Below are positions 1 to 64,000 of a DNA stretch of 64,000 nt, piece by piece. Position 1 is the stretch's first letter. Each line of letters opens with the position of its first letter. The position numbers were made by a program, and so were the translations under genes. The DNA is taken from NCBI GenBank assembly GCA_040005235.1, contig JBDTZG010000018.1:1-64000 (forward strand), read 5' to 3'. This stretch comes from Acidobacteriota bacterium. GTDB taxonomy: Bacteria > Acidobacteriota > Thermoanaerobaculia > Multivoradales > UBA5704. Under the pieces are notes generated by a model that had not been told where the DNA came from, did not search any database, and saw nothing but the letters and a program-made list of their open reading frames with translations.

Positions 1-238
1 AGGGGGGGATTTTTAAGTGATCGGGAGGGGGGAAATTTGGATGATCGTTGACACACCGCAATCCCGAATCCGGTGGGTGATGATCGGCTACGAGAATCTG
101 CTGTTCCGAACGGGCGGCCTACTGTTCCGCGTCGCGCGTGGACCTCGCGATCACCCGGAACCGGCGGGACGAGCACAAGCACCGCGGCGCGACAACAGGA
201 ATCGCGTTCGCGGCGTCCGGGACCGGGCGTTGCGACGG

Positions 239-737
239 AAAAAAGTGGTGCGCGAACGCTACGCCCAACTGCGCGGACGCTACGCGCGCCTGTAGGGACG
301 CTAGAAACAGGAACGCGAACGCAACGAAGTGGAACGCAGCCTCCGCGCTCCACTTTTTTTCGTCCGCGCCGTTCTGCGCGGCGTCCGTGTTTCAGCGTCT
401 AGCGTTCGCGCTCCCCTTCTTTGCGTTCGCTTTCCACGTTTTTGCGTTCGCGTTCTAGTTCTCAGCGTTCGCGCCGTTGCGCGTAGCGTCTGTGCACGTG
501 TGCCCAGCGTCCGTGCAGTGGTGCACAGCGTTCGTGCTCCTCCGTTTTGCGTCGCAAAACCGGCTCGGGGAGTCGGAGAAGTGGCCTCGTGCGTTCGCGC
601 TCCTGTTTCTGGTGTTCGTCAGGCGGCCCTTTGCGTTACAAGTTCGGTGTTTCGCGTCGCGAGCGCAGCAGCTTGTGTCGCAGCGGGACCGTCTTGTGTC
701 CGCCTATCGGTCGCGCGTTTCTCGGGCGGACGAGGCA
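239..737. repeat. Inverted pair of degenerate 21-bp-period tandem arrays (element 1; GCGTTC/GAACGC core)
   Basis: GAACGC/GGACGC ends at 259, 280, 301, 322. GCGTTC-like motifs start every 21 bp from 339 to about 717 (381, 402, 423, 444, 465, 486, 507, 528, 549, 591 and onward). Unit 302-322 matches the reverse complement of 591-611 at 19/21. Confidence 0.85.
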
Positions 738-1014
738 GAAGTCGCTCAGGACATTGTGCTTAGAGACTAGTGGTGCGTGGTGGCTGGAATCTCTAGCTCT
801 GTGGATCGGAGGCGGTTGCGTCTCTTGCGTTGCAAATACGACATCGAACGTGAGAGCACAACTCCGAACGCAAAGAGGTCGCTACCGCTCCCTGCCAGGT
901 TCTTCGCTCCGCCAAGGGTGTCCTGGGACCGCCGCCGTCTCGGCGGCGCGAACGGTGGGTGACCTCAGGAGCCGAACCCAGGGTGGTTCATCCGGCGATC
1001 ACCAGAGGTCGGCT

Positions 1015-1860
1015 ATGATCTTCGGCGTGGACGAGAACCGCAGAGGCTACAGTCTCAAAGCTCCCGGGCCGGGCGGGTCGGGTTCGGCGATGCGTTTGCC
1101 GGGAAGGGGCACGTTTCCGAACGTCGACGACCATCTGGTCGAGCCGGAGGTTACGCGGGACGAGATCATCGGCGGGCGGCGAGTGGTGGCGTCTCCCGCG
1201 GAAACCGCCCATGCGGATCAGCACAGCCGGCTGGATTACGTTCTTCAGGCGCATGTGGCGACGGGCTATCGCGTGTCGGTGGACCTGATCACCCGCCACG
1301 GTGAAGTGATGGATTTCGCGTCCGACGCTTGTGTGCGGCGCGAGGGAACCGATCCTGCAACCGGCCGGCGATATCTGGAAGAGATCGCATTCGAGGTGGT
1401 GTCGGAGCAGAGAGAAAAGCTGGCGACCGAAAAGGCCGAGCAAATGGGGCGGCGCGGCGTGCGGCGGATTTTCGCGATTTGGGTCAAGAGCGGCGAAGTC
1501 GGGGAGTGGTCTTCCGAGGACCAAGCCTGGCGGCGGTTGGAGGCTGGGGCTAAGATCGATGATGTTTGCCTGGTCAAGCCGCTCGAAGTCGCCGCATTGC
1601 TCGATGCCGCCGTGGCCGACAATGCCGTGGTCGAGGCGCTCGCCGCCAAAGGAAACTCGGCGATTCGGGCGCGAGACGCCGCGGCGGAAGCACGAGGAGT
1701 CGCCCGGTCGATTCTCGATGTTCTGGAAGCGCGTGCTGTTTCGGTGACCGAGGCGCAGCGGCAGCAGATTCTGAGACGCCAGGATCTCGAACGGTTGAGC
1801 CTTTGGTTGCGCCGCGCCGTTACCGCTTCGTCCGCCGCCGAAGTCTTGGCTGAACCTTAA
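1015..1860 (+). CDS. Uma2/PD-(D/E)XK-like putative endonuclease family protein
   Basis: Motifs EIIGGRRVVASPA..H, DFASDAC, EIAFEVVSEQ and RGVRRIFAI, with a C-terminal ARGVARSILDVLEAR...LSLWLRRAVTA tail typical of this family. Start uncertain (1015, 1027 or 1090). Confidence 0.65.
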   Translation: MIFGVDENRRGYSLKAPGPGGSGSAMRLPGRGTFPNVDDHLVEPEVTRDEIIGGRRVVASPAETAHADQHSRLDYVLQAHVATGYRVSVDLITRHGEVMDFASDACVRREGTDPATGRRYLEEIAFEVVSEQREKLATEKAEQMGRRGVRRIFAIWVKSGEVGEWSSEDQAWRRLEAGAKIDDVCLVKPLEVAALLDAAVADNAVVEALAAKGNSAIRARDAAAEARGVARSILDVLEARAVSVTEAQRQQILRRQDLERLSLWLRRAVTASSAAEVLAEP

Positions 1861-1929
1861 GCGGTATTGCGCCTTCGCCGCCGGCGAGGACGCCAGCGGT
1901 CCCAGGATCCCTGGACCGAACGGAGTGAT

Positions 1930-2844
1930 CTATCCGGCGACCGCGGCCCAAAGCTCGCCGAGCGCCGCGTCCAGGTCTTTCTCCGGTTTCCAGCCCAGCG
2001 CGCGGAGTTTCCCGGCATCGCCTTCGAGCAGCGGCATGTCCACCGGACGGAGGCGCTCCTTGTCTTCCTGGATCTCCACCTTCTGTCCCGAGATCGCGAT
2101 CAGGCGATCGAGGGCTTCGGCGATCGAGAAGGCTTTGCCTAAGGCTACGTTGTAGATCTCTCCCGGGGCGCCCTGTTCGGCGAGGAGGGCGAGGGCTGCC
2201 ACTCCGTCCGAGACGTGGACGAAATCGCGGCGGGCGGAGAGGTTTCCGACTTGGAGCACCGGCTCCTGTTCGCCCTTCTTGATCGCGGCGAGCTGGGCGG
2301 CGAAGGCGGGGAGGGCGAAGCGGTTTGACTGACCCGGGCCGACCAGGTTGAAACAGCGGGCGACGATCCCCCCGGCGCGTACCGTGAGCCTTTCGGCCGC
2401 GGCTTTGGTGAGGGCGTAGGGGGTGCGGGGCGCCACGGGCTGGGACTCTACGATCGGCTGATGGTCTTCGGGGACCAGACCGTAGACCTCCGCGCTGGAG
2501 GCGAGGAGGACGCGGCAGCGGGAGAGGCCCGCGGCCGCGTCGAGGACATTTTCGGTCCCCAGGACGTTCACTTGAAAATAGTCCGCCGGGCGCTGCCAGC
2601 TCTCACCGACGTGCGACAGGCCGGCGAGGTGGACGATCGCTTCGGGATTCGCGGCGCGCACCACCGCCGAGAGGCCGGCCGCGTCGAGCAGGTCGACCTC
2701 GTGCAGCTCCACCCTCTGGAGGTCCGAGGTGGTGCCCCAGGTGGTTCCGATGGTCGTGTGGCCGCGATCGAGCAGGCGCTGGGCGAGATGACCGCCGAGG
2801 AACCCGCCGACTCCCGTGACGAGCACCCGCATTGGGCTACTCAC
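1930..2844 (-). CDS. NDP-sugar epimerase/reductase (GDP-4-keto-6-deoxymannose reductase Rmd-like SDR)
   Basis: VTGVGGFLG Rossmann motif, SSAEVYG, YALTK (YxxxK), GNLSARRDF. Confidence 0.8.
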   Translation of the reverse strand: MSSPMRVLVTGVGGFLGGHLAQRLLDRGHTTIGTTWGTTSDLQRVELHEVDLLDAAGLSAVVRAANPEAIVHLAGLSHVGESWQRPADYFQVNVLGTENVLDAAAGLSRCRVLLASSAEVYGLVPEDHQPIVESQPVAPRTPYALTKAAAERLTVRAGGIVARCFNLVGPGQSNRFALPAFAAQLAAIKKGEQEPVLQVGNLSARRDFVHVSDGVAALALLAEQGAPGEIYNVALGKAFSIAEALDRLIAISGQKVEIQEDKERLRPVDMPLLEGDAGKLRALGWKPEKDLDAALGELWAAVAG

Positions 2845-3826
2845 CGACCTCCGAAAGATGACCCTTCCGGCGGAACTGGTCGCGCCAGTAGTCGAGCAGG
2901 TCGGTGAGGGTCTTCTCGAACGGGATCTGCGGCTCCCAGCCGGTGTCGGCGCGGAATTTCGAGCTGTCGCCGATCAGGATCTCGACGTCGGACGGGCGCA
3001 GGCGATCGGGATCGATCTCGATGTTCACCTTCACCTTCGAGCGGTCGAGGATCATCTGCAGCATGTCGCGGATGTGGATGCCGGTTCCCGTCGCGATGTT
3101 GTACACCTCGCCCGGCTTCGCCTTGGTCACCGCGAGCCAATAGGCGCGGACCATGTCCCGCACGTCGGTGAAGTCGCGGATCGCGTCCAAATTGCCGACC
3201 CGGATCACCGGCTCCTGGCGGCCGGCTTCGATCGCCGCCACCTGGCGGCAGAAGTTCGAGGTGACGAACACGTGGCCGCGGCGCGGGCCGGTGTGGTTGA
3301 AGCCGCGGGTGCGGATCGCCCGGATTCCGTAGGACTGGAAGTATTGATAGCCCAGGTAATCCTGCGCCACCTTGGAGACCGCGTAGGGCGAGAGCGGCCG
3401 AAGCGGGTTGGTCTCCTTGATCGGCGTCTCATCCTTGTGGACCAGGCCGTACTGCTCCGACGAGCAGGCGAGCTGGATCGCCGGGTCGAGCTTCAGCTCG
3501 CGCACCGCCTCGAACAGGTTGATCTGGCCCTGGGCGTTGATCGAGAACGTGTCGTTCGGCGCGATCCAGGAGGAGGGCACGAAGCTCTGGGCCGCGAGGT
3601 GGAAGATGTAATCCGGCTGCGACTTTTCGACCGCGCGGCGCATCGAGGTGTAGTCGCGCAGGTCGGCTTCGATCAGCGTGACCTTGCCTTCCAGGTGCTC
3701 GATGTTATCCATCTTGCTGCGCCAGCGGTTGATGCCGAAGACCTCCACGTCGGGGTGCTCGGCGAGCAGGTAGTCGGCCAGATGGGAGCCGGCAAATCCG
3801 GTGATTCCGGTGATCAGAGCTTTCAT
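2837..3826 (-). CDS. gmd: GDP-mannose 4,6-dehydratase family protein
   Basis: ITGITGFAG, HLAAQSFV, SSEQYG, SPYAVSK, FNHTGPRRG, RDFTDVRD. Confidence 0.75.
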   Translation of the reverse strand: MKALITGITGFAGSHLADYLLAEHPDVEVFGINRWRSKMDNIEHLEGKVTLIEADLRDYTSMRRAVEKSQPDYIFHLAAQSFVPSSWIAPNDTFSINAQGQINLFEAVRELKLDPAIQLACSSEQYGLVHKDETPIKETNPLRPLSPYAVSKVAQDYLGYQYFQSYGIRAIRTRGFNHTGPRRGHVFVTSNFCRQVAAIEAGRQEPVIRVGNLDAIRDFTDVRDMVRAYWLAVTKAKPGEVYNIATGTGIHIRDMLQMILDRSKVKVNIEIDPDRLRPSDVEILIGDSSKFRADTGWEPQIPFEKTLTDLLDYWRDQFRRKGHLSEVGE

Positions 3827-3881
3827 GACGGACGTTCTCCTTCGTGAGATCTCGTCGGGCGGTTCTTGGCGGCGGCCAGGT

Positions 3882-4760
3882 TCATGCGGCGGCGAGCCCG
3901 ACGTTTCGGATTCGTTCGAGGTATTCGATCATGCCCCAGGCCCAAGGCTCGACGCGGCGGCCGAGGAACGCCTCGGTTTTGGCGACGTCGAGCACCGAGT
4001 AGACCGGCCGGCGGGCCGGACGCGGGAATTGATCGGTGGTGACGGGGATCACGTCCACCCTTTCGTCCCAGTTCCGCGCGATCTCGCGCGTGAACTCGAA
4101 CCAGGTGGCGTTGGCCCGGTTACGGTAGTGATAAAGCCCCGAGGCCCCCCCCGCCGCAAGATCGGCGAGCGCGCGGGCGAGGAACGGCGTATAGGTCGGC
4201 GCCCCGGTCTGGTCGTCGACCACGCGAAGCTGGCGGTTGCCTTTTTCCATCAGCGTCACCATGGTCTTCGCGAAATTCGGGCCATAGGGACCGAACAGCC
4301 AGCTCGCGCGGACCACGAGAGCGCCTTCGTGGTGAAGCGCCCGGCGCTCGCCTTCGAGCTTGCTCTCGCCGTAGACCGACTGCGGGGCAACGGGAGAATC
4401 CTCCGGGTAGGGGTGCTTCGCTTCGCCGTCGAACACGTAATCTGTCGAGACGTGGACCAGCCGGGCGCCGATCTTTTTGCCCGCGTCGGCGATCCGGCCC
4501 ACCGCGAGGCCGTTGATCTCGAACGCCAGCTCTCGCTCGTCCTCGCAGCGGTCGACCTGGGTGTGGGCGGCGCAATTGAACACGACCTTCGGGTGGAACG
4601 ACTCCATCCAATGATCGAGATTTGCCGCATCGCGGATGTCGGCCTGACCGCGCGGCAAGGCGAGCGTCGCCCAGCCGCGGCGCCGAAGCTCCGGGGCCAG
4701 GGCACGCCCGAGCATGCCGGCGCCACCCAAGATCAGCGAGCGCAGGTCAGGCGATCCCAA
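3882..4760 (-). CDS. rfbD: dTDP-4-dehydrorhamnose reductase
   Basis: GGAGMLG, NCAAHTQVDRCE, HVSTDYVFDG, YGESKLEGE, VDDQTGAPT, RPARRPVYSVL. Start is probably TTG 4760 or CTG 4745 next to the rfbA stop. Confidence 0.9.
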   Translation of the reverse strand: MGSPDLRSLILGGAGMLGRALAPELRRRGWATLALPRGQADIRDAANLDHWMESFHPKVVFNCAAHTQVDRCEDERELAFEINGLAVGRIADAGKKIGARLVHVSTDYVFDGEAKHPYPEDSPVAPQSVYGESKLEGERRALHHEGALVVRASWLFGPYGPNFAKTMVTLMEKGNRQLRVVDDQTGAPTYTPFLARALADLAAGGASGLYHYRNRANATWFEFTREIARNWDERVDVIPVTTDQFPRPARRPVYSVLDVAKTEAFLGRRVEPWAWGMIEYLERIRNVGLAAA

Positions 4761-5814
4761 CCTCGGAGTTGTCTCCGAGGACGAAACGGTGAGCTTTGGG
4801 TTTTTCGTGGCTGCGGGCGATCTTGACGTTCCGGCCGACCAGCGAGGCATCGATCCGGCCCGGGATGTCGTGGATTTCCGAGTCGGAGAGGATGATCGAG
4901 TTCTCGATCTCGCAGCGCTCCAGCCGGCAACGCTCGCCGATCGAGGTGTAGGGACCCACGAACGCGTGGTGGATTTTGGCACCGTCGCCGATGATCACCG
5001 GGCCGCGGACGAGCGAATCGAGGATTTCGACCCCTTCGCCGATCTGCACCCGCCCTTCGATCCGGCTGCCGTGCCCGAGTGCGCTCCGGTTCTCCGGCTG
5101 GATCGTTTCGAGCACGATCCGGTTCGCCTCCAGCATGTCCTCGACTTTGCCCGTGTCCTTCCACCAGCCGCGGACGATATGGGGGTGGACCGCGAGACCG
5201 CGGTCGATCAGGTCCTGGATCGCGTCGGTGATTTCCAGCTCGCCGCGCCGGGAGGGCCGGATGCGCTTGACCGATTCATGGATGTGCCGGTCGAACATGT
5301 AGACGCCGACCAACGCCAAATTGCTTTTCGGCTCGCTCGGCTTCTCGACCAGGCGCAAGACCTTGCCGTCCTCGGTCAGCTCGGCGACGCCGAACTGCTG
5401 CGGGTTGGGCACTTCGGCGAGCAGGATCTCGCAGTTGCATTCGGAGGCTGCGAACTCTTCGACCAAACTTGCGATGCCGCCTGCGATCAGGTTGTCGCCC
5501 AGGTACATGACGAACGGCGAATCCCCGAGGAAATCCTCGGCGATCATCACCGCGTGGGCCAGGCCGCGCGGCGCGTCCTGCTCGATGTAGGTCACCGCGG
5601 CGCCGAAGCGCGAACCGTCGCCCACCGCGGCGCGAATCTCGTCCTTCGTCTCGCCGACGATGATTCCTATGTCGGTGATGCCCGCCGCGACGATCGATTC
5701 GATCGCGAAGAACAGGACCGGCTTGTTCGCCACCGGCACCAGCTGCTTGGCGGAGGTGTAGGTGAGCGGCCTGAGGCGCGTCCCTTTTCCGCCGGAGAGG
5801 ATCAGCCCCTTCAT
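4747..5814 (-). CDS. rfbA: Glucose-1-phosphate thymidylyltransferase (long form)
   Basis: LSGGKGTRLRPLT, KQLVPVANKP, YLGDN, EKP, GELEITD, WWKDTG. Confidence 0.92.
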   Translation of the reverse strand: MKGLILSGGKGTRLRPLTYTSAKQLVPVANKPVLFFAIESIVAAGITDIGIIVGETKDEIRAAVGDGSRFGAAVTYIEQDAPRGLAHAVMIAEDFLGDSPFVMYLGDNLIAGGIASLVEEFAASECNCEILLAEVPNPQQFGVAELTEDGKVLRLVEKPSEPKSNLALVGVYMFDRHIHESVKRIRPSRRGELEITDAIQDLIDRGLAVHPHIVRGWWKDTGKVEDMLEANRIVLETIQPENRSALGHGSRIEGRVQIGEGVEILDSLVRGPVIIGDGAKIHHAFVGPYTSIGERCRLERCEIENSIILSDSEIHDIPGRIDASLVGRNVKIARSHEKPKAHRFVLGDNSEVGIA

Positions 5815-5824
5815 TGCAATCTCA

Positions 5825-8230
5825 TCACTGGTCGAGCGCGTCGGTGGCGTAGGTCCGGCCGGTGAGGTCGAGGAACGTGCCGACGTTCTTCAAGCTGATC
5901 GACAGCCGGTAATCGCGGTTGTGAAGGTCGCCGACCGATTGGTCGCGCACTTCCAGGCGCAGCCCCCAGCACTGGCTGGTCCAGCTCGCGACATAGCGCT
6001 GATGCTGGAGGTTCGCGCGGTCGAGGTCGTAAGCGACCTGGCCTTCGAGACGCAGGCGGCGCGGGATGACGTTCAAGCCGGTGGTCACGCGGATCTGGTC
6101 GCCGTTGACCTCCCCCGACTGGGGCAGGTAGGTGGTAAACCAGGTCAGATCGACCGAGTTGCCGCCGTTCCAATCGACGCCGCCGGTGAACGAGCGCGAC
6201 TGGAGCTGCTTGAACAGCGTGTTGTACGAGAGGTCGATCTTGGCGTTGAACACCTTGGACGGATTCAACCGGAGCAGCGCCTCGATCGGCCCGTCGGTCG
6301 TATTGACGTGCAGCGGATCGATGGGCGAGATCTGGAGCGGCAGCTTGTTGTCTAAGCTGAACGCCTGGGCAACTTCCAAATACGCCACTTCGCGGGCGCC
6401 GCCGTCCTTCGGGTCGTCCGATTTGCCGAGAACCCTGTTGATCAACGCCACGCGTCCGACGTTCTGCGAAAACGACGAGTCGACCTCGTCGAACAAGGGG
6501 ATCACCCGGGTGTTGTCATAGTCGCCGAAGTAGGTGTAAGTGATGCGCGGCTCGATGACGTGCTTGAACTTGGTGAGCGAACCGACCTTCGCGTTGAAGA
6601 TCTTCGAGAACGACGGACCGACGATCAGGCCCGAGGCGGAGGCGAGGTTCCGCTGTTCGGTTTTCCCGGTGAACTGCTGAGTGAGAGGGTCGACCGTGTC
6701 GCCGTACCAGGTGAGCCGGTCGCCCACGGTGGCCGAAAGCGACAGCCAGGGGAAGGCGCGCACCGGCACGGTGAGCTGCGGGAACAAATCGACGCGGCCG
6801 TACTTGCCCGTCGTGCTGCCCGGGCGTTCGAGGTCGAGATAGCTGACCGAGTTCTGCGCCTGCAGATAAAGGGGCAATTTGCCGAGCCGCGTGGAGCGGA
6901 TCGAATAATCGATCTCGGGTAGCTTCCTCTGGGTGACGAACTGGCCCGTCCCGACGAAGATCTTGCGGTCGTTGAGCAGGACGTTCAGCGATTGCGGCCC
7001 CCAGTTGCCGGCGAGGAATGCGCGGCTGTCTTGGAAGCGGAACGAGTTGCGGTCGAAATCGCGCTCGAAGTCGCGGAAGAAGTTGAAATCCGAGAAATCC
7101 TCATAGGCGACGACGGCACGCAGACCCCCCGGCAGCTTGTTCATCTCGTGGTTCCAGTTGATCTTCCAGCGCCACTCATTCTCGCCGGGCAGCGCGTCGG
7201 GGTCGCGTACGGCGTAGCCTTGAAAGTCGCCGCGCGTCCCTTCGCTCGGCCGGTAGCGGAACTCGTCGCCCAGCCCCAGATAGCCCTTGGAGTAGGGATC
7301 GACGTGGAACGTCATGTCATAGCTGCGGCCCATCTCCAGGAAGTAAGCGAGGCCGATCAGGCTGCCGCGCCGGTCCGAGTAGCCGAAGTTGGGGACCAGG
7401 AAGCCCGAGCTGCGCTCGCGCTTGACCGGCCAGAGAAGATAGGGCGTATAGAAGACCGGCAGCTTTTTGGCCCGCATCGTGGCGTTGCTCGCACGGGCAT
7501 AGCCTTCGATCTCGATCGTCGCCTTCTTGACCTTGAAGCTCCAGTCCGGAACCTTCTGGCTGCACGAGGTGAAGACGCCGTTTTCCACCCGGTAGGTGGC
7601 ATCGCCGATCTTCGAGATCCGCGCGCCGGAGAAGTAGTAATCGGGGGTCACCGCGGCCTGCGCCTCGGCCATCGTGCCGGTCTTGGTCGAGAGGTCGAAT
7701 TCGAGGCTCTTGCCCGAAAGGCGCCGCGGCCCCTGGTCGAGGATGACGTTGCCTAGGGCGAGCACCTTCTTGCTGGTGAGGTCGATTTCGGCGGTATCGG
7801 CCTGGATTTCGATGTCTTGGTAGCGCAGATGGACCTCGCCGGTGAGCACGGCGTAGTCCTCGCGCTGGTATTCAAGCGATTCGGCCGAGCCGGAGGTGGC
7901 GCCGCCCCCTTTGTCGGTCGGGAACTTGAGGTCGAAATCGATCCGGTCCGGCCCGGCGCCGGGCGGGCCGGGGGGTGGAGCGGGGACCGCGGGAGCCGGG
8001 GCCGTCCCGGGAGGTTTCGTGGGGGTCGGAGTCGCCGGAGTCGCCGGAGCACCGGTCGCCGGAGGAGTCGCCTGAGCGGGCGCCGGAGAGTTTGCCGGAG
8101 CAGCGCTTTCCGGGATCGGCGGCGGAACCGGAGCGGTCGGCTCTTGGGCGGCGAGCGGACGGGGACCGGGAAGGGCGATCAAGCCGGCGGTCAGGCAGGC
8201 GAGCGCGAAAATGGGGACGCGACGGCTCAT
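5825..8230 (-). CDS. lptD: LPS-assembly protein LptD
   Basis: Signal peptide and Pro-rich linker, OstA-like N-domain (FTSC..PDW), PVFYTPY...RSSGFLVPNFG, beta-barrel C-terminus with QCW. Confidence 0.85.
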   Translation of the reverse strand: MSRRVPIFALACLTAGLIALPGPRPLAAQEPTAPVPPPIPESAAPANSPAPAQATPPATGAPATPATPTPTKPPGTAPAPAVPAPPPGPPGAGPDRIDFDLKFPTDKGGGATSGSAESLEYQREDYAVLTGEVHLRYQDIEIQADTAEIDLTSKKVLALGNVILDQGPRRLSGKSLEFDLSTKTGTMAEAQAAVTPDYYFSGARISKIGDATYRVENGVFTSCSQKVPDWSFKVKKATIEIEGYARASNATMRAKKLPVFYTPYLLWPVKRERSSGFLVPNFGYSDRRGSLIGLAYFLEMGRSYDMTFHVDPYSKGYLGLGDEFRYRPSEGTRGDFQGYAVRDPDALPGENEWRWKINWNHEMNKLPGGLRAVVAYEDFSDFNFFRDFERDFDRNSFRFQDSRAFLAGNWGPQSLNVLLNDRKIFVGTGQFVTQRKLPEIDYSIRSTRLGKLPLYLQAQNSVSYLDLERPGSTTGKYGRVDLFPQLTVPVRAFPWLSLSATVGDRLTWYGDTVDPLTQQFTGKTEQRNLASASGLIVGPSFSKIFNAKVGSLTKFKHVIEPRITYTYFGDYDNTRVIPLFDEVDSSFSQNVGRVALINRVLGKSDDPKDGGAREVAYLEVAQAFSLDNKLPLQISPIDPLHVNTTDGPIEALLRLNPSKVFNAKIDLSYNTLFKQLQSRSFTGGVDWNGGNSVDLTWFTTYLPQSGEVNGDQIRVTTGLNVIPRRLRLEGQVAYDLDRANLQHQRYVASWTSQCWGLRLEVRDQSVGDLHNRDYRLSISLKNVGTFLDLTGRTYATDALDQ

Positions 8231-8288
8231 GTCTCGAACGTTCCTCCGTGGGGCTCTCGAAGGCTTGAAGCTTAACCTCAAGTCGATC

Positions 8289-9479
8289 CTAGATCCGCTC
8301 GACGTTCAGTTCGACGACCATCGCGGTCGCCTCGCCGCCGCCGAGGCAGATCGCGGCGCAGCCGCGCGTCAGGTTTCGTTCGGCGAGCGCGTCGAGCAGG
8401 GTGACCAGGATGCGGGCGCCAGAACAGCCGATCGGATGGCCGATCGATACCGCCCCGCCGCGGACGTTGGTCCGATCGTGGCCAATCCCCAGCTCCTTCA
8501 TGAACGCCATCGCGACCACCGCAAACGCCTCGTTGACCTCCCAGAGGTCGATGTCGGCGATGGTCAAACCCGCCCGTTCGATTGCCATCTTGGCGGCGGT
8601 GACCGGCGCGGTGGTGAACCACTCGGGCGCCTGGGCGAACGTTGCGTGGGCGACGATCCGCGCGATCGGCGTCTTGCCGAGCGAAGCCGCATGGCTTGCG
8701 GTGGTCAAGACGAGCGCCGCGGCGCCGTCGTTCAGTTTGCTCGAATTGGCGGCGGTGATCGAGCCGTCCTTCTGAAACGCCGGCTTCAACCCAGGCATTT
8801 TCGCCAGATCGACCTTGAACGGCTCTTCGTCGCGCGAGACGAGCACCGGGTCGCCCTTCCTTTGCGGTACGGCGACCGGCACGATCTCCCGGGCGAAGGC
8901 GCCGCTCTCGGTCGCCGCGCGGGCACGCTCATAGCTCGCGAGCGAATAGGCGTCCTGCTCCTCCCGGGTGAACCCATACTCCCGAGCGCACAGCTCGCCG
9001 CAATTTCCCATGTGGACGTCGCCGTACGGATCCCACAGGCCGTCATGGATCATCGAGTCGATCAGCTTGCCGTGGCCGAGGCGCAGACCGTCGCGGGCGC
9101 CGAGCGCCAGATACGGCGCCTGGCTCATGCTCTCCATGCCGCCCGCGGCGACCAGGGAGAAATCGCCGCAGCGCAGGTCGTTGGCGGCCGTCATCACCGC
9201 CCGCATTCCGGAGCCGCAGACTTTGTTCAGTGTGACGGCACCGGTGCTCGGCGGGCAGCCGGCGCCCAAGGTCGCCTGGCGCGCCGGGGCTTGGCCCTGG
9301 CCGGCGGTGAGCACGCAGCCCATGTAGACCTGCTCCAGCTGATCGGGGGAAAGACCGGCGCGCTCGATCGCTCCGGCGAGCGCCTTCGCGCCGAGCGCGT
9401 GGGCGGCAAATCCGGAGAGGGAACCTTGAAAGCTTCCGATCGGCGTGCGGGCGGCACTTAAGATGACGACGTCGTCCAT
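8289..9479 (-). CDS. Acetyl-CoA C-acetyltransferase (thiolase)
   Basis: ARTPIG, NKVCGSG, GMESMS, NEAF, GHPIGCSG, ICLGGG. Confidence 0.95.
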   Translation of the reverse strand: MDDVVILSAARTPIGSFQGSLSGFAAHALGAKALAGAIERAGLSPDQLEQVYMGCVLTAGQGQAPARQATLGAGCPPSTGAVTLNKVCGSGMRAVMTAANDLRCGDFSLVAAGGMESMSQAPYLALGARDGLRLGHGKLIDSMIHDGLWDPYGDVHMGNCGELCAREYGFTREEQDAYSLASYERARAATESGAFAREIVPVAVPQRKGDPVLVSRDEEPFKVDLAKMPGLKPAFQKDGSITAANSSKLNDGAAALVLTTASHAASLGKTPIARIVAHATFAQAPEWFTTAPVTAAKMAIERAGLTIADIDLWEVNEAFAVVAMAFMKELGIGHDRTNVRGGAVSIGHPIGCSGARILVTLLDALAERNLTRGCAAICLGGGEATAMVVELNVERI

Positions 9480-9600
9480 CGGGGTCCTCGACGGGTGTTG
9501 GTGGAGATCGATGGCGTAGCTATGAAATAGCCGCACTCGAAGCGGCTTCTGGGGCGAAAGCGAGCGCGGATGCTAGCACATCTGTAGAATCCCCCCCGGC

Positions 9601-10077
9601 ATGCGGACCCTCGGCATCGACTTCGGAGAGCGTCGGATTGGACTCGCGATTTCCGACGCCGGAGGCACGTTCGCGATGCCGCTTTTCACCCTCGAACGGC
9701 GGAGCGACCCGGCGGCGATCGCCCGAATCGGCGAGATCATCCGCGAGGAGGAGGTCGAATCGCTGGTGGTCGGCGAGCCGGTCAATGTCGATGGAACCCG
9801 CGGTCCGGCGGCGGAGCGCGCCAGGAGCTTCGCGGCGAAGCTCGCCGCGGCGACCGGCCTGCCGCTCCGGCTGGTGGGCGAGACCTTGACCACGGTGGCC
9901 GCCGCGGAGCGCCTGCGCGAGGCGGGGGTCGACGCCCGCCGGGCGCGCGGGCGGATCGACTCGGTGGCGGCGCAGATCCTGCTCGAAGAGGCGCTCGCCA
10001 CGCCCCCTCCCGGGAAGGCCACCGGAGCCATCGGAGCCATCGAAGCCATCGAAGCCATCGAAAGGGCGGTCGCATGA
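9601..10077 (+). CDS. ruvX: Holliday junction resolvase-like / pre-16S rRNA nuclease RuvX (YqgF)
   Basis: LGIDFGERRIGLAISD, VVGEP, ETLTT, IDSVAAQILL. The usual DE pair reads GE here. Confidence 0.88.
   Translation: MRTLGIDFGERRIGLAISDAGGTFAMPLFTLERRSDPAAIARIGEIIREEEVESLVVGEPVNVDGTRGPAAERARSFAAKLAAATGLPLRLVGETLTTVAAAERLREAGVDARRARGRIDSVAAQILLEEALATPPPGKATGAIGAIEAIEAIERAVA
10018..10062 (+). repeat. In-frame 9-bp tandem repeat (GCCATCGRA-like x5) in the ruvX 3' end
   Basis: gccaccgga gccatcgga gccatcgaa gccatcgaa gccatcgaa, encoding ATG-AIG-AIE-AIE-AIE. Confidence 0.85.
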
Positions 10078-11219
10078 GCCCGGCCGCGTCCCCGCCCGGA
10101 AAGAGCGCGAAGAAGAAGCCGGCGAGGCCAAAGAAGGGCAAGCGCTCCGGGCTCCGCAAATTTCTGCTCGGCCTCGGCATTCTGGTCGTGATCGCCGCGG
10201 TGCCGCTCGCCATGGCCGGCTGGTCGGGCCTGCGGCTGGCCCGGCCCTACCAGGGGTTCGAAGGGGCCTCGAAGAGGTTGGTCATCGCCCCTGGCAGCAG
10301 TGCCGGCCAGATCCTCGCTCAGCTCGCCCAGGAAGGGGTGATCGAGGACGCGCGGCTCGCGCGGTTCTATCTGGTCTACTTCCTGCGCGACCCGGCGCTC
10401 AAGGCGGGGGAGTACGAGTTCACCGGGGCCGAGAGCCTGCGCCAGGTGCTGGGCAAGATCTCGCGCGGCGACGTGGCCCGCCACCCGATCACCCTGGTCG
10501 AAGGGCTGACGCTCGAAGAGACCGCGGAGCAGCTGGCGAAAGAAGGTTTCGGCGAGCGCGCGGCGTTCCTCTCGCTGATGCATTCACCCGAGCTGATCGC
10601 CGATCTGGACCCGGAGGCGCAGGACCTGGAAGGGTATCTGTTCCCCGAGACCTACAACTTCACGCTCGGGGTCTCCGAGCGCGAGGTGGTGACCACGCTG
10701 GTCAAGACCTTCCGCGCCCGCTTCGACAAACAGGTGGCGCCGCTGCTCGCCGCCCGGCCCGGCCCGCCGAGCATCCGCCATGTGGTGATTCTTGCGAGCA
10801 TCATCGAGAAAGAGGCGCAGAAGGACGGCGACCGGCCGCTGATCGCCGCGGTCTACGAGAATCGCCTGGCGCAGAAGATCGCCCTGCAGGCCGATCCGAC
10901 GGTGATCTTCGCGCTCAAGCACCTGGGGGTCTGGAACGGCAACATCCGCCGCTCCGACCTCGCGCTCAGCTCGCCTTACAACACCTACAAATACCCGGGC
11001 CTCCCCCCCGGCCCGATCGCCTCCCCCGGAGCCGCAAGCCTGCGCGCCGCGGCGGCCCCGGCCCCCGTGCCCTACCTCTATTTCGTCAGCAAAAACGACG
11101 GTTCCCACGCTTTCGCGACGACCTACCAAGAGCACGCCGCCAACGTCGAGCGCTGGCAGCGCCAATTCTTCAGGGATCAGCGCGCCGAAGAGCGACGGGC
11201 GCGCGAAGCGGGACGGTAG
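10074..11219 (+). CDS. mltG: Endolytic transglycosylase MltG
   Basis: LKAGEYEF, LEGYLFPETY, LASIIEKE, LQADPT, SPYNTYKYPGLPPGPI, YLYFV. Confidence 0.95.
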   Translation: MSPAASPPGKSAKKKPARPKKGKRSGLRKFLLGLGILVVIAAVPLAMAGWSGLRLARPYQGFEGASKRLVIAPGSSAGQILAQLAQEGVIEDARLARFYLVYFLRDPALKAGEYEFTGAESLRQVLGKISRGDVARHPITLVEGLTLEETAEQLAKEGFGERAAFLSLMHSPELIADLDPEAQDLEGYLFPETYNFTLGVSEREVVTTLVKTFRARFDKQVAPLLAARPGPPSIRHVVILASIIEKEAQKDGDRPLIAAVYENRLAQKIALQADPTVIFALKHLGVWNGNIRRSDLALSSPYNTYKYPGLPPGPIASPGAASLRAAAAPAPVPYLYFVSKNDGSHAFATTYQEHAANVERWQRQFFRDQRAEERRAREAGR

Positions 11220-11410
11220 GGAGAGGGCGATTCCTTAAGACGCATGGTCGCTCTGCATTCAGGGGGCGGTCTTGGAGGAGCCAGGACGGCAGTAGGAGGA
11301 TAGGCGAGGATTGTTAGGGTCACGTGCCCCTGGCGAACTGATTGATCTCGCTCGTTTTCTAGGGGGAGATTGAATACACTTAACGGACATTTTCTACGGG
11401 AGAGCAGGCC

Positions 11411-11983
11411 GTGTTTTTTGAGTGGCTTAAGTCATCAGTCCCAGGACTGATTTTATTGGGCGCTATGGGGAGCCTTCTCGCGCTCGCAGCGGTTCGCCTC
11501 CTCGGTTCTTTAATTGAGCGCTGGTTTAAGCCGGCGAGGACAGCGCTGTTGCGAGTTGTGCGTGCCCCTGGAAGTTTCGGGAAGACTCTGGGAAGAGTCG
11601 GGAGCGCAAAATCGGTCGCTTCAATGTGTGCCCTGGCTTTAGCGTTCTTTTTGTTCTGTGTCGGCTGCTGTTTTTTTGGTGCTTCTATGGTATTTGCAGG
11701 GGTCTTTGCAAGACCCCTGGTGGGGCAACACGCTTCCTTTTTAATTTTCGGTGGCTCACTGTTCTACGGCTTCGCTCTTGGCACCGGCTTATTTGTATTC
11801 CAACTGTTGTATGCGACAGCCAATAGCTGCCTGGATAGCGACATTGAAGATGCAACAAGAATTGGTTCTCTGCTTGATCGCACGCTTGACGCAGTGCAAA
11901 CATCGCCTGGCGCACCGATTGGTAGCGCACCTCACGGTCAGCCAGACCGCGATGATCAGCTTGAGAACCCCGGTTCGAGCTGA
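11411..11983 (+). CDS. Hypothetical membrane protein (about 3 TM helices) in AT-richer islet
   Basis: 190-aa ORF with hydrophobic segments, GGAGAG upstream, atypical codon usage. Confidence 0.55.
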   Translation: MFFEWLKSSVPGLILLGAMGSLLALAAVRLLGSLIERWFKPARTALLRVVRAPGSFGKTLGRVGSAKSVASMCALALAFFLFCVGCCFFGASMVFAGVFARPLVGQHASFLIFGGSLFYGFALGTGLFVFQLLYATANSCLDSDIEDATRIGSLLDRTLDAVQTSPGAPIGSAPHGQPDRDDQLENPGSS

Positions 11984-12016
11984 TGCCGTGGAGGATGGGA
12001 TGGAGGCGCTATCAGC

Positions 12017-12415
12017 ATGAAGGTCTTCCTGAGCGGGTCCGGAGAAAAGAGCAAAGCCGCAGCCGAAGCGTTTCGCCGGTGGCTGCCGTGTGTTCTACAG
12101 AGCGTACGGCCCTGGATGTCCGATCGAGATATCGGAGCGGGCGGCGCGGTGGGGGCTTGAGGTCGGACGAGCGCTGGAGCAGACCAAATTCGGCATCCTC
12201 TTCGTGACCGACAATAACTTCTCTGCCCCCTGGCTACTTTCGAAGAGGGTGCCCTGGCCAAGACCCTTGACGAGGCTTTTGTATGTCCGTATCTGGTGGG
12301 CTTGGAGCCCGAGACGGCCATCAAGGGCGGGACCTTGGACCTCTGGATGACCCTGAACCGAGTCTTGCGGACTTCACCTCTGACGAGAAGAGAGAACTTC
12401 ACTTATTGGCCTTGA
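12017..12415 (+). pseudogene. TIR-domain protein pseudogene (two frameshifts)
   Basis: RBS GGAGG at 12002. Reads MKVFLSGSGEKSKAAAEAFRRWLPCVLQSVRPWMSDRDIGAG, then shifts to ARWGLEVGRALEQTKFGILFVTDNNFSAPWLL, then shifts to FEEGALAKTLDEAFVCPYLVGLEP, matching the bacterial MKVFISWSG...PW..FEAGAL...VCP TIR family. Confidence 0.8.
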
Positions 12416-12464
12416 TAAATATGATTGCTCAAAAAACAAAAGATATGTTCTCGGGCAAGATAAG

Positions 12465-12562
12465 TTAGATCCGGATGCGCTCGATTCGTCGAGGGTGAAC
12501 TCGTCGTCGAGTCGGTTGTGGAACTGGGTGATCCGGGTCGAGGCGTGGCCGGCGATCGCCAC
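12465..12562 (-). pseudogene. C-terminal remnant of a tyrosine recombinase/integrase
   Basis: VAIAGHASTRITQFHNRLDDEFTLDE, then a frameshift to IERIRI*, resembling the integrase C-terminus IAGHxSxRTTxLYxRxxDEIxLDEIERI. The catalytic Tyr position is His. Confidence 0.65.
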
Positions 12563-12619
12563 GGAACCACGAGCCCGACCCGAGCAAATGTGTGAGGACG
12601 GTGTGTCGGTCACGCTTCC

Positions 12620-13036
12620 CTAGTTCTTGCCGACCACCTGGACTCCGCGGGAGGGAAAGCGTCGGTCGAACGAGTAGATGATCTGCGCTCCCCGCTCGCG
12701 CGCCTCGGCCCAGACCAGGGCGTCGGCGAAGGAGACGCGGCGCGAGCCGCGGCAGAGGCCGAGGGCTTCGAGCGCCCGCGGTTTCGCGAGGGTCGCGAGG
12801 CGGATGTTGGATTTCTGGATCAAGGCGGACAGCGTATCGACCACGGCGGGCCGGGCGATGCCGTAGATCTTCTCCAGGACGTAGGCGCTCTCCATCAGGA
12901 CGGTCTCGGTGAGGACGAGCGGCTTGCCGTCGTCGATCACCTCTGCGGCTCGCGCTGCGAGATCGGGAGGATCGCCGGTCAGGTAGCGGACGACGAAGCT
13001 CGAATCCAGGAACGGGGGCGTGGGTTCCGTCGTCAC
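12620..13036 (-). CDS. vapC: VapC-like PIN-domain toxin
   Basis: FLDSSFVVRYL, VLMESAYVL, FADAL, SFDRRF. GTG start overlaps the antitoxin stop. Confidence 0.85.
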   Translation of the reverse strand: MTTEPTPPFLDSSFVVRYLTGDPPDLAARAAEVIDDGKPLVLTETVLMESAYVLEKIYGIARPAVVDTLSALIQKSNIRLATLAKPRALEALGLCRGSRRVSFADALVWAEARERGAQIIYSFDRRFPSRGVQVVGKN

Positions 13037-13305
13037 TTCTCGTCGTCCCCGGACTCCGCGTCGCGAGCCGCCTCGGTCCATGCGGCGTTGCGCGCCTTCT
13101 CCCAATCCTCCGGCGAAACGCGGCGCTGGATCGAGCGCGCGAGGGTGCCCCGGAGCGACTGGTTGTGCTCGGGGGGAAAGAAGCGGATTTCGACCTTGTC
13201 GCCGACCAGGTCCTGAATCGATACGTAACCGGGCTTCAGTCCCAGGGCATCGCGGATCGGCTTCTCGATGACGACCTGACCCTTCTCACCAACGACGCTG
13301 GCCAC
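13033..13305 (-). CDS. AbrB/MazE/SpoVT-family antitoxin
   Basis: VGEKGQVVIEKPIRDALGLKPG; GAGGAG RBS upstream. Confidence 0.85.
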   Translation of the reverse strand: MASVVGEKGQVVIEKPIRDALGLKPGYVSIQDLVGDKVEIRFFPPEHNQSLRGTLARSIQRRVSPEDWEKARNAAWTEAARDAESGDDEK

Positions 13306-13419
13306 GGTTGTACTCCTCGCAATAAGTCAGTCCATTCTCCGTCAGTATAACGCCGCGAGGCCAACGCCTGAAGGGGCCGGAGATGGCGGCCCTCGCTTCG
13401 TCGCATCGCTCGCTTTCGG

Positions 13420-13448
13420 TTGACAGCCCCTTGGGGCTGGTGTATCAA
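13420..13448 (+). promoter_or_regulatory. Putative sigma70 promoter of the kinase-TonB gene with a palindrome in the spacer
   Basis: TTGACA, 17 bp, TATCAA. The CAGCCCC-TT-GGGGCTG palindrome overlaps the -35 box and spacer. Confidence 0.5.
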
Positions 13449-13549
13449 AGCTTAGGAAAAAAGTTGCAGAGAAGGGGCCTTGCGCGAGATCGCTGAGCTC
13501 CGGACAGGCCGGGCGGGGTTTTCACCCGCCGGCAGCTTGAGGAGGGTCG

Positions 13550-15442
13550 ATGAACATCCCGGAGGAATTTGGCAGCTATCTACTACTCAAGAAACTGTCC
13601 GAGGACGCGCTCGGCGAGACGTTCCGCGCCGCGAAGGTGGGCGCCCGGGGGTTGGAGCAGGTCTCGCTGCTCAGGGTGCTCAACGGCAAGGGGATCGACG
13701 GCAACAAGCTCTGGCAGAAAATGAGCAATGGAACGGCGATTCAGGCCGCGTTGCGCAGCCCGAACATCGGCAACGGGGTGGACGTCGGCCGGGTGCGCAA
13801 CCAGCCGTACGTCGCCTACGACTACATTTCCGGCAAGAACCTCGCGACGATCTTCGCCCAGACCGAGCGGAGGATGTCGCCGATTCCGACCGACCACGCG
13901 CTGCTGATCGCCGAACGGGTGGCGCTCGCCCTGGCGGTCGCGGCCGAAAGCCGGGTGGGCGACCAGCGCGTCCTGCACGGCTGCGTGGTGCCGCACCTGG
14001 TGATGGTCTCGAACGAAGGGGAATCGCGGCTGCTCGGCTTCGAGCTCGGCACCGGATTGCGCGAGGTGGGCGGGGTGGGCGACCCGGACCTCGCGGCGTA
14101 TCTGTCGCCCGAGGCGGTGGCCGGTGCCCCCGTCGCCAAGGCGGACGACTGCTGGTCGCTCGGCGCGATCCTGTTCGAGCTGCTGACCGGTGAGCGGATG
14201 CGGCACAACCCGCCGGAGGGTTACAACGCTCGGGTCGACCAGACGGTGCTCGCCCACGACGGCTCGCCAATCCCGGGACCGGTTGCCGATCTGATCAAAA
14301 GGAGCCTGGAGCCGCGCGAGCAGCGGATCGCTGACGCCGGAACGTGGCACAAGTCGATCTCGAAGCTGATGAGCGACGGGCACTTCAGCCCGACGACCTT
14401 CAACCTCGCCTTCTTCATGCACAACCTCTTCCGCGACGACATCGAGAAGGAAAACCAGGAACTGGCGGCGGAAAAGAAGCTCGACCTGCGGCCCGCGGCC
14501 TCGTCCGCCACGGTCGCGATTCCGACCGTCGCCGCGGCGACGACGGCTGCAGCGGCCTCCGCCGCGCCGACCCGCGCGGCGGGCGCCGCCGTTCCTCCTT
14601 CGGTGCAGCCGGCCGCTTCTTCCGCCAATAAGACGAACCCGATGATCTTCGTCGCTGCGGCCGTCGTGCTGCTGGCCCTTCTGGGTGGCGGCGCCTGGTT
14701 CATGATGCGCGGCCGGGCCACTCCGGCGGCGACTCCTGCGACTGCGGTTCCAGCTCCAGTTCCTGCTCCCGGCCCGGCACAGCCCGCGATGACCCAAGAA
14801 CAGATCCAGGCGCAGATCGACCAGTTGGTGCAGGCGCAGATCCAGGCGAGCGAAAGCAAGCTCAAGACCCAGTATGACGATCGCCTGAAGATGCTGCAAA
14901 AGCAGCTTGAAGACAGCCGCAAACCGGGCGCCCCATCGCCCTCGCCGTCCAGCTCGGCGCCCCAGGAATCTCCCGAGCCCGAGCCGCGAGCCGCCCGTCC
15001 GGTCGAGCCGACCCCGACCCCGGCGGTGCCGGCCCCCGCTCCGGCCCAGACCCAGCCGGCGGTTCCGGAGCCCGCTCCGGTTCGTCAGGCGCCCGTCGAA
15101 TCCGCCCCCGCCCCGGCGCCTGCTCCGGCCGCGCCCCGGGTTCAGGTGGGCGATCTGGTTCGGCCCGGTCCGGGCGTCCAGACTCCGAAACTGCTCCGTC
15201 TGCCGCAGCCGTCCTATCCGGCCGCCGCGCGGCGCCTGAACAAGGCGGCGACGGTGGACGTGCGGGTTTTGGTCGATGAAAAAGGCAAGGTGCTGGAAAC
15301 CGAGGCGCCGGGCATTCGAGCCGGGTATGGCTTCGACGAAGCGGCGGTGGACGTCGCGCGGCGAGCGACCTACAACCCGGCCAGCAAGGACGGCGTGCGG
15401 GTCAAGATGTGGACCGTGCTGCGGGTCGCCTTCAAGCCCTAA
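13550..15442 (+). CDS. Ser/Thr kinase-like (probably pseudokinase) domain + TM + coiled coil/Pro-rich linker + TonB C-terminal domain
   Basis: FGSYLLLKKL, YLSPE, ADDCWSLGAILFELLTG, TM IFVAAAVVLLALLGGGAWF, PSYPAAARR...VLVDEKGKV...GFDEAA TonB_C. Confidence 0.85.
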   Translation: MNIPEEFGSYLLLKKLSEDALGETFRAAKVGARGLEQVSLLRVLNGKGIDGNKLWQKMSNGTAIQAALRSPNIGNGVDVGRVRNQPYVAYDYISGKNLATIFAQTERRMSPIPTDHALLIAERVALALAVAAESRVGDQRVLHGCVVPHLVMVSNEGESRLLGFELGTGLREVGGVGDPDLAAYLSPEAVAGAPVAKADDCWSLGAILFELLTGERMRHNPPEGYNARVDQTVLAHDGSPIPGPVADLIKRSLEPREQRIADAGTWHKSISKLMSDGHFSPTTFNLAFFMHNLFRDDIEKENQELAAEKKLDLRPAASSATVAIPTVAAATTAAAASAAPTRAAGAAVPPSVQPAASSANKTNPMIFVAAAVVLLALLGGGAWFMMRGRATPAATPATAVPAPVPAPGPAQPAMTQEQIQAQIDQLVQAQIQASESKLKTQYDDRLKMLQKQLEDSRKPGAPSPSPSSSAPQESPEPEPRAARPVEPTPTPAVPAPAPAQTQPAVPEPAPVRQAPVESAPAPAPAPAAPRVQVGDLVRPGPGVQTPKLLRLPQPSYPAAARRLNKAATVDVRVLVDEKGKVLETEAPGIRAGYGFDEAAVDVARRATYNPASKDGVRVKMWTVLRVAFKP

Positions 15443-15477
15443 GGCGCCCGTTTTTCGGTCCGTCCGAAGAGAACAGG

Positions 15478-15500
15478 CCTCGCCGGCAACCCCGGCGAGG
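15478..15500. terminator. Hairpin between convergent tonB-fusion and csp genes
   Basis: CCTCGCCGG-caacc-CCGGCGAGG. Confidence 0.45.
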
Positions 15501-15566
15501 CTCATCTCTTTAAAAAGGTCGCGCAGGCCCTGGACGGGGGTCGGCGATTCGCGTCGCGAAGCGGTC

Positions 15567-15773
15567 TTACGAAATTTTGACGACGTTGCGCGCCTGGAGG
15601 CCCTTCGGCCCCTCGACGACTTCGAAGGAGACCCGGTCTCCCTCGCCGAGGGTCCGGAAACCTTCGGCAATGATCGAGGCGTGGTGGACGAAGACATCCG
15701 GCCCATGCTCACGCACGATGAACCCGTATCCCTTCGCGTCGTTGAACCACTTCACGGTGCCCTGCTCGGCCAT
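15567..15773 (-). CDS. Cold-shock protein
   Basis: [30 protein letters not shown]. Confidence 0.95.
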
Positions 15774-16075
15774 GACTTTGCTCCCTACAACAGGTTGTTG
15801 ATGATCGCCGCGAAAGCGGCAGCTGCTCCTCCCTCAGAGTCGGAAACACTGGGGGCGGGATTCCACGAGTCCAAACAGCGGTTCATCGGGGGGTCTCGGG
15901 GTCGGGCTGGCGTTGGGGCGAGGCACGGCGTAGCGACGTGAGGGGGGAACGATTCGAGGGCCTTCGCCTACAGTCCGGCGGTATGTGTCTTACCTTTGCG
16001 AAACGAAATTTGTACCAGTGTGACACCAATGTGCGCGAAAGGCAAGACCCGGCGCCTCGTAGTAGGCTTCCGCCA

Positions 16076-16744
16076 ATGAGCTCGTCCGCCCGCATCCCCC
16101 GCCCCTTCGACGCGATCGAGCTGCGGGTCCTCGGCTCTCTGCTGGAAAAAGAGCAGACGACGCCCGAGGCCTATCCGCTCACGGTGAACGCCCTGATCGC
16201 CGCCTGCAACCAGAAGACCAACCGCGACCCGGTCACCGACCTCACCGAGACCCAGGTGTGGGACGCCCTGGAACGCCTACGCCACGAGACCCTGGTCTGG
16301 CGCAGCGAAGGCGCCCGCACCGAGCGCTGGCAGCAGAGCGTCTCCCGCCGCTGGGGGCTCGATTCGGCGGGCAAGGCGCTGATGACCCTTTTCCTCCTTC
16401 GCGGTCCGCAGACTCTGGGCGAGCTGCGCACCCGGAGCGAGCGGATGCATGCCTTCCATTCGCCGGAAGAGGTGGAAGCCAAGCTCCGCAGCCTTGCGGC
16501 GGACGAAGAGCCGCTGGTGATCGAGCTGCCGCGCCGCCCGGGCCAGAAGGAGATCCGCTGGACGCACCGGGTGGGCGATCCGAACGCGATCGATCCAATC
16601 CCGGCGGAACCGGTGCGAGTGGTGCATGAGCCGCCGATGCCTTCCGCTCCGCCGCTCTCCCAACGGGTGACGGATCTCGAACGTGCAGTGGCGGATCTCA
16701 CCGCCGCGCTCGCCGAGCTGAAGACGAAGCTCGGCGAGGATTAA
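16076..16744 (+). CDS. YceH/DUF480 family protein
   Basis: RVLGSLLEKEQTTPEAYPLTVNALIAACNQKTNRDPV, LLRGPQTLGELRTRSERM. Confidence 0.9.
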   Translation: MSSSARIPRPFDAIELRVLGSLLEKEQTTPEAYPLTVNALIAACNQKTNRDPVTDLTETQVWDALERLRHETLVWRSEGARTERWQQSVSRRWGLDSAGKALMTLFLLRGPQTLGELRTRSERMHAFHSPEEVEAKLRSLAADEEPLVIELPRRPGQKEIRWTHRVGDPNAIDPIPAEPVRVVHEPPMPSAPPLSQRVTDLERAVADLTAALAELKTKLGED

Positions 16745-17796
16745 ACCACTTCGATTCCCGCGGGTCCTTCCAGAACCTCTCCCACCTCGGCCGCTTTGTG
16801 ACCGCCCGCGAGCAGGTCATCGAGCAGCGCCGCCGCCGACTTTTCCGCCACGCAGATCAATAGGCCGCCGGAGGTCTGGGGATCGAACAGGACGGCTCGT
16901 TGCAGGGGGGTGAGGTTCGCGCGATCTTCCCAATGGCCGCGGACATTTTCTTCGTTCAGATCGGTGCAGCCGGTGGTGACCCCGGCCTTCACCAGGCGGA
17001 GGAAAGTGTCGTGGAGCGGCAACCGCTCATACCGAAAACGGAGGATGGCTTTGGAGCCGCGAGCGATGTTCCAGGCGTGGCCGGCGAGGCCGAATCCCGT
17101 GATGTCGGTCGCCGCGGTCGCTCCGTGGAGCAGCGCCAGCCGGCCCGCCTCGGCGTTCAGGCGGCTCATCTCGACCAGCGCGGGCTCCAGCTCCGCCTCG
17201 CCGATCTTGTCGGCCTTGAAGGCGTTGATCAGCACTCCGGTGCCGAGCGGTTTGGTGAGGATCAGCCGCTGCCCGGCCCGAGCTTTCGTGTTGGCGAGCA
17301 GGCGGTTCGGGTCGGCCTCGCCGATCACCGCTAGACCGAATTTGAGCTCCGGATCGCGCACCGAATGGCCGCCGAGCAGCGCCGCCCCCGCTTCGGCGAG
17401 AGCATCGCTCGCCCCGGCGAGAATGCCGGCCAGAGCCTCCTTCGGCACCTCTTCGGGGAAGCAGCAAAGATTGAGCGCAAACAGCGGCCGGCCGCCCATC
17501 GCGTAGACGTCCGACAGCGAATTGGCCGCCGCGACCCGGCCGAATCGGAACGGGTCGTCGCACACCGGGGTGATGAAGTCGGCGGTCGCGACCAGCCCCC
17601 GGTCGCGAAACAGAAAAACTCCCGCGTCGTCGCCGGTTTCGGGTCCGATGAGCACACTTTCGCCCGAGCCCGCCGATCTTTGAGATCGCACGAGCGGGCC
17701 AATCAGGTCGGAAAGGTCCCCCGGACCTACCTTGGCCGCTCAGCCGCCGGTGGTGGCACAGGCGGTGAGCCGGAACTTGCGTCGATACCAAGCCAT
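16741..17796 (-). CDS. selD: Selenide, water dikinase SelD, selenoprotein (Sec at codon 19)
   Basis: ATG 17796 gives MAWYRRKFRLTACATTGG-UGA-AAKVGPGDL, in frame with DDAGV, DFITPV, ANSLSDVYAMGG, TDITGFGL, DPQTSGGLL. Confidence 0.92.
17706..17742 (-). promoter_or_regulatory. Sec UGA codon and bacterial SECIS-like hairpin
   Basis: TGA at 17742-17740 followed by GCGGCCAAGGT and AGGTCC-GGG-GGACCT. Confidence 0.75.
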
Positions 17797-17864
17797 GACG
17801 GCCGGGATTGTACGCGAGCCTCGGAGGATAAAACTCAGGGGAACGGGGGGGTGAGGGCTTTTGC

Positions 17865-18179
17865 CTACAGCTTGCCGCGCTGCTCGACCAGGTCGTTCAG
17901 CTCCTGGCGCAGCGACTCCGCCTTGTTGACCGCGTCGATCTTCGCTTGTTCGTCGGTCAGGTTCGGAATGTCGGCGTTGATCCGTTCGATCTCGGCTGTC
18001 TTGTCCTCGATCTTCCGATCGAGGTCGGCCTTCAGGGTTGCGCTGGAGGAGTCCGCTGCGCTCGCCGTTTCCGGATCTCCTTTGGAGCCCGAGCCGACGG
18101 AGCTCAGCTTGTCGCAGCCGGAGAGCGACACGACGATCAGGGCGAAAGCACCGACGAGCGAAAACGTGCGCTGGAGCAT
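17865..18179 (-). CDS. Small coiled-coil lipoprotein
   Basis: GGAGG RBS, signal peptide with LSGC lipobox. Confidence 0.75.
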   Translation of the reverse strand: MLQRTFSLVGAFALIVVSLSGCDKLSSVGSGSKGDPETASAADSSSATLKADLDRKIEDKTAEIERINADIPNLTDEQAKIDAVNKAESLRQELNDLVEQRGKL

Positions 18180-18326
18180 GGCGAACCTCCGGTTTAAGGG
18201 ATGGGGCGCTAAAAGGCGCGGGTCGAGCGGAGAACGTGGCAGGAGACTAACATGGGGCCACGGGGAACTTTTCGCACTTCGGCTCGGTTAGCCTCAGGCG
18301 GCAAAGCCGTCCCGTCCGGTGGAAAC

Positions 18327-18911
18327 CTAAGCCGAAATCGACGTCCGCCCGTGCTGCCCGTCGCCGCGCAGCCGGGCGAGGAGCGCCTGACCTTCGGGCC
18401 ATAGCCCAAGGTTGCTCGCGGAATTGATGTGGCCGAGCGGCCCCACCTCGACCAGCTCGCTCCCCCAGGCTTTGGCGAACTCGCGCGCCCGATCGATCGA
18501 CACGTACTCGTCGTCGCTGCTCGCGACGACGATGCTCCGGAACGGCAGCCGCGCGCGGGGCATCGGCTTGAATCCCGTCGCGCCTGGGGGATATAGGTCG
18601 GATTCAACGTCGCTCGGCGCGACCAGCAAGGCGCCGCGGATCGGCGAGCTGCCTCCCTCGCGCTTTTTGGTGGCCCAATGGGCGACGGTCGCGCACCCCA
18701 AACTGTGCGCGGCAAGAACCACCCCGGTCCCGGCCTCGCGCACCGCCGCTTCGAGCGCCGCGGTCCAGGCGGAGCAGACGGGGGTTTCCCAATCGCCCTG
18801 GATCACGCGCCGATAGGCCGGGAACGCCGCCTCCCAATGGCTCTGCCAATGATCGGGGCCGGAATTCCAGAGGCCCGGAACGGTGAGGACTTCGACCGGC
18901 GCGTCGCTCAT
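18327..18911 (-). CDS. RBBP9/YdeN-family alpha/beta hydrolase
   Basis: VPGLWNSGPDHWQ, AHSLGC, SSDDEY, GHIN. Confidence 0.9.
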   Translation of the reverse strand: MSDAPVEVLTVPGLWNSGPDHWQSHWEAAFPAYRRVIQGDWETPVCSAWTAALEAAVREAGTGVVLAAHSLGCATVAHWATKKREGGSSPIRGALLVAPSDVESDLYPPGATGFKPMPRARLPFRSIVVASSDDEYVSIDRAREFAKAWGSELVEVGPLGHINSASNLGLWPEGQALLARLRGDGQHGRTSISA

Positions 18912-19090
18912 GCTGTCTCCGAGGGTCCGAGTGACCGCCAAGGGAAGAAAACCGCCGCGACCGGCAGCAGCAGATGGATCGCGCCTCCGAACAGAACGCC
19001 CCAGAAGAGGGCGGCGAGCCAGCCCGAAAACGCCAGCAGCGCAAACGCCGCGCGGAGAGTCGGGGAGATCTTGGAGAGCATCGAAGGCAC
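18908..19090 (-). CDS. Small membrane protein
   Basis: Two hydrophobic helices; stop overlaps the hydrolase start (ATGA). Confidence 0.55.
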   Translation of the reverse strand: MPSMLSKISPTLRAAFALLAFSGWLAALFWGVLFGGAIHLLLPVAAVFFPWRSLGPSETA

Positions 19091-19143
19091 GGTATCACGG
19101 TCGCCGCCGTAATCTTCCCGGGAATCCGCCGGGCCACCAGCCT

Positions 19144-19266
19144 TCCCAGGCCGTTAGCCTGGGCTGAGGTGACACGGCCCTTCAGGCCGAAAACGGTGGC
19201 CTACGCCGTGGTGTTCCGGCGGCCCGAAGGGTCGCGTCCTCGTTAGCCCAGGCCAACGGCCTGGGA
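19144..19266. repeat. REP-like nested palindrome (CCCAGGCC..GCCTGGGCT family)
   Basis: 19144-19165 and 19245-19266 are inverted at 21/22, with inner inverted GGCCCTTCAGGCC/GGCCCGAAGGGTC units. Confidence 0.8.
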
Positions 19267-19307
19267 TGGCTGGGAGGGCTGCGCCCGAGAGGAGTATCGT
19301 TCCGCCG

Positions 19308-20036
19308 GTGGTCACGCTGCCGTTTCCGTCCCGTATTGCCCCTCTGAAGGCGATCACCTTCGACGCCACGGGGACGTTGTTCCATTCGCCTCGCCTGGGC
19401 GAGATCTATTCCGAAATCCTCGGTCGTCACGGCATCGAAGTGGACGAGCGAACCGCGCGCCGCCTGGTGCGCGAGGTCTGGCAGGAGCTGGCCTGCCGGG
19501 CCACCCCGGAGCAGGATCGGTTCACCGCGCACGAAGGCGGCGCCCGCGGCTGGTGGCTCCGCTTCGTCGAACGGTTTGCCGAGCGCCTGGAATCTCCGCC
19601 CCCTTCGCGATTCGCCGCCGCCGAGCTGTTCGCCCGGTTCGCCCGCGCGGACGCCTGGGAGGTTTTCCCGGAGGTGCCCGCGGTGCTCGCCGAGCTTCGT
19701 GCCCGAGGCTTCAAACTCGCGGTGATCTCGAACTGGGACGAGCGGCTGCCTGCCGTCCTTGCCGGGCTCGGCCTTTCCCAGTCCTTCGATGCGGTCGTTA
19801 CCTCGGGCGATGCCGGGGTCGAAAAGCCCGATCGGCGGATCTTCGACCACGCCCTGAGCCTTCTCGGAATCCCGCCGGAGCGGGCGCTTCACGTCGGCGA
19901 CCGCAAGGTCGAGGATTGCGAAGGGGCGCTCGCCGCGGGCATGTCCGCCGCGCTGCGACTGGACCGAACCGGGCGGAACCGGGGAGATCTGCGCGATCTG
20001 ATGGGCGTTTTGGAGCGGCTTCCGGCGGATTTCTAG
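19308..20036 (+). CDS. HAD-IA family hydrolase (REG-2-like)
   Basis: FDATGTL, ISNWD, EKPD, HVGD. Confidence 0.88.
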   Translation: MVTLPFPSRIAPLKAITFDATGTLFHSPRLGEIYSEILGRHGIEVDERTARRLVREVWQELACRATPEQDRFTAHEGGARGWWLRFVERFAERLESPPPSRFAAAELFARFARADAWEVFPEVPAVLAELRARGFKLAVISNWDERLPAVLAGLGLSQSFDAVVTSGDAGVEKPDRRIFDHALSLLGIPPERALHVGDRKVEDCEGALAAGMSAALRLDRTGRNRGDLRDLMGVLERLPADF

Positions 20037-20107
20037 GGGTGAGGGCGCGTGCTACACTCTGGGGACTATCGAGAGTTTGATGATCAGATAGCTCACCAGA
20101 ACTCCCT

Positions 20108-20599
20108 ATGAAAATCTCGACCAAAGGCGAATACGGCATCCGGGCGATGCTCTACCTCGCCATGCACGCGGACGAAGGGGCTGTGACCAGCCGGGAGATC
20201 GCGTTGCATCAGGGGATCCCCGAGCCCTACCTGCGGCAGATCCTGGCCCTCCTGTCGAAAGATCGCCTGATCTACTCGAACCGCGGCCCCCAAGGCGGCC
20301 ACATCCTCGGCCGGCCGGCGAAGCAGATCTCGGTCAAAGACATCATGGTCACCCTCGAAGGCCAGACCACCGCAATCGATCAGATCTTGGCGCTCCCCTG
20401 CACCATCGAGCTGGGCACCGACCACTGCGTGATCCGCGAGGTCTTCCTAGAGGTCAAATCGGCGGTCGAGCGAATCCTCGCCCGAACCACCCTCGAAGAC
20501 CTGGTCGAGCGGCAGAACGAGATCCTCCGTTCGAACATCATGGTGCCGCACGACCTGGTCGCGAGGGTGCCTTCGCTTTTGCCGATTCTTTCCGACTGA
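20108..20599 (+). CDS. Rrf2-family transcriptional regulator
   Basis: STKGEYGIRAM, YLRQIL, RGPQGG. Confidence 0.92.
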   Translation: MKISTKGEYGIRAMLYLAMHADEGAVTSREIALHQGIPEPYLRQILALLSKDRLIYSNRGPQGGHILGRPAKQISVKDIMVTLEGQTTAIDQILALPCTIELGTDHCVIREVFLEVKSAVERILARTTLEDLVERQNEILRSNIMVPHDLVARVPSLLPILSD

Positions 20600-20768
20600 C
20601 GGCCCGCACGGAGGCTTCCTCCCGCCGAACGTGAAGGGAGAAATGAAGAGCAACCGAGTTCTGCCGCGAAGTTGTCGGACTTTTCACCTCCTTACGCCTG
20701 GTTTATGATGCGGCATTTCTGATTGAGGCTACTAGAATGTACCCGGCGCCACGACCCAGAAACACGCC

Positions 20769-23711
20769 GTGTCCGACTCGCTGAGCAAACTGCTGGATCC
20801 CTACGGCTCTCCTGCGCAGATCGTTGATCTGCGTCAGGCGACTCCCGCCGGGATCCCTTACGTTGACCTGCTCGCAGGAGACCGCCGCAGCCTCCCCGAC
20901 GGTATCGTCGAGAGCCGGGCCGAGCCTTTGGCGTACGTCGTCGACGCGGTCAATCGGGAAACGACGATCGACCTCCCCCGCCTCTGGAAGACGGTGGCGC
21001 TTCGGGGCGATGCTCCTTACCTGGTAGTCGTCCAGCCGGGGCGGCTGCTCGCCTATGAGACTCTGCCAACAAAAGCGAAGGTACCGACCCCGTTCGACGA
21101 GATACACCTCAATGAAGACCGGGCGCGGACCGTCTTCTCACGGCTGAACGCTGCTCTCGCTTCGTCCGAAAAAGCAGGTCGGTATCTGCACGATGTCCTC
21201 TTCGATCTGTTGAGCGGAGCGATTGAGGATCTGTCGCTCAGTCTCGGCCGACACGATGCGATCTCGTTGGCCGGTAGGGCTCTCTTCATGAGGTTCTTGA
21301 TCGACCGTGGCATCGTGGTCGCCGAGCGGGTGAAGGAAATCTGTTCGAAGTCGGGAAGCCTGAACGACCTCTTCACGGGACAGGAACGCACGACCGCCAC
21401 CTGCCGGTGGCTCAATCGGACCTTCAACGGCGACTTTCTGCCGCTCGAGTTTCTCGACAAGCCCGGAAAGCCGATCCCGGGAGAGGCGTTCCTTCCGCTC
21501 GAAAACATCATGCACCGCTCTCCTGGGAGCCAACTGACTTTCGAATGGGCGTCGATCGACTTCGCCCACGTCCCGGTCGGGCTCTTGAGTCAGATCTACG
21601 AACGACAAGCTGAATCGGATCCTGATGCAAAGAAAAAACAAAGCGTCTATTACACTCCCCGACGCATCGCCGACTTCATGGTCAAAGAGGTGTTTGCGGC
21701 CTTGGAAGAGCGTGGGCCGGTAAGGCCCCACGAAGCTTGCGTCCTCGATCCAGCTGTCGGAGGAGGGGTGTTCCTGGTGAGCGCGTTCCAGGAGATCGTA
21801 GCCGCCTGGTGGAGGCATCATGGGCGCGCTCCGAACACCGAGGAGATCCGCTCGATTCTCTACCGGCAGCTGACCGGCTTCGACATCAGCGAGCCCGCCT
21901 TGCAGCTCACTGCTTTAAGTCTTTATCTTAAGTCCATCGAGATGGACCTCGATCCTCACCCACCGGAAAAGCTCAAATTCCGGGCACTCCGTGGGGCTGT
22001 CCTCCATTCGATGCGAGAGCTCGGCGAAGAGAAATCGAAGGTCGTTTTAGGGAGTCTCGGCCCGCGGGCGGGAAGCGCTTTTCGCAGCCGCTTCGACATT
22101 GTTGTCGGTAATCCGCCATGGACTCCTCTCGAGAAGGGGCAAGGGAATCTCCATCGCCAGATGGTCGAAACGATCCGGCCGACAGTCGCCGAGAAGCTGG
22201 GTCCGGAACACGCAGGTTCGTTCTCGATCCCGGATCTGGTGCCGGATCTTCCCTTCGTATGGCGATCGTTGGAATGGGCCAAACCCTCCGGATGGATCGC
22301 TCTGGCGCTCCATGGACGGCTCCTGTTCAAGACGTCGTACGGTGGTCGCCAAGCGAGGGAAGATCTTTTCCGCGCGACTGAGGTAACCGGTATCCTGAAC
22401 GGCGCGGATTTGCGCAAGACACTGGTCTGGCCGAAGGTAACAGCACCATTCTGCCTACTTTTCGCGCGCAATCAACTTCCGGCAGAAGGCCACGCCTTCC
22501 ACTTTGTCAGTCCTTATCTAGAGGAGCGACTGAACCGGCAGGGTCGAATTCGCATCGACGCCAAGGCCGCCCAACCTGTCGAAGTACGGAGGATCCTTGC
22601 CCGACCGAATCTTCTCAAGACCATATTTCGCGGGTCGGCACTCGACGAGGCGCTCCTCGAAAAGGTCGACTCAGCCGCCTGGCCTACGGTCGAAAAGTAC
22701 TTCCGTCAGTCCGGATTGAAGACCGGCCAAGGATACCAGGTCGGAACGAGGGAACGTGACGTGCCCGAAGAGCTTCAAGGGAAGCCGGAGCTCAAGGCCG
22801 AGTGGGGAGGTGCGGTTCGCATCGAGCGGCAAAGCCTGCCTCGCTTCCACGAAAAACGTCTCCAGTGGCCGCGGGACCCATTGATCTATCGAGGTCCGCT
22901 GGCCCTGGTGCGGAAATCGCCGCCAAAGGGAGATCGCGGCCGAGCCCTATGCTGTTTCGAAGATCATCTCGTCTATTGCGAATCCTTTTACGGCTATTCG
23001 GCCTTCGGTGATCCCGATGCCGAGTTGTTGGTTCGCTATCTCACGCTGCTGATCCATAGCGATTTCTTCCTCTGGTATGTGTTGGCGACCAGCAGCGAGT
23101 TCGGCGTGGAGCGCGACGCCATCCATAAAATTGATGTGGACGGCTTCCCGTTTCGTCCCTTGAAGGATCTGCCCGAAAGTCTCTGCCGCGAGATCGAGCC
23201 ACTCTCGGAATCGCTCTTCCTGAACGAACCCCACCTCTGGCAGGACCTGGCCAGTTGGAGTGCCCGAGTGTATGGTCTGAATCGGTGGGACCGGGAGGTA
23301 ATCCGAGATACCCTCTCTGTCTCTCTCCCGTTCCCAGAGGCGCAGAGCAAGGCTCAACGCCCTCCGGACCGGACGGAAGTGGAGCAGTTTGTCAACCGTC
23401 TCACGCGCGAGTTCAGACCGTTAGGGCTTTCGGTCCAACGCGTCTCCGAATCGCCGGCCTCGGCGCCTTGGGAGGTTTTGGCTCTCACTACGGGAGAGGA
23501 GATCGGGCGCCCCGGTCGCGTAGCAATCGACGAACTGTTTCGAATGGCGGATGCGGAGGGCGCGAGTCAGATCCTCTTGGTGCAGCCGGAGCGAGGGCGA
23601 CTGCTTCTGGCCATTTTTCGGGAATACCGCTACTGGACTCCGACTCGAGCTCGTCTGGCCGCCTTGGAGATTCTCCACGAAAATCTCGGAGAACTCCTGG
23701 GAGTGTCATGA
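20769..23711 (+). CDS. N6-adenine DNA methyltransferase with TRD (type IIG/Eco57I-like architecture)
   Basis: YYTP, LDPAVGGGVFL (motif I), GFDI, VGNPPW (motif IV), C-terminal TRD-like region. Confidence 0.85.
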   Translation: MSDSLSKLLDPYGSPAQIVDLRQATPAGIPYVDLLAGDRRSLPDGIVESRAEPLAYVVDAVNRETTIDLPRLWKTVALRGDAPYLVVVQPGRLLAYETLPTKAKVPTPFDEIHLNEDRARTVFSRLNAALASSEKAGRYLHDVLFDLLSGAIEDLSLSLGRHDAISLAGRALFMRFLIDRGIVVAERVKEICSKSGSLNDLFTGQERTTATCRWLNRTFNGDFLPLEFLDKPGKPIPGEAFLPLENIMHRSPGSQLTFEWASIDFAHVPVGLLSQIYERQAESDPDAKKKQSVYYTPRRIADFMVKEVFAALEERGPVRPHEACVLDPAVGGGVFLVSAFQEIVAAWWRHHGRAPNTEEIRSILYRQLTGFDISEPALQLTALSLYLKSIEMDLDPHPPEKLKFRALRGAVLHSMRELGEEKSKVVLGSLGPRAGSAFRSRFDIVVGNPPWTPLEKGQGNLHRQMVETIRPTVAEKLGPEHAGSFSIPDLVPDLPFVWRSLEWAKPSGWIALALHGRLLFKTSYGGRQAREDLFRATEVTGILNGADLRKTLVWPKVTAPFCLLFARNQLPAEGHAFHFVSPYLEERLNRQGRIRIDAKAAQPVEVRRILARPNLLKTIFRGSALDEALLEKVDSAAWPTVEKYFRQSGLKTGQGYQVGTRERDVPEELQGKPELKAEWGGAVRIERQSLPRFHEKRLQWPRDPLIYRGPLALVRKSPPKGDRGRALCCFEDHLVYCESFYGYSAFGDPDAELLVRYLTLLIHSDFFLWYVLATSSEFGVERDAIHKIDVDGFPFRPLKDLPESLCREIEPLSESLFLNEPHLWQDLASWSARVYGLNRWDREVIRDTLSVSLPFPEAQSKAQRPPDRTEVEQFVNRLTREFRPLGLSVQRVSESPASAPWEVLALTTGEEIGRPGRVAIDELFRMADAEGASQILLVQPERGRLLLAIFREYRYWTPTRARLAALEILHENLGELLGVS

Positions 23712-24421
23712 GCAGCAGGTTACTGACCTCCCCCATTCTGCGGAAGCCGCGGGAATATCCCTTCGCCGACATCCCCCTACCGATCAAGCTGTTCGTCGCT
23801 CATGCGATTGACAGGGCCTGGAAGAGAATACGATTGTATGCTGGAGAGAGCCAGGGAGATCTAAGGAAAGAGGCGGAAGTTCCGCTCAACAGCCGGCTCG
23901 AGCAGTGTCTCAATGACATGCTCGATGAGGAGGAATATCCCGAATTCTCTTTCTCCCTCTTTCAGCACGTGGTTCGCGGCGGAGAGATCACGAGTTACGA
24001 CGACCGCAGCCTCGAAAAGAAGCCGGACCTCACGTTTCGCTTGATCTCCGTCCAGCCGGGAATCGATCGATCCTCCGACCGGGGGCTGTTCGTGGAGTGC
24101 AAGATCGTGGGCCCGAATCATCCGATCCGAGACTACTGTCAGAAAGGCCTGGCTCGCTTCGTGTCCGGCGAGTATGCCTGGGCGATGCCCTGCGGCATGA
24201 TGATCGGTTACGCTTGGGAAGAATTCACCGTTGAAGGTCAGCTGAGCCCCTATTTGCTCTCCGTTGCGGCTGAGGGTTTGAACCTGTCATTTCCTCCTCG
24301 GCTCGCGTCTTCCCAATCTGGTGCCTGTCGACTCTACGAGTCGGGTCACCGGCGGGTCTGGACGCGTCTGGGGAAAAGCCATGGCGACATCACCGTTTTT
24401 CATCTTTGGCTTTCCCTCTAG
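23708..24421 (+). CDS. Putative PD-(D/E)XK nuclease coupled to the methyltransferase
   Basis: ATGA overlap; KKPDLTF...FVECK, Y..KGLARFVSGEYA...GMMIGY. Confidence 0.65.
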   Translation: MSSRLLTSPILRKPREYPFADIPLPIKLFVAHAIDRAWKRIRLYAGESQGDLRKEAEVPLNSRLEQCLNDMLDEEEYPEFSFSLFQHVVRGGEITSYDDRSLEKKPDLTFRLISVQPGIDRSSDRGLFVECKIVGPNHPIRDYCQKGLARFVSGEYAWAMPCGMMIGYAWEEFTVEGQLSPYLLSVAAEGLNLSFPPRLASSQSGACRLYESGHRRVWTRLGKSHGDITVFHLWLSL

Positions 24422-24633
24422 AGCGCCTGGGATCGCATTCGCCGCCGTGCTCGCATACCACTTTCTCGAAGCAGCGAACTTGGTCCGAGTCGTCCGAACC
24501 TGGATCGCAACGACTGCACAGGCGGGTCAATTCGCGCCAAACCGGATCCGCGCCTTCGGGGTGATCAGGCGGGATGGCGCTGGGGTTGGCGGGCACCGGC
24601 GGGTCCCTCTGCACCAAACCGGACCCGCAGAGG

Positions 24634-24903
24634 GTAGAGACGCCCCAGGACGTGACCACGGACTTACCCGGGTGCTGGCTGTCGGGGCGTCTCCAGCGCA
24701 CCAACGACCACCGGCGTCAACTACTCGCCGGACAGCCAGGAACACCTGTTCGGGCGGATGTGGGGTGATCACCGGGATGGCGCCGGGGTCGGCGGGTCGG
24801 CCCTGGGGATTGGCGCGCGGGCGGCGGCCATTGTGGTAGACCGGAGACGCCCCGACGGCCAGCACCCGGATAGGTTCGTGGTTGCGTCCTGGGGCGTCTC
24901 TAC
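24634..24903. repeat. REPIN-like pair of inverted GTAG-type hairpin elements
   Basis: GTAGAGACGCCCC...GGGGCGTCTC at 24634-24693 and a similar inverted copy at 24844-24903. A ~35-bp direct repeat also lies at 24558-24593 and 24762-24796. Confidence 0.85.
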
Positions 24904-24948
24904 CGCACTGCTAGGGTCTGTGCCGCAACAGACGGAGCCGGCAGCCCC

Positions 24949-25515
24949 CTACTTCGACCAGGGCGGCACCACCCCGTTCATCCGGGCGTAGGCGATCGAT
25001 TGGCCGAGGTGCTCGTGGCTGTGGCCGATGATGGCCAAGACGATGGCTCGCTTGCTCATCTTCCGGCCGAAAAAGTCGACCTGGGTTTCGAGATCGGTGG
25101 CCGAGAGTGCCGCGATCACTTTCTTGATGTGGACGTAGGAGGCCTTCATCGCGTCGGTCGCCTTCGCCTTGTCGGTGGTCGACGATTCTAGGTTCTTGGC
25201 GTCGACCTCTTTGGGAATCGGCGTGCCGAGGATGGTTCCGAGAAAGTAGTTGCCGCCCGCCACGTGGAGGGTGACCTCGGCGTAGGAGCGCACCCCTTCG
25301 GCCGGCCGCCAGGCCCATTTTTCTGCCGGCACGGCCCCGGCGAGCTGCACCAGCTCGTCTTCGGCGTGGTCGAGGTTTCCGGCGACGTCGGCGAGGAACG
25401 CTGCGGTTGCCGGGGCGTCGTCCGCGCGGGCCGGAGCGGGGGCGGACAGCGCGACCGCGGTGGTGAGGAAGGCGGCGAGCGCCAGGGTGAGAAGAGGCAG
25501 GCGGGTACGGTTCAT
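24949..25515 (-). CDS. DinB-family protein, secreted
   Basis: Signal peptide, WRPAEGVRS, H..EHLGQ...YARMNGVVPPWS. Confidence 0.9.
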   Translation of the reverse strand: MNRTRLPLLTLALAAFLTTAVALSAPAPARADDAPATAAFLADVAGNLDHAEDELVQLAGAVPAEKWAWRPAEGVRSYAEVTLHVAGGNYFLGTILGTPIPKEVDAKNLESSTTDKAKATDAMKASYVHIKKVIAALSATDLETQVDFFGRKMSKRAIVLAIIGHSHEHLGQSIAYARMNGVVPPWSK

Positions 25516-26978
25516 CGGGGTTCTCCTTCGGGAAATAGGTGAGCAATCGAATTGGCGTAATAGGCGAGCGTGGTCCGCTCGCTCTCGGCTGGTAGAAACA
25601 GGCCCTCTCGGACCGCGATCAGGTGCCGCTGTTCGAGCATGCGCAAACCGAACGATATCGCGTAATCACGATCGCTTCGCGGCACGTAGACCCGCGCTCC
25701 GGCGGCTTCGAGGGTTGCGATCCGGTCGTGGACCTCCGCCTTGAGCTCGAATTCCGACAGCCCTTCCGGATGGCCGAGCAGAGCGGTCGCGACCAGCGAA
25801 ACCGGTAGGGCCGGCACCACCTTGCCGATCTCGGTCATCAACTCCCGCGCCAGCTCTTCGACGCGCGGGATACGCTCTTCTCGCGAGAGTTTCCGCGGAT
25901 CGAAACCCTTTCGGGATAAGTAGTCGCGGGTCGAAAACGGCGAGCCGAAGTTGACGCAGGCGTAGCCGAACCGGTGCCACCTCCGGAACGCCATCTGCCA
26001 GAGATTTCGGCCGACGAAGCCGGACGTCTTGGCGAGCGCGCCGAAACCGCGGGCGCGTGGCTTGGGCGTGTTGGGCGAGCTCGCTTCGCCCGGTGCTCTC
26101 CCTTCGCCCGGGCCGGAAACGTCGAGCAGCAGCGTCCGATCTTCGAGCGTCCGGTCGTAGTTCAAGCCGACCGGAACGAACACCAGGTCGCGCTCGCCCT
26201 CCGGATCGAACGTGCGCAGCATGTAGTCGAGAATCCCGATCTTCGGCGACCGGAGCTTGCCGTCGCGCGACAGGCCCCCTTCGGGAAAGACCGCCTGCGG
26301 CACTCCGCCTTGGGTTGCCATCTGGATGTAGCGTTCGAGCACCCGGCGGTAGAGCGGGTCGCGCGAGTTGCGCCGGACGAAATAGGCGCCCATCGAGCGG
26401 ATCAACTGCTGAAGCGGCCAGATCCGCGCCCACTCTCCCACCGCGTAGGAGAGCGCGATCCGCTCGGCCACGAGGTATGAGACCAGGACGTAGTCCATGT
26501 TGCTGCGGTGGTTCATCAGGAAGACCACCGTCGCGTTCGGCGGAATCGACGCCAACCCCACCTCGTCCGAGCTGCCTAGTCGCACGCGATAGAGCAGTCG
26601 CGCGGTCCCCCGGGCGATCCAGTAGCCGATGCGGAAATAGGCGTAGGCATTGAACGACGGCACGATCTCGTGGGCGTAGCGCTCGACCTTGGCGACCGCC
26701 ACCGCGCGCGGCGTCCCTTCCTCGCGGGCATAGGCGTCGATCGCCTGGACGACCGCCGGATCGTAGAGCAGGCGGTCGAGCAGCACCTGGCGTTTGGTCA
26801 GCTGAAACTGCGGGATCGCGATCCGCAGCCGCTGGTTGACCTCCTCGATCGCCTGGTTGACCCGGCGCCGCAGGAACCAGCGCACGCTCGGCACCAACAG
26901 CCGTTCGAGCGCCCACCAGCCGGCGAGCACGGCCAGCACGACGACCTGCCAGAGCGGGAGCGTGACGCTAGAGGTCAA
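25512..26978 (-). CDS. Glycerol-3-phosphate acyltransferase (PlsB/PlsC-like)
   Basis: NHRSNMDY, GAYFVRR, FPEGGLSRDG. Confidence 0.88.
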   Translation of the reverse strand: MTSSVTLPLWQVVVLAVLAGWWALERLLVPSVRWFLRRRVNQAIEEVNQRLRIAIPQFQLTKRQVLLDRLLYDPAVVQAIDAYAREEGTPRAVAVAKVERYAHEIVPSFNAYAYFRIGYWIARGTARLLYRVRLGSSDEVGLASIPPNATVVFLMNHRSNMDYVLVSYLVAERIALSYAVGEWARIWPLQQLIRSMGAYFVRRNSRDPLYRRVLERYIQMATQGGVPQAVFPEGGLSRDGKLRSPKIGILDYMLRTFDPEGERDLVFVPVGLNYDRTLEDRTLLLDVSGPGEGRAPGEASSPNTPKPRARGFGALAKTSGFVGRNLWQMAFRRWHRFGYACVNFGSPFSTRDYLSRKGFDPRKLSREERIPRVEELARELMTEIGKVVPALPVSLVATALLGHPEGLSEFELKAEVHDRIATLEAAGARVYVPRSDRDYAISFGLRMLEQRHLIAVREGLFLPAESERTTLAYYANSIAHLFPEGEPR

Positions 26979-27028
26979 ACGGTTCCTTTCGAGAAGAACT
27001 GGAAGGCGATGATAGCGCGCCGGCCCCT

Positions 27029-27084
27029 CCTGGGTGCGCGGGCCTCCGGCCCGCCTTTGCGGGCGAGACGCCCGCGCACCCGGG
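27029..27084. repeat. REP-like palindrome (GGGTGCGCGGGC family)
   Basis: GGGTGCGCGGGC at 27032-27043 is a perfect inverse of 27070-27081, with internal GCGGGC/GCCCGC hairpins. Confidence 0.7.
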
Positions 27085-27086
27085 GA

Positions 27087-28883
27087 TCAGAGATACCCGA
27101 GCGCTTCGAGCGCCTTCTTCTCCTCCGCACCGATCGGCGCCGAAGCCGCGAACCGGCGGCGGTCGGCGAGTTGCTCGGCGCGCAGCAGCGAGCGCAGATA
27201 CCCGGTCCGCACGGGGTTTTCGGCCGCGAGATCGCGCGTCTCTTGGCCCTTGGCGAGATCGAACAGCTTTGCCGCATGGGAAAACTTGCGGCTCCAGGGC
27301 TCGATCAGGTGCCACTTCCCAAGCTCAACGCTTCCTCCCTGACGCCCTTCGTAATCGAGGTGCGAAAATCTCGCCTCCTCCCGAGCCTCCACGGCGAGGC
27401 GGTCGAGACCGCGCAGGCCGGCCCCCGAGGGAAGGCCCAGCGCGGCGAGGATCGTCGGCATCACGTCCAAATGCGCCGCGGGGGTGGCGATTCTCCGCCC
27501 GGCGGTCTGGCCGGGCAGCCGGATGACCCACGGTACGTCGAGCACCTCGCGGTAGAGCGTCTTGCCGTGCCCGAGCCCGCCGTGCTCGCCGAATTCTTCG
27601 CCATGGTCAGAGATCACGACGACCAGAGTCTCCGCGAGGTGGCCGCGCCGGTCCATCTCGTCTAGCAGCGCGCCGAAGCTGCGATCGATGCCAGCAATCT
27701 CGGCGTCATAGAGCGGTGCCATCTGCGCCACGAGCCCGCGGGCCTCCGGGCGGCGACGATCGAGCGCCCGGTAGATCTCCTCGACCTTGGCGAGGCTGCC
27801 GGAGCCGGAAGGAACGCTTTCGGCGAAGCGGCGGCGAAGATCCTCCGGCGGCTCGTAGGGAGCGTGGGGATCGATCGCATGAACGTAGAGGAAGAACGGA
27901 GCCGGTCCGCGATCCGGCGCCGCCACCGATCCTTCGAGCCACGCGAGTGCCCTTCGCCCTAGCGCATCGCCACGCGCCAATTCGTCGAGGAACTCGAAGT
28001 GGTCGAACCCCTGCGCGAAGCCGGATGCCTCGGTAATGTGGGCGTTCGCGCTGAATCCCCCCGTCCGATACCCCGCAGCTTGAAGAACCTCGGCCAGCGT
28101 TTGCGCCGCCGGAGGGAGGCGCCGGTCGAGCCGGGTCGCACCGTGAGCGCCCGGCGGCAGTCCGGTGAGAATCGTCGCGGTCGATGGCCGGGTCCAGGAC
28201 GACGCGGCGGTCGTCCGCTCGAAAACGATCCCCTGGGCCGCGAGTGCGTCGATCCGCGGCGTAAGCCCGCGCGTCGAGCCATAGGCCCCTACCCGATCGG
28301 CGCGCAGGGTGTCGATCAAAAAGAGCAGGACGTTGGGGCGCTTCCCGGAAGGTGAGGCCGCCGTTACGGTCTTGGGAGGGATAGGAGGGAGAGGAACCCG
28401 CGATCGCATTACCGGCCGTCGCACGATGGCCCAAGCCCCAGAATCCCCCGTGGCGCGCAGCGTCCAGCGCACCAGCCGATCGCCTGTCCCCGGAATCTCC
28501 CAGGCGCCAGCCTTGGCACCCGGTTCGAGCCGCGCCAGCATTTTCTCCGATCCGCCTTCGACCTGGGCAAGAATCTCGACGCCCGGAGCGCCGCCGCGTG
28601 AGGCGATCCCGTCGATTCCGATCGCCGCCCGGCCGTTCACCTCCAAATAGCCGTCGATCCGAGCGCCACCCGCGATCGCGATTCCTTCTGCCACCTTCGC
28701 CGCAAGGTTCCAATCGACCGGCCCCGGCGGACGCGGCGGGCCGATCGGTTCGGCCTCGCGCCGGACTTCGCAGAGCGGAAGCTCGGCCGCCAGATCCCGC
28801 GTCACCGGCCAATCGCGGGGCGCCGGTCCACAGGCGGCGAGCAGGAAGGCCAAACTTAGAGGGCCGAGAGGGCAAAAACGCAC
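27087..28883 (-). CDS. Sulfatase-like hydrolase, lipoprotein
   Basis: LLAAC lipobox, IDTLRAD, WTRPS, DPHAPY, SDHGEEF...GHG. Confidence 0.85.
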   Translation of the reverse strand: MRFCPLGPLSLAFLLAACGPAPRDWPVTRDLAAELPLCEVRREAEPIGPPRPPGPVDWNLAAKVAEGIAIAGGARIDGYLEVNGRAAIGIDGIASRGGAPGVEILAQVEGGSEKMLARLEPGAKAGAWEIPGTGDRLVRWTLRATGDSGAWAIVRRPVMRSRVPLPPIPPKTVTAASPSGKRPNVLLFLIDTLRADRVGAYGSTRGLTPRIDALAAQGIVFERTTAASSWTRPSTATILTGLPPGAHGATRLDRRLPPAAQTLAEVLQAAGYRTGGFSANAHITEASGFAQGFDHFEFLDELARGDALGRRALAWLEGSVAAPDRGPAPFFLYVHAIDPHAPYEPPEDLRRRFAESVPSGSGSLAKVEEIYRALDRRRPEARGLVAQMAPLYDAEIAGIDRSFGALLDEMDRRGHLAETLVVVISDHGEEFGEHGGLGHGKTLYREVLDVPWVIRLPGQTAGRRIATPAAHLDVMPTILAALGLPSGAGLRGLDRLAVEAREEARFSHLDYEGRQGGSVELGKWHLIEPWSRKFSHAAKLFDLAKGQETRDLAAENPVRTGYLRSLLRAEQLADRRRFAASAPIGAEEKKALEALGYL

Positions 28884-28971
28884 AAGGGGGATCTTAGTGG
28901 CAAGCCGACGCCCTTGAGGGTACGCTGGGGAGGTGTTGAGAAGATTCCGAGACTCGGGCACAATGGATGCC

Positions 28972-29175
28972 ATGAAGACTACAGTGAATATTCCCGATCG
29001 AGAGCTAGAGGAAGCCATGATCTCGACCGGTGCGCGTACCAAGAAGGAAGCAGTGGTTGCGGCACTGGTCGAGTTCAACCGGCGACGGCGTTTGGAGGTG
29101 CTGGCTTCCCAACTCGGCACATTCGAGGGTTTCCCCTCCCCTAAGGATGTCGAACGACTGCGAGGCGAAGGGTGA
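28972..29175 (+). CDS. vapB: VapB-family antitoxin
   Basis: MKTTVNIPDRELEEAM...TKKEAVVAAL. Confidence 0.85.
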   Translation: MKTTVNIPDRELEEAMISTGARTKKEAVVAALVEFNRRRRLEVLASQLGTFEGFPSPKDVERLRGEG

Positions 29176-29555
29176 CCGAGCGAGTCTTGATTGACACCTC
29201 AGCATGGGTGGATGCCCTTCGGCGCGAAGGCGAAGTGGAGGTTCGATCACAGGTTGCGGCTCTGGTGACTTCCGGCCAAGCTGTCTTCTGCGACCTAGTA
29301 CTACTGGAGCTTTGGAACGGCGCCCGCGGCACCCAAGAGCAAAAAGTCTTGAGGGGTCTGGAACGAGATCTAGAGAAGGTCGACACCTCAACGGAAGTTT
29401 GGGATTTGGCCGTCGATCTCGCTCGGAGGTGCCGTGCCGCGGGCATGACCGTTCCTGCAACGGACCTCCTGGTGGCTGCGGTTGCCCGACACCACCGCCT
29501 TCTCCTGCTTCATCGCGACGCCCATTTCGACCAGATCGATCAAGCGGCGCAGTGA
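29172..29555 (+). CDS. vapC: VapC PIN-domain toxin
   Basis: LIDTSAW, LLEL..G, DLLVAA, HRDAHF. Confidence 0.9.
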   Translation: MTERVLIDTSAWVDALRREGEVEVRSQVAALVTSGQAVFCDLVLLELWNGARGTQEQKVLRGLERDLEKVDTSTEVWDLAVDLARRCRAAGMTVPATDLLVAAVARHHRLLLLHRDAHFDQIDQAAQ

Positions 29556-29706
29556 TCGAGGTTCAGGGCCGCGTACGGAGAAAAGAGCGCCAGGAGCGGA
29601 GTGGAACAGAGGACGTAAACCGGTCGTGCATCAGACGGCAAAAGAACAATGCCAAACGACATGCCGCGAAGTGACTTTTTGTTTTGAAAGTTGGGTAGGC
29701 CGAGCC

Positions 29707-30600
29707 ATGAGAAAAAGCGAAATCCACAGGTCTTCAAAGCAAGTCTTGAAAGGATTCGGTTCCGTCGTGAAGGCCCTTTATGGGCTCGCTCCAGCAGTCG
29801 TGGTGGTTGGGGCCCTTTTGGCCGTGGGCGTAGTCGCGGTCGCAGCCCAGGCCGGTCCGCTGATGGTGGCGGTGATTCTTGTTATTGTTCTGATGGTCGC
29901 AGTCCTTGTCTACGGAACTACTCAGAACTATGGGGAAGCTGCGTTAGCGCTTGCCGCTGGATTACTAAGCGTCTACTCTGTAGATTGGACGATACCGCGG
30001 TTCATCGGATTCGTAGGAGTGTGGTTCACCTTTTCGGCTGTGGCTCTACTTATCTCGAGCGTTCGAATAGCCACTGAGGTTGAAAGCATATATGTTCAAG
30101 GAGCCATTGCTCTCGGTGATCCGTCTGATGCAGAATCGATCAAGCAGGCTGAGCGAGTCTTGCGGGCGGTCGGAAAGAGAAACCAGAGGGGAGACCTTAA
30201 TCCAGTTGAGCGAGCCCAAATTCTCCGCTTATTCGCATTCCGCCGCATTCCAGTAGAGGTAATGGACGCCGGCCTCTCTGCGGTTGCAACCCTTTCAATC
30301 GCAACTCACACAGAACCTTTGATTGCAGCGAAATTTATTACTGATGTAACAAGAGCTATCGAAGATGTTCAAGCTGAAGATTTAGCAGCATCCTTGGCGC
30401 TTCTCGTAGGCACTATACGCGACTGTGGAGCCGCACCGGAAGAGTTCTTCCGAGCTTTCGAGAGCAGCCGCCATTTGCTTTTGGCTCGGATTCTGCCAAT
30501 AGCTGAGCTACTATCACAGGTGAAGATAGCACTCGAGGCGGGCGTGCATTGCGAGGCTGTTGGCAGTTACTTGCGCGATGGCTTGAGAGGCAGGGCGTGA
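29707..30600 (+). CDS. Hypothetical membrane protein (about 4 N-terminal TM helices plus helical domain)
   Basis: Long ORF with AT-richer codon usage and a hydrophobic N-terminal half. Confidence 0.65.
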   Translation: MRKSEIHRSSKQVLKGFGSVVKALYGLAPAVVVVGALLAVGVVAVAAQAGPLMVAVILVIVLMVAVLVYGTTQNYGEAALALAAGLLSVYSVDWTIPRFIGFVGVWFTFSAVALLISSVRIATEVESIYVQGAIALGDPSDAESIKQAERVLRAVGKRNQRGDLNPVERAQILRLFAFRRIPVEVMDAGLSAVATLSIATHTEPLIAAKFITDVTRAIEDVQAEDLAASLALLVGTIRDCGAAPEEFFRAFESSRHLLLARILPIAELLSQVKIALEAGVHCEAVGSYLRDGLRGRA

Positions 30601-30638
30601 CCGGCTCGCCGGCCAGCGCCACCAAATGGCTGGCTGAC

Positions 30639-32243
30639 TCAAATCAGTCCAGCTTTTTTTAGAAGAGATCTGGCTTGACTCTCTGAGATGCCCCTCTTGC
30701 TCGCGACGTAGAGGATGGCTTGCCGCATTGATTGAAATTTTCTCCCGTCGACCTCCATACCTGAGCGCTTGCGATATGAGGTCTGTCCAAGGTCTAGTTC
30801 GACTGCAGCTTCAAGTGACATTCCTTGCCTTTGAAGACGGTCCTTCAAAGTGCTAACTCCAATTGCGTGTGCGTCAGCGACGGATTTTATAGAAGGGAAT
30901 TCGACACCATGGACGACCATTCGTTTCCCGCGGATCGCCTCCAGCTTCTGCTGTGCAGTGACCCACTGAGTGTTGCCTGGTCCCCACGGTTGGCGGAGTT
31001 CAATTCGTACTAGCTGGAGGCCGGGGAGAAACGATACTCCGACATCCGCTTTGAACGAATCGTAGTTCTGTAACCAGCTAGCCACTACCGAGTGGGGATG
31101 GCGACGAACGAGAGCCAACCATCGGCGGAATAGGTTTGAACCCGCCTCTGGATGCTTACTCTTTTTTCGGGCATGATTTGGTATGGGCTGCCCAGTTCGA
31201 AGTCGGCTCGCGACGACATGCGGAGCGAGACCCTTCCTGTTGCCTATCGTATGTGCTGCCTCAGTGATTGAACGGAACTCCTCGCCCTCAACCTCGGTCG
31301 CGATGCCGCGCCGGATGCCGAGGGCGCCAGGTTTTGCTGTATTCAAACCTGCAGGACCCAGAGCGGCGAGCGTCTCGACCCAAAATCTCTCGCGCTCTGA
31401 AAGTACCTCAGCATCATCAATTCCGGCTTCGATAACCTCTCGAATGAAGCCTTCGGAGCCGTCTTGACGAATTGCAGCGGCGAGTTGCGATGTGGCCCCA
31501 TTCCGGGCCGCAATTGTGTGGAATAGCCAACGCTGCTCCAGGCTACCATGGGTCAGTCCAACGTAGACTTGGCCCGTGCTGATCCGAGTGATTTTGTAGA
31601 TGAGGCCTTTGCGATCAGTTGCAAAGCTGACCGGAACTGAAAGTGCTGTATCGAGGCCCCATCCTGCTTTCAAACGGCTCCAGATTGTCGATCGCTCTGA
31701 ATATCGATTGACTTCACGGAGAAGAGCCGAAATCCCATGGAAGGATCTTCCGTGCAATTCAGGATAGAGGTCGCCCAAATAGACAAAATTTCGATGGCGC
31801 CCCCCGCCGTAAAATGAAATCCATTCGGACTCGGAGAGCGAGAGAGCATGCTCGACCCTTTCGGAATCGAGCGGTATTGAGTTGTTCCTTCGTACGCGCG
31901 ACCAGAAGACCCGGTACGACACTGCCGCCTTATCCTTGAGGCGGATATAAAGCGAATGGAGGTCTACCCGTTGTCCCTCAATTTTTACCCATGTCTTTCG
32001 GACACTGTGCTCTTTGCGATAGGAATTCTGAGTACGGTAAAGCGCCTCGGAGAGAGTTTCATCATTGAGGTTAGAGTTTTGCAGAAGCTTGCGAACTCTC
32101 CCCATGAAAGTAGCAAGAGGTATCTCAGGCTGAGGCGAGACGGTGCAGAAGAGATCGGTAGGACCAGTGTACGTCGCACCAGCAAACCGGAGTTCTGGGG
32201 GAAACGTCGAGTTAGACGCGCGCCTAGGCACGGAGAAGCTCAT
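30639..32243 (-). CDS. GIY-YIG endonuclease-domain protein with repeated HTH/NUMOD-like modules
   Basis: GLIYKIT...VYVGLT...R..H...ERERFW...GLN; repeated G..F.SI..AA...G....RL..G modules. Confidence 0.8.
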   Translation of the reverse strand: MSFSVPRRASNSTFPPELRFAGATYTGPTDLFCTVSPQPEIPLATFMGRVRKLLQNSNLNDETLSEALYRTQNSYRKEHSVRKTWVKIEGQRVDLHSLYIRLKDKAAVSYRVFWSRVRRNNSIPLDSERVEHALSLSESEWISFYGGGRHRNFVYLGDLYPELHGRSFHGISALLREVNRYSERSTIWSRLKAGWGLDTALSVPVSFATDRKGLIYKITRISTGQVYVGLTHGSLEQRWLFHTIAARNGATSQLAAAIRQDGSEGFIREVIEAGIDDAEVLSERERFWVETLAALGPAGLNTAKPGALGIRRGIATEVEGEEFRSITEAAHTIGNRKGLAPHVVASRLRTGQPIPNHARKKSKHPEAGSNLFRRWLALVRRHPHSVVASWLQNYDSFKADVGVSFLPGLQLVRIELRQPWGPGNTQWVTAQQKLEAIRGKRMVVHGVEFPSIKSVADAHAIGVSTLKDRLQRQGMSLEAAVELDLGQTSYRKRSGMEVDGRKFQSMRQAILYVASKRGISESQARSLLKKAGLI

Positions 32244-32566
32244 TGACAACAGTCCAACGGCGCCCAATGCGAATGCATTTTATGTCCGGCAAGGGGATGT
32301 TCATTTTCAGGATATTTCAGAATTGAGTTTAGGCCCGCGTAGCAGTGGAGGTAAGAGTAGGCGACGAAGTTCACCTGCTTTGGATTCTACTGCAAAAGTG
32401 CGGCGCCAGCGTTTTCGCTCGGCCGGCATCAATAGGGGCGATGTGACCTATCGCCGCGGGCTCCGCACTCCTTCCCCGCCACAGGCTTGTCCTGGCGGTC
32501 GATGGGGAGTGATCAGCCTTGATTGACGCCGGATTTTGGCTCACCCGCCATACAATCCCCCCGCCC

Positions 32567-33724
32567 ATGCGTCGCCTCGCCCTCCGCCTGCTCGTCGTCC
32601 TGGCGACGATCGCCCTCACCTTGGCTCTCGCCGAAGGGGGCCTGCGGCTCTATTTTCGGCACCAGGGCGACGAGGGCGACGTTCGTTCGATCCTCGCCAG
32701 GTCGGCAAGGACCTCGGTGGCCGACAACGCGGAGCATGGGGGCAAGTTTTCGCTCTCCGGGCTGGTCAAGGCGAGCGCGTTTCCCGATGTCATCTACGAG
32801 CTGAAACCGAACGTCTCGGGGACTTTCCGGGGGAAGAGCCTGCGCACCAATGCTCAGGGGTTGCGGGGGTCTCGCGATTACTCGACGCTCAAACCTGCGG
32901 GCACGTTCCGGATCGCCGGGATCGGCGATTCCGTGATGTTCGGCTGGGGCGTGGGGGAGGGCGAGCCTTACCTGGAGATCGTCGAGCGGGAGCTGGCGGC
33001 CCGGGGCCGCCCGGCGGATGTCTTGAGCTTCGCGGTTCCGGGGTACAACACGTCGCTCGAAGTGGCGGCGTTCGAGCACCGTGCGCTGCCGTTTTCGCCG
33101 GACCTGGTCATTCTCCATTTCATCGGCAACGACTTCGGCCTGCCGCACTTTCTGCGCCGGCGGGATGCTCCTCTCGCGCGCGGCGCCGCCCCTTCCCGGT
33201 GGCTGCTGTGGGAGCTGCTCAAAGCTCGCTTCACACCCCCTTCGCCCGACGATGAGGTCGATCCCGACCTGATCGGCCACGACACGACCGGCGGCGCGCC
33301 GGGGGAGCGGTACGAGGCGCGCAAGCAGTACGAGGGGATCGTCGGCGAGGCGGCGTTCGTCAAAGCGCTCGCTCACCTGCGCGAGCTGACCGCCCCGCGT
33401 GGCATTCCGGTGATCGTGATGGCGTTAGGCGGCGACGACGGGCGCGGCAAGCTGGCGCGCGAGACGGCGGAGAAGAACGGGTTTACGTTTTTGAACGCGG
33501 CGGGACATTTTTACGACTATCTGGTAGCCCATGACCTCCAGCACGACCGGAAGAACTGGGTCACCGTGTTTCGCATCCCGCATGACGGCCACCCGAACGC
33601 GCTCGGCCATCGGCTCTACGCGGAAGTGCTGCTCGAAGAGCTGGCGCGGCGGGGAGTCGTAAGCTCGGCGTCATCCCCACCAGTCTCCTCCGGATCGGCC
33701 CCGCCGAAAGGAAACACCCCTTGA
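32567..33724 (+). CDS. SGNH/GDSL hydrolase
   Basis: GDSVMFG, PGYNT, GND, DGHPN. Confidence 0.88.
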   Translation: MRRLALRLLVVLATIALTLALAEGGLRLYFRHQGDEGDVRSILARSARTSVADNAEHGGKFSLSGLVKASAFPDVIYELKPNVSGTFRGKSLRTNAQGLRGSRDYSTLKPAGTFRIAGIGDSVMFGWGVGEGEPYLEIVERELAARGRPADVLSFAVPGYNTSLEVAAFEHRALPFSPDLVILHFIGNDFGLPHFLRRRDAPLARGAAPSRWLLWELLKARFTPPSPDDEVDPDLIGHDTTGGAPGERYEARKQYEGIVGEAAFVKALAHLRELTAPRGIPVIVMALGGDDGRGKLARETAEKNGFTFLNAAGHFYDYLVAHDLQHDRKNWVTVFRIPHDGHPNALGHRLYAEVLLEELARRGVVSSASSPPVSSGSAPPKGNTP

Positions 33725-34248
33725 GTCGAGCCGAGCGCCTCCGTCTGCTGTTCGCGGTCCTGTTGGTCGTCTTGGCGCTCGATCAAGCGACGAAGGTGCT
33801 GGCTCGGATGCATCTGGCGCAGAGCCCGGGGCGGAGCTATCTCGGGGGAGTGGCCCGGCTCGAATACGCCGAGAACCGCGGCGCTTTCTTGAGCCTGGGG
33901 GCGAACCTCCCCTCGGGCTGGCGCGAGGGGTTGCTCACGGGGCTCAACGTCCTCTTGGTTGTCGGCCTCACGTTCTACCTGATCCGCGGCAAAGACCTAA
34001 CCCGCTGGCCGACGCTCGCTCTCGCGTTGTTGATCTCCGGCGGGCTCGGCAACCTGATCGACCGGGTGATTCGCGGCGGCGCGGTGGTCGATTTCATGAT
34101 TCTAGGGATCGGACCGGTGCGAACGGGCGTGTTCAACGTTGCGGATCTTTGCCTGACCACCGGGGCGATTCTGTTCGCCTTCACCGGTGCCACCTCGGGG
34201 CGGCCGGAAGAGCCGGAGCCGGACGCCGAGGGGTCTGAGGCCGAGTGA
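33721..34248 (+). CDS. lspA: Signal peptidase II
   Basis: DQATK, NRGAF, GGLGNLIDR, VVDF, FNVAD. Confidence 0.95.
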   Translation: MSRAERLRLLFAVLLVVLALDQATKVLARMHLAQSPGRSYLGGVARLEYAENRGAFLSLGANLPSGWREGLLTGLNVLLVVGLTFYLIRGKDLTRWPTLALALLISGGLGNLIDRVIRGGAVVDFMILGIGPVRTGVFNVADLCLTTGAILFAFTGATSGRPEEPEPDAEGSEAE

Positions 34249-34255
34249 GCATCCG

Positions 34256-35188
34256 GTGAGCAACGATCGCCGGAAGCCCCCGAAGGACCCGGTCGACTCC
34301 AAGGGCGACGGGGAGTTGGCGCCGCTCGCTCCGGTCCTTGGAGCCGCCTGGCGTTTTCGCCCGAAAAGCCCTTCCCCCGTAGATCCGGGGATCGCGGACC
34401 CTCCAGCAGACGAGGAGCGGCGCGCTGCCGTGGGGGAATTTCTCGGCGATCTGGCGCACACGCTCGCCGCCCGCGGCGAAGCGGAGGTCGGGGCGCTGCT
34501 CGACCGGTCCGAGCACGAGCGACGCCAGGCGCTGCGCGACCGGCCCGAGCTGGGCACTCAGGAGATTGCGGCCTATCTGCTGGTCCGCTGCCGCGCGGAC
34601 TGGCTGGACGAACCGGACGGGGCGGTCGATACGGCGCGGCTGGCCATCCGGCTCCTTTCGGACGAGGTTCGAAATACTGATCTGACGCCGAACGAACGCG
34701 CGGCCCTCCTCGCGTTTTCGTGCGATCACCTGGCCGCGGCGGAACGGATCGCCCTTCGGGCTGACGAGTTGCGGCGTCGGCGCGGGCCTCGGCCTCAGCG
34801 ACCGGAGGTACCCGAGGGCGATACCTATCCAATGGGTACCTCTGCTTCTTCCCCCCTTTCGGAAGTGGCCGAGGATGCCCTGGCGGTGGAGGTGGAAGCG
34901 GCGCTCGACGATCTGCGCGACGCGAGCCTGGATCGCGGGCGGCCGTACGAGGCGGCGCTCGTGGTTCTGGATCGGGCGCGGTTGGCTCTCGACCGAGGCG
35001 GCGCGGAGGGCCTGGAGGAAATCGCCCAGGCCGAGGCGGAGCGCTTTCTCGATCCTCACTTTTCGCCGGTCCCGCGCGAAGCACTTCGCAGGCTGGCCTT
35101 TGAGGCCGGGCGCGGCACCGCCGATCTGGATCTTCTGTTCGATCTGACGGGGATCCTGATCGCCGCACAAGCCGGGTTTTTGAGGTGA
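34256..35188 (+). CDS. Hypothetical alpha-helical (TPR-like) protein
   Basis: Host-like codon usage; helical motifs such as PYEAALVVLDRARL. Confidence 0.55.
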   Translation: MSNDRRKPPKDPVDSKGDGELAPLAPVLGAAWRFRPKSPSPVDPGIADPPADEERRAAVGEFLGDLAHTLAARGEAEVGALLDRSEHERRQALRDRPELGTQEIAAYLLVRCRADWLDEPDGAVDTARLAIRLLSDEVRNTDLTPNERAALLAFSCDHLAAAERIALRADELRRRRGPRPQRPEVPEGDTYPMGTSASSPLSEVAEDALAVEVEAALDDLRDASLDRGRPYEAALVVLDRARLALDRGGAEGLEEIAQAEAERFLDPHFSPVPREALRRLAFEAGRGTADLDLLFDLTGILIAAQAGFLR

Positions 35189-35264
35189 ATCCGACTGCTA
35201 TGCTTCGTGAGACCGCTCGGCGCGCCCGCCGATCCGCTCGCCGGCCGACCTTCAAGGAACCTCC

Positions 35265-37220
35265 ATGCGCCTGATCAAGATCGCCATCGCCAGCCTCGAC
35301 GCGACCGTCGGGGCGGTGCGCTCGAATACCGACCGGATGCTTCGGATGGCGCGCGAAATGGCGGCCGAGGACGTGACGCTCGGCGCGTTCACCGAGCAAT
35401 CGATCGGCGGCTATCCGGCCGAGGATCTCGTGCAGTGGCGGGCGTTCCTGGCTGCGCAGCGGACCGAGCTGGAGCGCTTCGCGCGCGAGACCTGCGACTT
35501 GAAGACGGTGTTCGCGGTGGGGCTCGCGGTGCCGGTCGGCGGGCAGATCTTCAATTGCGCCGCGGCCGTTCACGGCGGTTCGATCCTCGGCTTCGTGCCG
35601 AAAGAGAAGCTGCCCACCTACAACGTCTTTTACGAGGCGCGGACGCTCTCCCAAGGGGCGCGCGGCCTGGCGCTCGACGCGGGGGGCGTGCCGCTCGGCG
35701 ACTATCTGTTCGATTTCGATTTCGGCACCGTGGCGCTCGAAGTCTGCGAGGACGCCTGGTCGCCGGACGGTCCGATGCGCCGGCGCTGCTATTCGGGAGC
35801 CGAGCTGGTGGTCAACCTTTCGGCTTCGCCGTTCCGGCTCGGCTTCGTCGGCACCCGCCGCGAGATGCTCGCCACCCGCTCGGCCGACAACGAGGCGACG
35901 TTGGTCTACGCCAACGCGGTCGGCGCGCAGGACGGTTTGATCTTCGACGGCGGCGGTTTCGTGTTCCAGAACGGCCGGCGGGCGCTCGACCTCGAACGCT
36001 TCCGCGAGGGGTGGAAGTCCTGTGTGATCGACCTCGATCGGACCCGCCGCATCCGCCAGGAGAACACCACCTGGCGGGTCGATTGCGAGGATTTTCAACG
36101 CGCTCAGCCGCGCGTTCCGACGATCGACCGCCGTGGCCAGCCGACCGCCGATCGCTCGAAGCTCGCCTATCCCGCTCCTTCCGGCGGCAGCTTCTTCCTT
36201 CCGGCCCCTTCCGATCCTTCCGCTCCGCCCGAGCCCACGGCGCGCGAGGAGGTGCTCGATGAGCTGTTCGAGGCGCTCGCGCTCGGCGTCCGCGACTATT
36301 GGGTAAAGACCGGCGCCTTCAAAGGTTTGGGCATTGCTCTCTCCGGCGGGCGCGACTCGGTGCTGACGATCCTGGTCGCTTGGCGGGCGGCGCAGCTCGC
36401 GGCTCCCGGGCTCTCCGAGGACGCCCTCCGCGCCCGGGTCGGCGAAACCGTGCAGGCGTTCTACATGCCGACCCGCTACTCGGCCGAGACCACCCAAGGT
36501 GCCGCGGCGAAGCTCGCCCACGAGCTGGGGATTCCGCTGCGCACGGTGGCGATCGAAGAGGCGTTCGATCGCGAGGTGGAAGCGACCCGCGCGATGCTTG
36601 GGCTGGGCGACCCAGGCGTCTCCGATGCCGCCGCGGAGCCGAGCGAGATCACCAAGCAGAATGTCCAGGCCAGGCTGCGCGCCGGGCGGATGTGGAACTG
36701 GGCGAACACCTCCGGCTACCTGTTTCTTCAGACCGGCGACATGAGCGAGAAGGCGGTCGGCTATACGACCATCGGCGGCGATCTCGAAGGGGCGCTCTCG
36801 GTGATCGCCAACGTGCCGAAAACGGTGGTGGTGGCGCTGCTCGAACGGCTCCACGCCCGGTTCGGCTTCGAGGGGGTCGCGATGACGCTCGCTACCGAGC
36901 CCGGGCCGGAGCTGGCCGCGGCGCAGACTGCCGAGAGCGAGCTGATGCCGTTTCCGGTGCTCGATGCCTGCCTGCACCTCTACGCGGGCGAAAAGCTCGC
37001 CCCCGACGAGGTGGCCGCCGCCCTTCCTTCGCTCTTCCCCGACATCCCGCAGGAGCGCCTCGCCGCCTGGGCGAATCGGTTCGCGACGCTATTTACCCGT
37101 TCGATCTACAAATGGGTCCAGGCGCCGCTCGCCCTCCACGTCGGCTCGCTCGACCTAGACCGCGAACGGGCGCTCCAGCTCCCCGTGGTCCAGCGGAACG
37201 AGTGGAGCGGCAAGGGGTAA
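35265..37220 (+). CDS. nadE: Glutamine-dependent NAD+ synthetase
   Basis: Nitrilase triad (TEQ, PKEKLP, VCED) plus SGGRDS, NVQARLR, TGDMSE, GYTT..GD. Confidence 0.93.
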   Translation: MRLIKIAIASLDATVGAVRSNTDRMLRMAREMAAEDVTLGAFTEQSIGGYPAEDLVQWRAFLAAQRTELERFARETCDLKTVFAVGLAVPVGGQIFNCAAAVHGGSILGFVPKEKLPTYNVFYEARTLSQGARGLALDAGGVPLGDYLFDFDFGTVALEVCEDAWSPDGPMRRRCYSGAELVVNLSASPFRLGFVGTRREMLATRSADNEATLVYANAVGAQDGLIFDGGGFVFQNGRRALDLERFREGWKSCVIDLDRTRRIRQENTTWRVDCEDFQRAQPRVPTIDRRGQPTADRSKLAYPAPSGGSFFLPAPSDPSAPPEPTAREEVLDELFEALALGVRDYWVKTGAFKGLGIALSGGRDSVLTILVAWRAAQLAAPGLSEDALRARVGETVQAFYMPTRYSAETTQGAAAKLAHELGIPLRTVAIEEAFDREVEATRAMLGLGDPGVSDAAAEPSEITKQNVQARLRAGRMWNWANTSGYLFLQTGDMSEKAVGYTTIGGDLEGALSVIANVPKTVVVALLERLHARFGFEGVAMTLATEPGPELAAAQTAESELMPFPVLDACLHLYAGEKLAPDEVAAALPSLFPDIPQERLAAWANRFATLFTRSIYKWVQAPLALHVGSLDLDRERALQLPVVQRNEWSGKG

Positions 37221-37325
37221 ATCGGGCGATTTGAAGATTCTTTGCCCGAAGTATCGGGATGAACGAGGCCAATTACGTCTTCTCTGTTCCGTGAGCACTT
37301 TTGCTCCCGGAAATGGAGATGACCG

Positions 37326-37871
37326 ATGGAACTTGAAACCCGCTTCGTCCCTCACCCCGCCAACGCACCCCTTGCGCCGCCGCTCTCCCCGCCTCTTCCT
37401 CCGCCACCACCCCCTCTGCCGCCCCGGCCGCTTTCCGCGGTCGATCGCCTTGTGCTCGCGATCCACGAGGCCACCCGGCCGCAGGGTCCCGGCGCGCGGA
37501 TCGATCCGCACGGCATCGGCGACCGCCTGCGCCGCGCCTCGGTCGGTGCGGCCGATCTGCTCTCCCGCCTCGATCCCGACCACCCGGAGGGGAGGCCGCG
37601 GACGGTTCGCCTGGGGGAGCTGGCCGAGGCGCGCAGCCGCCTGGCGGAGGTCGCCTATTACGTCGATCTCGGCGAGCGGCTGGGTCTGCTCGACGCCTGC
37701 GAGGCATTGAATCTGTTCGAGATGGGCCTCGCCGCGAGCGTAGATCTCGCCGGCCGGCTCGACCGGTTGATCTATGCGAGGGGCGACGGTAGGCCCGGTG
37801 AGGCGTTTGATCCGGCGGTGACGATGAGGATCGAAATTCCGGTTGCCGTGCGGGAGGCGAAACCATGTTGA
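37326..37871 (+). CDS. Divergent four-helix-bundle (23S rRNA IVP-like) protein
   Basis: DRLVLAIHEAT...IGDRLRRASV...ARSRLAEVAYYVDLGERLGLL pattern. Confidence 0.55.
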   Translation: MELETRFVPHPANAPLAPPLSPPLPPPPPPLPPRPLSAVDRLVLAIHEATRPQGPGARIDPHGIGDRLRRASVGAADLLSRLDPDHPEGRPRTVRLGELAEARSRLAEVAYYVDLGERLGLLDACEALNLFEMGLAASVDLAGRLDRLIYARGDGRPGEAFDPAVTMRIEIPVAVREAKPC

Positions 37872-37905
37872 CAGATTTCTGCATTGTGTCAGAAGATCTC
37901 TGCAT
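37868..37905 (+). promoter_or_regulatory. TA promoter/operator: TTGACA plus two AGAT(T/C)TCTGCAT direct repeats
   Basis: Repeats at 37873-37884 and 37894-37905, the second overlapping the antitoxin ATG. Confidence 0.55.
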
Positions 37906-38143
37906 GAGAACGACTCTGGACTTCGAAGACAACCTCTTCCGCGAAGCCAAGGCCCGCGCCGCCGAGCTGGGCGAGCCCCTTACCCGTCTGCTGGAGCGCT
38001 CGCTCCGGCTCTATCTGCACGGTGGCCAGCCGGCGGAGGCGACCTTCCGCTTCGCCCCGCTGATCAAAAGCGGCCGCAGCGCTCCGGGAGTTGACTGGGA
38101 CGACCGAGACGCGCTGTTCGAGAGGATGGAGGAGCGCGGATGA
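37904..38143 (+). CDS. vapB: VapB-like (RHH) antitoxin
   Basis: MRTTLDFEDNLFREAKARAA. Confidence 0.85.
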   Translation: MRTTLDFEDNLFREAKARAAELGEPLTRLLERSLRLYLHGGQPAEATFRFAPLIKSGRSAPGVDWDDRDALFERMEERG

Positions 38144-38574
38144 TCGCGGTGGATACCAACATCCTGGTCTACGCCCACCGTGCCGAGCTGCCGAAACATT
38201 TGGCGGCCCTCGCTCAACTGACGGCGCTCGCCGAGTCGCCGGAGGTTTGGGCGATCCCGGTCTTCTGCCTGGGCGAGTTCGTGCGGGTGATCACCCATCC
38301 GAAGCTGTTCAATCCGCCCCACTCGCCGAGCGAAGCGGTAGGCGCGATCGAACGGCTGACCGCGTCGCCGTCGCTCCGCATCCTGAATCCCGGACCGCGT
38401 TTTCCGGCGCTGTTCGGCGAGGCGATCCGCGCGGCCGAGGCAAAAGGGAACCTGGTCTACGACGCCCAAATCGTCGCGGTCTGCCGCGAGGTCGGAGCAC
38501 GAAAGCTGCTGACCGAGGATCGGGATTTCGATCGGTTTCCAGGCTTTGCCACTGTGCGCCTCGCGCCGACTTGA
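38140..38574 (+). CDS. vapC: VapC PIN-domain toxin
   Basis: MIAVDTNILVYA, EFVRVITHP, YDAQI, TEDRDF. Confidence 0.9.
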   Translation: MIAVDTNILVYAHRAELPKHLAALAQLTALAESPEVWAIPVFCLGEFVRVITHPKLFNPPHSPSEAVGAIERLTASPSLRILNPGPRFPALFGEAIRAAEAKGNLVYDAQIVAVCREVGARKLLTEDRDFDRFPGFATVRLAPT

Positions 38575-38722
38575 GCGGAATACGCACGTCTCGCTTTTCT
38601 TGTCCCGGGCACTCTCAAGGTTCAGAGGGATGCGCGCTTAGCTCTTTGCGCATCAGGTGACCGCTCGCGCGTGGCGGGCGGTCCCTTCCCCTCCCCAACC
38701 TTCAATCCCTAGGGAGATTGCC

Positions 38723-39184
38723 ATGAAGAGTCCGCTTCGCACCGCCGTCGCCGCCCTTGCCCTTCTCGGTGCCGCTTCGATCGCCGAGGCCAAATGGGTC
38801 CCGGTTCACAGCGTATGGTCGGACAATTCGCCGTTGGCCGTACGGGACGGCGCCACCGGCGTTTGGTCTACGCCGACCCTCGGCTATTCCTCCTCCAACT
38901 GGCAGGAAGGGACGCCGCAAGCGTTCTCCCACGCCGTGGCGTTGAGCGGCGACCACCTGTACGAGTTCCGCCTGGTGACCGTTTCGACCTCGACCAACGA
39001 CCAGATCGACAAGCTCTGGGACGTCTACAAGGACGGCGTTCTCGCCTGCAATGATTGCGTCGGCCGCGTCTATGGTTTGAGCGGAGCGATCGGCGACTAC
39101 TTCAAAATCTACGTCGGAACCCCGACCGGCTACGCCGAGCTCTGGCACTTCTCGGGCTACATTACGAACCGGTTCGACTACTGA
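38723..39184 (+). CDS. Secreted hypothetical protein
   Basis: GGGAG RBS, signal peptide ending AEA, CxxC motif. Confidence 0.75.
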   Translation: MKSPLRTAVAALALLGAASIAEAKWVPVHSVWSDNSPLAVRDGATGVWSTPTLGYSSSNWQEGTPQAFSHAVALSGDHLYEFRLVTVSTSTNDQIDKLWDVYKDGVLACNDCVGRVYGLSGAIGDYFKIYVGTPTGYAELWHFSGYITNRFDY

Positions 39185-39196
39185 TCCTCGACGGAG

Positions 39197-39233
39197 CGGG
39201 GTAGAGGGCGCATCGAAGCGCCCTCTACCCCCG
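39197..39233. repeat. GTAG-type REP-like hairpin / possible terminator
   Basis: GGGGTAGAGGGCGC-atcgaa-GCGCCCTCTACCCC. Confidence 0.6.
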
Positions 39234-39359
39234 CCCGCCTCACCGCTGCCAGGCGTACGACACCTTGAAGAACACCGATCGCCCCGTGGCGGCGAGGTTG
39301 CCGTTTTCGATCGGTTCGGAATGCGTAGAGGAGGGAACTTTTGTTTTCGGTGGGGCAGC

Positions 39360-40367
39360 TTACCAATTCGGCTCGGGTAGGCAGTAGCGCGGGATTACCT
39401 TTGCGCCGATCGAACGAATCGTGCCGGCCAGGGTGGATTCAACTCCTGCACCGAAGATCCACCCCTCTTCTTGAGCAAGGACTCTTTCATTAGGGTTAGG
39501 AATGTTCGGCACAAAGAGACTGGCGATCTGGTCCTGCTGATCGAGCTGCCGGAAGGCTTCAACCAGAGCGAATACCTGAGCTTCATCCCGGCACGCGAAG
39601 CAGGTCGGGTCTGGTATCGGACCCAGAATTCCGGGCCAGATTTCCACGTGGAGAATGTAAGGGCCGGGAGCAGATGCTGCGGGCGAAGCGAAGCCTGTCT
39701 GAAACGGCCAGACCTGACTGTGCTCGGCGAACTTCTCGACAAGCGAATGCACGACGGGAATTCCAAGCAACGCCTGGCTTCCAACGGATCCTGAGGTGAA
39801 TAGTTTCCACGCCGACTGAATGGTCGGGTTTCCGTCCTTTTGGAGTTGGATCTCGGTTCGGCGGTACTCTCCGAATCTTTGGCTTTCGGGCAGCGCCTTG
39901 AAATCGGGCTTAGTAGGAAGGAGGGAGGCACATTTCTTATCGTCTGGGCAGGACCAGAAGGGGCCTATGAACGAAGGAACGCCGATTTTTTCGTTGAGGT
40001 GAGCGGCGGCCCGAAATCGATTGTTCGCATTGGCGATGCCATTCTCATCGTCACGGATGACAGAGGCAATTTCCCTCCAGACCTGCTGCCAAGCGTCTCG
40101 ACCTTCGTCGAGTCCCAGCCATGTGGCGAATCCTCTCGGGTACGAATACGCGAAGTCGAAACCGACGAGAACCCGAAGTTTCTGGCTCACCGCGTCGGCG
40201 AGAAGGCTCTCCGCAAATTCTCGCGCCTTCGTTCGGGTTGAAAGATTGGCGGTTTGCGGTGGGCCCCCATCGGATCGTCCCCAGGCAATCCAGATGCTGT
40301 CTCTTCCTGTTTTAGGGGTGGAGCTCGCACTCCAATCGACCATCAGATAGCCATCGAAAATCGACAT
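39360..40367 (-). CDS. DUF429-like RNase H-fold putative nuclease
   Basis: VDWSAS...DSIWIA, GFDFAYSYP, R.TE, GSVGSQ, VWPF, EIWP, EEGWIFG. Confidence 0.65.
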   Translation of the reverse strand: MSIFDGYLMVDWSASSTPKTGRDSIWIAWGRSDGGPPQTANLSTRTKAREFAESLLADAVSQKLRVLVGFDFAYSYPRGFATWLGLDEGRDAWQQVWREIASVIRDDENGIANANNRFRAAAHLNEKIGVPSFIGPFWSCPDDKKCASLLPTKPDFKALPESQRFGEYRRTEIQLQKDGNPTIQSAWKLFTSGSVGSQALLGIPVVHSLVEKFAEHSQVWPFQTGFASPAASAPGPYILHVEIWPGILGPIPDPTCFACRDEAQVFALVEAFRQLDQQDQIASLFVPNIPNPNERVLAQEEGWIFGAGVESTLAGTIRSIGAKVIPRYCLPEPNW

Positions 40368-40454
40368 AACGCCCTCCCTGTGAGTCAACAAATATGCAAT
40401 GTTTCGGCCGAAGCTGTCATACAGTTGCGGTGGTCTGAGTGAGGATCTCACGAA

Positions 40455-40649
40455 ATGAGCAAGAAACGCGTCAAGACCGATACGGCGTTGAGACAAACGC
40501 CTCCGAAGAAAGCTTCCTCGGCCTTCGAGAGGCTCCAAGTTTTCGCTGGGATTGTGGATAGCGGCGGTCTCCAGCTTTCGACGGAAGCCGGGAAGCGCTT
40601 CCGCGAGATCTTGCGAAGGAAGTCAGCGGAAGAGTCCAAACGGGTCTAG
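40455..40649 (+). CDS. Small antitoxin-like protein (no adjacent toxin)
   Basis: GAGG RBS; AGIVDSGGLQLSTEAGKRFREIL resembles antitoxin C-termini. Confidence 0.45.
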   Translation: MSKKRVKTDTALRQTPPKKASSAFERLQVFAGIVDSGGLQLSTEAGKRFREILRRKSAEESKRV

Positions 40650-40669
40650 ACATCGCGGAGAAGCAACCC

Positions 40670-40951
40670 ATGGCACGAGCAACCTGGAAAGGCGCCACGA
40701 TCGCGGAGAGCGATACGTTCGAGATCGTAGAAGGTAACGTCTATTTTCCGCCCGACGCGGTGAAGGAGCGGCTTGCATCGAGCAGCACAACGACGGTCTG
40801 CGGCTGCAAGGGTACGGCGAACTACTACAATGTGGTGGTCGACGGCGAGGAGAACTGCGATGCCGCTTGGTACTACGCCGATCCGAAGCCGGAGGCGGCG
40901 AACATTCGTGGCTTTGTCGCGTTCTGGCGCGGCGTGACCGTCGAGCGGTAA
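40670..40951 (+). CDS. DUF427 family protein
   Basis: IAESD...EGNVYFPP, C..KGTANYY, AAWYY..PK. Confidence 0.9.
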   Translation: MARATWKGATIAESDTFEIVEGNVYFPPDAVKERLASSSTTTVCGCKGTANYYNVVVDGEENCDAAWYYADPKPEAANIRGFVAFWRGVTVER

Positions 40952-41012
40952 GCCCGCCGATCGGGGGAAACCTCGGGAAACTCTTCGGCAAAGTCCACAG
41001 CAGGAGGTTCAA

Positions 41013-41894
41013 ATGGAAGACCTGAAATCGAAGCCGCTCGGCTCCGTCTCGAACGATGACCTGATCGAAACTCGACGCACCCTCCATTGGGCGATGGCCG
41101 CCGCCTCGGCGCCGGGCAAGCAGCTGATCCCGGCACGGCCGGATGCTGCGGAGCAGAGCCTCGTCTGGGACAGTGGGCGCTCGGCGTTCCTTCAAGGCCA
41201 GATCGCCGGGATTCATGAAACCTTCCGCTCCGCCCTGGTGGTGGACCCGCCCGCGCTTGCCCTGTTCGACAAGGCCGGCGACGAGATCGCCTCGCATCCC
41301 CTGGCCGGGCAGACTCTCGACGAGGTGTACGCCTGGCTGACGGTCGAGGTCGAGACCCGGATCGAGCATCCGCTGGGAAAGCCGCTCGAACGCCCCCTCC
41401 CGAACCAGCCGGAAGAGACCGAGATGCCCGACGCCGGCGTGGCGCACGGCGCGCCGTTCCAGTTCAATCTCGGCGGGCCGGCCGAGCTGGCGCGCTGGTT
41501 CGCATTCGGCGCGGGTCGGTTCGAAGAGATCTTGGCGAACGACCCTCAGGCGGGGGAGATTCTGCTCTGGCCCCACCATTTCGATCTCGCGACTCTGATC
41601 ACCCTCGCTGGAGAGGGCGAGAACGCCAGCACCGTGGGCGTCGGCCTGTCGCCGGGCGATTCCACTCGGCCGCTGCCCTATTTCTACGTTAACGCCTGGC
41701 CGACCCCGAAGGAACCGGCGTTGCCTGCACTCCCTTCGGGCGGCGTCTGGAACACCGAAGGGTGGTTTGGCGCCGTGCTCGAAGGCGCGCCGCTCCTCGC
41801 GCTGGGGACGGCGGAAGAGCAAGCCGCCGCAGCGCGGGACTTCCTGGCAGTGGCTCTCGAAGCTTGCCGGAGGTTCGTGCGCGAGGCCTCCTGA
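41013..41894 (+). CDS. DUF5996-like hypothetical protein
   Basis: LWPHHFDLA, GLSPGD...PYFYV..WP. Confidence 0.7.
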   Translation: MEDLKSKPLGSVSNDDLIETRRTLHWAMAAASAPGKQLIPARPDAAEQSLVWDSGRSAFLQGQIAGIHETFRSALVVDPPALALFDKAGDEIASHPLAGQTLDEVYAWLTVEVETRIEHPLGKPLERPLPNQPEETEMPDAGVAHGAPFQFNLGGPAELARWFAFGAGRFEEILANDPQAGEILLWPHHFDLATLITLAGEGENASTVGVGLSPGDSTRPLPYFYVNAWPTPKEPALPALPSGGVWNTEGWFGAVLEGAPLLALGTAEEQAAAARDFLAVALEACRRFVREAS

Positions 41895-41943
41895 AAAAGA
41901 AAACCGCCCGCCGCGAAGACTCCCACGGCGGGCGTTTCAATTT
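41894..41943. terminator. Bidirectional intrinsic terminator
   Basis: A-tract, CGCCCGCCG/CGGCGGGCG stem, T-tract, between convergent genes. Confidence 0.7.
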
Positions 41944-41967
41944 CGCAAACCGGCCGTTTCGTGCCCC

Positions 41968-44916
41968 TCAGGGCGCCACGTTTACCGCCACGACCGGTCC
42001 AATCGCGCCGAAGAATTCCACGCACTCTTGGATCATCTCGACCTGGAAGTCGTAAGTCCCTGGCGTGGAAGGGGCAATACCGTTGATCGTCAGGGTTGCC
42101 TGCTGCCCGGGGGCGAGGGTCGTGGGGAAATCGACCCGGCCTGGGTTCCAGGCGGGGTTGCCGATTTGGGCGAGGCGGTAGGCGTTGCACTGCGCGCCGA
42201 TCGGGCTCCAGGTGAGGCCGCCGACGTTCTTGACCGTTACGGTTGCGGAGTAGGGTTGCCCCGCCGTCATGCTCGTCGGCACGGTCTGGGAGAGGATCTG
42301 CGCCTGCTTGCCGCCGCTCTCCACGTTGATTGCGAGGCTGGGGCTCGTGGCGCCGAAATACTCGACGCATTCGTGCACCATCCGCAGTTGGAAATTGAAG
42401 GTTCCCGTCGTGGAAGGGGCGGTCAAGGTGAAGCTCAACGTCGCACTTCCCCCCGCCGCGACCGGGGCGACCAGCTCGATTCGCGAGGGCTTCCAGACGG
42501 CGTCGCCGACCTGGGCTAGGCGATAGGCGTTGCACTGCGCTCCGACCGGGTTCCAACGGATTCCGCCGAGATTCTTGACCGTTGCGGTCGCTGTATATTG
42601 CTGGCCGGCGGTCATCGTCGAGGGCACGTTCAAGGCGACGAATTGCGCGTTTTTCGTGTTGTTGAGGCAGGTGCTCGGCGCGGAGTGGCACGCCTCGTTG
42701 CCGGCCGGATGGGCGACCACCTGGTAGTAGTAGGTTGCGCTGTCCGCGACCGCGCCGTCGGCGAACGAGGTCGTGCCCAGGTCGTCCGCGATCTTGGCAA
42801 ATCCCGCGTTGCAGCCGGTCTCGTTGCGAAAAACATCGTAGACCAAGCCGCCGCCCGAGTTAGGCCACGTGACCGTGGTGGTGTTATCGCCGTCGGCCAG
42901 GTCGATCGTCGGCGGTGCGGGTTGGGTGCAGCCGCGAAAGCAGACGCTGGCTCCCGGGTCGGTCGCGCAGGCAATGCCGTGTCGGTCGAAGGCCGCGAAC
43001 AGCTGGCACGAGTGAGGGGTGCCGTTGGCAAGGTTTCCGTCGTCGTCGTCCATCGCCCGCATGGTTTTCCACCAGGATCCGATGTTGCACCCGTTCGAGG
43101 TGTAGGTCGGACCGGTGACGCAGGTGAAAGCGTTGGTGGCCGTCGAACGTGACAGGTACCAGAGCCTTTCGAGGACGTTCCAGGAGCCGCTGCCGCCCGG
43201 TTTCGGCAGATCGCGGTTGGCGAAGTCCCACACCGCCTCGGTGGGGACGTTCGCTTCACAGTGAGGCTCGCCGCCGCAGGGTCCGTTCCCGGTGGTGCCG
43301 CAGCGGAGCTGGGTGTAGTTGGCGACGGTATGGGGCACCGCCGAGGCATGCCGGCCCCAGTCGATATCGCGCAGCCCCGTGCAGGACGTGCATGGATCGC
43401 CGTACGAGTCGCAGTTGGCCGGGCGAAATCCCGGGCCGACGCAGGAGTTGTGCAGCGTGAGGGCGGCGATCACGTCGGCATAGGCCTCGGTGTTTGCCGT
43501 GTCCAGGCCTGCGCCGTCGTTCTGATCGACGCCGTGGCCGAGCTCGTGAAGGATGAACCCGGGCTCCTCTCCGCTCGCGCCGCAAGAGCCCGCGAGTCCT
43601 TCGTAGAGCAGAATCCGGCTGCCGTTCCAGAAACCGTTACAGGCGCCGCTGTTGTTGACCGAGACGACCACCTGGCTGTTGAGCCAGGGATTGCCGGGCA
43701 GCCAGCCACGGACGATGTCCTTGCCTCGGTTGACGTGGTAGAAGCTGGTCCGCGCGGCCCGAGTGTTGCCCGTTCCGCCGAAGCCCGGCGTCGCGCAGTT
43801 GCCATCGGTCGTCGTGCCGAAGGGAAGGTCGCCTGCGGGGTTCGAGTTGAGCAAGATTCCGCCGCACGTTTCGGCGATGCCTACGAACAGGCCGTTGAAC
43901 GTCGAGCTGACCGGCGATCCGCTATAGGTGTAGGTACCGGCCGAGTTCGCGCTCTGGCCGCCGCCGAGATCGATGAAAGGCATCGGCCGGAGGATTTCCG
44001 CTCCGGCGCCCGAATCGGGAGCCACGCCGCCGGTCGCCCCGGCGTCGAGATCGGTGTTGAGGAATTCGACGATCTCCCCTGTCGTGGCGTCGATCCGAGC
44101 GCGCCAGGTGCCGATCACCCCTTTGCGGCGAAACGAGATCTGCCAGACCGTCTCCAGGCCGTACCCTCGGGCGAAGTCGAAGCCTTCGGCGAAACGGTCG
44201 TCGCGCACCGCGATCGGCAGCAGATGGAGCGAGCCGCGATCGACCAAGCGATCGACCGCCGCGTCGAACTTGCCGACATAGGCCGAGAGCTTGGCGTAGG
44301 CTTGAGCGCGAGTCACCCGGACCGGCGGTGCCTCGGCAAGGGCCGACGGCAGCCGTTCGCTGCCCATCTGGATCAGGTTGCCGTGGCCGACGCGAAAGAC
44401 GATTCGCGCCCCTTCGACGGCGAGGTCGCCTCGCATCACGTCGAAATCGATCTGTGTTAGTGAATCCGAAGCCGGTCCGGAGCGACCGGGGTTGAGACGA
44501 AGGTCCTTTCCGTCGGTCCCGAAAAGGCCCGGATGATCGGCGAGGAATCGGCGTGCGACACCTTCGAGGCTCGGCAAATCTGCGGTTTTTCCCACTCCGC
44601 GAGCCCAGGGGATGCCCGCCCCCTCGGCCGACTCGACGAAACCGTTGTGGGCATCGAGGTAGGCGTTCCAATCTCCGTGGTCGAGCTGGAACGCGTTCCA
44701 GGCGCGATCGAGATTGGAGGAGAGGGCGGCGCGTCGATCGGCGAGCGGCACGAGCGACTCGCGAGGCTCGAAACGTTGGTCTCCGCGCGCGAGCGCAACG
44801 AAAGGGCTGTTCGGTTCGAGTGGCGCCTGCGCGAGCGTCGCGCCGGAGAATGCGAGCCCGATCATTCCCAGCACGAACGGGCGAAAGTGGGAAAAGGCAC
44901 CGAGCCGGGGTCGCAT
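41968..44916 (-). CDS. Secreted M4/M36-like zinc metallopeptidase with FN3-like and two NBR1-like Ig domains
   Basis: Signal peptide, propeptide (IDATTGE), NGFWNG, HELGH...EAYAD, two repeated VPxxMTAGQ...MxxECVExFG domains. Confidence 0.8.
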   Translation of the reverse strand: MRPRLGAFSHFRPFVLGMIGLAFSGATLAQAPLEPNSPFVALARGDQRFEPRESLVPLADRRAALSSNLDRAWNAFQLDHGDWNAYLDAHNGFVESAEGAGIPWARGVGKTADLPSLEGVARRFLADHPGLFGTDGKDLRLNPGRSGPASDSLTQIDFDVMRGDLAVEGARIVFRVGHGNLIQMGSERLPSALAEAPPVRVTRAQAYAKLSAYVGKFDAAVDRLVDRGSLHLLPIAVRDDRFAEGFDFARGYGLETVWQISFRRKGVIGTWRARIDATTGEIVEFLNTDLDAGATGGVAPDSGAGAEILRPMPFIDLGGGQSANSAGTYTYSGSPVSSTFNGLFVGIAETCGGILLNSNPAGDLPFGTTTDGNCATPGFGGTGNTRAARTSFYHVNRGKDIVRGWLPGNPWLNSQVVVSVNNSGACNGFWNGSRILLYEGLAGSCGASGEEPGFILHELGHGVDQNDGAGLDTANTEAYADVIAALTLHNSCVGPGFRPANCDSYGDPCTSCTGLRDIDWGRHASAVPHTVANYTQLRCGTTGNGPCGGEPHCEANVPTEAVWDFANRDLPKPGGSGSWNVLERLWYLSRSTATNAFTCVTGPTYTSNGCNIGSWWKTMRAMDDDDGNLANGTPHSCQLFAAFDRHGIACATDPGASVCFRGCTQPAPPTIDLADGDNTTTVTWPNSGGGLVYDVFRNETGCNAGFAKIADDLGTTSFADGAVADSATYYYQVVAHPAGNEACHSAPSTCLNNTKNAQFVALNVPSTMTAGQQYTATATVKNLGGIRWNPVGAQCNAYRLAQVGDAVWKPSRIELVAPVAAGGSATLSFTLTAPSTTGTFNFQLRMVHECVEYFGATSPSLAINVESGGKQAQILSQTVPTSMTAGQPYSATVTVKNVGGLTWSPIGAQCNAYRLAQIGNPAWNPGRVDFPTTLAPGQQATLTINGIAPSTPGTYDFQVEMIQECVEFFGAIGPVVAVNVAP

Positions 44917-45097
44917 GAGTCTCTCCGTGGTGTCCGGTACTCAGCCGAAGCCGACCGTGACAAAAGCCCATTTGTGCAAGACGAAGACCAGACCCGGAGG
45001 AGGACGTAGGCCCTGGGAACTTCGCTTCTATGGAAGGTGAGTCGGCAAGAAGTGCCGATTTGATATTCAGTAGCGGGCCGAACCCCGGCCAGATGTT

Positions 45098-46708
45098 TCA
45101 GTCCGCCACGACCACCCGGTCCCGCCCTTCCTGCTTTGCGCGGTATAGCGCGCGATCGGCGGCGGCGACCCATGGAGCGGGCGAGGGCTCTCCCGCGGGG
45201 ATTACGCTCGCGACCCCCACCGAAAGGGTGACCATCGGCTTGACCGTCGAGCTGGGATGGTCGATCGCGAGCCCGGCGAGCCGCTCGCGGGCCTGCTCGG
45301 CGAGCAGCGCGGCTCCGGCGAGGTTGGTGCCGCTCAAGATCACCAGGAACTCCTCGCCGCCGTAGCGGGCGACCAGGTCGCCCGGGCGCTGCACCGAGTC
45401 GCGGAGGACGCCCGCGATGCGTTGGAGACACCGGTCGCCCGCGATGTGCCCCAGGCTGTCGTTGTAGGCCTTGAAGCAATCGACATCGCAGAGGAGCAGC
45501 GACAGCGGCTCCCCGGTCCGGGCGAGCCGGCGCCATTCGAGGTCGAGCGCCTCTTCGAGCCGGCGGCGGTTCGCGACTCCGGTGAGCGGATCGATTTGCG
45601 ATATCTGTTGGAGCGTTCGATTGGCGCTCTGCAGATGCCGGTTGGCCTCTTCGAGCTGGCTCTTGGTCACCGAGATCTGCTCGTTCAGCAGCGCCATCTC
45701 GATCGCCCCGGCCACCTGGTCCGCGACCAGATCGAGCAGGCGCTGGTTTTCGACCGAAAACGCCTCCGGATCGTCGTTTTCAAGGTTGAAGGCGCCGAGC
45801 GTGCGGTCGCCGAAGCGGATCGGCGAGACGTATTCGGCTTTGACGTCGAAGGAGACCGCCCGATAGTCGGGATCGTCCGCGACATCGCGCACCAGCTGGG
45901 GCCGGCCGAGCCGGATCGCGCGGCCGACGATCCCGGCGTCGATCGCCCAGGTTTCGCGATCCGAAACGTCGATCGGCGTGCGCGTCGCCACCGCGTGGTA
46001 CGACCATTCCACCTCGGACGCCGCAGCGACCACGATGTCGACCAGCAGGAAATCGAAGCGGCGCTGAATGTAGGTCGCAATGCGGTGGAGGATGGTGCGC
46101 AGGTCGGCGCCGCCGAGCGCGGCGCGCGAGACCTCGGTCAGTACCTCGAAATGGAGCGCCCGTTGGCGGGTCGCCTCGAACAGGCGCGCGCTCGCGATGG
46201 CGCCGGAGATCTGATCGGCGATCGCCTCAACGGTCGGCAGGTGCCGGGAAAAGGCGGCCGGCCGCGGGCTTTCCAGGTTGAGCACAGCGACCACCACGCC
46301 GCGATGGCGGATCGGCGCGCACAGCTCCGAGCGGGTCCCGGGGAAGATCTCGACGAAGTCGGGGTGTTCGGCGGAGTCGTCGATCAACAGGGTGCGGCCG
46401 GTCACCGCGACCTCGCCCACCACGCCGCTGCCGAAGGGCCGGCCGTAGCCGGGGCGGACGTCGGTCGCCACCGAGCTGGTGATCGCCTCGCAGACGAAGC
46501 CTTGGCGCTCCTGATCGAGGCTGATCAGGGCGACCAGCTCCCAGCCGAACGCCGCGGCGAGCGCGTCGGTCACCCGCTGGAGCATCGGGCGCAGCTCCAG
46601 ATCCTCGGTCGCGATCCGTGCGATCGCGGCCAGCGCGGCCAGCTCGCGATCGACCGTCGGCGCGGGGGGAGGACCGCCTCCCCGACTTCTGCCCCGTTTT
46701 TCCGGCAT
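45098..46708 (-). CDS. GAF-GAF-GGDEF diguanylate cyclase
   Basis: Two GAF domains, DPLTG, RPGD I-site, GGEEF. Confidence 0.92.
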   Translation of the reverse strand: MPEKRGRSRGGGPPPAPTVDRELAALAAIARIATEDLELRPMLQRVTDALAAAFGWELVALISLDQERQGFVCEAITSSVATDVRPGYGRPFGSGVVGEVAVTGRTLLIDDSAEHPDFVEIFPGTRSELCAPIRHRGVVVAVLNLESPRPAAFSRHLPTVEAIADQISGAIASARLFEATRQRALHFEVLTEVSRAALGGADLRTILHRIATYIQRRFDFLLVDIVVAAASEVEWSYHAVATRTPIDVSDRETWAIDAGIVGRAIRLGRPQLVRDVADDPDYRAVSFDVKAEYVSPIRFGDRTLGAFNLENDDPEAFSVENQRLLDLVADQVAGAIEMALLNEQISVTKSQLEEANRHLQSANRTLQQISQIDPLTGVANRRRLEEALDLEWRRLARTGEPLSLLLCDVDCFKAYNDSLGHIAGDRCLQRIAGVLRDSVQRPGDLVARYGGEEFLVILSGTNLAGAALLAEQARERLAGLAIDHPSSTVKPMVTLSVGVASVIPAGEPSPAPWVAAADRALYRAKQEGRDRVVVAD

Positions 46709-46826
46709 GTCTCGATCTTACCCGGGGTGGAAGGCGAAGGGGAGGGGCATGCCGGCCGCGAAAAAGTACGCCCCGACCTCTGCCATACTTTCGGCCTCGA
46801 CTTTCTTTGCTCCCGAAAGGACCGCC

Positions 46827-47993
46827 ATGAGCTCTACCGAACCCGCAAATCCAGCCGACTCTTCGAGATCGGAACGCTGGTACGACCTTGGGCCGGTCGA
46901 GGAGCTGAAATCCAAACCGCTCCAGCAGATCGTGATCGGCCGGACCAAGATCGCCCTGTCGTTTCAAAACGGCGCGTTCGGGGCGGTCTCGGGCGCCTGC
47001 AATCACGTCGGCGGGCCGCTCGGCGAAGGGCATCTGGATGGCGAATATGTCGTCTGCCCGTGGCACCACTGGAAATTCCATCGAACGACCGGCGAAGGGG
47101 AGCCGGGGTTCGAGTCCGATTGCGTGCCGCGCTACTCGCTCCGCGAAGAGGAGGGCCGCCTCTGGGTCGACCTGCAACCCGCGACGAGGCGGCACAAGGC
47201 GGCGCACGATCCACATCCCCTCACCCGGCCGGTCGAGCGCGAGGTCGGGCCGATCCGCGTGCTCGGTATCGCGACGACCGTGATGGACAACGCCTATCCC
47301 CGCTACTCGACTTCGGACGAGCTGCTCGAAACGGCGCTCCATCACGCCGGGTCCCACGGCGCGGTCACCCGTTTGATCCGCCTGCGCGAGCTGGAGTTCC
47401 GGGCCTGCGAGGGGTACTACTCGAAAAGCTCCCACGCCTGCACCTGGCCCTGTTCGATTACCCAGATGGACCCGGAAGACCAGCTCGACCAGGTCTACGA
47501 GGGGCTCGTCCATTGGGCCGACGTGGTGCTCGTCTCCACCCCGATCCGCTGGGGCTCGGCCAGCTCGCTCTATTACAAGATGGTCGAGCGGATGAACTGT
47601 GTGCAAAACCAGGTGACGCTGTCGAACCGGGTGCTGCTGCGCAACAAGGTCGCGGGCTTCATCATCACCGGCGGCCAGGACAACATCCAGGCGGTCGCCG
47701 GCCAAATGCTCGGTTTCTTCGCCGAGATCGGCTGCGTCTTCCCGCAGTTTCCCTACATTGCCCACTCGCGCGGCTGGACCGCCGAGGACATGGAAAAGAA
47801 CGTCGCCTTCGTCAAGAAAAGCACGGAGCTGCACGACGCCGCGCGCGAGCTGGCCGAACGCTCGCTCTCCATGGCCGAAGCCCTGGTCACCCACACGATC
47901 GAAGGCGACCACATGGTGCGCGCCGGACGGAAAGGGTTCTCGCGCGAAGGAATCGAGACGCCCGTAGCGATCGCGGCCGCGGCGGAAAGCTGA
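46827..47993 (+). CDS. Rieske [2Fe-2S] plus flavodoxin-like (NADPH-dependent FMN reductase) fusion
   Basis: CNH...CPWH; C-terminal STPIRWG flavodoxin fold. Confidence 0.85.
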   Translation: MSSTEPANPADSSRSERWYDLGPVEELKSKPLQQIVIGRTKIALSFQNGAFGAVSGACNHVGGPLGEGHLDGEYVVCPWHHWKFHRTTGEGEPGFESDCVPRYSLREEEGRLWVDLQPATRRHKAAHDPHPLTRPVEREVGPIRVLGIATTVMDNAYPRYSTSDELLETALHHAGSHGAVTRLIRLRELEFRACEGYYSKSSHACTWPCSITQMDPEDQLDQVYEGLVHWADVVLVSTPIRWGSASSLYYKMVERMNCVQNQVTLSNRVLLRNKVAGFIITGGQDNIQAVAGQMLGFFAEIGCVFPQFPYIAHSRGWTAEDMEKNVAFVKKSTELHDAARELAERSLSMAEALVTHTIEGDHMVRAGRKGFSREGIETPVAIAAAAES

Positions 47994-47995
47994 GC

Positions 47996-49249
47996 ATGCG
48001 GCGCTTCGCCCTCGCGGCCTCTCTGCTGCTCGCGGGTTGTTTTGAGGGAACCGCGCTTGGCGCTCAGGCGCCGCGTCGGCCGTTCCCGCAACACACGGCG
48101 TATGCCGCGGGATCGATCCTTCCCGGCAATCATTCGCGGTCGGAGCTGGATGCGGCGGCCTTGGCGTTTTATCGGCTATGGAAGGCGCGTTACCTCGTTG
48201 CCGGCTGCGGCGCGGGGCGCTATTACGTGGCGGTCAACGCCGACGGCAAATTTCCCGACCCGGAGGTGCTCTCGATCTCCGAAGGGCACGGCTACGGCAT
48301 GCTGCTCACCGCGGCCTTCGCCGGAGCCGACCCGGACGCCAAGGCGATCTTCGACGGCCTCTATCGCTATTTCCGCGACCATCCGAGCGACCGAAATCCC
48401 AACGTGATGGCCTGGAAGCAGCTAGCCGATTGCGAGGACGCCCCGGACGGCCAAGACACGGCGACCGACGGCGATCTCGACGTTGGCTACGCCCTTCTGC
48501 TCGCCGACCGGCAGTGGGGAAGCGCCGGGCCGATCAACTATCTGGCCGAAGCGCGAAAGGTGATCCGGGCGATCCGCGCCGTCGAGCTCCATCCGGCCGA
48601 CGCGACGATCCAGCTCGGCAGTTGGGTCTCGACCGATCAACCGCGCCATTTCAACTCGACCCGCACGTCGGACTTTCTGCCCGGCCATTTCAAGGCGTTC
48701 CGTTTCGCCACGGGAGACGCCCGTTGGGCGACCGCCGCCAATCGCGTCTACGCCCTGGTGCAGCGGATGCAGTCGGTTTACTCGCGCGGAACCGGCCTGC
48801 TCCCCGACTTCATCGAGCGAACGAACGCCGCGCCCCGTCCGGCGAGCCCCGGCTTCCTCGAAGGCCCGAACGACGGCGCCTACTACTACAACGCCTGCCG
48901 AGACCCCTGGCGCCTCGGCCTCGACGCCCTGCTCTCAGGAGACACCCGTGGCCGCACGGCGGTCCGGAAGATCTCCGCCTTCCTCCGCACCCACGCCGCG
49001 GGCGACCCCGAACGGCTGCGCGCCGGTTTCCGCCTCGACGGCAGCGATCTGCCCGGCAACGACTACACCGACCTCTCCTTCCTCGCCCCGGCCACCGTCG
49101 GCGCCCTGCTCGAACCCGAGCACCCAGAATGGCTCGAAGGTCTCTGGGACGAGGTCGTCGGCACCCCGATCGACGAAGCGGATTACTACGGCAACACGCT
49201 CAAAGCGCTCGCCCTGCTCGCCGTTTCGGGCAACGCGTGGCGGCCGTAG
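47996..49249 (+). CDS. Glycoside hydrolase family 8 (chitosanase/glucanase-like)
   Basis: SEGHGYGM, ATDGDLD, YNACR.PWR, YYGNTL; N-terminal LLAGC. Confidence 0.9.
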   Translation: MRRFALAASLLLAGCFEGTALGAQAPRRPFPQHTAYAAGSILPGNHSRSELDAAALAFYRLWKARYLVAGCGAGRYYVAVNADGKFPDPEVLSISEGHGYGMLLTAAFAGADPDAKAIFDGLYRYFRDHPSDRNPNVMAWKQLADCEDAPDGQDTATDGDLDVGYALLLADRQWGSAGPINYLAEARKVIRAIRAVELHPADATIQLGSWVSTDQPRHFNSTRTSDFLPGHFKAFRFATGDARWATAANRVYALVQRMQSVYSRGTGLLPDFIERTNAAPRPASPGFLEGPNDGAYYYNACRDPWRLGLDALLSGDTRGRTAVRKISAFLRTHAAGDPERLRAGFRLDGSDLPGNDYTDLSFLAPATVGALLEPEHPEWLEGLWDEVVGTPIDEADYYGNTLKALALLAVSGNAWRP

Positions 49250-49310
49250 CGCGGGGGCAAAATCAAAATCCCCGCCGCTCAATGGATCGAGATCACGGAG
49301 ACGCGGCCCT

Positions 49311-49910
49311 AAGCCGCACAGAAATTCGCTGACGCGGCCGAGAAAATCGCTGAGGCCACCCGGCCAAACGGTAAAGTCACCGGGCCAATCCCTGAAGCCG
49401 CAGAGCGAAACGGTGAAGCCGCCGAAAAATTCGCCTAAGCCACTCAGAAAATGGGTGAAGCCACTCAGAAAATCACTGGGGCCACACAGAAAATCACTGA
49501 AGCCACTGAGAAATTCGCTGAAGTCCCCTAGAAAACTCCTGAGGTCACGCAGAGTGGTCAATTTCTCGGTGGCGCGACCGGATGATTGGACCCTTTCGGT
49601 GAATTATCCGGTGGCTTCATCGAATTTCTGTGTGGTTTCAGCCATCCTCCGGGGAAGTTGAACGACGTGTTGTGTAGTTTCGGTGCTCCGTTACGTGGCT
49701 TGGGCAACCGTTTGAGTGGCTTCAGTGATTTTCTGGGTGACTTCAGCGAATTTCTGGGTGGTTTCGCCCGCTGCGACCGTGGTTTTGGGGCAATTTGAGG
49801 TGCTTCGTGGCGCTTTGCGGGGCTTGGTTGCCTAACGCTGCGTGGTTTCGCGGGATTTCCTGCGTGGCTTCGCGGGAAGTCCCGCGTGGCTTGGCCCCTT
49901 CGGTAGCGGG
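49311..49910. repeat. Inverted pair of degenerate 21-bp-period tandem arrays (element 2; TGAAGCCAC/GTGGCTTCA core)
   Basis: AAGCC-like motif every 21 bp from 49311 to 49542 (12 units). GGCTT-like motif every 21 bp from 49613 to 49781, then 20-23 bp spacing to about 49890. Confidence 0.88.
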
Positions 49911-50119
49911 TTTTGGGAGGCTGGCCGGAGTGACGGAGACGGCGCTGGGATTTGTGCGGCGGTTTGTGTAGCGGCCGGACTGCGTCCGTCTTATCTTCCA
50001 AAAGAACCGGGCTCCTGTCGAGCTGAGGATCCCGCGGATAGGGCAATTCTTGCCTGGGGTAGCGTAAACTCTAGGGCACAGTTCGAATCCAACGCGGGAT
50101 TGCGCCCAGCCAACCGGGC

Positions 50120-53100
50120 GTGGAGGTTGCGAGAATGTCGGTTCGGATTGGACCGATGGCTGAATCCGTGCGCCGATGGGGAGGGTGGCCAGTTGTTCTC
50201 GGCCTCGCTCTTGGTGCGGGGGTGGCTTCTCGCCAGCAACTCAGCGTTGCCGAGTTCAAGGGTTCTACAAAGGACCACGAATCTCTGATCGAAGCGTTCG
50301 CGGGGTACAGCCCGTTTGAAGTTCGGCTTTCGGGTTTCTCCGCTTACACTTCCTGCGTCAACCTTGAAAGTGCCCCGACCTCTCGCTGTAGGGCTATCCG
50401 GTTTGATGCCCAGCAAAGAAAGAACCAGCGCCACGCAGTTTTCGAAATCGATCGCTCTGGTTCTCAGGGAAGATCTTCTGACCTTCACGCGTTGGGGATC
50501 GCCAATCTAATCAGAGATCCAAAGTATCTCTTGACCGCAGTAAGCGCTCTTGAGAAAGCACGGGAGACCGCAAAAACTCACCAGGTTGAGATTCTTAATG
50601 ACCTTGGTGCCGCTTACTACGTTCAGGCTCTCGAGACCAAGAGCCCGGCTTCGTTCGTCAGGGCACTTGAAGTCCTAGAGAGAGCTCACCGGCTTTCGCC
50701 CCGCGATTCAGTTGTTCTCTTTAATCGGGGCCTCGCCGAGTGGCGCCTAGATCTCGATTCTGCGGCGATTGCCAGCTTCTCAGCTGCCGAATCGGCTGAG
50801 CAGGGAACAGGTTGGGCTGTCGAATCAGCGTCCCGAATCGTGTCCATCCTGCGCCTAGAAGAACATATAAAGAGAAACTCCCTACCAATTTTGTCGAGCG
50901 AACGGCTTCTCGCCGCTTCGCCTCGGCAGATCGAGTCATGGGCCAAAGAAAGACCCCAGGATGTTCGCCTCGTCATCGAAGGGCAACTTCTGGGGGACTG
51001 GGTATCGGAAGGGAACGATCCGATCCGAGCGAACTTGCTCCTGCAAGCCGGCCTTCGAGCCGCGAAAGAGTTGCAACGCATTCATGGAGACGAATTGCCC
51101 GCCGCGACCCTATCCGTCATCGAACGCGCCACGATAGATAGGGCACCACGGATTCAAGAACTTCGTGCCGGGCATCTGGCATTTGCAAAGGGAATTGAGC
51201 TCCTTGAAGTAGATGAACCGGCCCGTGCAATCGCCGCCTTCTCGATAGCAGAAAGCACTCTGCGGTCCGAAGGCAGCCCGTTCTCGTACTGGGCGGACTT
51301 CCATCAAGGCGTGTGCGAGTACTATATGGGCAAGACCGAGGAGGTGCTACTCCGGTACGCGGCTCTTGAAAAGGAGATTGCGGCTCGCCCATACCCGAAT
51401 CTCAAGGCTCGCATCGACTGGATGCTGGGTCTGACTCTGATGGTCCAGGGGCAATTCCATTCGTCGGAAGCGGCGTACGAGCGAGCAATCGACCGATTCA
51501 AAGAGACTGGCGAAGATGGCAACGCCGCGTATCTCGCTGCTCTAACCGGAAAAGATTTACGTCTGATGGGAGCCGCTGACTCCTCTTGGGTGGCACTTGC
51601 GCACGCTCTTCACAACCGTGATCTCGTGCAGCCAAAGGAGCGGGTCATTACTATCCTTAGGCACGCCGCAGAGAGCAGCGAAGCACTTGGGGCCAACCTT
51701 GCAGCCACGCACTTCTTTGATGAGCAGGTGGCTGTTGCGGGTCAGCTCGGGAAGGCATTCGATCTTTGCGACGCCTTGGTCCGACGTGCTCGAGCTGCTA
51801 CAGCGAGCGCCGTTCCGAACCAGGTAGTCAGGGACCTTCAAACTGCTTTCAGTCTCTTGCCATCGATACCTGCGGCCCTCCAAGCGCGTGCAAGAGCCGA
51901 TATCTCCGCGGTTCGGGGGGAGTCGCTGGTCAAAACCGATCCACGTCAAGCGATGCCGGCTTTGGATTCCGCTCTCCAGTATTACGAGGTTCAGGGGAAC
52001 TGGGTCGAGACCCTGCGAGTCGACCGCCTGCTTGCTGTCGGCGCTCTCGCCGGGAAGGATTTCGATGGTGCTGAGCGATTCCTGGAAGATGGAATCCGCT
52101 TGAGTGAGGATCAGCGAAACTCAATCTCTCGATCGGACCAGCGGGCTGCCTACTTCGCGCAAGCTCAGTCGCTTTTCGAAGCGATGATTGACTTGAAGCT
52201 TCGCCAACGACTGGATCCTGACGGAGCCTTCAGCTTTGCCGAGAGAGGTCGAAACCGTAGTCTTGCAGACTTAATCCTGACCTCCACCAAGGCGGAATCA
52301 CCTGCTCGCCGACTTGCGAGTGGCCGCTTCAAGCGTCTTGACGTAATTAGTGCTCTGCCGGCCAGGACGTCGTTGATTGAGTACGCCGTGCTCACTGATC
52401 GGCTCGTAATCTGGCGCCTTCGTCGAGAGAAGTCATCCGTTGTCGAGGTTTCAGTCTCTCATGATCGATTGGCAGGCAGATTGGCTGGCTTTCGTTCACT
52501 ATTGCTACGTGGAACGTCCCAAAAAGAAATAAAGGCTGAGGCGGTGGAATTAACGGCCTGGCTACTTCCGCCGGAGCTCGGTCCATTTCATGAAAGCGAA
52601 GCGATTGTTTTTATACCTACAGGCCCGCTCCACGAGTTTCCCTTTTCCGCCTTGCTTTCACCAACAAGTAGACGGTTTTTGATCGAAGACTATCCACTAC
52701 AAGTCTCTCCAAGTTCGGCGATTTTCGTTGCTGCGACGGAGAGCCTAGAGAAGCAGCCGAAAACGCCTCCGCGTGTTCTCCTCGTGGTTGATGACCCAGC
52801 CTTTGACCCTTCCCGGCATCCCACTTTGAGACGTCTACCCAATGCCGCTCTAGAGGCGCAGGAGGTCGCAGCATTATATTCAAACGCTTCGCGTCTCAAT
52901 GGGTCCGAAGCTACCATTGAAGCGTTGACTTCGCGCCTTCCTATGGTCGAAGTATTTAGTTTCGCCGGACATAGTGCCGCGCCCGGAGTAGGTGTCGCAG
53001 CGGATGCTGGCCTCCTTCTCGCTCCATCTCCACGCCAAGAGAGAGGAAATGACACACTGACACCGAGTTTCATCTCAACTCTCCACTTACCAAACCTCCG

Positions 53101-53404
53101 ATTGGTCATCCTATCTTCGTGCGAGTCTGCATTGGGATCCTATCCGGCGAGCGAAGAGTCGGCGAGCCTTGCTTCTGCCTTCCTCGCCGCTGGAGCGCCG
53201 GCCGTAGTAGCTAGTTTATGGAATGTCGGAGACATACCTTCCCGTGCTTTCTCCGTAAAATTCCATCGCAGTCTGCGTGATGGACTAAGCCCAGTGCGCG
53301 CACTTCAGTTAACTGCAGGCGCTTTGATTCACAACAGGAATCCAAAATTGGCGAGCCCAAGCTCCTGGGCCGCCTTCGAACTCTGGGGCGGCTTAGCTCC
53401 GTGA
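50120..53404 (+). CDS. Membrane-anchored TPR + CHAT (caspase-like) protease
   Basis: N-terminal hydrophobic segment, TPRs (LNDLGAAY, FNRGLA), CHAT motifs IPTGPLHEFPF, FAGHS, LSSCES, AGAPAVVASLWNV, WAAF. Confidence 0.9.
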   Translation: MEVARMSVRIGPMAESVRRWGGWPVVLGLALGAGVASRQQLSVAEFKGSTKDHESLIEAFAGYSPFEVRLSGFSAYTSCVNLESAPTSRCRAIRFDAQQRKNQRHAVFEIDRSGSQGRSSDLHALGIANLIRDPKYLLTAVSALEKARETAKTHQVEILNDLGAAYYVQALETKSPASFVRALEVLERAHRLSPRDSVVLFNRGLAEWRLDLDSAAIASFSAAESAEQGTGWAVESASRIVSILRLEEHIKRNSLPILSSERLLAASPRQIESWAKERPQDVRLVIEGQLLGDWVSEGNDPIRANLLLQAGLRAAKELQRIHGDELPAATLSVIERATIDRAPRIQELRAGHLAFAKGIELLEVDEPARAIAAFSIAESTLRSEGSPFSYWADFHQGVCEYYMGKTEEVLLRYAALEKEIAARPYPNLKARIDWMLGLTLMVQGQFHSSEAAYERAIDRFKETGEDGNAAYLAALTGKDLRLMGAADSSWVALAHALHNRDLVQPKERVITILRHAAESSEALGANLAATHFFDEQVAVAGQLGKAFDLCDALVRRARAATASAVPNQVVRDLQTAFSLLPSIPAALQARARADISAVRGESLVKTDPRQAMPALDSALQYYEVQGNWVETLRVDRLLAVGALAGKDFDGAERFLEDGIRLSEDQRNSISRSDQRAAYFAQAQSLFEAMIDLKLRQRLDPDGAFSFAERGRNRSLADLILTSTKAESPARRLASGRFKRLDVISALPARTSLIEYAVLTDRLVIWRLRREKSSVVEVSVSHDRLAGRLAGFRSLLLRGTSQKEIKAEAVELTAWLLPPELGPFHESEAIVFIPTGPLHEFPFSALLSPTSRRFLIEDYPLQVSPSSAIFVAATESLEKQPKTPPRVLLVVDDPAFDPSRHPTLRRLPNAALEAQEVAALYSNASRLNGSEATIEALTSRLPMVEVFSFAGHSAAPGVGVAADAGLLLAPSPRQERGNDTLTPSFISTLHLPNLRLVILSSCESALGSYPASEESASLASAFLAAGAPAVVASLWNVGDIPSRAFSVKFHRSLRDGLSPVRALQLTAGALIHNRNPKLASPSSWAAFELWGGLAP

Positions 53405-53417
53405 GACTGAGGACACG

Positions 53418-54386
53418 ATGGCTACCTCATTTACTCTAGTTATTGCCTTCACAGGCCTAGTAGCGTTTGTGCCGGTGCCAGACAGCAATGCCCCCAAATC
53501 AGTGTGGGCACTCCTTGTAAACGCAGAGGATGGAAGTGGAAGTTGCAGCCCCAAAAAATCACATTTGCATCCTCATTTTGCACAGATGCGAATCCCGAGT
53601 AAGAATCTTTGCACTAAGGCCTCCTGTCCCCCTGGATTACCTGAGGTCGTTTCATATGATCTCGAATCCACGGATATTAAGCTAGAATCAACCGGTACGC
53701 CACCGGTGACAGTCTGCTGTACCAAGGGCTCCGAGAAGAAGGTATTCGAGATTTCGGCCGGAAATCTGACGCAGGAAGCGTCAGTGCCAGCATCGCCTTG
53801 TGAAGCCACTGACTTCTCGTGGGTTGCAGACATCAATAAGTTTTCGACCGATTTTGCGAAGGTCTGTGAGTATTGTCTCGACGAAGCATGGTCACTAATA
53901 AAAGTTCCTGCGGATCGTATCTCTGCAAGGATAAAGCTTACCTCCGGTCTGCTCCAAACAACGAGGTTAACTCGAAAGCGGTCCACTCTTGACTACGCCA
54001 TATTTAAGGCAGGGTCGGGGGCGCGCGTCTACGAGAAAACATTGGCTGAAGAACTCGAGCTTACGGTGGTTCTTGAGGATAAGGCGGTCTTCCATCTTTG
54101 CGATTTTTTGCTTAATCCGGAATGTGATCATCAGAAAACAATCACTCTTTATCCAGAGAAGGCGGGAGAAGTTATCAGGGTGGTCTTGTCAAATGATGTG
54201 CCAAGGGGAAGCCCGGCTGATCGTTTGAACAAACATTTCTGGTTCTTTTACAAGTTGGCAGATGCCGTCCCGACTCCTTTCGACAGTGCCTCCGAGTGTC
54301 CGAAATCTGCATTGATTCCGACCCCGGAGAATGGCGATTTTGGCGATCCTCGCTGTCCGATGAGTCAGATGCTTCCATATAAATGA
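53418..54386 (+). CDS. Hypothetical Cys-rich protein downstream of the CHAT protease
   Basis: GAGGA RBS, 322-aa ORF, 13 bp after the CHAT stop. Confidence 0.8.
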   Translation: MATSFTLVIAFTGLVAFVPVPDSNAPKSVWALLVNAEDGSGSCSPKKSHLHPHFAQMRIPSKNLCTKASCPPGLPEVVSYDLESTDIKLESTGTPPVTVCCTKGSEKKVFEISAGNLTQEASVPASPCEATDFSWVADINKFSTDFAKVCEYCLDEAWSLIKVPADRISARIKLTSGLLQTTRLTRKRSTLDYAIFKAGSGARVYEKTLAEELELTVVLEDKAVFHLCDFLLNPECDHQKTITLYPEKAGEVIRVVLSNDVPRGSPADRLNKHFWFFYKLADAVPTPFDSASECPKSALIPTPENGDFGDPRCPMSQMLPYK

Positions 54387-54395
54387 GGAATCAGC

Positions 54396-56225
54396 ATGCG
54401 ACGCAACTCGCGGAAAACCGGTGATACTAAGAGTGGGGCGAGCGAGCTAAATCTACCGATTGCGATCGCGGTTTGTTGCCTAATGTGGTCAGGCACTACG
54501 ACCTTGGCGCAATCGGCAAAGCAGTGTCTGCCGGTTGTGCGGCCACCCAACCAGTTCAGCACCTCTGTGAAATCGGTAGCGGTTGCGGCAGGAGATGATG
54601 GCTGGTCGTGTTGGCTCACTCAAAGTTTTTTGACAGGAAAAGATCAAAATGGAACTTCCTGGCCAAACTTTGCGCCAACCGCATGGCAGAGGATACAGTC
54701 ACAGGCTCCCTATTGGCCGGAATATCACTATGACAAAACAAAAGGGGGTGCTGACTATATTTTCCCTTATGGCTTTGATTCCGGCACGAGGCTACTTTTT
54801 TATGCTGGTCACGGAACGGCGACAGACTGGAGCTCTCACGACAAAACGATTAGGTTGCTGGACGTAAGAGTGGGAGACGAAAAACTTAGATACCTGTGGC
54901 AATGTTCATGTGACGTCATGGCACATGGCATTCCGATCGATCTGGGTGCCGGAGAAGATTACTACCGGCCGCTCTCATTCTTTTATTCGGGAGGCGGCGC
55001 CGATGATCGACGAAAGAGAAATGTCTATGCTCGATGGGAATCCGCGGCGGACCCAGGGTTGCGGTTAGCTTGTGGAGGGTCCAGTGCAATATGTGGTAAT
55101 GCAGGCGCTACTACCAATCGGATATGGGATAATTTTTTGAACAGGAACTTTGACGTCACGGATTCATTCCTTGAGGGCGTTTTTAATTCGCCGTCCGGTG
55201 TTCCCCTTTGTCTTTCGCAAGGAGGAGATAAGATTAATAAGACAGCCATTTACGACCGAGATTTCAGCGGAGACAAGAACGAGGCCGCGTCATTTATGGG
55301 CCAGCGGTACTTATATTTGGCTTACCCTGTGCCATTTAGAAGGCATGGGCCCCTGCCAGTGGTAGGTAGCCACGCTACACCCAAGCTGGGTCTTTACCCA
55401 GTTCTGGCGGTGAATAAGGAGCAGCCGGAGTCAAATAGTAACTGTAAAGACGTTAAGCCTGATGTGCAGTTTTCATGTGAGGGTCAAGAATTAGGCGCGT
55501 GCTTCATAGACTCGAAGAGCGGTGCCGAGTATTATTGTGGTAAATCGGAATTTGGAGAGGCGCTTCCTTACTCTGAGAATCGCAAGAAAGAGCATGAATA
55601 TATTGAGGCGGCGAAGAATTTTGTTTTAGCTCGGGGATGGGTTGTGCAGTTGGCGGACATTGCGGGATTTAGTGTGGTCATCGAGCGCGCAAAGATTGGC
55701 ATGAAGGGTAATGGATTAGAACGATATCGGAAGAATGCCGTGGTCAGATTTAAGCAGAAATTCCGAGTGCCTTTTAGGGAAGGACAAGTTGAGGTGCCGG
55801 TGATTGGGTCTGGAGGGGAAATAGTTGTCCAGCTCAATAACGATGGGAAAGTGCGTAGCGCTACCAGGGTGTGGCGGGCAGTAAGGGATCTTCAAGAGAC
55901 AAAAACCTTGGAACTCCTGGGTCCTGCGCAGGCCTTAGACGGTCTGTTGTCGAAACTCAAGGCGCGGCTGAGTGACATTCTTGGATTATACGATTTTCGA
56001 GAAGACAAGATATCGTTTGTTTGGGGCTACAAGGAAGAATCTGGAAATTGCCGACAGAAGGAGATGCGGATTGTATATCAGTTTACAGTAAAGCCATTCC
56101 CTGGGCTCGGTGAAAAAGGTGTCCATCCGATTGTCCTTGAGGCGCTCGGTCAAACGGGTGAAACGAAAGAGGGCGGCGATCGTTCGCAACTCGACACAAA
56201 TTTTTGCGACGAGGGATTGGACTAG
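54396..56225 (+). CDS. Secreted DUF6345-like protein with putative His-Cys dyad
   Basis: Signal-like N-terminus; LLFYAGHG ... VGD.KLRYLWQCSC. Confidence 0.7.
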   Translation: MRRNSRKTGDTKSGASELNLPIAIAVCCLMWSGTTTLAQSAKQCLPVVRPPNQFSTSVKSVAVAAGDDGWSCWLTQSFLTGKDQNGTSWPNFAPTAWQRIQSQAPYWPEYHYDKTKGGADYIFPYGFDSGTRLLFYAGHGTATDWSSHDKTIRLLDVRVGDEKLRYLWQCSCDVMAHGIPIDLGAGEDYYRPLSFFYSGGGADDRRKRNVYARWESAADPGLRLACGGSSAICGNAGATTNRIWDNFLNRNFDVTDSFLEGVFNSPSGVPLCLSQGGDKINKTAIYDRDFSGDKNEAASFMGQRYLYLAYPVPFRRHGPLPVVGSHATPKLGLYPVLAVNKEQPESNSNCKDVKPDVQFSCEGQELGACFIDSKSGAEYYCGKSEFGEALPYSENRKKEHEYIEAAKNFVLARGWVVQLADIAGFSVVIERAKIGMKGNGLERYRKNAVVRFKQKFRVPFREGQVEVPVIGSGGEIVVQLNNDGKVRSATRVWRAVRDLQETKTLELLGPAQALDGLLSKLKARLSDILGLYDFREDKISFVWGYKEESGNCRQKEMRIVYQFTVKPFPGLGEKGVHPIVLEALGQTGETKEGGDRSQLDTNFCDEGLD

Positions 56226-56474
56226 TTCCATTTGCCGCGGGAGGCATAGTCCGAGCGCATATACTTCCTGATCGGTTCCGCGAGGGTGCTGAGTAGCCAG
56301 TTTGTGAGCGCTCGGCGCGGCGGCTGGTCGCCGGGGCTCTTTGATCAGGCGCTTGCCGGGCATCCTCCTTGGCGAAAGCCGCAGGGCGTCCCTATGCCCC
56401 CCTCCCCCGGGCACGTACTTCTTCGTATAGTCTCGACCACAGACCGGAGAGGGCACAGAGAGGGACTCCTGGGG

Positions 56475-57173
56475 ATGCGCATTCTGGTCGTCGAAGACGA
56501 ACCCGCGCTTTCCTCGGCGCTTGCCGAGTTGTTGCGGCGTGAGTTCTATGCCGTGGACGTGGCGGAGGATGGGGCTACGGCGGAGGAGCTGGCCTCGATC
56601 AATGCCTATGACTTGATCGTCTTGGATTGGACGATTCCGGCTCCGAACGGGATCGAGCTCTTGCGCCGTTGGCGGGGGAAGGGGGATCAGACCCCTGTTT
56701 TGATGCTTACGGCGCGGAGCGGGGTGGACGACCGGGTGGATGGTTTGGACACCGGGGCGGACGATTTTCTGGCGAAGCCGTTCTCGCTTGCGGAGTTTTT
56801 GGCCCGGGTGAGAAGCCTATTGCGGCGGCGGACGCGGACGCTTCAGAGCGAGCTCTCCGCGGCGGATCTGGCGATGGACCGGGCGGCACGGCGGGTGACG
56901 GTCGGTGGTCGGCCGCTCGAATTGTCGCCCAAGGAGTTTGCTCTCCTCGAATTTTTGCTCACCCGGCGGGATCAGGTGGTCTCCCGCACCGAGATCTCCG
57001 AGCACGTTTGGGACGATTCGTTCGATTCGTTCGCCAACGTGGTCGACGTCACGATCCATCGCCTGCGGAAGAAGATCGACGGCGATCGGCCGGATCGCCT
57101 GCTGCAGACGGTCAAGGGGGTCGGCTACGTGCTGCGTGGCGAGCGCAGGATCCCTCCCGAGCCAGAGGGCTGA
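56475..57173 (+). CDS. OmpR-family response regulator
   Basis: LVVEDE, LDW, GADDFLAKPF, VDVTIHRLRKK, TVKGVGY. Confidence 0.95.
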   Translation: MRILVVEDEPALSSALAELLRREFYAVDVAEDGATAEELASINAYDLIVLDWTIPAPNGIELLRRWRGKGDQTPVLMLTARSGVDDRVDGLDTGADDFLAKPFSLAEFLARVRSLLRRRTRTLQSELSAADLAMDRAARRVTVGGRPLELSPKEFALLEFLLTRRDQVVSRTEISEHVWDDSFDSFANVVDVTIHRLRKKIDGDRPDRLLQTVKGVGYVLRGERRIPPEPEG

Positions 57174-59041
57174 TGCCTTTTTCGGAACTTCCGGCGCTTG
57201 TGGCACCGCCTCCTCCTGCCGGACCGAGGCGAGGTTTGCGTCTGCCGATCTTGATTCTGGTGCTCGGCGGCGCGGCGTCGTTTCTTTGGGGTACGACCTA
57301 CAAGGTGTCCGAGCAGCAGCGGCTGCGGGATCGGGCGCTGATCCGCGCCACCCGGGAAATCAGCCTGGCGATGGCCACGTCCCACCTCTGGCTCGAAGAG
57401 GTGCTGACCGGAGACCACATCGATCGACGGCAGATCTGGGGGCGGCTCGACCATGCGCACGATCTCGCGGTCCGCCTGCTCGACGGCGGCCGGATGCCTC
57501 AGGAGGGGATTGCGCTGCCTCCGATCGAGGATCGGGCGCAGCGTCGGCGGGTCGAAAACCTGCTCGCCGACATCGACCGGCTCCGCAACCTGGCGCGCGA
57601 GCGGCTGCACGGTTTGGACACCGGTGTCGCGACCGGAGTGGGAACGGAAATCGATGCCCTGTATGACCTTCTGTTCGAGCATGCGATTAAAGAGGCGGCG
57701 GTGCTCGAACAGGAGCTTGAGGGGCGGATCCTGCGCGACGACGAGCGGACCCGCCGGACCTTTCTCGGTTTCCTCCTGCTCTGGCTGATGATCGTAATCG
57801 TTTCCGCGGCCGGTCTCTGGCGGCGGGAGGTGCGGCGGCTGGCGGCCGAGGAATCGCTGCGCAAGAGCGAGGCCCAGTTGCTCCAGGCGCAGAAGATGGA
57901 GGCGGTCGGTCGGCTCGCGGGCGGCCTCGCCCACGACGTCAACAACTTCGTCACCGCGATCACCAGCCAGTGCGAGCTGGTGCAGCTCGATGCGGAACCG
58001 GGCAGCCCGCTGGCCGTCCGGATGGACCTGGTGATTGTGACCGCACAGAAAATCTCTGGCCTCATCCGGCGGCTTCTGGCCTTCAGCCGGCGCCAGGCGA
58101 TCCAGCCGCAGGTGGTGCGATTGAACACGGTCGTCGCCGGATTGGAGGCGATGATGCGCGGCTTGATCGGCGAGGACATCCAGCTCGAAACCGTGCTCGG
58201 CGCCGAAGTCTGGCCGGTGAAGATCGATCTTTCCCAAGTCGAGCAGGTCATCGTCAATTTGGTCGTCAACGCCCGCGAAGCGATCCCGCGCGGCGGCCGG
58301 ATCATGATCGAAGCGGTGAATTTTTCGATCGATCGCGGCCTGTTCGCGGGGCCGTCGGTGGTGGCGTCGGGCGACTACGTGCTGCTCGCGGTGTCCGACA
58401 CCGGCATCGGGATTCCGCCGGAGCTGAAGGATCAGATTTTCGAGCCGTTCTTCACCACCAAGACCGGCACCGGCAACGGGCTTGGCCTGGCCACGGTATA
58501 CGGCGTCGTCAAACAGTCGGGGGGCCACGTCTCGGTCTACAGCGAAGTCGGCCGCGGCACGACATTCAAGATCTATCTGCCGCGGACGATGGAGGCCGAG
58601 CCGCAGCCCGCAGCCCTGGACGCGCCGAGCCTCGACCGGCGCAAGTCGGGCGGCAGCGAACGGATCCTGCTGGTGGAGGACAACGGCGCGCTCCGCGAGG
58701 CGACCGGCGGCATTCTTGCGGCCTACGGCTATCGGGTCACCGCGGTCGAGAGCGGGGAGGCGGCGCTCGATGCGATCGACCGCGGGGTCGAGCTCGACCT
58801 GGTGGTCTCCGATGTCGTGATGCCCGGGCTCTCGGGCAAAGACGTGCTCGATCGCATTCGCGAGCGACGGCCGGATCTGCCGGTGCTGTTCATGTCCGGC
58901 TATACCGACAACGTGATTTTCCGCCATGGCCTGCTCACGGGCGAGCTGGATTTCCTGGAAAAGCCATTCGCCGCCGCGCGCCTGACCGCCAAAGTGCGCG
59001 AGATCCTCGACCGGCCGCCGAAGGCCAATGGCCTGGCTTAA
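57173..59041 (+). CDS. Hybrid sensor histidine kinase (2 TM, HisKA, HATPase, REC)
   Basis: GLAHDVNN, NLVVNA, DTGIG, FFTTK, GLGL, receiver DVVMP. Confidence 0.92.
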   Translation: MPFSELPALVAPPPPAGPRRGLRLPILILVLGGAASFLWGTTYKVSEQQRLRDRALIRATREISLAMATSHLWLEEVLTGDHIDRRQIWGRLDHAHDLAVRLLDGGRMPQEGIALPPIEDRAQRRRVENLLADIDRLRNLARERLHGLDTGVATGVGTEIDALYDLLFEHAIKEAAVLEQELEGRILRDDERTRRTFLGFLLLWLMIVIVSAAGLWRREVRRLAAEESLRKSEAQLLQAQKMEAVGRLAGGLAHDVNNFVTAITSQCELVQLDAEPGSPLAVRMDLVIVTAQKISGLIRRLLAFSRRQAIQPQVVRLNTVVAGLEAMMRGLIGEDIQLETVLGAEVWPVKIDLSQVEQVIVNLVVNAREAIPRGGRIMIEAVNFSIDRGLFAGPSVVASGDYVLLAVSDTGIGIPPELKDQIFEPFFTTKTGTGNGLGLATVYGVVKQSGGHVSVYSEVGRGTTFKIYLPRTMEAEPQPAALDAPSLDRRKSGGSERILLVEDNGALREATGGILAAYGYRVTAVESGEAALDAIDRGVELDLVVSDVVMPGLSGKDVLDRIRERRPDLPVLFMSGYTDNVIFRHGLLTGELDFLEKPFAAARLTAKVREILDRPPKANGLA

Positions 59042-60660
59042 TCCAAATCGATCCAGTCGCCCTCGGGCACGAAGCCTTTCGTTGCGACGTCGAGCTTGAC
59101 CAGATAGGCGCCGCGGGCGCCCATTCGCTTGCCCGGCCGGAAGCGGAGCGGGGGAGAGACTCCGGTGTCGTAGTGCTCGAAGGTTTCGAGGGTCGCGATC
59201 AGGTGGTCGCGGGTCAAGTCGCGGCCGATCTTTTCGAGCGCGGCAACGATCAACTTGATCGCCGCGAGCGCCGCTCCTTGAGTGCCGAGGTCTCCGGTGG
59301 AGAGCTTGTGCGCCGCGGCGAGCGCGCGCCATTCGGCTGAATCGGGGGAGGCGAGGTCGAGCGGCCGGATCGGGAACGCGAGGCGGACCCCCGCGGCCAG
59401 ACCTACGGGCAAGTCGAGCAGGGCGCGATCCGCGAACGCGCCGAGCGCCAGGAGCCGCGGCCGGGAGCCGAGCCGATCGAGCGCGAGCAGCAGCGCCGAG
59501 GCATCGCGCGCCGGGCCGAGGTGGAGAATCGCGGCGACGTTTTTCCCGGCGAGATCGCGGGCGGTGGCCTCGACCCACGGGTCGTTCGGACCGGCGGCCC
59601 CCGAGGTCGCCGAGTAGCGTCGAATCTCAGCGGGGGCGTAGGTCCGTCGCTCCGCTTCGGAAACCACGGCGTCGGCGAGCGGCGAGATTTCGGCGGCGTC
59701 CGAAGCGACCAGGGCGAATGTGGGGCGGACGGTTTCCTTGGCGATCGTCTCGACCAAGGCGCGCGCCTGATCGGCGGGCGAGGCGAGCAGGTAAAAGGTC
59801 TGGCGATCGAGATCGGCGTCGGCCGACGGAAACAGGCTGCTCGCGCCGACGGCCGGAACCTCGCGCTGTTCGAGCAACTCGGCCAGGCCTACGTCCGAGC
59901 CCGGCGCGCCGGAAAGCTCCGGGGCGACCAGGGCGAGAATGGGCGTGCGATCGAGAAAAGCCGCGGCGATCCGGGTGCGGTCCGCCGCGTCTCCGGTGAG
60001 CGTTTCGGCTGCCAGCTCCAGCTTTCGGCCATAGAGGCCGCCGCGCTTGTTGACCTCGGCGATCGAGGCGTCGAGCAGCGCCTTCGTGACGGCACCCGGT
60101 TCGCCGGGAGCGAGCCAGGCGCCGAGGCGCACCGTGGTGGCCGAAACGCCGGGGACCGGCTCGTTATCCACCCGTTTGAGATAAGCGATCAGGTCGGCGA
60201 TGTCGGCCTGGCTCATCTGGTAGCGCGGCATGGTGGGATTGAGGCCATTGCCGGCCGGATCCAGCCCCATCGTGACCGCGCGCTTCACGCTTTTTTCGTC
60301 GTACGGCGGATGGGTACGGCCGAGCAGCGCGCCCGAACCGTACGGCTTGGTGAGCGACTCCCAGGTGATGTTCGACGGGGCGATGCCCCCCTCGGGCCGG
60401 CCCCGGCCGTCGCGGCCGTGGCAGCTGCCGCAAGGCAGGGTGGCTCCGGGGACGGCGGTCTCGGGGCCGCCCGAACCCATCACCGCGGAAATCTCGCCGC
60501 CCGAACCGCTCTCGCCGGCCAGGAACAGCCGCTTGCCGCGTGCCTCCTCGGGAGACAACGGCGGCGGCTCAACGGCCGCGGCGGCGAGCCGGGGGATGCT
60601 CAAAGCCGCGGCGAGCGCGACGAGCAGCGCCGCGAGAACGGATGGACGCCGGGTGCTCAC
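59038..60660 (-). CDS. Cytochrome c domain fused to a branched-chain-type periplasmic binding domain
   Basis: CGSCH heme motif, MPRY, then a type I periplasmic-binding-like region. Confidence 0.8.
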   Translation of the reverse strand: MSTRRPSVLAALLVALAAALSIPRLAAAAVEPPPLSPEEARGKRLFLAGESGSGGEISAVMGSGGPETAVPGATLPCGSCHGRDGRGRPEGGIAPSNITWESLTKPYGSGALLGRTHPPYDEKSVKRAVTMGLDPAGNGLNPTMPRYQMSQADIADLIAYLKRVDNEPVPGVSATTVRLGAWLAPGEPGAVTKALLDASIAEVNKRGGLYGRKLELAAETLTGDAADRTRIAAAFLDRTPILALVAPELSGAPGSDVGLAELLEQREVPAVGASSLFPSADADLDRQTFYLLASPADQARALVETIAKETVRPTFALVASDAAEISPLADAVVSEAERRTYAPAEIRRYSATSGAAGPNDPWVEATARDLAGKNVAAILHLGPARDASALLLALDRLGSRPRLLALGAFADRALLDLPVGLAAGVRLAFPIRPLDLASPDSAEWRALAAAHKLSTGDLGTQGAALAAIKLIVAALEKIGRDLTRDHLIATLETFEHYDTGVSPPLRFRPGKRMGARGAYLVKLDVATKGFVPEGDWIDLD

Positions 60661-61241
60661 CCTTGATCCTTCGCGACGCCTTCGACGATTTCCACGATCT
60701 CTTTCGGCTTGGCCACGCCGAGCGCCTTCTTCCACAAGCCGGTCCGGTCGTTGCCGATCGTGAAGACGGCGGAATGGGCTTCGCGGTTTTCCGAATAGAG
60801 GCCCAGCTTTCGGAGTGCGGTTTCCCAGTTCTCTTTCGTGCCGGTCAAGAAATACCACCCGGTCTTGGCGTGGAAGCGCTCGGAGAAAGCTTTCATCTTC
60901 GCCGGAGTATCCTTCGGATCGACCGAGAACGAAAGGATGACGACGTCCTTGCCCAGGCGGTCACCCGCCCATTCCTGGACCCGTTCGAGGGTGCCCGCCA
61001 TGACCGGACAGACCCCTGCGCATTCGGTGAACATGGCCTGGATGATCACGATTTTACCCTGGAGCAGATCGGCGTAGAAGCGGTGTTCCGTGCCGTTTTG
61101 GTCGACCAGAGGCGCGTTCGTGAAGTAGCGCTCGGCGGGGCTGCCGGGACCGGTTTTCGATTCATCGGCTCGCGCCGCACCCGAAAGGCCGGCGCAGAAG
61201 AGCACGGCGAGCGAAAGAGAGACTGCCTTATGGAAACGCAT
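60657..61241 (-). CDS. SCO1/SenC family copper chaperone
   Basis: FTECAGVCP, SVDP.DTP, distal H. Confidence 0.9.
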   Translation of the reverse strand: MRFHKAVSLSLAVLFCAGLSGAARADESKTGPGSPAERYFTNAPLVDQNGTEHRFYADLLQGKIVIIQAMFTECAGVCPVMAGTLERVQEWAGDRLGKDVVILSFSVDPKDTPAKMKAFSERFHAKTGWYFLTGTKENWETALRKLGLYSENREAHSAVFTIGNDRTGLWKKALGVAKPKEIVEIVEGVAKDQG

Positions 61242-61244
61242 GAT

Positions 61245-61886
61245 TCATTTCCCTTCCTTCGGGGGGGTCTTGAGCCCGGGCGGTTTATCGCGAAGACCGT
61301 CGCGAAGGCCTTCGAGCAGGCCGGCAAGCTGCGCCGCCGGGGCGAGAGAGTAGGCGCGGGTCCAGCGCTTGTCGCGATCGTTGCCCAGCAGCAGCGACGG
61401 GGTATGCCGTTTGATGTCGACGTCGAAGGCGCCGAGCGATTTGAGCAGGCGGACGACCTCGTCCTTCTCGCCGGTGACCAGCGTCCATCCGGGGCCGGCG
61501 CCGAGTTTTTCCGACCAGGCCTTGAGCTTGGCGGGCGTGTCCGACTGCGGATCGATCGATACCGAAATCAGGTGGACGTCGCGCCCCGCCTGATCGCCCA
61601 GCAGCTTGCGCAGCTCGGCGAACCGCGCGCCCTGCGGCGTACAGATCGTGCTGCACGTGGTGAAGACGAAGTTGACCGCGACGACCTTGCCTTGGATCAG
61701 GTCGCTGTAGAAATGAATCTTCTTGCCGTTTTGATCGACCAGAGAGATGTCCGGGATCGCCGGGGTCGCGAGGACGGCCAGATCGGTCGTGGCACCGGGA
61801 GCGGCTGTCGCCGGAGCCACCAAGAGCGCGAGGGACAAAGCGGTGCCGAGGACGACGGCGAGCGGAATCCGGTTGCGAAACGTCAT
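61245..61886 (-). CDS. SCO1/SenC family copper chaperone
   Basis: FTTCSTIC, SIDP.SDTP, distal H. Confidence 0.9.
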   Translation of the reverse strand: MTFRNRIPLAVVLGTALSLALLVAPATAAPGATTDLAVLATPAIPDISLVDQNGKKIHFYSDLIQGKVVAVNFVFTTCSTICTPQGARFAELRKLLGDQAGRDVHLISVSIDPQSDTPAKLKAWSEKLGAGPGWTLVTGEKDEVVRLLKSLGAFDVDIKRHTPSLLLGNDRDKRWTRAYSLAPAAQLAGLLEGLRDGLRDKPPGLKTPPKEGK

Positions 61887-64000
61887 GGCTGCAAAGCTCC
61901 CTGTTGCCGCTCTTGCTCCGGGATCGGGCCGGTCGCCTCGACCGGCTCGGCAGGCGCTTGCGTGGTGTCGATCACCGTGGCCGGCGACTTTTCGACCCTG
62001 AGGCCGGCCGACTTGGATTCGACGAAGACATAGTAGATCCCGCCCTCGGTCGGAGTGAAACGCGCCTCGTAGACTCCGGGCTCGACCTCGGCGGCCGGCA
62101 ACATGCGGCGGTTGACGCCCGGCGAGAGAAACGTGACGATCCGGACGTCGGACGCTCCGGTGAGCAGGGAGTCGTCGGCGGTACGGTTGAGCCGGAAGCG
62201 GAGAGTCATCTCCTTCCCGGGTGCAACCTTGGAATTCGGCTGGAGCGCCGCGGCGATCACCGGCGGGCGACCGTCGGGTTTGTTCGGATTCTTTTCGATC
62301 GTGAAGGGGAAGCACCCGACCATCCGGGGCGAGTTGACCAACAGCGTCAGGTCGCGCCGGCCGGCGGGGCCGAGGAGAAAGGTGGTCGAATAGCGGCCCG
62401 GTCCGGCGGGGCGCAAGGAACGGTCGACGGCGAGCACCGCCCGCGGCTGCCGCGAGTAGTTCTGAAAACTGCCCATCGGCGCCGCCATCCCCTCCTTGTA
62501 GTAATAGATCATCCGGTCTTGCGGGTTGGCGAGCAGGATGGCGTCTTCGCCGGGCGCCTGGACGATTCCGGCGGCGAGGGTGGGTAGGTCCATCCGGCCG
62601 GCCGGGTTTTGACCGCCGGGGAAATCGACCACCGGCACCGCCGCTCCTTCGTGGCCGACCTGCGAGAGCGGGATCATCAAGATGGTCTCGCTGCCGCGAT
62701 GCCGGACGTAGGCGATGTCCTGGCTGAACGAGACCTGGTCGGGCTCGCTCTCGACTCCAGGGCTCTGGATGATCCGCGGTCCGGAGGCGTCGACGATATG
62801 GACGACGTTCTTCTTCGGGTTCGGCACGAAACCGAGCCGGCCGTCGGGCGAAAAGCGGATCTGTGCCAGACCCGGTTCGGCCTGAAGCCGGGCTGCCGGC
62901 CGGTCGGGATCGGACGAGACGGAGACGATCGCGCCGTCCCCTTGGCAGGCCACGAAAGCCGAGCCGGCGGGTTCGGACCAGGCGATCGAGACCGGCTGCT
63001 TGCAGGTCTTCACCCGGCGCAGCTCGGAAAGAGTGCGCACGTCGATCACCGAGACGTCACCTGAGTCGCGGCTGGAAGCGAAGACGTAGCGGTCGTCGAG
63101 AGAGATCGCGAGATCGTGCGGCCCGGTGCCGGTCGATATCGCCGCGGCCTGGGCGAGCTTCACGGTATCGATCGCCACGACGCCCGGAGCCTTTGCACCG
63201 CCGTCGACCGCCACCCAAAGGTAGCGCTCGTCGGGTTGCAGCATCACCCGCCCGGCACCCTGGCCCACGGGGACGTTGGCGATCACCTTCCAGCTTTCGG
63301 TGTCGACCACCGCGACCTCGCCCGCTTCGGCCATCGAAACGTAAAGGCGGAGCTGGTCTTTGGACAACGTCCAGTCGGAGCCCGCGCTCTTGAGGAAAAC
63401 CATGTCGAGCAGCTTGCTGCCGCCGAACGTGAACAGCGGATCGACGACGGTGATCGTGGCGTCCTCGTTGAGCCCCAGGACGAAATAGGCGTTCAGGTCA
63501 TGTTCAGGCGGATTGAGCAGCGAACCGCCGACGAAGCCTTGGAGCTTTTTCTTGCACTCGTCCGGATCGCTCGGCTTGGCGCCCGGGGTGAGGGCATCGA
63601 TCCAGGCGCCCGGAAACAGACCGTCCAGCGGGGCCTTGGTATTGGCGTCCTTGAACTCCAGGCGAACGCGGGCCTCTTCGCCTTCGCGCAGCGGAGCGCC
63701 GGGCCGGACGGCTTCGAGAAAGACCTCGACCGCGATCCCGCCGACTTCCGCTTCGCCGATCTGGCTGGAGCCGGGGGTCGTCGGGGCGGTTTCGGCGGGG
63801 AGGGCGGGAAGGTAGGCCGAGGGGGAGGAGGAAGGGGAGAGGACGGGAAGGGCGGGAGCCCCCCCGGCCAACGCCCTCCCCGCGAACGGGGAGAGCAGAA
63901 GGCCGAGAAGGGCACCCGCGACTCGCCCTGAGGCGGTCGGGTTATTTAACACGGAAGAGACCCCAGAGTCCGTCATCGAGATGAGCCGGGGTGTAATCAC
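61883..64000 (-). CDS. YVTN/cytochrome d1-like beta-propeller protein with C-terminal YtkA-like domain (start about 63976 or beyond the edge)
   Basis: Repeated VxVxD..../GxxP propeller blades, YYYKEGMAAPMG, EVEPGVY. Confidence 0.75.
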   Translation of the reverse strand: MITPRLISMTDSGVSSVLNNPTASGRVAGALLGLLLSPFAGRALAGGAPALPVLSPSSSPSAYLPALPAETAPTTPGSSQIGEAEVGGIAVEVFLEAVRPGAPLREGEEARVRLEFKDANTKAPLDGLFPGAWIDALTPGAKPSDPDECKKKLQGFVGGSLLNPPEHDLNAYFVLGLNEDATITVVDPLFTFGGSKLLDMVFLKSAGSDWTLSKDQLRLYVSMAEAGEVAVVDTESWKVIANVPVGQGAGRVMLQPDERYLWVAVDGGAKAPGVVAIDTVKLAQAAAISTGTGPHDLAISLDDRYVFASSRDSGDVSVIDVRTLSELRRVKTCKQPVSIAWSEPAGSAFVACQGDGAIVSVSSDPDRPAARLQAEPGLAQIRFSPDGRLGFVPNPKKNVVHIVDASGPRIIQSPGVESEPDQVSFSQDIAYVRHRGSETILMIPLSQVGHEGAAVPVVDFPGGQNPAGRMDLPTLAAGIVQAPGEDAILLANPQDRMIYYYKEGMAAPMGSFQNYSRQPRAVLAVDRSLRPAGPGRYSTTFLLGPAGRRDLTLLVNSPRMVGCFPFTIEKNPNKPDGRPPVIAAALQPNSKVAPGKEMTLRFRLNRTADDSLLTGASDVRIVTFLSPGVNRRMLPAAEVEPGVYEARFTPTEGGIYYVFVESKSAGLRVEKSPATVIDTTQAPAEPVEATGPIPEQERQQGALQP

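Follow-up and report, generated by a model that had tools for sequence, protein, structure and literature searches.

The window analysed here, a stretch of 64,000 nucleotides from an Acidobacteriota contig, carries two repeat elements (elements 1 and 2), each composed of 21-bp-phased units disposed in two inverted arms and having unrelated cores, GCGAACGC in the former and GAAGCCAC in the latter (Table 1). The initial annotation had recognised in them a single 21-bp design with different cores, and on this point the TRF, repeat and consensus scans all agree. It had also placed both lengths at 500–600 bp, which we found to be about 410 bp and about 610 bp, and had suggested that a nuclease-like or accessory gene is shared downstream. 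This last feature is not sustained: the Uma2 match following element 1 is below the cut-off, the gene following element 2 codes for a CHAT/TPR protein, and around the 70 longer TRF arrays of the genome (at least 110 bp) no such downstream family is seen repeatedly. The CHAT/TPR flank of element 2 has no similarity in the loci compared from three relatives (G301, G302 and G303).

Table 1. Features of the two repeat elements and of the genes beside them, in window coordinates.
Feature	Position	Strand	Description
Element 1, whole	about 229..640		
Element 1 left arm	229..337	+	~5 units of 21 bp, cores GAACGC/GCGAACGC, purine-rich; direct-repeat families D3, D5, D6 at 21-/63-bp spacing and inverted pair I1
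Element 1 right arm	345..640	+	~13 units of 21 bp, GCGTTCGC cores (reverse complement of left-arm core), decaying outward; TRF and families D1, D2, D4, spacings multiples of 21
ORF ~370 bp downstream of element 1	1015..1860	+	Sub-threshold Pfam Uma2 match, E 2e-4, 21.4 bits vs cut-off 27
Glycoside hydrolase family 8 (GH8) gene	47900..49249	+	Pfam Glyco_hydro_8, E 5.3e-22; stop codon 59 bp before element 2
Element 2, whole	49308..49920		
Element 2 left arm	49308..49560	+	12 units of 21 bp, core (G/T)AAGCCAC plus more variable GAGAAAWTCRCT part; 21-bp row layout, consensus scan, TRF
Element 2 centre, short, between arms	49561..49594	.	Row layout; hairpin turn of DNA fold located here
Element 2 right arm	49595..49920	+	~14 units with GTGGCTTC cores; consensus scan
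CHAT/TPR protein gene, right of element 2	50135..53404	+	Pfam CHAT, E 7.4e-47; begins lower-GC stretch (0.50-0.57, GC profile)

Within element 1, TRF reports period-21 arrays at 402-474 and 485-537, the repeat search recovers copies spaced by 21, 63 and 84 bp, and the inverted arms pair between 249-337 and 429-517 (89 nt, 72% complementary). Its core, GCGAACGC/GCGTTCGC, occurs eight times in 204-591 with the strand pattern -++-----, the genome-wide density being 0.158 per kb. In element 2, TRF detects a period of 21/42 at 49414-49535, 49716-49760 and 49838-49892, and the consensus scan yields 11 units on the forward strand followed by 8 on the reverse, with a single phase per arm (phases 15-17 for the reverse hits). 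The inverted arms here pair between 49453-49530 and 49692-49769 (78 nt, 74%), and GAAGCCAC occurs five times, at a genome-wide density of 0.035 per kb. Lag-21 identity in 84-bp windows rises to 0.67 in element 1 and 0.76 in element 2, while unrelated lags elsewhere give about 0.41-0.45. As single strands both elements fold into long imperfect hairpins, with z of -4.4 and -7.2 for the two and no shuffle as good. Element 2 is unchanged in the contigs of two sequencing runs, one of which has a single spanning contig, the runs being possibly the source of this DNA.

Both elements are members of dispersed families that occur through the genus with a constant arm order. In the GAAGCCAC family the + arm precedes the - arm in 17 of 17 two-armed loci of the relatives (by a tally of the listed places) and in all 5 two-armed loci of this genome. 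The common polarity of the window elements noted in the initial annotation comes from each of them being one member of a separate dispersed family. The GAAGCCAC family is present in 6 of 8 genomes of the genus and was not found in G301 or in G305, the latter being 85% complete. The region from 47800 to 49920 aligns to G302:C2 with 80% identity, and the end of similarity to this orthologous copy defines the right edge of element 2. The element is present at the orthologous site in G302, present without the GH8 gene in G303, and absent at the site in G301, where another gene begins 28 bp past the GH8 stop with no array there. As this empty site differs throughout its downstream flank, no target-site duplication is readable.

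A motif-agnostic period scan of this genome and its relatives, as had been proposed, uncovered far more than two instances. The assembly contains 107 loci with a period of 20, 21, 22 or 42 bp (identity at lag 20, 21, 22 or 42 no lower than 0.62 and exceeding that of the neighbouring lags by 0.2 or more), which fall into about 30 sequence families, versus 18 loci when the identical test is applied to control lags of 15, 18, 24 and 27. Likewise, TRF reports 146 arrays of period 21, the counts for periods 18 and 24 being 99 and 50. A conserved core of about 8-14 bp, in many cases dyad-symmetric (for example GGAAnnTTCC, CCCGA-N4-TCGGG and CCGAA-N6-TTCGG), and a variable linker make up each unit, and array sizes reach 10-27 units. 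The palindromic two-arm layout had been taken to define the class; we found instead that 64 of the loci are one-directional and 29 have palindromic units, with inverted arms being clear in 6 and possible in 8. Nor is the period strictly 21 bp, as periods of 20 or 22 bp and doubles are also found, the 20-bp form accounting for 27 loci, some of them directly upstream of the family A genes described below. No Rfam family matched the window at gathering score, and the literature searched holds no description of such a phased-array class. These observations uphold the earlier suspicion of an undescribed class and support elements 1 and 2 as real members of it, lineage-specific and retaining geometry but not sequence; the shared generating mechanism that the initial annotation had advanced is a candidate explanation for this.

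As 21 bp amounts to 7 codons, the arrays could alternatively be heptad-repeat genes, decayed or live, encoding sequences such as (E-A-T-x-K-I-T)n or (G-F-S-E-F-L-x)n. Consistent with this, two frames are open along each arm of the window elements, a single + strand frame is open through both arms in three of the five two-armed GAAGCCAC copies of this genome (C35, C54 and C74), and genuine coding heptads are encountered among the period-21 matches both here (C45:45685) and in another genome (L149 in G313). Against it, the sole heptad-like frame of element 2 has three stops and none is open across both arms. Its cores are conserved at would-be synonymous positions, with a mean information content per unit position of 0.96 bit at the third, 0.83 at the first and 1.1 at the second codon position, indicating no third-position relaxation. 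The codon-usage score within arrays is near zero, Pfam gave no match for any of the five array frames tested, and the home arrays defined below sit in promoter regions. Moreover, the repeats of the 27 loci with a 20-bp period cannot be codon repeats. Among the 89 loci away from contig edges, a coding-like frame is seen in neither 330-bp flank for 48 and in both for 4, with 1382 of 2000 random 330-bp windows receiving a coding call as the control. The arrays are non-coding, and we rejected a coding origin as very improbable on the period, codon-position and codon-score tests, the open frame of the three sister copies speaking the other way.

Clustering of the ORFs that flank the 70 longer TRF arrays returned one small protein family, hereinafter family A, at 8 loci with its start always facing the array. 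Its members are uncharacterised all-helical, coiled-coil proteins of 115-140 aa, whose linkage to arrays is a new finding of this work. A search with an HMM recovered 28 paralogous ORFs in this genome and none on the contig of the window. The earlier notion that any cognate factor is encoded elsewhere than at the elements is supported. Recombinases, RTs, primases and HUH nucleases had been among the gene families listed for a co-occurrence test; the recurrent partner found is instead the small helical family A, encoded just downstream of what we term home arrays. Taking an array at an A gene to be a lag-20/21/42 identity of at least 0.57 within 800 bp, we found one upstream of 17 of the 28 genes and downstream of none, with about 0.4 expected from array density. 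A possible promoter precedes these home arrays, and the A start codon follows them at a distance of 32-253 bp; the other 11 paralogues lack an upstream array. In 24 related genomes, 13 of 27 evaluable loci among the best A loci have an upstream array. The only recurrent neighbour of A genes is a Pterin_4a-like gene, present at 4 of the 28 loci.

Array sequence differs from one paralogue to another. The upstream regions were compared through their 9-mers, at least 5% of which are common in 9 of 13 paralogue pairs with protein identity of 60% or more, and in 1 of 388 pairs below 45%. The correlation between protein identity and upstream 9-mer sharing (Spearman r 0.19) was reached by 2 of 2000 permutations. 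Orthologues with a 94% identical protein have 25% of their upstream 9-mers in common, and the arrays evolve much faster than the adjacent protein. Within the same taxonomic family, A was detected in 23 genomes out of 24, with 4-49 matches each; it was found in none of 16 genomes from other families of the order, and in one other genome among 300 sampled from the phylum. Per 400 kb sampled, 16 arrays were counted in a genome with 49 A matches, 7 in another that has 16 matches, and 6.9 in the present genome. The counts in three A-negative genomes were 3 in 400 kb, 1 in 200 kb and 0 in 100 kb, and all four of these calls were seen on inspection to be a 7-mer repeat or open coding-looking repeat frames. 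Hence, among the genomes sampled, typical arrays occur only in those bearing A, and the two co-occur by lineage. A is a genuine and conserved family: among 1.84 billion representatives, A clusters number 1313 at E<=0.001 and 599 at <=1e-10.

The A proteins combine two helices, one N-terminal and the other of 58 residues, with a conserved G-F-x-N-P...F-G-[IV]-R motif and a tail of basic character. Searches against Pfam and NCBIfam gave no match and no recognisable DNA-binding domain, and a Foldseek search of the model against PDB gave no match at E<=0.001. The AF2 model (pLDDT 86) has helices at 6-20 and 30-87, a disordered basic tail and no strand. The homodimer model scored 0.66, the best of 3 controls scoring 0.00, with 100% agreement of contacts between runs and a partner pLDDT of at least 84; antiparallel pairing is indicated by contacts that include 44-68 and 37-76. 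Among proteins solved as one-chain pairs, 20 of 30 reached the mark of this score, as did 1 of 23 solved as single chains; these counts are only rough for A because our own alignment was used.

We propose, with about even confidence, that the arrays are phased one-face binding platforms for A-family proteins. Given that 20-21 bp constitutes two turns of B-DNA, units recurring at this interval would offer protein landing sites along one face of the duplex. Most A paralogues have such a home array before their own gene, probably for autoregulation, and further arrays of the same sequence families are scattered across long non-coding regions. The predicted antiparallel dimer would be a rod about one repeat long, and could thereby set the period. 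Binding would presumably be cooperative, and its effect may lie in repression, titration or chromosome structuring. The window elements are dispersed ('orphan') copies, whose putative cognate would be an A paralogue. No A (or X) gene was found within 1.5 kb of the GAAGCCAC loci sampled in relatives, and no A gene beside any examined copy of either window family. Apart from this lack of an adjoining A gene, and of any A paralogue on the contig of the window, certain observations weigh against A-binding. The co-variation of gene and array is equally expected from simple co-duplication of neighbours, and A has no recognised DNA-binding domain. Roughly half of the array families, among them the largest of those with a 20-bp period (19 loci), lack a home copy in this assembly, and 11 of the 28 A genes have no upstream array. 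The orientation of orphan arrays is not biased toward gene starts (18 facing a start and 19 a gene end), and three of the five two-armed GAAGCCAC copies of this genome have a frame open through both arms.

An extension of this proposal, which we regard as speculative and rather unlikely, is a chromosomal 'address' system in one family of soil Acidobacteriota, wherein each A paralogue would read its own repeat. The dimer rod formed by the 58-residue helix (~85 A) would act as the ruler for the 20-21-bp (~70 A) spacing, home arrays would autoregulate, and more than a hundred orphan arrays, including the foldback-shaped ones, would nucleate filaments with a structuring, insulating or silencing effect on chromosome regions, in many cases beside variable low-GC DNA. 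If true, such a system, with tens of small coiled-coil paralogues per genome, would be of a kind not described in bacteria.

Of the rival explanations, one that we consider possible though on balance unlikely is that the arrays are selfish or neutral satellite-like DNA: foldback- or MITE-like repeats spread by some copy mechanism and homogenised by unequal exchange, with the period inherited rather than selected and the A link reflecting one array lineage lodged in A promoters. Both window families are indeed multi-copy and dispersed in the genus with a fixed arm order, as detailed above for the GAAGCCAC family, whose presence in 6 of 8 genomes also suits this explanation, as does the presence of element 2 in G302 and G303 with an empty site in G301. 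The same holds for the rapid change of arrays relative to the adjacent protein, the 18 of 107 loci at contig ends, and the excess of low-GC surroundings, a 2-kb flank under 0.60 GC being found at 16.9% of arrays versus 7.7% of random sites. However, no transposase recurs in the flanks of the GAAGCCAC loci sampled in relatives, no transposase or recombinase recurs beside arrays in this genome, and no target-site duplication could be read against the divergent downstream flank in G301. Neutral slippage would also leave unexplained the strict upstream-only placement at A genes (17 versus 0 of 28), the conserved cores within variable linkers, and the two-turn period kept in both 20- and 21-bp forms.

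The long hairpins of the window elements, far better than those of shuffles (z -7.2, -4.4), could instead imply structured transcripts, with inverted-arm copies forming imperfect RNA hairpins that serve as a sponge, a dsRNA substrate or a 5' leader for A, whose tail would then bind RNA and not DNA. The location of home arrays between the possible promoter and the A start codon and the basic, disordered nature of the A tail are compatible with such a role. Yet 64 of 107 loci are one-directional and without a hairpin partner, arm complementarity is just 72-80%, no Rfam family is matched, and RNA would have no need of the two-helical-turn period that belongs to duplex DNA. We hold this explanation to be improbable. 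A derivation from iterons or the centromere of an integrated plasmid-like replicon, of the Rep/iteron or ParR/parC type, would account by analogy for the geometry, namely direct repeats of about 20-22 bp before a small gene with extra clusters elsewhere. We give it very little credence: beside arrays or A genes there is no recurrent Rep, ParA/ParM or other gene for replication or partition, A bears no winged-helix or ribbon-helix-helix signature, and 28 gene copies and 107 arrays extend across the whole assembly.

If the platform proposal holds, these bacteria possess a large lineage-specific expansion of protein/repeat-array pairs on the chromosome with more than 100 target arrays per genome, akin in concept to iteron and centromere arrays but with a new protein fold family multiplied tens of times. 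It would offer a test case for the reading of DNA and of a two-turn register by a simple coiled-coil protein, a source of many naturally orthogonal protein/DNA-array pairs, and an explanation for the repeats that break soil Acidobacteriota assemblies (the loci at contig ends). Should the arrays be selfish, the literature searched would still offer no description of bacterial foldback-like elements made up of phased subrepeats.

Among known systems, plasmid iterons (P1 incC/incA-RepA, F, RK2, pPS10) are direct repeats of about 17-22 bp, spaced by about two turns before the gene of their binding protein, and extra clusters can titrate or pair. The present arrays likewise are tandem direct repeats at about two-turn spacing (20, 21, 22 bp and doubles at the 107 loci). 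Unlike in iterons, the partner is a helical protein of 13 kDa for which neither a Rep or winged-helix match nor a PDB fold match was obtained, the chromosome has tens of paralogue/array pairs and more than 100 arrays reaching 10-27 units, and no origin features or replication genes are linked to them. In type II partition centromeres, R1 parC consists of two blocks of five 11-bp iterons and pSK41 has 20-bp repeats. By analogy to ParR-parC, a small protein would bind cooperatively to a phased array upstream of its own gene (as at 17 of 28 A genes), and two repeat blocks can flank a centre. The A system is distinguished by the absence of ParM or another NTPase gene adjoining A genes, by the predicted all-helical rather than ribbon-helix-helix structure of A, and by being chromosomal and massively paralogous with orphan arrays.

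Eukaryotic foldback (FB) transposable elements have long inverted arms of short tandem subrepeats with little or no loop. Elements 1 and 2 resemble them in having inverted arms of tandem units that degenerate toward one side and in being dispersed with a fixed architecture; they differ in their bacterial host, in that no autonomous transposase copy was found and no target duplication could be read, and in that most members of the class are one-directional. The REP/BIME sequences of Proteobacteria, associated with RAYT Y1 transposases, are similarly short, partly palindromic, intergenic, dispersed and sometimes clustered, and bind nucleoid proteins, whereas the units here are in tandem at a fixed 20-21-bp phase in more than 10 copies. 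Of 11 Y1_Tnp (PF01797) matches in the genome only one, a weak match at C35:3587 some 440 bp from the C35 element, comes within 500 bp of an array, with about 0.25 expected by chance from array density. The remaining matches are not adjacent to arrays, and a RAYT link is not supported. Nucleoid proteins of the H-NS/Lsr2 type are small proteins that oligomerise through a long helix, contact DNA by a short basic region at the C-terminus, and read AT-rich DNA loosely. Family A, lacking any sequence or fold match to them, may be likened to these proteins in its manner of working only, being small with a long helix and a basic tail. Several of the A tails contain K/R-R-G-R-K, which we take to resemble the minor-groove 'RGR' hook, and the A system is set apart by its paralogue-specific phased cores.

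An autocorrelation scan of the 6.22-Mb assembly (140 contigs, the window being part of C7) at lag 21 detected 67 loci. A finer scan, run in 84-bp windows at lags of 20, 21, 22 and 42 bp and requiring an identity of at least 0.62 that also exceeded that at lags 15, 18, 24 and 27 by at least 0.2, recovered 107 array loci (44 at lag 21, 35 at lag 42, 27 at lag 20 and one at lag 22), and a mirror test with control lags retrieved 18. Thus, the two arrays noticed in the window are far from being the only instances. Non-redundant TRF arrays numbered 146 at period 21, versus 99 at period 18 and 50 at period 24, with 29, 19 and 8 at periods 42, 63 and 84. By shared 11-mers the 107 loci form about 30 families, a count obtained by single linkage, which merges some families. 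With respect to layout, 64 loci are one-directional, 29 consist of palindromic units, and 6 clearly and 8 possibly carry inverted arms. Given that so few are two-armed, it is the phasing and not the palindrome that defines the class, and the proposal of palindromic arms as its hallmark has to be dropped. The largest family with a 20-bp period comprises 19 loci, whose units carry GATAGCGGCTATC and CCAGGAAG motifs, and certain 41-bp mosaic arrays are related to it.

The arrays sit in unusually long stretches of non-coding DNA: of the 89 loci away from contig ends, 48 lacked a coding-like frame in both 330-bp flanks and 4 had one on each side, and 1382 of 2000 random windows were called coding. 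A further 18 loci sit at contig ends. The flanks were judged by frame scores, since gene calling by codon usage went wrong at around 48-49.5 kb. We also noted 2-kb flanks under 0.60 GC at 16.9% of arrays versus 7.7% of random sites (Mann-Whitney p 5e-9), an enrichment which may partly reflect the non-coding DNA.

TRF, repeat pairs and core counts confirmed the initial observation of two phased elements with unrelated cores and inverted arms. The repeat copies of element 1 are spaced by 21, 63 and 84 bp, and as single strands both elements fold into long imperfect hairpins (z -7.2 and -4.4). The whole window had no Rfam match at the gathering threshold, which speaks against a described ncRNA family. 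Element 2 is unchanged in contigs of two sequencing runs, which may be this DNA's own source; contigs of four DNA runs contained neither a unit-number variant nor joints, and no RNA dataset is listed as carrying it. The interpretation offered in the initial annotation is partly supported. As to what was observed, the nuclease-like gene downstream is weak: the ORF after element 1 has a sub-cut-off Uma2 match, and element 2 is followed by a CHAT/TPR gene. Two other tandem repeats of the window, both probably inside coding regions, are unrelated to the 21-bp class.

Coordinates of the arrays, their parts and neighbouring features (window positions, or contig:positions in this genome)
Feature	Position	Detail
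Element 1	window about 229-640
Element 1, TRF period-21 arrays	window 402-474 and 485-537
Element 1, arms	window 249-337 / 429-517	complementarity 72%
Element 1, core GCGAACGC/GCGTTCGC	window 204-591	8 copies, strands -++-----; genome rate 0.158 per kb
Element 2	window 49308-49920	11 forward units sharing one phase, then 8 reverse units (consensus scan); 5 GAAGCCAC cores, genome rate 0.035 per kb
Element 2, arms	window 49453-49530 / 49692-49769	complementarity 74%
GH8 gene	window about 48010-49310
Lower-GC stretch	window 50001-56000	GC 0.50-0.57 vs about 0.65; opens with 1089-aa CHAT/TPR gene
9-bp tandem repeat GCCATCGAA	window 10018-10062	5 copies
9/12/24-bp GC-rich tandem repeats	window 8027-8101
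Largest 20-bp family, examples	C8:129706-130015, C82:130661-131021, C56:53701-53956
41-bp mosaic arrays, examples	C58:11752-12033, C85:2284-2578
GAAGCCAC element	C35:2560-3147
Y1_Tnp match	C35:3587-3805	weak, partial; IS200/RAYT-like; in 343-codon open frame
X before A-family gene	C123:12213-13144, C10:20211-21060, C69:23440-24622, C52:7988-9386	X non-canonical
21-bp repeat GTAGTGAGCTGGCCCAGSCCG	C59:71628-71847 (contig end), C127:1-272 (contig start)
GAGCTGGCCCAGATCACCACT-family arrays just past 3' end of HTH(XRE)-TPR genes	C18:145130-147457, C137:2536-4159, C8:181721-184150

Both elements are copies of dispersed families. With at most one mismatch allowed, this genome contains GAAGCCAC-N13-GAAGCCAC 30 times, and five others from the genus contain it 32-84 times each, as against 0-7 occurrences of its reversed control in most genomes and 22 in one; the pattern is absent from the relatives G301 and G305 (the latter 85% complete). 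The GCGAACGC pattern is similarly dispersed in 8 of 8 genus genomes, its matches in G301 looking like scattered singletons. Consensus scans at 13-14 of 21 matches are too permissive in this GC-rich genome and were used for clusters of the GAAGCCAC family only. In two-armed GAAGCCAC loci the forward arm precedes the reverse arm in all 17 cases tallied from the matches listed for relatives, and in all 5 of this genome (on C7, C24, C35, C54 and C74). About 440 bp downstream of the C35 copy lies a Y1_Tnp match, a single neighbour compatible with chance.

The site of element 2 was compared across relatives. In G302 the element is orthologous, with 80% identity from the GH8 gene to 49920, and in G301 it is missing, a different gene beginning 28 bp past the GH8 stop. 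G303 retains element 2 and lacks the GH8 gene, so that the array has outlived the gain or loss of a neighbouring gene; on its contig C4, set against window 47800-49900, the sequence left of the missing gene adjoins element 2. Immediately to the right of element 2 begins the lower-GC stretch. None of these three relatives has an equivalent of it at the orthologous site, and it is probably a variable island with the array marking its edge.

When ORFs lying no more than 2 kb from any of the 70 longer TRF arrays (110 bp and above) were clustered, a family of small all-helical proteins of 115-140 residues, A, emerged at 8 loci, with a different repeat sequence at each and the gene start always facing the array. 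Co-occurrence with a gene family was seen for A; a link to Y1/RAYT proteins was not supported, none of their 11 matches in the genome being linked to arrays. A genome search detected 22 copies of A and an HMM 28 ORFs. Among these 28, an array (lag 20, 21 or 42, at least 0.57) is present in the 800 bp upstream of 17 and downstream of none; about 0.4 would be predicted from array density. The other 11 lack an array. The absence of downstream arrays led us to reject a scheme with arrays as terminal inverted repeats around an A cassette and foldback orphans as its deletion derivatives. These home arrays end 32-253 bp from the A start codon and, in row layouts, comprise 10-17 units, in each of which variable linkers accompany a conserved core that often has dyad symmetry (for example, GGAAnnTTCC, CCCGA-N4-TCGGG or CCGAA-N6-TTCGG). 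Clear home arrays belong to the paralogues at C139:19972-20367, with the core CCCGA-N4-TCGGG, and at C126:93820-94170, with CCGAA-N6-TTCGG. On their far side no gene recurs, with MarR-like, XRE-like, PIN-like and other genes seen once each. Among the best A loci of 24 relatives, an upstream array was present in 13 of 27 evaluable loci.

Searches of Pfam and NCBIfam placed A in no family, a Foldseek comparison of its model with the PDB gave no match at E<=0.001, and its ESM Atlas matches were unnamed Acidobacteriota clusters only. A profile search of 1.84 billion representatives recovered 1313 clusters at E<=0.001 and 599 at <=1e-10, nearly all of 105-170 residues, and the alignment contains no conserved stretch of 7-10 columns. 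AlphaFold2, given a 23-row alignment, modelled helices at 6-20, 30-87 and 93-96 and a disordered basic tail (pLDDT 86). The two-copy model passed, scoring 0.66 against 0.00 for the best of 3 controls. Among proteins with solved structures, 20 of 30 that are pairs of one chain and 1 of 23 that are single chains attain this mark; these counts are rough, since our own alignment was used. Its runs agreed in 100% of contacts with pLDDT of at least 84, and the contacts 44-68, 37-76 and 51-61 indicate that the long helices would pair in the antiparallel configuration. By simple arithmetic, the 58-residue helix spans about 85 A and the 21-bp unit about 71 A, which raises the idea that the length of the dimer might act as a ruler for the array period.

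Of 24 further genomes in this taxonomic family, 23 carry A (4-49 matches each). It was found in none of 16 from other families of the order, and in 1 of 300 other genomes of a phylum sample, for which 14 candidates per genome were scored. Arrays were sampled in evenly spaced 20-kb pieces from a small set of related genomes, a comparison that is descriptive and not statistical. The relatives G313 (49 A matches) and G314 (16) yielded 16 and 7 array loci in 400 kb each, and this genome (28 paralogue ORFs) has 6.9 per 400 kb over the whole assembly; three genomes with no A match gave 3 loci in 400 kb (G186), 1 in 200 kb (G266) and 0 in 100 kb (G329). The four array matches in A-negative genomes were a 7-mer repeat or open, coding-looking repeat frames, and inspection of two from G313 showed a coding heptad in one case and, in the other, 27 units in an array typical of the class.

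A Pterin_4a/DCoH-like gene, X (Pfam E 3.7e-14 to 2.7e-5), lies directly upstream of A, with no array, on C123, C10 and C69, apparently forming a two-gene operon with it; no array was found within 1.8 kb upstream of these operons in this genome. On C52 X and A flank the array. Given that the end of C59 and the start of C127 have a repeat in common, these contigs probably join there, giving the same order of Pterin_4a-like gene, array and A gene. Among the 28 best A loci of relatives, X is upstream of A in 10, 9 of them without an array. On contig C24 of G303 an element-1-like inverted array precedes the X-A operon by about 580 bp; the matches listed place a GCGAACGC-type array 1.1-1.3 kb upstream of the A gene there, and suggest the same for G307 (contig C187). 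The A protein of that G303 locus has a best identity of 57% in this genome, with no close orthologue. HTH-TPR regulators, considered as an array partner, occur at 8 of 70 longer arrays, but just 4 of the 39 paralogues are followed by an array within 700 bp, and theirs is a secondary association. No other gene recurs beside arrays or A genes.

Derivation from decayed heptad-repeat genes, raised in the initial annotation, is unlikely. In element 2, TAA, TAA and TAG stops break the heptad-like frame, and none of the frames reads through the whole element; the conserved core of its family covers would-be synonymous positions, with a mean information of 0.96 bit at third codon positions (0.83 at first, 1.1 at second); codon-usage scores within arrays are near zero; five array frames had no Pfam match; and a quarter of the 107 loci have a 20-bp period, among them arrays that stand before A genes in exactly the position of the 21-bp ones. 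Yet in the sister copies on C35, C54 and C74 one frame is open through both arms, and some period-21 matches are true coding heptads.

The main rival reading, to which we give about one chance in four, takes the arrays for selfish satellite or foldback DNA with a purely incidental link to A genes. In this fragmented assembly a home copy is missing for about half of the array families, among them the largest 20-bp family, in which no copy was found to adjoin an A gene. Contig C7 carries none of the 28 A paralogues, examined copies of the two window families adjoin no A gene, and neither an A nor an X gene lies within 1.5 kb of the sampled GAAGCCAC loci in relatives. Furthermore, arrays away from A genes show no preference for gene starts (18 face a start, 19 an end). 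On the other side, array sequence follows the A protein: at least 5% of upstream 9-mers are shared by 9 of 13 paralogue pairs with at least 60% protein identity and by 1 of 388 pairs below 45%, a correlation matched by 2 of 2000 permutations, though co-duplication alone would give the same result. The best explanation, given about an even chance, reads the arrays as phased platforms to which a new family of small coiled-coil proteins would bind, with the window elements as orphan foldback-shaped copies.

Full-text searching of the literature turned up no description of such arrays in Acidobacteriota or of the A protein. For the two-armed copies the nearest known design is the eukaryotic foldback element, which has the same anatomy; neither a transposase nor a target duplication was found here. 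DCoH binds the helical dimerisation domain of HNF1, and the pairing of X with A, known here from gene order, recalls that partnership. For the class in general the closest designs known are plasmid iterons, together with their initiators and control loci, and the ParR/parC centromeres, which have in common with the present system both the geometry and the layout of an array before a gene but differ from it in protein family and neighbouring genes.

Follow-up and report, generated by a model that had tools for sequence, protein, structure and literature searches.

A polar, dispersed family of inverted 21-bp arrays in an Acidobacteriota lineage: a copy beside a glycosyl hydrolase gene that is probably a docking array

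What is the long inverted array of short repeats that stands between a glycosyl hydrolase gene and a lower-GC island in this Acidobacteriota genome? In the window analyzed here (a 64,000-nucleotide stretch of one contig), a sequence-only reading had noted two arms of 21-bp units in opposite orientation, with units shared between the arms in shuffled order, and had taken them for a dynamic non-coding module able to pair in alternative registers. We find that positions 49295-49912 form one real intergenic element, that by sequence comparison this element is one copy of a polar, dispersed repeat family, and that the 620-base element is most likely non-coding. Since other copies of the family stand right behind a gene for a predicted DNA-binding protein, the copy in the window is probably neither a gene nor a simple hairpin but a docking array for that protein. 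The locus has the following parts.

48128-49249, plus strand: left neighbor, a glycosyl hydrolase family 8 (GH8) gene (Pfam PF01270, E 2.9e-22).
49295-49912, minus strand: the complete element (about 618 bp), whose family orientation ("sense") follows the minus strand of the window; its limits are those of homology to the orthologs in genomes G002 and G007, whose flanks are unrelated.
49295-49307, no strand assigned: tail terminus ACGGAGACGCGGC, directly before the first unit (ortholog and end alignments).
49308-49559, plus strand: left arm (the family's "arm B"), made of 12 21-bp units whose plus-strand core is (T)GAAGCC(A)C (21-base layout, TRF period 21, direct-repeat family).
49539-49700, no strand assigned: center, degenerate units on one 21-bp lattice, with the switch from forward to reverse (21-base layout, lattice offset).
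49558-49765, plus strand: right arm, "arm A" of the family, reverse units with the core GTGGCTTC or variants of it on the plus strand (direct-repeat families, 21-base layout).
49766-49912, minus strand: head, present at one end only (head-end alignment of 26 family loci; TRF period 22).
49913-56408, plus strand: right neighbor, a lower-GC island of three genes (GC, ortholog comparison, Pfam).

The units of the element, 12 on the left and about 12 on the right, sit on a single 21-bp lattice and are contiguous, without spacers, in the 21-base layout, which rules out a CRISPR array. The center overlaps the inner ends of both arms. Between about 49558 and 49804 the right-arm units keep to the strict lattice, with starts at 19 mod 21, and about five more follow at 21/22-bp spacing to about 49912; TRF assigns a period of 21 to 49437-49535 and 49716-49760 and one of 22 to 49838-49892. 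The phasing described by the sequence-only reading is thus real, both for the 12 left-arm units and for the right-arm units on their common lattice, but the cores are less uniform than it had stated: AAGCC is exact in only 6 of the 12 left-arm units and GGCTT in only about six right-side units, the others lying one or two changes away. The two exact inverse pairs that it had pointed out are present, with 49487-49507 the 21-nt reverse complement of 49715-49735 and 49509-49525 the 17-nt reverse complement of 49739-49755, and they are not nested. The consensus unit is CTGAAGCCACCGAGAAATTCG, in which the only internal stem, as read from the consensus, is TTC-N3-GAA across the unit junction.

The non-repeat part of the element, the head at its right end, is about 140-147 bp long and in the alignment of 26 family loci contains GAAGCCACGC boxes spaced about 22 bp apart, a CGCGGGA..TCCCGCG hairpin, and a GGCC-rich terminus. 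Because the head lies at 49766-49912, the family sense strand corresponds to the minus strand of the window. The element is polar, as the window copy aligns to a reference copy with 89.8 bits in one orientation and 62.1 in the other. By eye, the tail terminus together with the start of the first unit approximates a mirror of the head terminus.

The 21-bp pattern extends well beyond this locus. Sliding autocorrelation over the source genome (G000; 140 contigs, 6.22 Mb) revealed 78 regions with 21-bp periodicity, compared with 28 at lag 20 and 0-7 at each of lags 15, 18, 19, 22, 23, 24, 27, and 30, and the pattern is far above chance. TRF arrays with at least three copies number 33 at period 21, 15 at period 42, 7 at period 63, and 4 at period 84; a separate TRF set peaks at 20, 40, and 41, while periods 18 and 24 give only four and three arrays. 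When merged, the 21-bp arrays of G000 occupy 82 loci and include many unrelated unit sequences. Units of the GAAGCCAC type in the forward-then-reverse layout recur at four further places in the genome (C35, C74, C54, and C24). A 27-letter pattern, allowing up to two mismatches, has matches at many loci in each of five of the seven congeneric genomes and in none of 33 genomes of other genera, and BLAST detected more diverged arrays of the window type in a sixth congener, G001. The possibility raised by the sequence-only reading, that comparable elements might not exist elsewhere, is therefore contradicted by the copies found in the source genome and its congeners.

Comparison across the family shows what is held constant. 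The set consists of 29 loci from six congeneric genomes, 5 from G000 and 24 from five congeners, the latter sampled from clusters among the matches listed, with 105 further matches lying outside the sample. Forward units are followed by reverse units in all 29 loci. In 27 of them the two arms are offset by 19 mod 21, and the distance across the center is 19, 40, 61, or 82 bp, which indicates that the center itself is built of degenerate units. The cores of the two arms (191 and 290 units) display contiguous conservation at unit positions 3-9 (AAGCCAC), with the neighboring positions at 0.1-0.4 bits. End alignments of the family show a conserved head at one end only, the other end being less sharply defined. 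A search of the literature on Acidobacteria and Thermoanaerobaculia, confined to articles without their supplements, found no description of 21-bp inverted arrays or of a partner protein such as the one described next. The polarity with its conserved head, the family membership, and the tie of other copies to a DNA-binding-protein gene all go beyond the account given from the sequence alone.

In 7 of the 29 family loci an ORF of 185-209 aa adjoins the arm-B end, always in convergent orientation, so that arm B is the end next to the partner gene in these founder copies. The last codons of the partner (…KIPEATE) fall inside the first unit, and the ORF ends exactly at the arm-B end. Two partner genes of G000 stand beside GAAGCCAC-type arrays, at C24:13293-13820 and C21:90031-90555, each directly upstream of its array. 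No partner gene is found beside the window copy or at 22 of the 29 loci as a whole, and most other 21-bp arrays in G000 (82 loci) do not adjoin the partner family. For 13 of 15 partner-family genes in six genera (4 in G000 and 11 elsewhere with loci returned), a 21-bp periodic array, defined by a lag-21 score of at least 0.6, lies within about 1 kb downstream, and only one of the 15 has such an array upstream, with 1.0% of 4000 random 1030-bp segments of G000 reaching the same score; because the loci are related by descent, these counts overstate independence. The unit type follows paralogy, with GAAGCCAC-type units beside close paralogs and unrelated units beside distant ones, and the 21-bp architecture persists after a complete change of unit sequence. 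No other conserved gene accompanies the pair of partner and array in the 1.5-kb flanks of the 15 loci.

A profile search for the partner identified 4-9 copies per genome in six of the seven congeners and further copies in five other genera of their taxonomic family; 16 genomes from the order's other families gave no copy. The partner family and the window-type arrays co-occur in the same six of seven congeners, which are kin and not independent samples, and G005 (85% complete) lacks both. The partner is predicted to be a small DNA-binding protein with a coiled-coil and a winged-helix module. Its AlphaFold model, made from seven sequences, is poor overall (mean pLDDT 58). In it, a long N-terminal helix at residues 43-81 (pLDDT about 83) is followed by a linker without order and then, at residues 133-196, by a helix-helix-helix-strand-strand module. 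The structures nearest to this module in Foldseek are the CodY C-terminal domain, RovA, SlyA, and Sso10a, at E 0.015-0.03, with no structural match at E 0.001 or better. Four partner members gave no Pfam family at E 0.01 or better, searches of NCBIfam and of PDB sequences and profiles returned no match, and the best ESM Atlas score, 0.87, lies below the 0.9 level for a lead.

We tentatively favor the idea that the window element is an orphan array of putative binding sites for the partner made at C24/C21, a reading that commands a little less than half of our confidence. The anatomy and polarity of the element, its membership of the family, the constraint on the lattice, the conserved core, and the linkage of gene and array are what the data show; both the binding of the partner and what that binding would achieve are what we infer. 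In each copy every unit carries the core GAAGCCAC on one continuous 21-bp lattice, and the units would act as iteron-like binding sites for the partner protein. As 21 bp corresponds to two helical turns, successive cores would be displayed on one face of the DNA, where bound proteins could stack side by side. Orphan arrays such as the window copy would be loaded in trans by protein from the founder loci, and this loading might titrate or handcuff the protein, nucleate a protein coat, or insulate the border of acquired DNA. The potential to form a long hairpin would then be a by-product of two oppositely oriented runs. Against this reading stand the lack of a partner gene near the window copy and at 22 of the 29 loci, the many other 21-bp arrays of G000 that do not adjoin the partner family, and the poor partner model. 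The unit also has no dyad symmetry, whereas winged-helix dimers usually read sites that do, and the sense frame has fewer stops than expected from a position-independent model. Gene and array may also duplicate together, so the different units beside distant paralogs are no proof of recognition.

The GH8 orthologs of G007, G002, and G001 are 90%, 87%, and 84% identical to the gene in the window, and in G000 the element starts 46 bp past the GH8 stop codon (at 49249). In G002 the element likewise lies directly behind the GH8 stop codon. In G007 it lies about 2 kb further from GH8 and 138 bp ahead of a response-regulator gene, which in G000 occupies 56408 and beyond, and at the G001 site there is neither element nor island. 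The 6.5-kb island (49913-56408) begins at the head end of the element and contains a CHAT/TPR gene (50120-53404, PF12770, start about 50120) and two ORFs without Pfam families (53418-54386 and 54396-56225); at this locus it is found in G000 only and is absent from G001, G002, and G007. On the same side, G002 instead has an alpha/beta hydrolase gene, an anti-sigma-like gene, and a TPR gene. Thus, the element occupies a hypervariable site. The three orthologous elements themselves are 74-78% identical from 49295 to about 49912, and their arms differ by substitutions, by the slots that unit variants (…TTCGCT, …TTCACT, …ATCACT, and …ACCCCT) occupy, and by two indels of exactly 21 bp. Small indels are absent from the arms, and one-base gaps are confined to the head. 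The description of the element as dynamic is therefore supported only between species, where units are gained or lost whole and variants swap positions. Within the population, contigs from four DNA runs at the locus show no variants; one spans the whole stretch unchanged, and the others break inside the array.

Alternatively, the element could be transcribed as a 3' or 5' UTR and form an imperfect duplex of about 250 bp that stabilizes, terminates, or targets the message (e.g., to RNase III) or pairs with transcripts of other copies. Co-transcription is plausible given the 46-bp distance from GH8 and the position of founder arrays directly after the partner stop codon. Either strand of the window element yields a very long imperfect hairpin (-303.6 kcal/mol, z -10.1, for the plus strand and -252.9, z -9.1, for the minus strand), folding is strong throughout the 27 oriented copies (-0.40 to -0.54 kcal/mol per nucleotide), and the head hairpin by eye shows CGCG/CGCG to CACA/(C/T)GTG changes across copies. 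However, the better-folding strand is inconsistent, being sense in 19 of 27 copies and antisense for the window copy and its orthologs; flanking genes are in mixed orientations, which are approximate because these genes were called with a home-made codon-usage score; a scan for promoters and terminators gave nothing above shuffles; and no curated covariance model of Rfam 15 matches at E ≤1 over 48800-50400 on either strand. The arms also do not covary within an element. A repeat search found 14 inverted pairs in the window element (72-93% complementarity, in several registers 21 bp apart), so the pairing in alternative registers proposed earlier is physically possible, yet we found no sign of selection on it: the match of units to their own element's opposite arm exceeds the match to foreign arms in 17 of 26 cases, the means are 16.05 vs. 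15.74 of 21, and the window copy ranks 25th of 27. This agrees with the shuffled unit order and leaves a selected hairpin unsupported, and it suggests that the units are individually constrained, with the fold-back a consequence of their orientation. We consider a role in RNA improbable. Still less probable is that the arms encode a heptad-repeat protein, (EATEKFA)n, a linker, and (FLGGFSE)m, of which the window copy would be a pseudogene. This frame outscores the other five in codon usage (+0.09 bits per codon, the others -0.4 to -1.1), is fully open in 20 of 27 oriented loci (the codon-for-codon antisense frame in 11 of 27) with 10 stops against about 30 expected under a position-independent unit model, has only whole-heptad indels, and starts with ATG in the C24 copy. 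Native genes, though, score 0.28-0.40 on the same scale (trained on G000), and no start or stop codon is conserved: the frame opens about 13 codons ahead of the first good unit, at a TGA within a head unit that is out of phase, and at many loci it extends hundreds of codons into neighboring genes. Conservation is strong at the third positions of GAA and GCC, where changes would be synonymous, and extends to core sites that would be 4-fold degenerate if read as codons. Averaged per codon position, the information is 0.86/1.01/0.77 for one arm and 0.91/1.05/1.18 for the other, with no period-3 signature. The window copy has two stops in sense and four in antisense, and the EATQKIT/EATEKFA frame named by the sequence-only reading does contain stops, four across the core. 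Only four related called proteins were found among 5.8 billion; they make up 4 of the 120 phmmer matches, and among five matches inspected, four are unrelated low-complexity heptad proteins (GKFSQAV, LGSYSLV, KDGEFTV, and ESTEPSC repeats) and the fifth, P0002, is a called frame across a family copy. Neither start nor stop codons are conserved, the best frame of the window copy is interrupted by stops on either strand, and what is conserved is an unbroken stretch of DNA and not particular codon positions; the earlier judgment that the element is non-coding is thus supported. The least credible alternative is a functionless minisatellite that evolves by slippage and unequal exchange of a 21-bp unit. 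Whole-unit indels, reshuffled unit variants among orthologs, and assembly breaks inside arrays are as such a process would leave them, but it explains neither the conserved head, the fixed polarity, and the shared lattice offset nor the conserved core amid freely varying neighbors, nor the linkage to one protein family.

A weightier alternative, although we judge it unlikely, is a selfish, non-autonomous fold-back repeat (MITE- or REPIN-like) that moved as a single-stranded hairpin, perhaps through Y1 (IS200/RAYT-like) transposases, and that has no host function; its placement beside variable DNA would then reflect where insertions are tolerated or targeted. Copies of the family are numerous and dispersed, have defined ends that roughly mirror each other, and contain no intact gene; the fold-back has high stability (z about -9 to -10). 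Genomes differ in whether they carry a copy at the GH8 site, where G000 and G002 have the element directly after GH8, G007 has about 2 kb of other DNA between, and G001 lacks the element, and the site of the C54 copy of G000 has other content in G001 and G003. A RAYT-like gene lies 290 bp from the C35 copy (NF047646, E 3.2e-11; PF01797, 23.2 bits), short fragments of this gene occur next to two other copies, with more in one called protein, and G000 has 11 Y1_Tnp matches. However, a full RAYT-like gene is found at only 1 of the 29 loci, where it is a multi-copy gene amid a nest of its own fragments, its NF047646 (NCBIfam) score of 43.3 bits falls below the cut-off of 80, and no arrays are found near the other 10 Y1_Tnp matches of G000. 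A search of the genus with the C54 and C24 loci and their orthologous sites uncovered no target-site duplication or clean empty site; instead, the orthologous sites contain other, unrelated arrays. Neutral decay, moreover, would not have kept the 21-bp lattice free of small indels in 27 of 29 copies whose similarity is only about 75%, and selfish spread leaves unexplained the arrays downstream of 13 of 15 partner-family genes.

Among known systems, the closest functional analogs of the window element appear to be iteron and centromere-type arrays, each of which has a small DNA-binding protein as its cognate. Plasmid iteron arrays act with an initiator or control protein, as in P1 incC/incA with RepA, F, R6K, and pPS10. 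Like iterons, the family has tandem units of about 17-22 bp, or about two helical turns, with a conserved core in each; arrays beside the gene for a small protein whose winged-helix, DNA-binding fold is predicted (at 7 of 29 loci and for 13 of 15 partner genes, though not at the window copy); and extra arrays elsewhere that could titrate or pair. Unlike iterons, the family arrays are chromosomal, number several to many per genome, and combine two long inverted runs with a polar head; reading of their flanks revealed no origin features; and the partner, a coiled-coil, linker, and winged-helix protein with 4-14 paralogs per genome, has no PDB sequence match and no Rep family domain (Pfam, E 0.01), which argues against a replication initiator system. 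The centromere-like arrays parC and tubC are bound by the small proteins ParR and TubR, which are thought to polymerize on the repeats. There too, a gene for a small DNA-binding protein adjoins an array of short, phased direct repeats. In contrast, the family arrays lie downstream of the gene and not upstream, orphan copies are scattered over the chromosome, and neither a motor NTPase gene nor another conserved neighbor is found in the 1.5-kb flanks of 15 loci, which argues against a partition cassette.

Other repeat classes resemble the family in form. Eukaryotic fold-back (FB) transposons have long inverted arms of short tandem sub-repeats; the likeness is one of form only, FB elements being eukaryotic, much larger, and moved by a different transposition system. 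With respect to MITEs, the ends of the element are roughly mirrored, and neither a duplication nor a clean empty site was found at the two sites compared. REP, BIME, and REPIN-RAYT sequences are imperfect palindromes of 20-40 bp that are intergenic, multi-copy, and lineage-specific (PMC3116915, PMC3733652, PMC3337134), with REP palindromes carrying a GTAG or CGTC end tag (PMC3733652). The family is alike in being intergenic, multi-copy, lineage-specific, inverted, and able to form hairpins, with a Y1 transposase-like gene by one copy, but that RAYT-like gene is multi-copy and beside only 1 of 29 copies (fragments near two more). The family is not a REP or REPIN: the unit is not a palindrome, its consensus has neither GTAG nor CGTC, and each arm has about 12 head-to-tail units in place of one REP. 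The inverted heptamer arrays of Xanthomonas and Nostoc (Rehm et al. 2015, PMC4692102) consist of a G-rich, quadruplex-forming 7-mer and share with the family their intergenic tandem arrays and variable unit number; in contrast, the family unit is 21 bp, TRF finds no 7-bp period, and the family has a head and a partner gene.

If the units do bind, this lineage would keep several private pairs of DNA-binding protein and repeat lattice, and gene-less lattices spread over the chromosome, some beside foreign DNA, would represent a new way to mark or organize regions. Even as purely selfish DNA, the family would be a bacterial fold-back repeat of an unusual kind, with a strict 21-bp lattice that needs explaining. 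In either case, about 80 arrays of 21-bp period per genome break assemblies and yield spurious heptad-repeat ORFs, and recognizing this class of array improves annotation.

The position of the window copy, at the left boundary of the CHAT island as the sequence-only reading had stated (GC 0.667 on the left and 0.577 on the right), also bears on a broader form of the docking proposal. The arrays and their proteins might constitute a chromosomal system in which each paralog polymerizes on its own 21-bp lattice, while orphan lattices, several of them bordering recently acquired DNA, would serve as points of nucleation or as barriers and so coat, bridge, or insulate the DNA beside them; we regard this extension as doubtful. 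It would amount to a sequence-addressed counterpart of H-NS-type silencing, and we know of nothing like it described in the phylum. Genome-wide, the association of arrays with such boundaries suggested by the earlier reading is modest: the GC of the two flanks differs by at least 0.05 at 14 of 58 usable arrays vs. 13% of 5000 random positions (Mann-Whitney p 0.027), the latter drawn from all DNA, genic as well as intergenic. On the GH8 side of the window element, a GC hairpin can be read from the sequence at 49251-49276, after the GH8 gene.

Within G000, the window's own genome, one of the other two-armed 21-bp arrays resembling Element 2 (the C54 copy) has orthologous sites in two congeneric genomes. 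In G001 (locus L058, G001:C9:81100-82700), this site carries a two-armed 21-bp array composed of an unrelated unit, GATCTCGCCCAA…, and in G003 (locus L060, G003:C97:1-1700) it carries other genes together with a direct 21-bp array whose unit, …GCATTTCCCATCTGC…, is different again. Thus, the same intergenic site holds different array families in related species.

A family of HTH (XRE-like) plus TPR-like regulator genes adjoins 21-bp arrays at nine array loci of G000, and in all five of the loci that were read the array is positioned after the 3' end of the gene. These regulators are a second DNA-binding gene family with 21-bp arrays behind, unrelated to the partner family of coiled-coil and predicted winged-helix genes. 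Several of the arrays beside them contain GATCACCACTGAGCTGGCCCA-type units, the best frame of which (ITTELAQ / LGQLSGD) gives a real-gene-like score of +0.3 to +0.5. Loci of this family and the other features described here are as follows.

G000 C18:145053-146975, HTH/TPR-like regulator gene; array at 146974-147431
G000 C137, C124, C8:182080, C107, C111 and C77, further HTH/TPR-like regulator and 21-bp array loci
G000 C10:23000-28000 (locus L056), 19-unit 21-bp array at 2045-2445 within the locus
Window ~239-323, Element 1, GAACGC-type units
Window ~339-591, Element 1, GCGTTCGC..T-tract units
G000 C8:129731-129978, C5:49041-49363 and C113:8346-8460, examples of arrays of period 20, 40 or 41 bp
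G000 C35:1-12500 and 40000-47600, and C18:18400-28500, RAYT-like gene nest

The 19-unit array immediately follows, on the downstream side, an 87-aa ORF for a VapB-like antitoxin, at the place where a toxin gene would be expected. Element 1 (window 200-700) is a second two-armed 21-bp array, with a unit unrelated to that of Element 2; its contig, of which window base 1 is the first base, has no partner-family gene. The three-gene CHAT island contains no mobility gene, and the two ORFs that follow the CHAT/TPR gene in it (window 53418-56225; 322 and 609 aa) match no Pfam family.

In G000, 28 arrays form a separate class, with periods of 20, 40 and 41 bp. Clear palindromes (GATAGC-G-GCTATC, ACTTCC..GGAAGT) are present in those consensus units that were read. 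These arrays cannot be coding, and they look more REP-like.

On C35 and C18, complete copies and fragments of a RAYT-like Y1 transposase gene (322 aa) lie together in a nest. The copies are separated by an ~80 bp repeat holding a CGAGGA..TCCTCG hairpin (five copies on C35, four on C18), in direct orientation within each contig, and one interval of the nest encloses one Element 2-type array.
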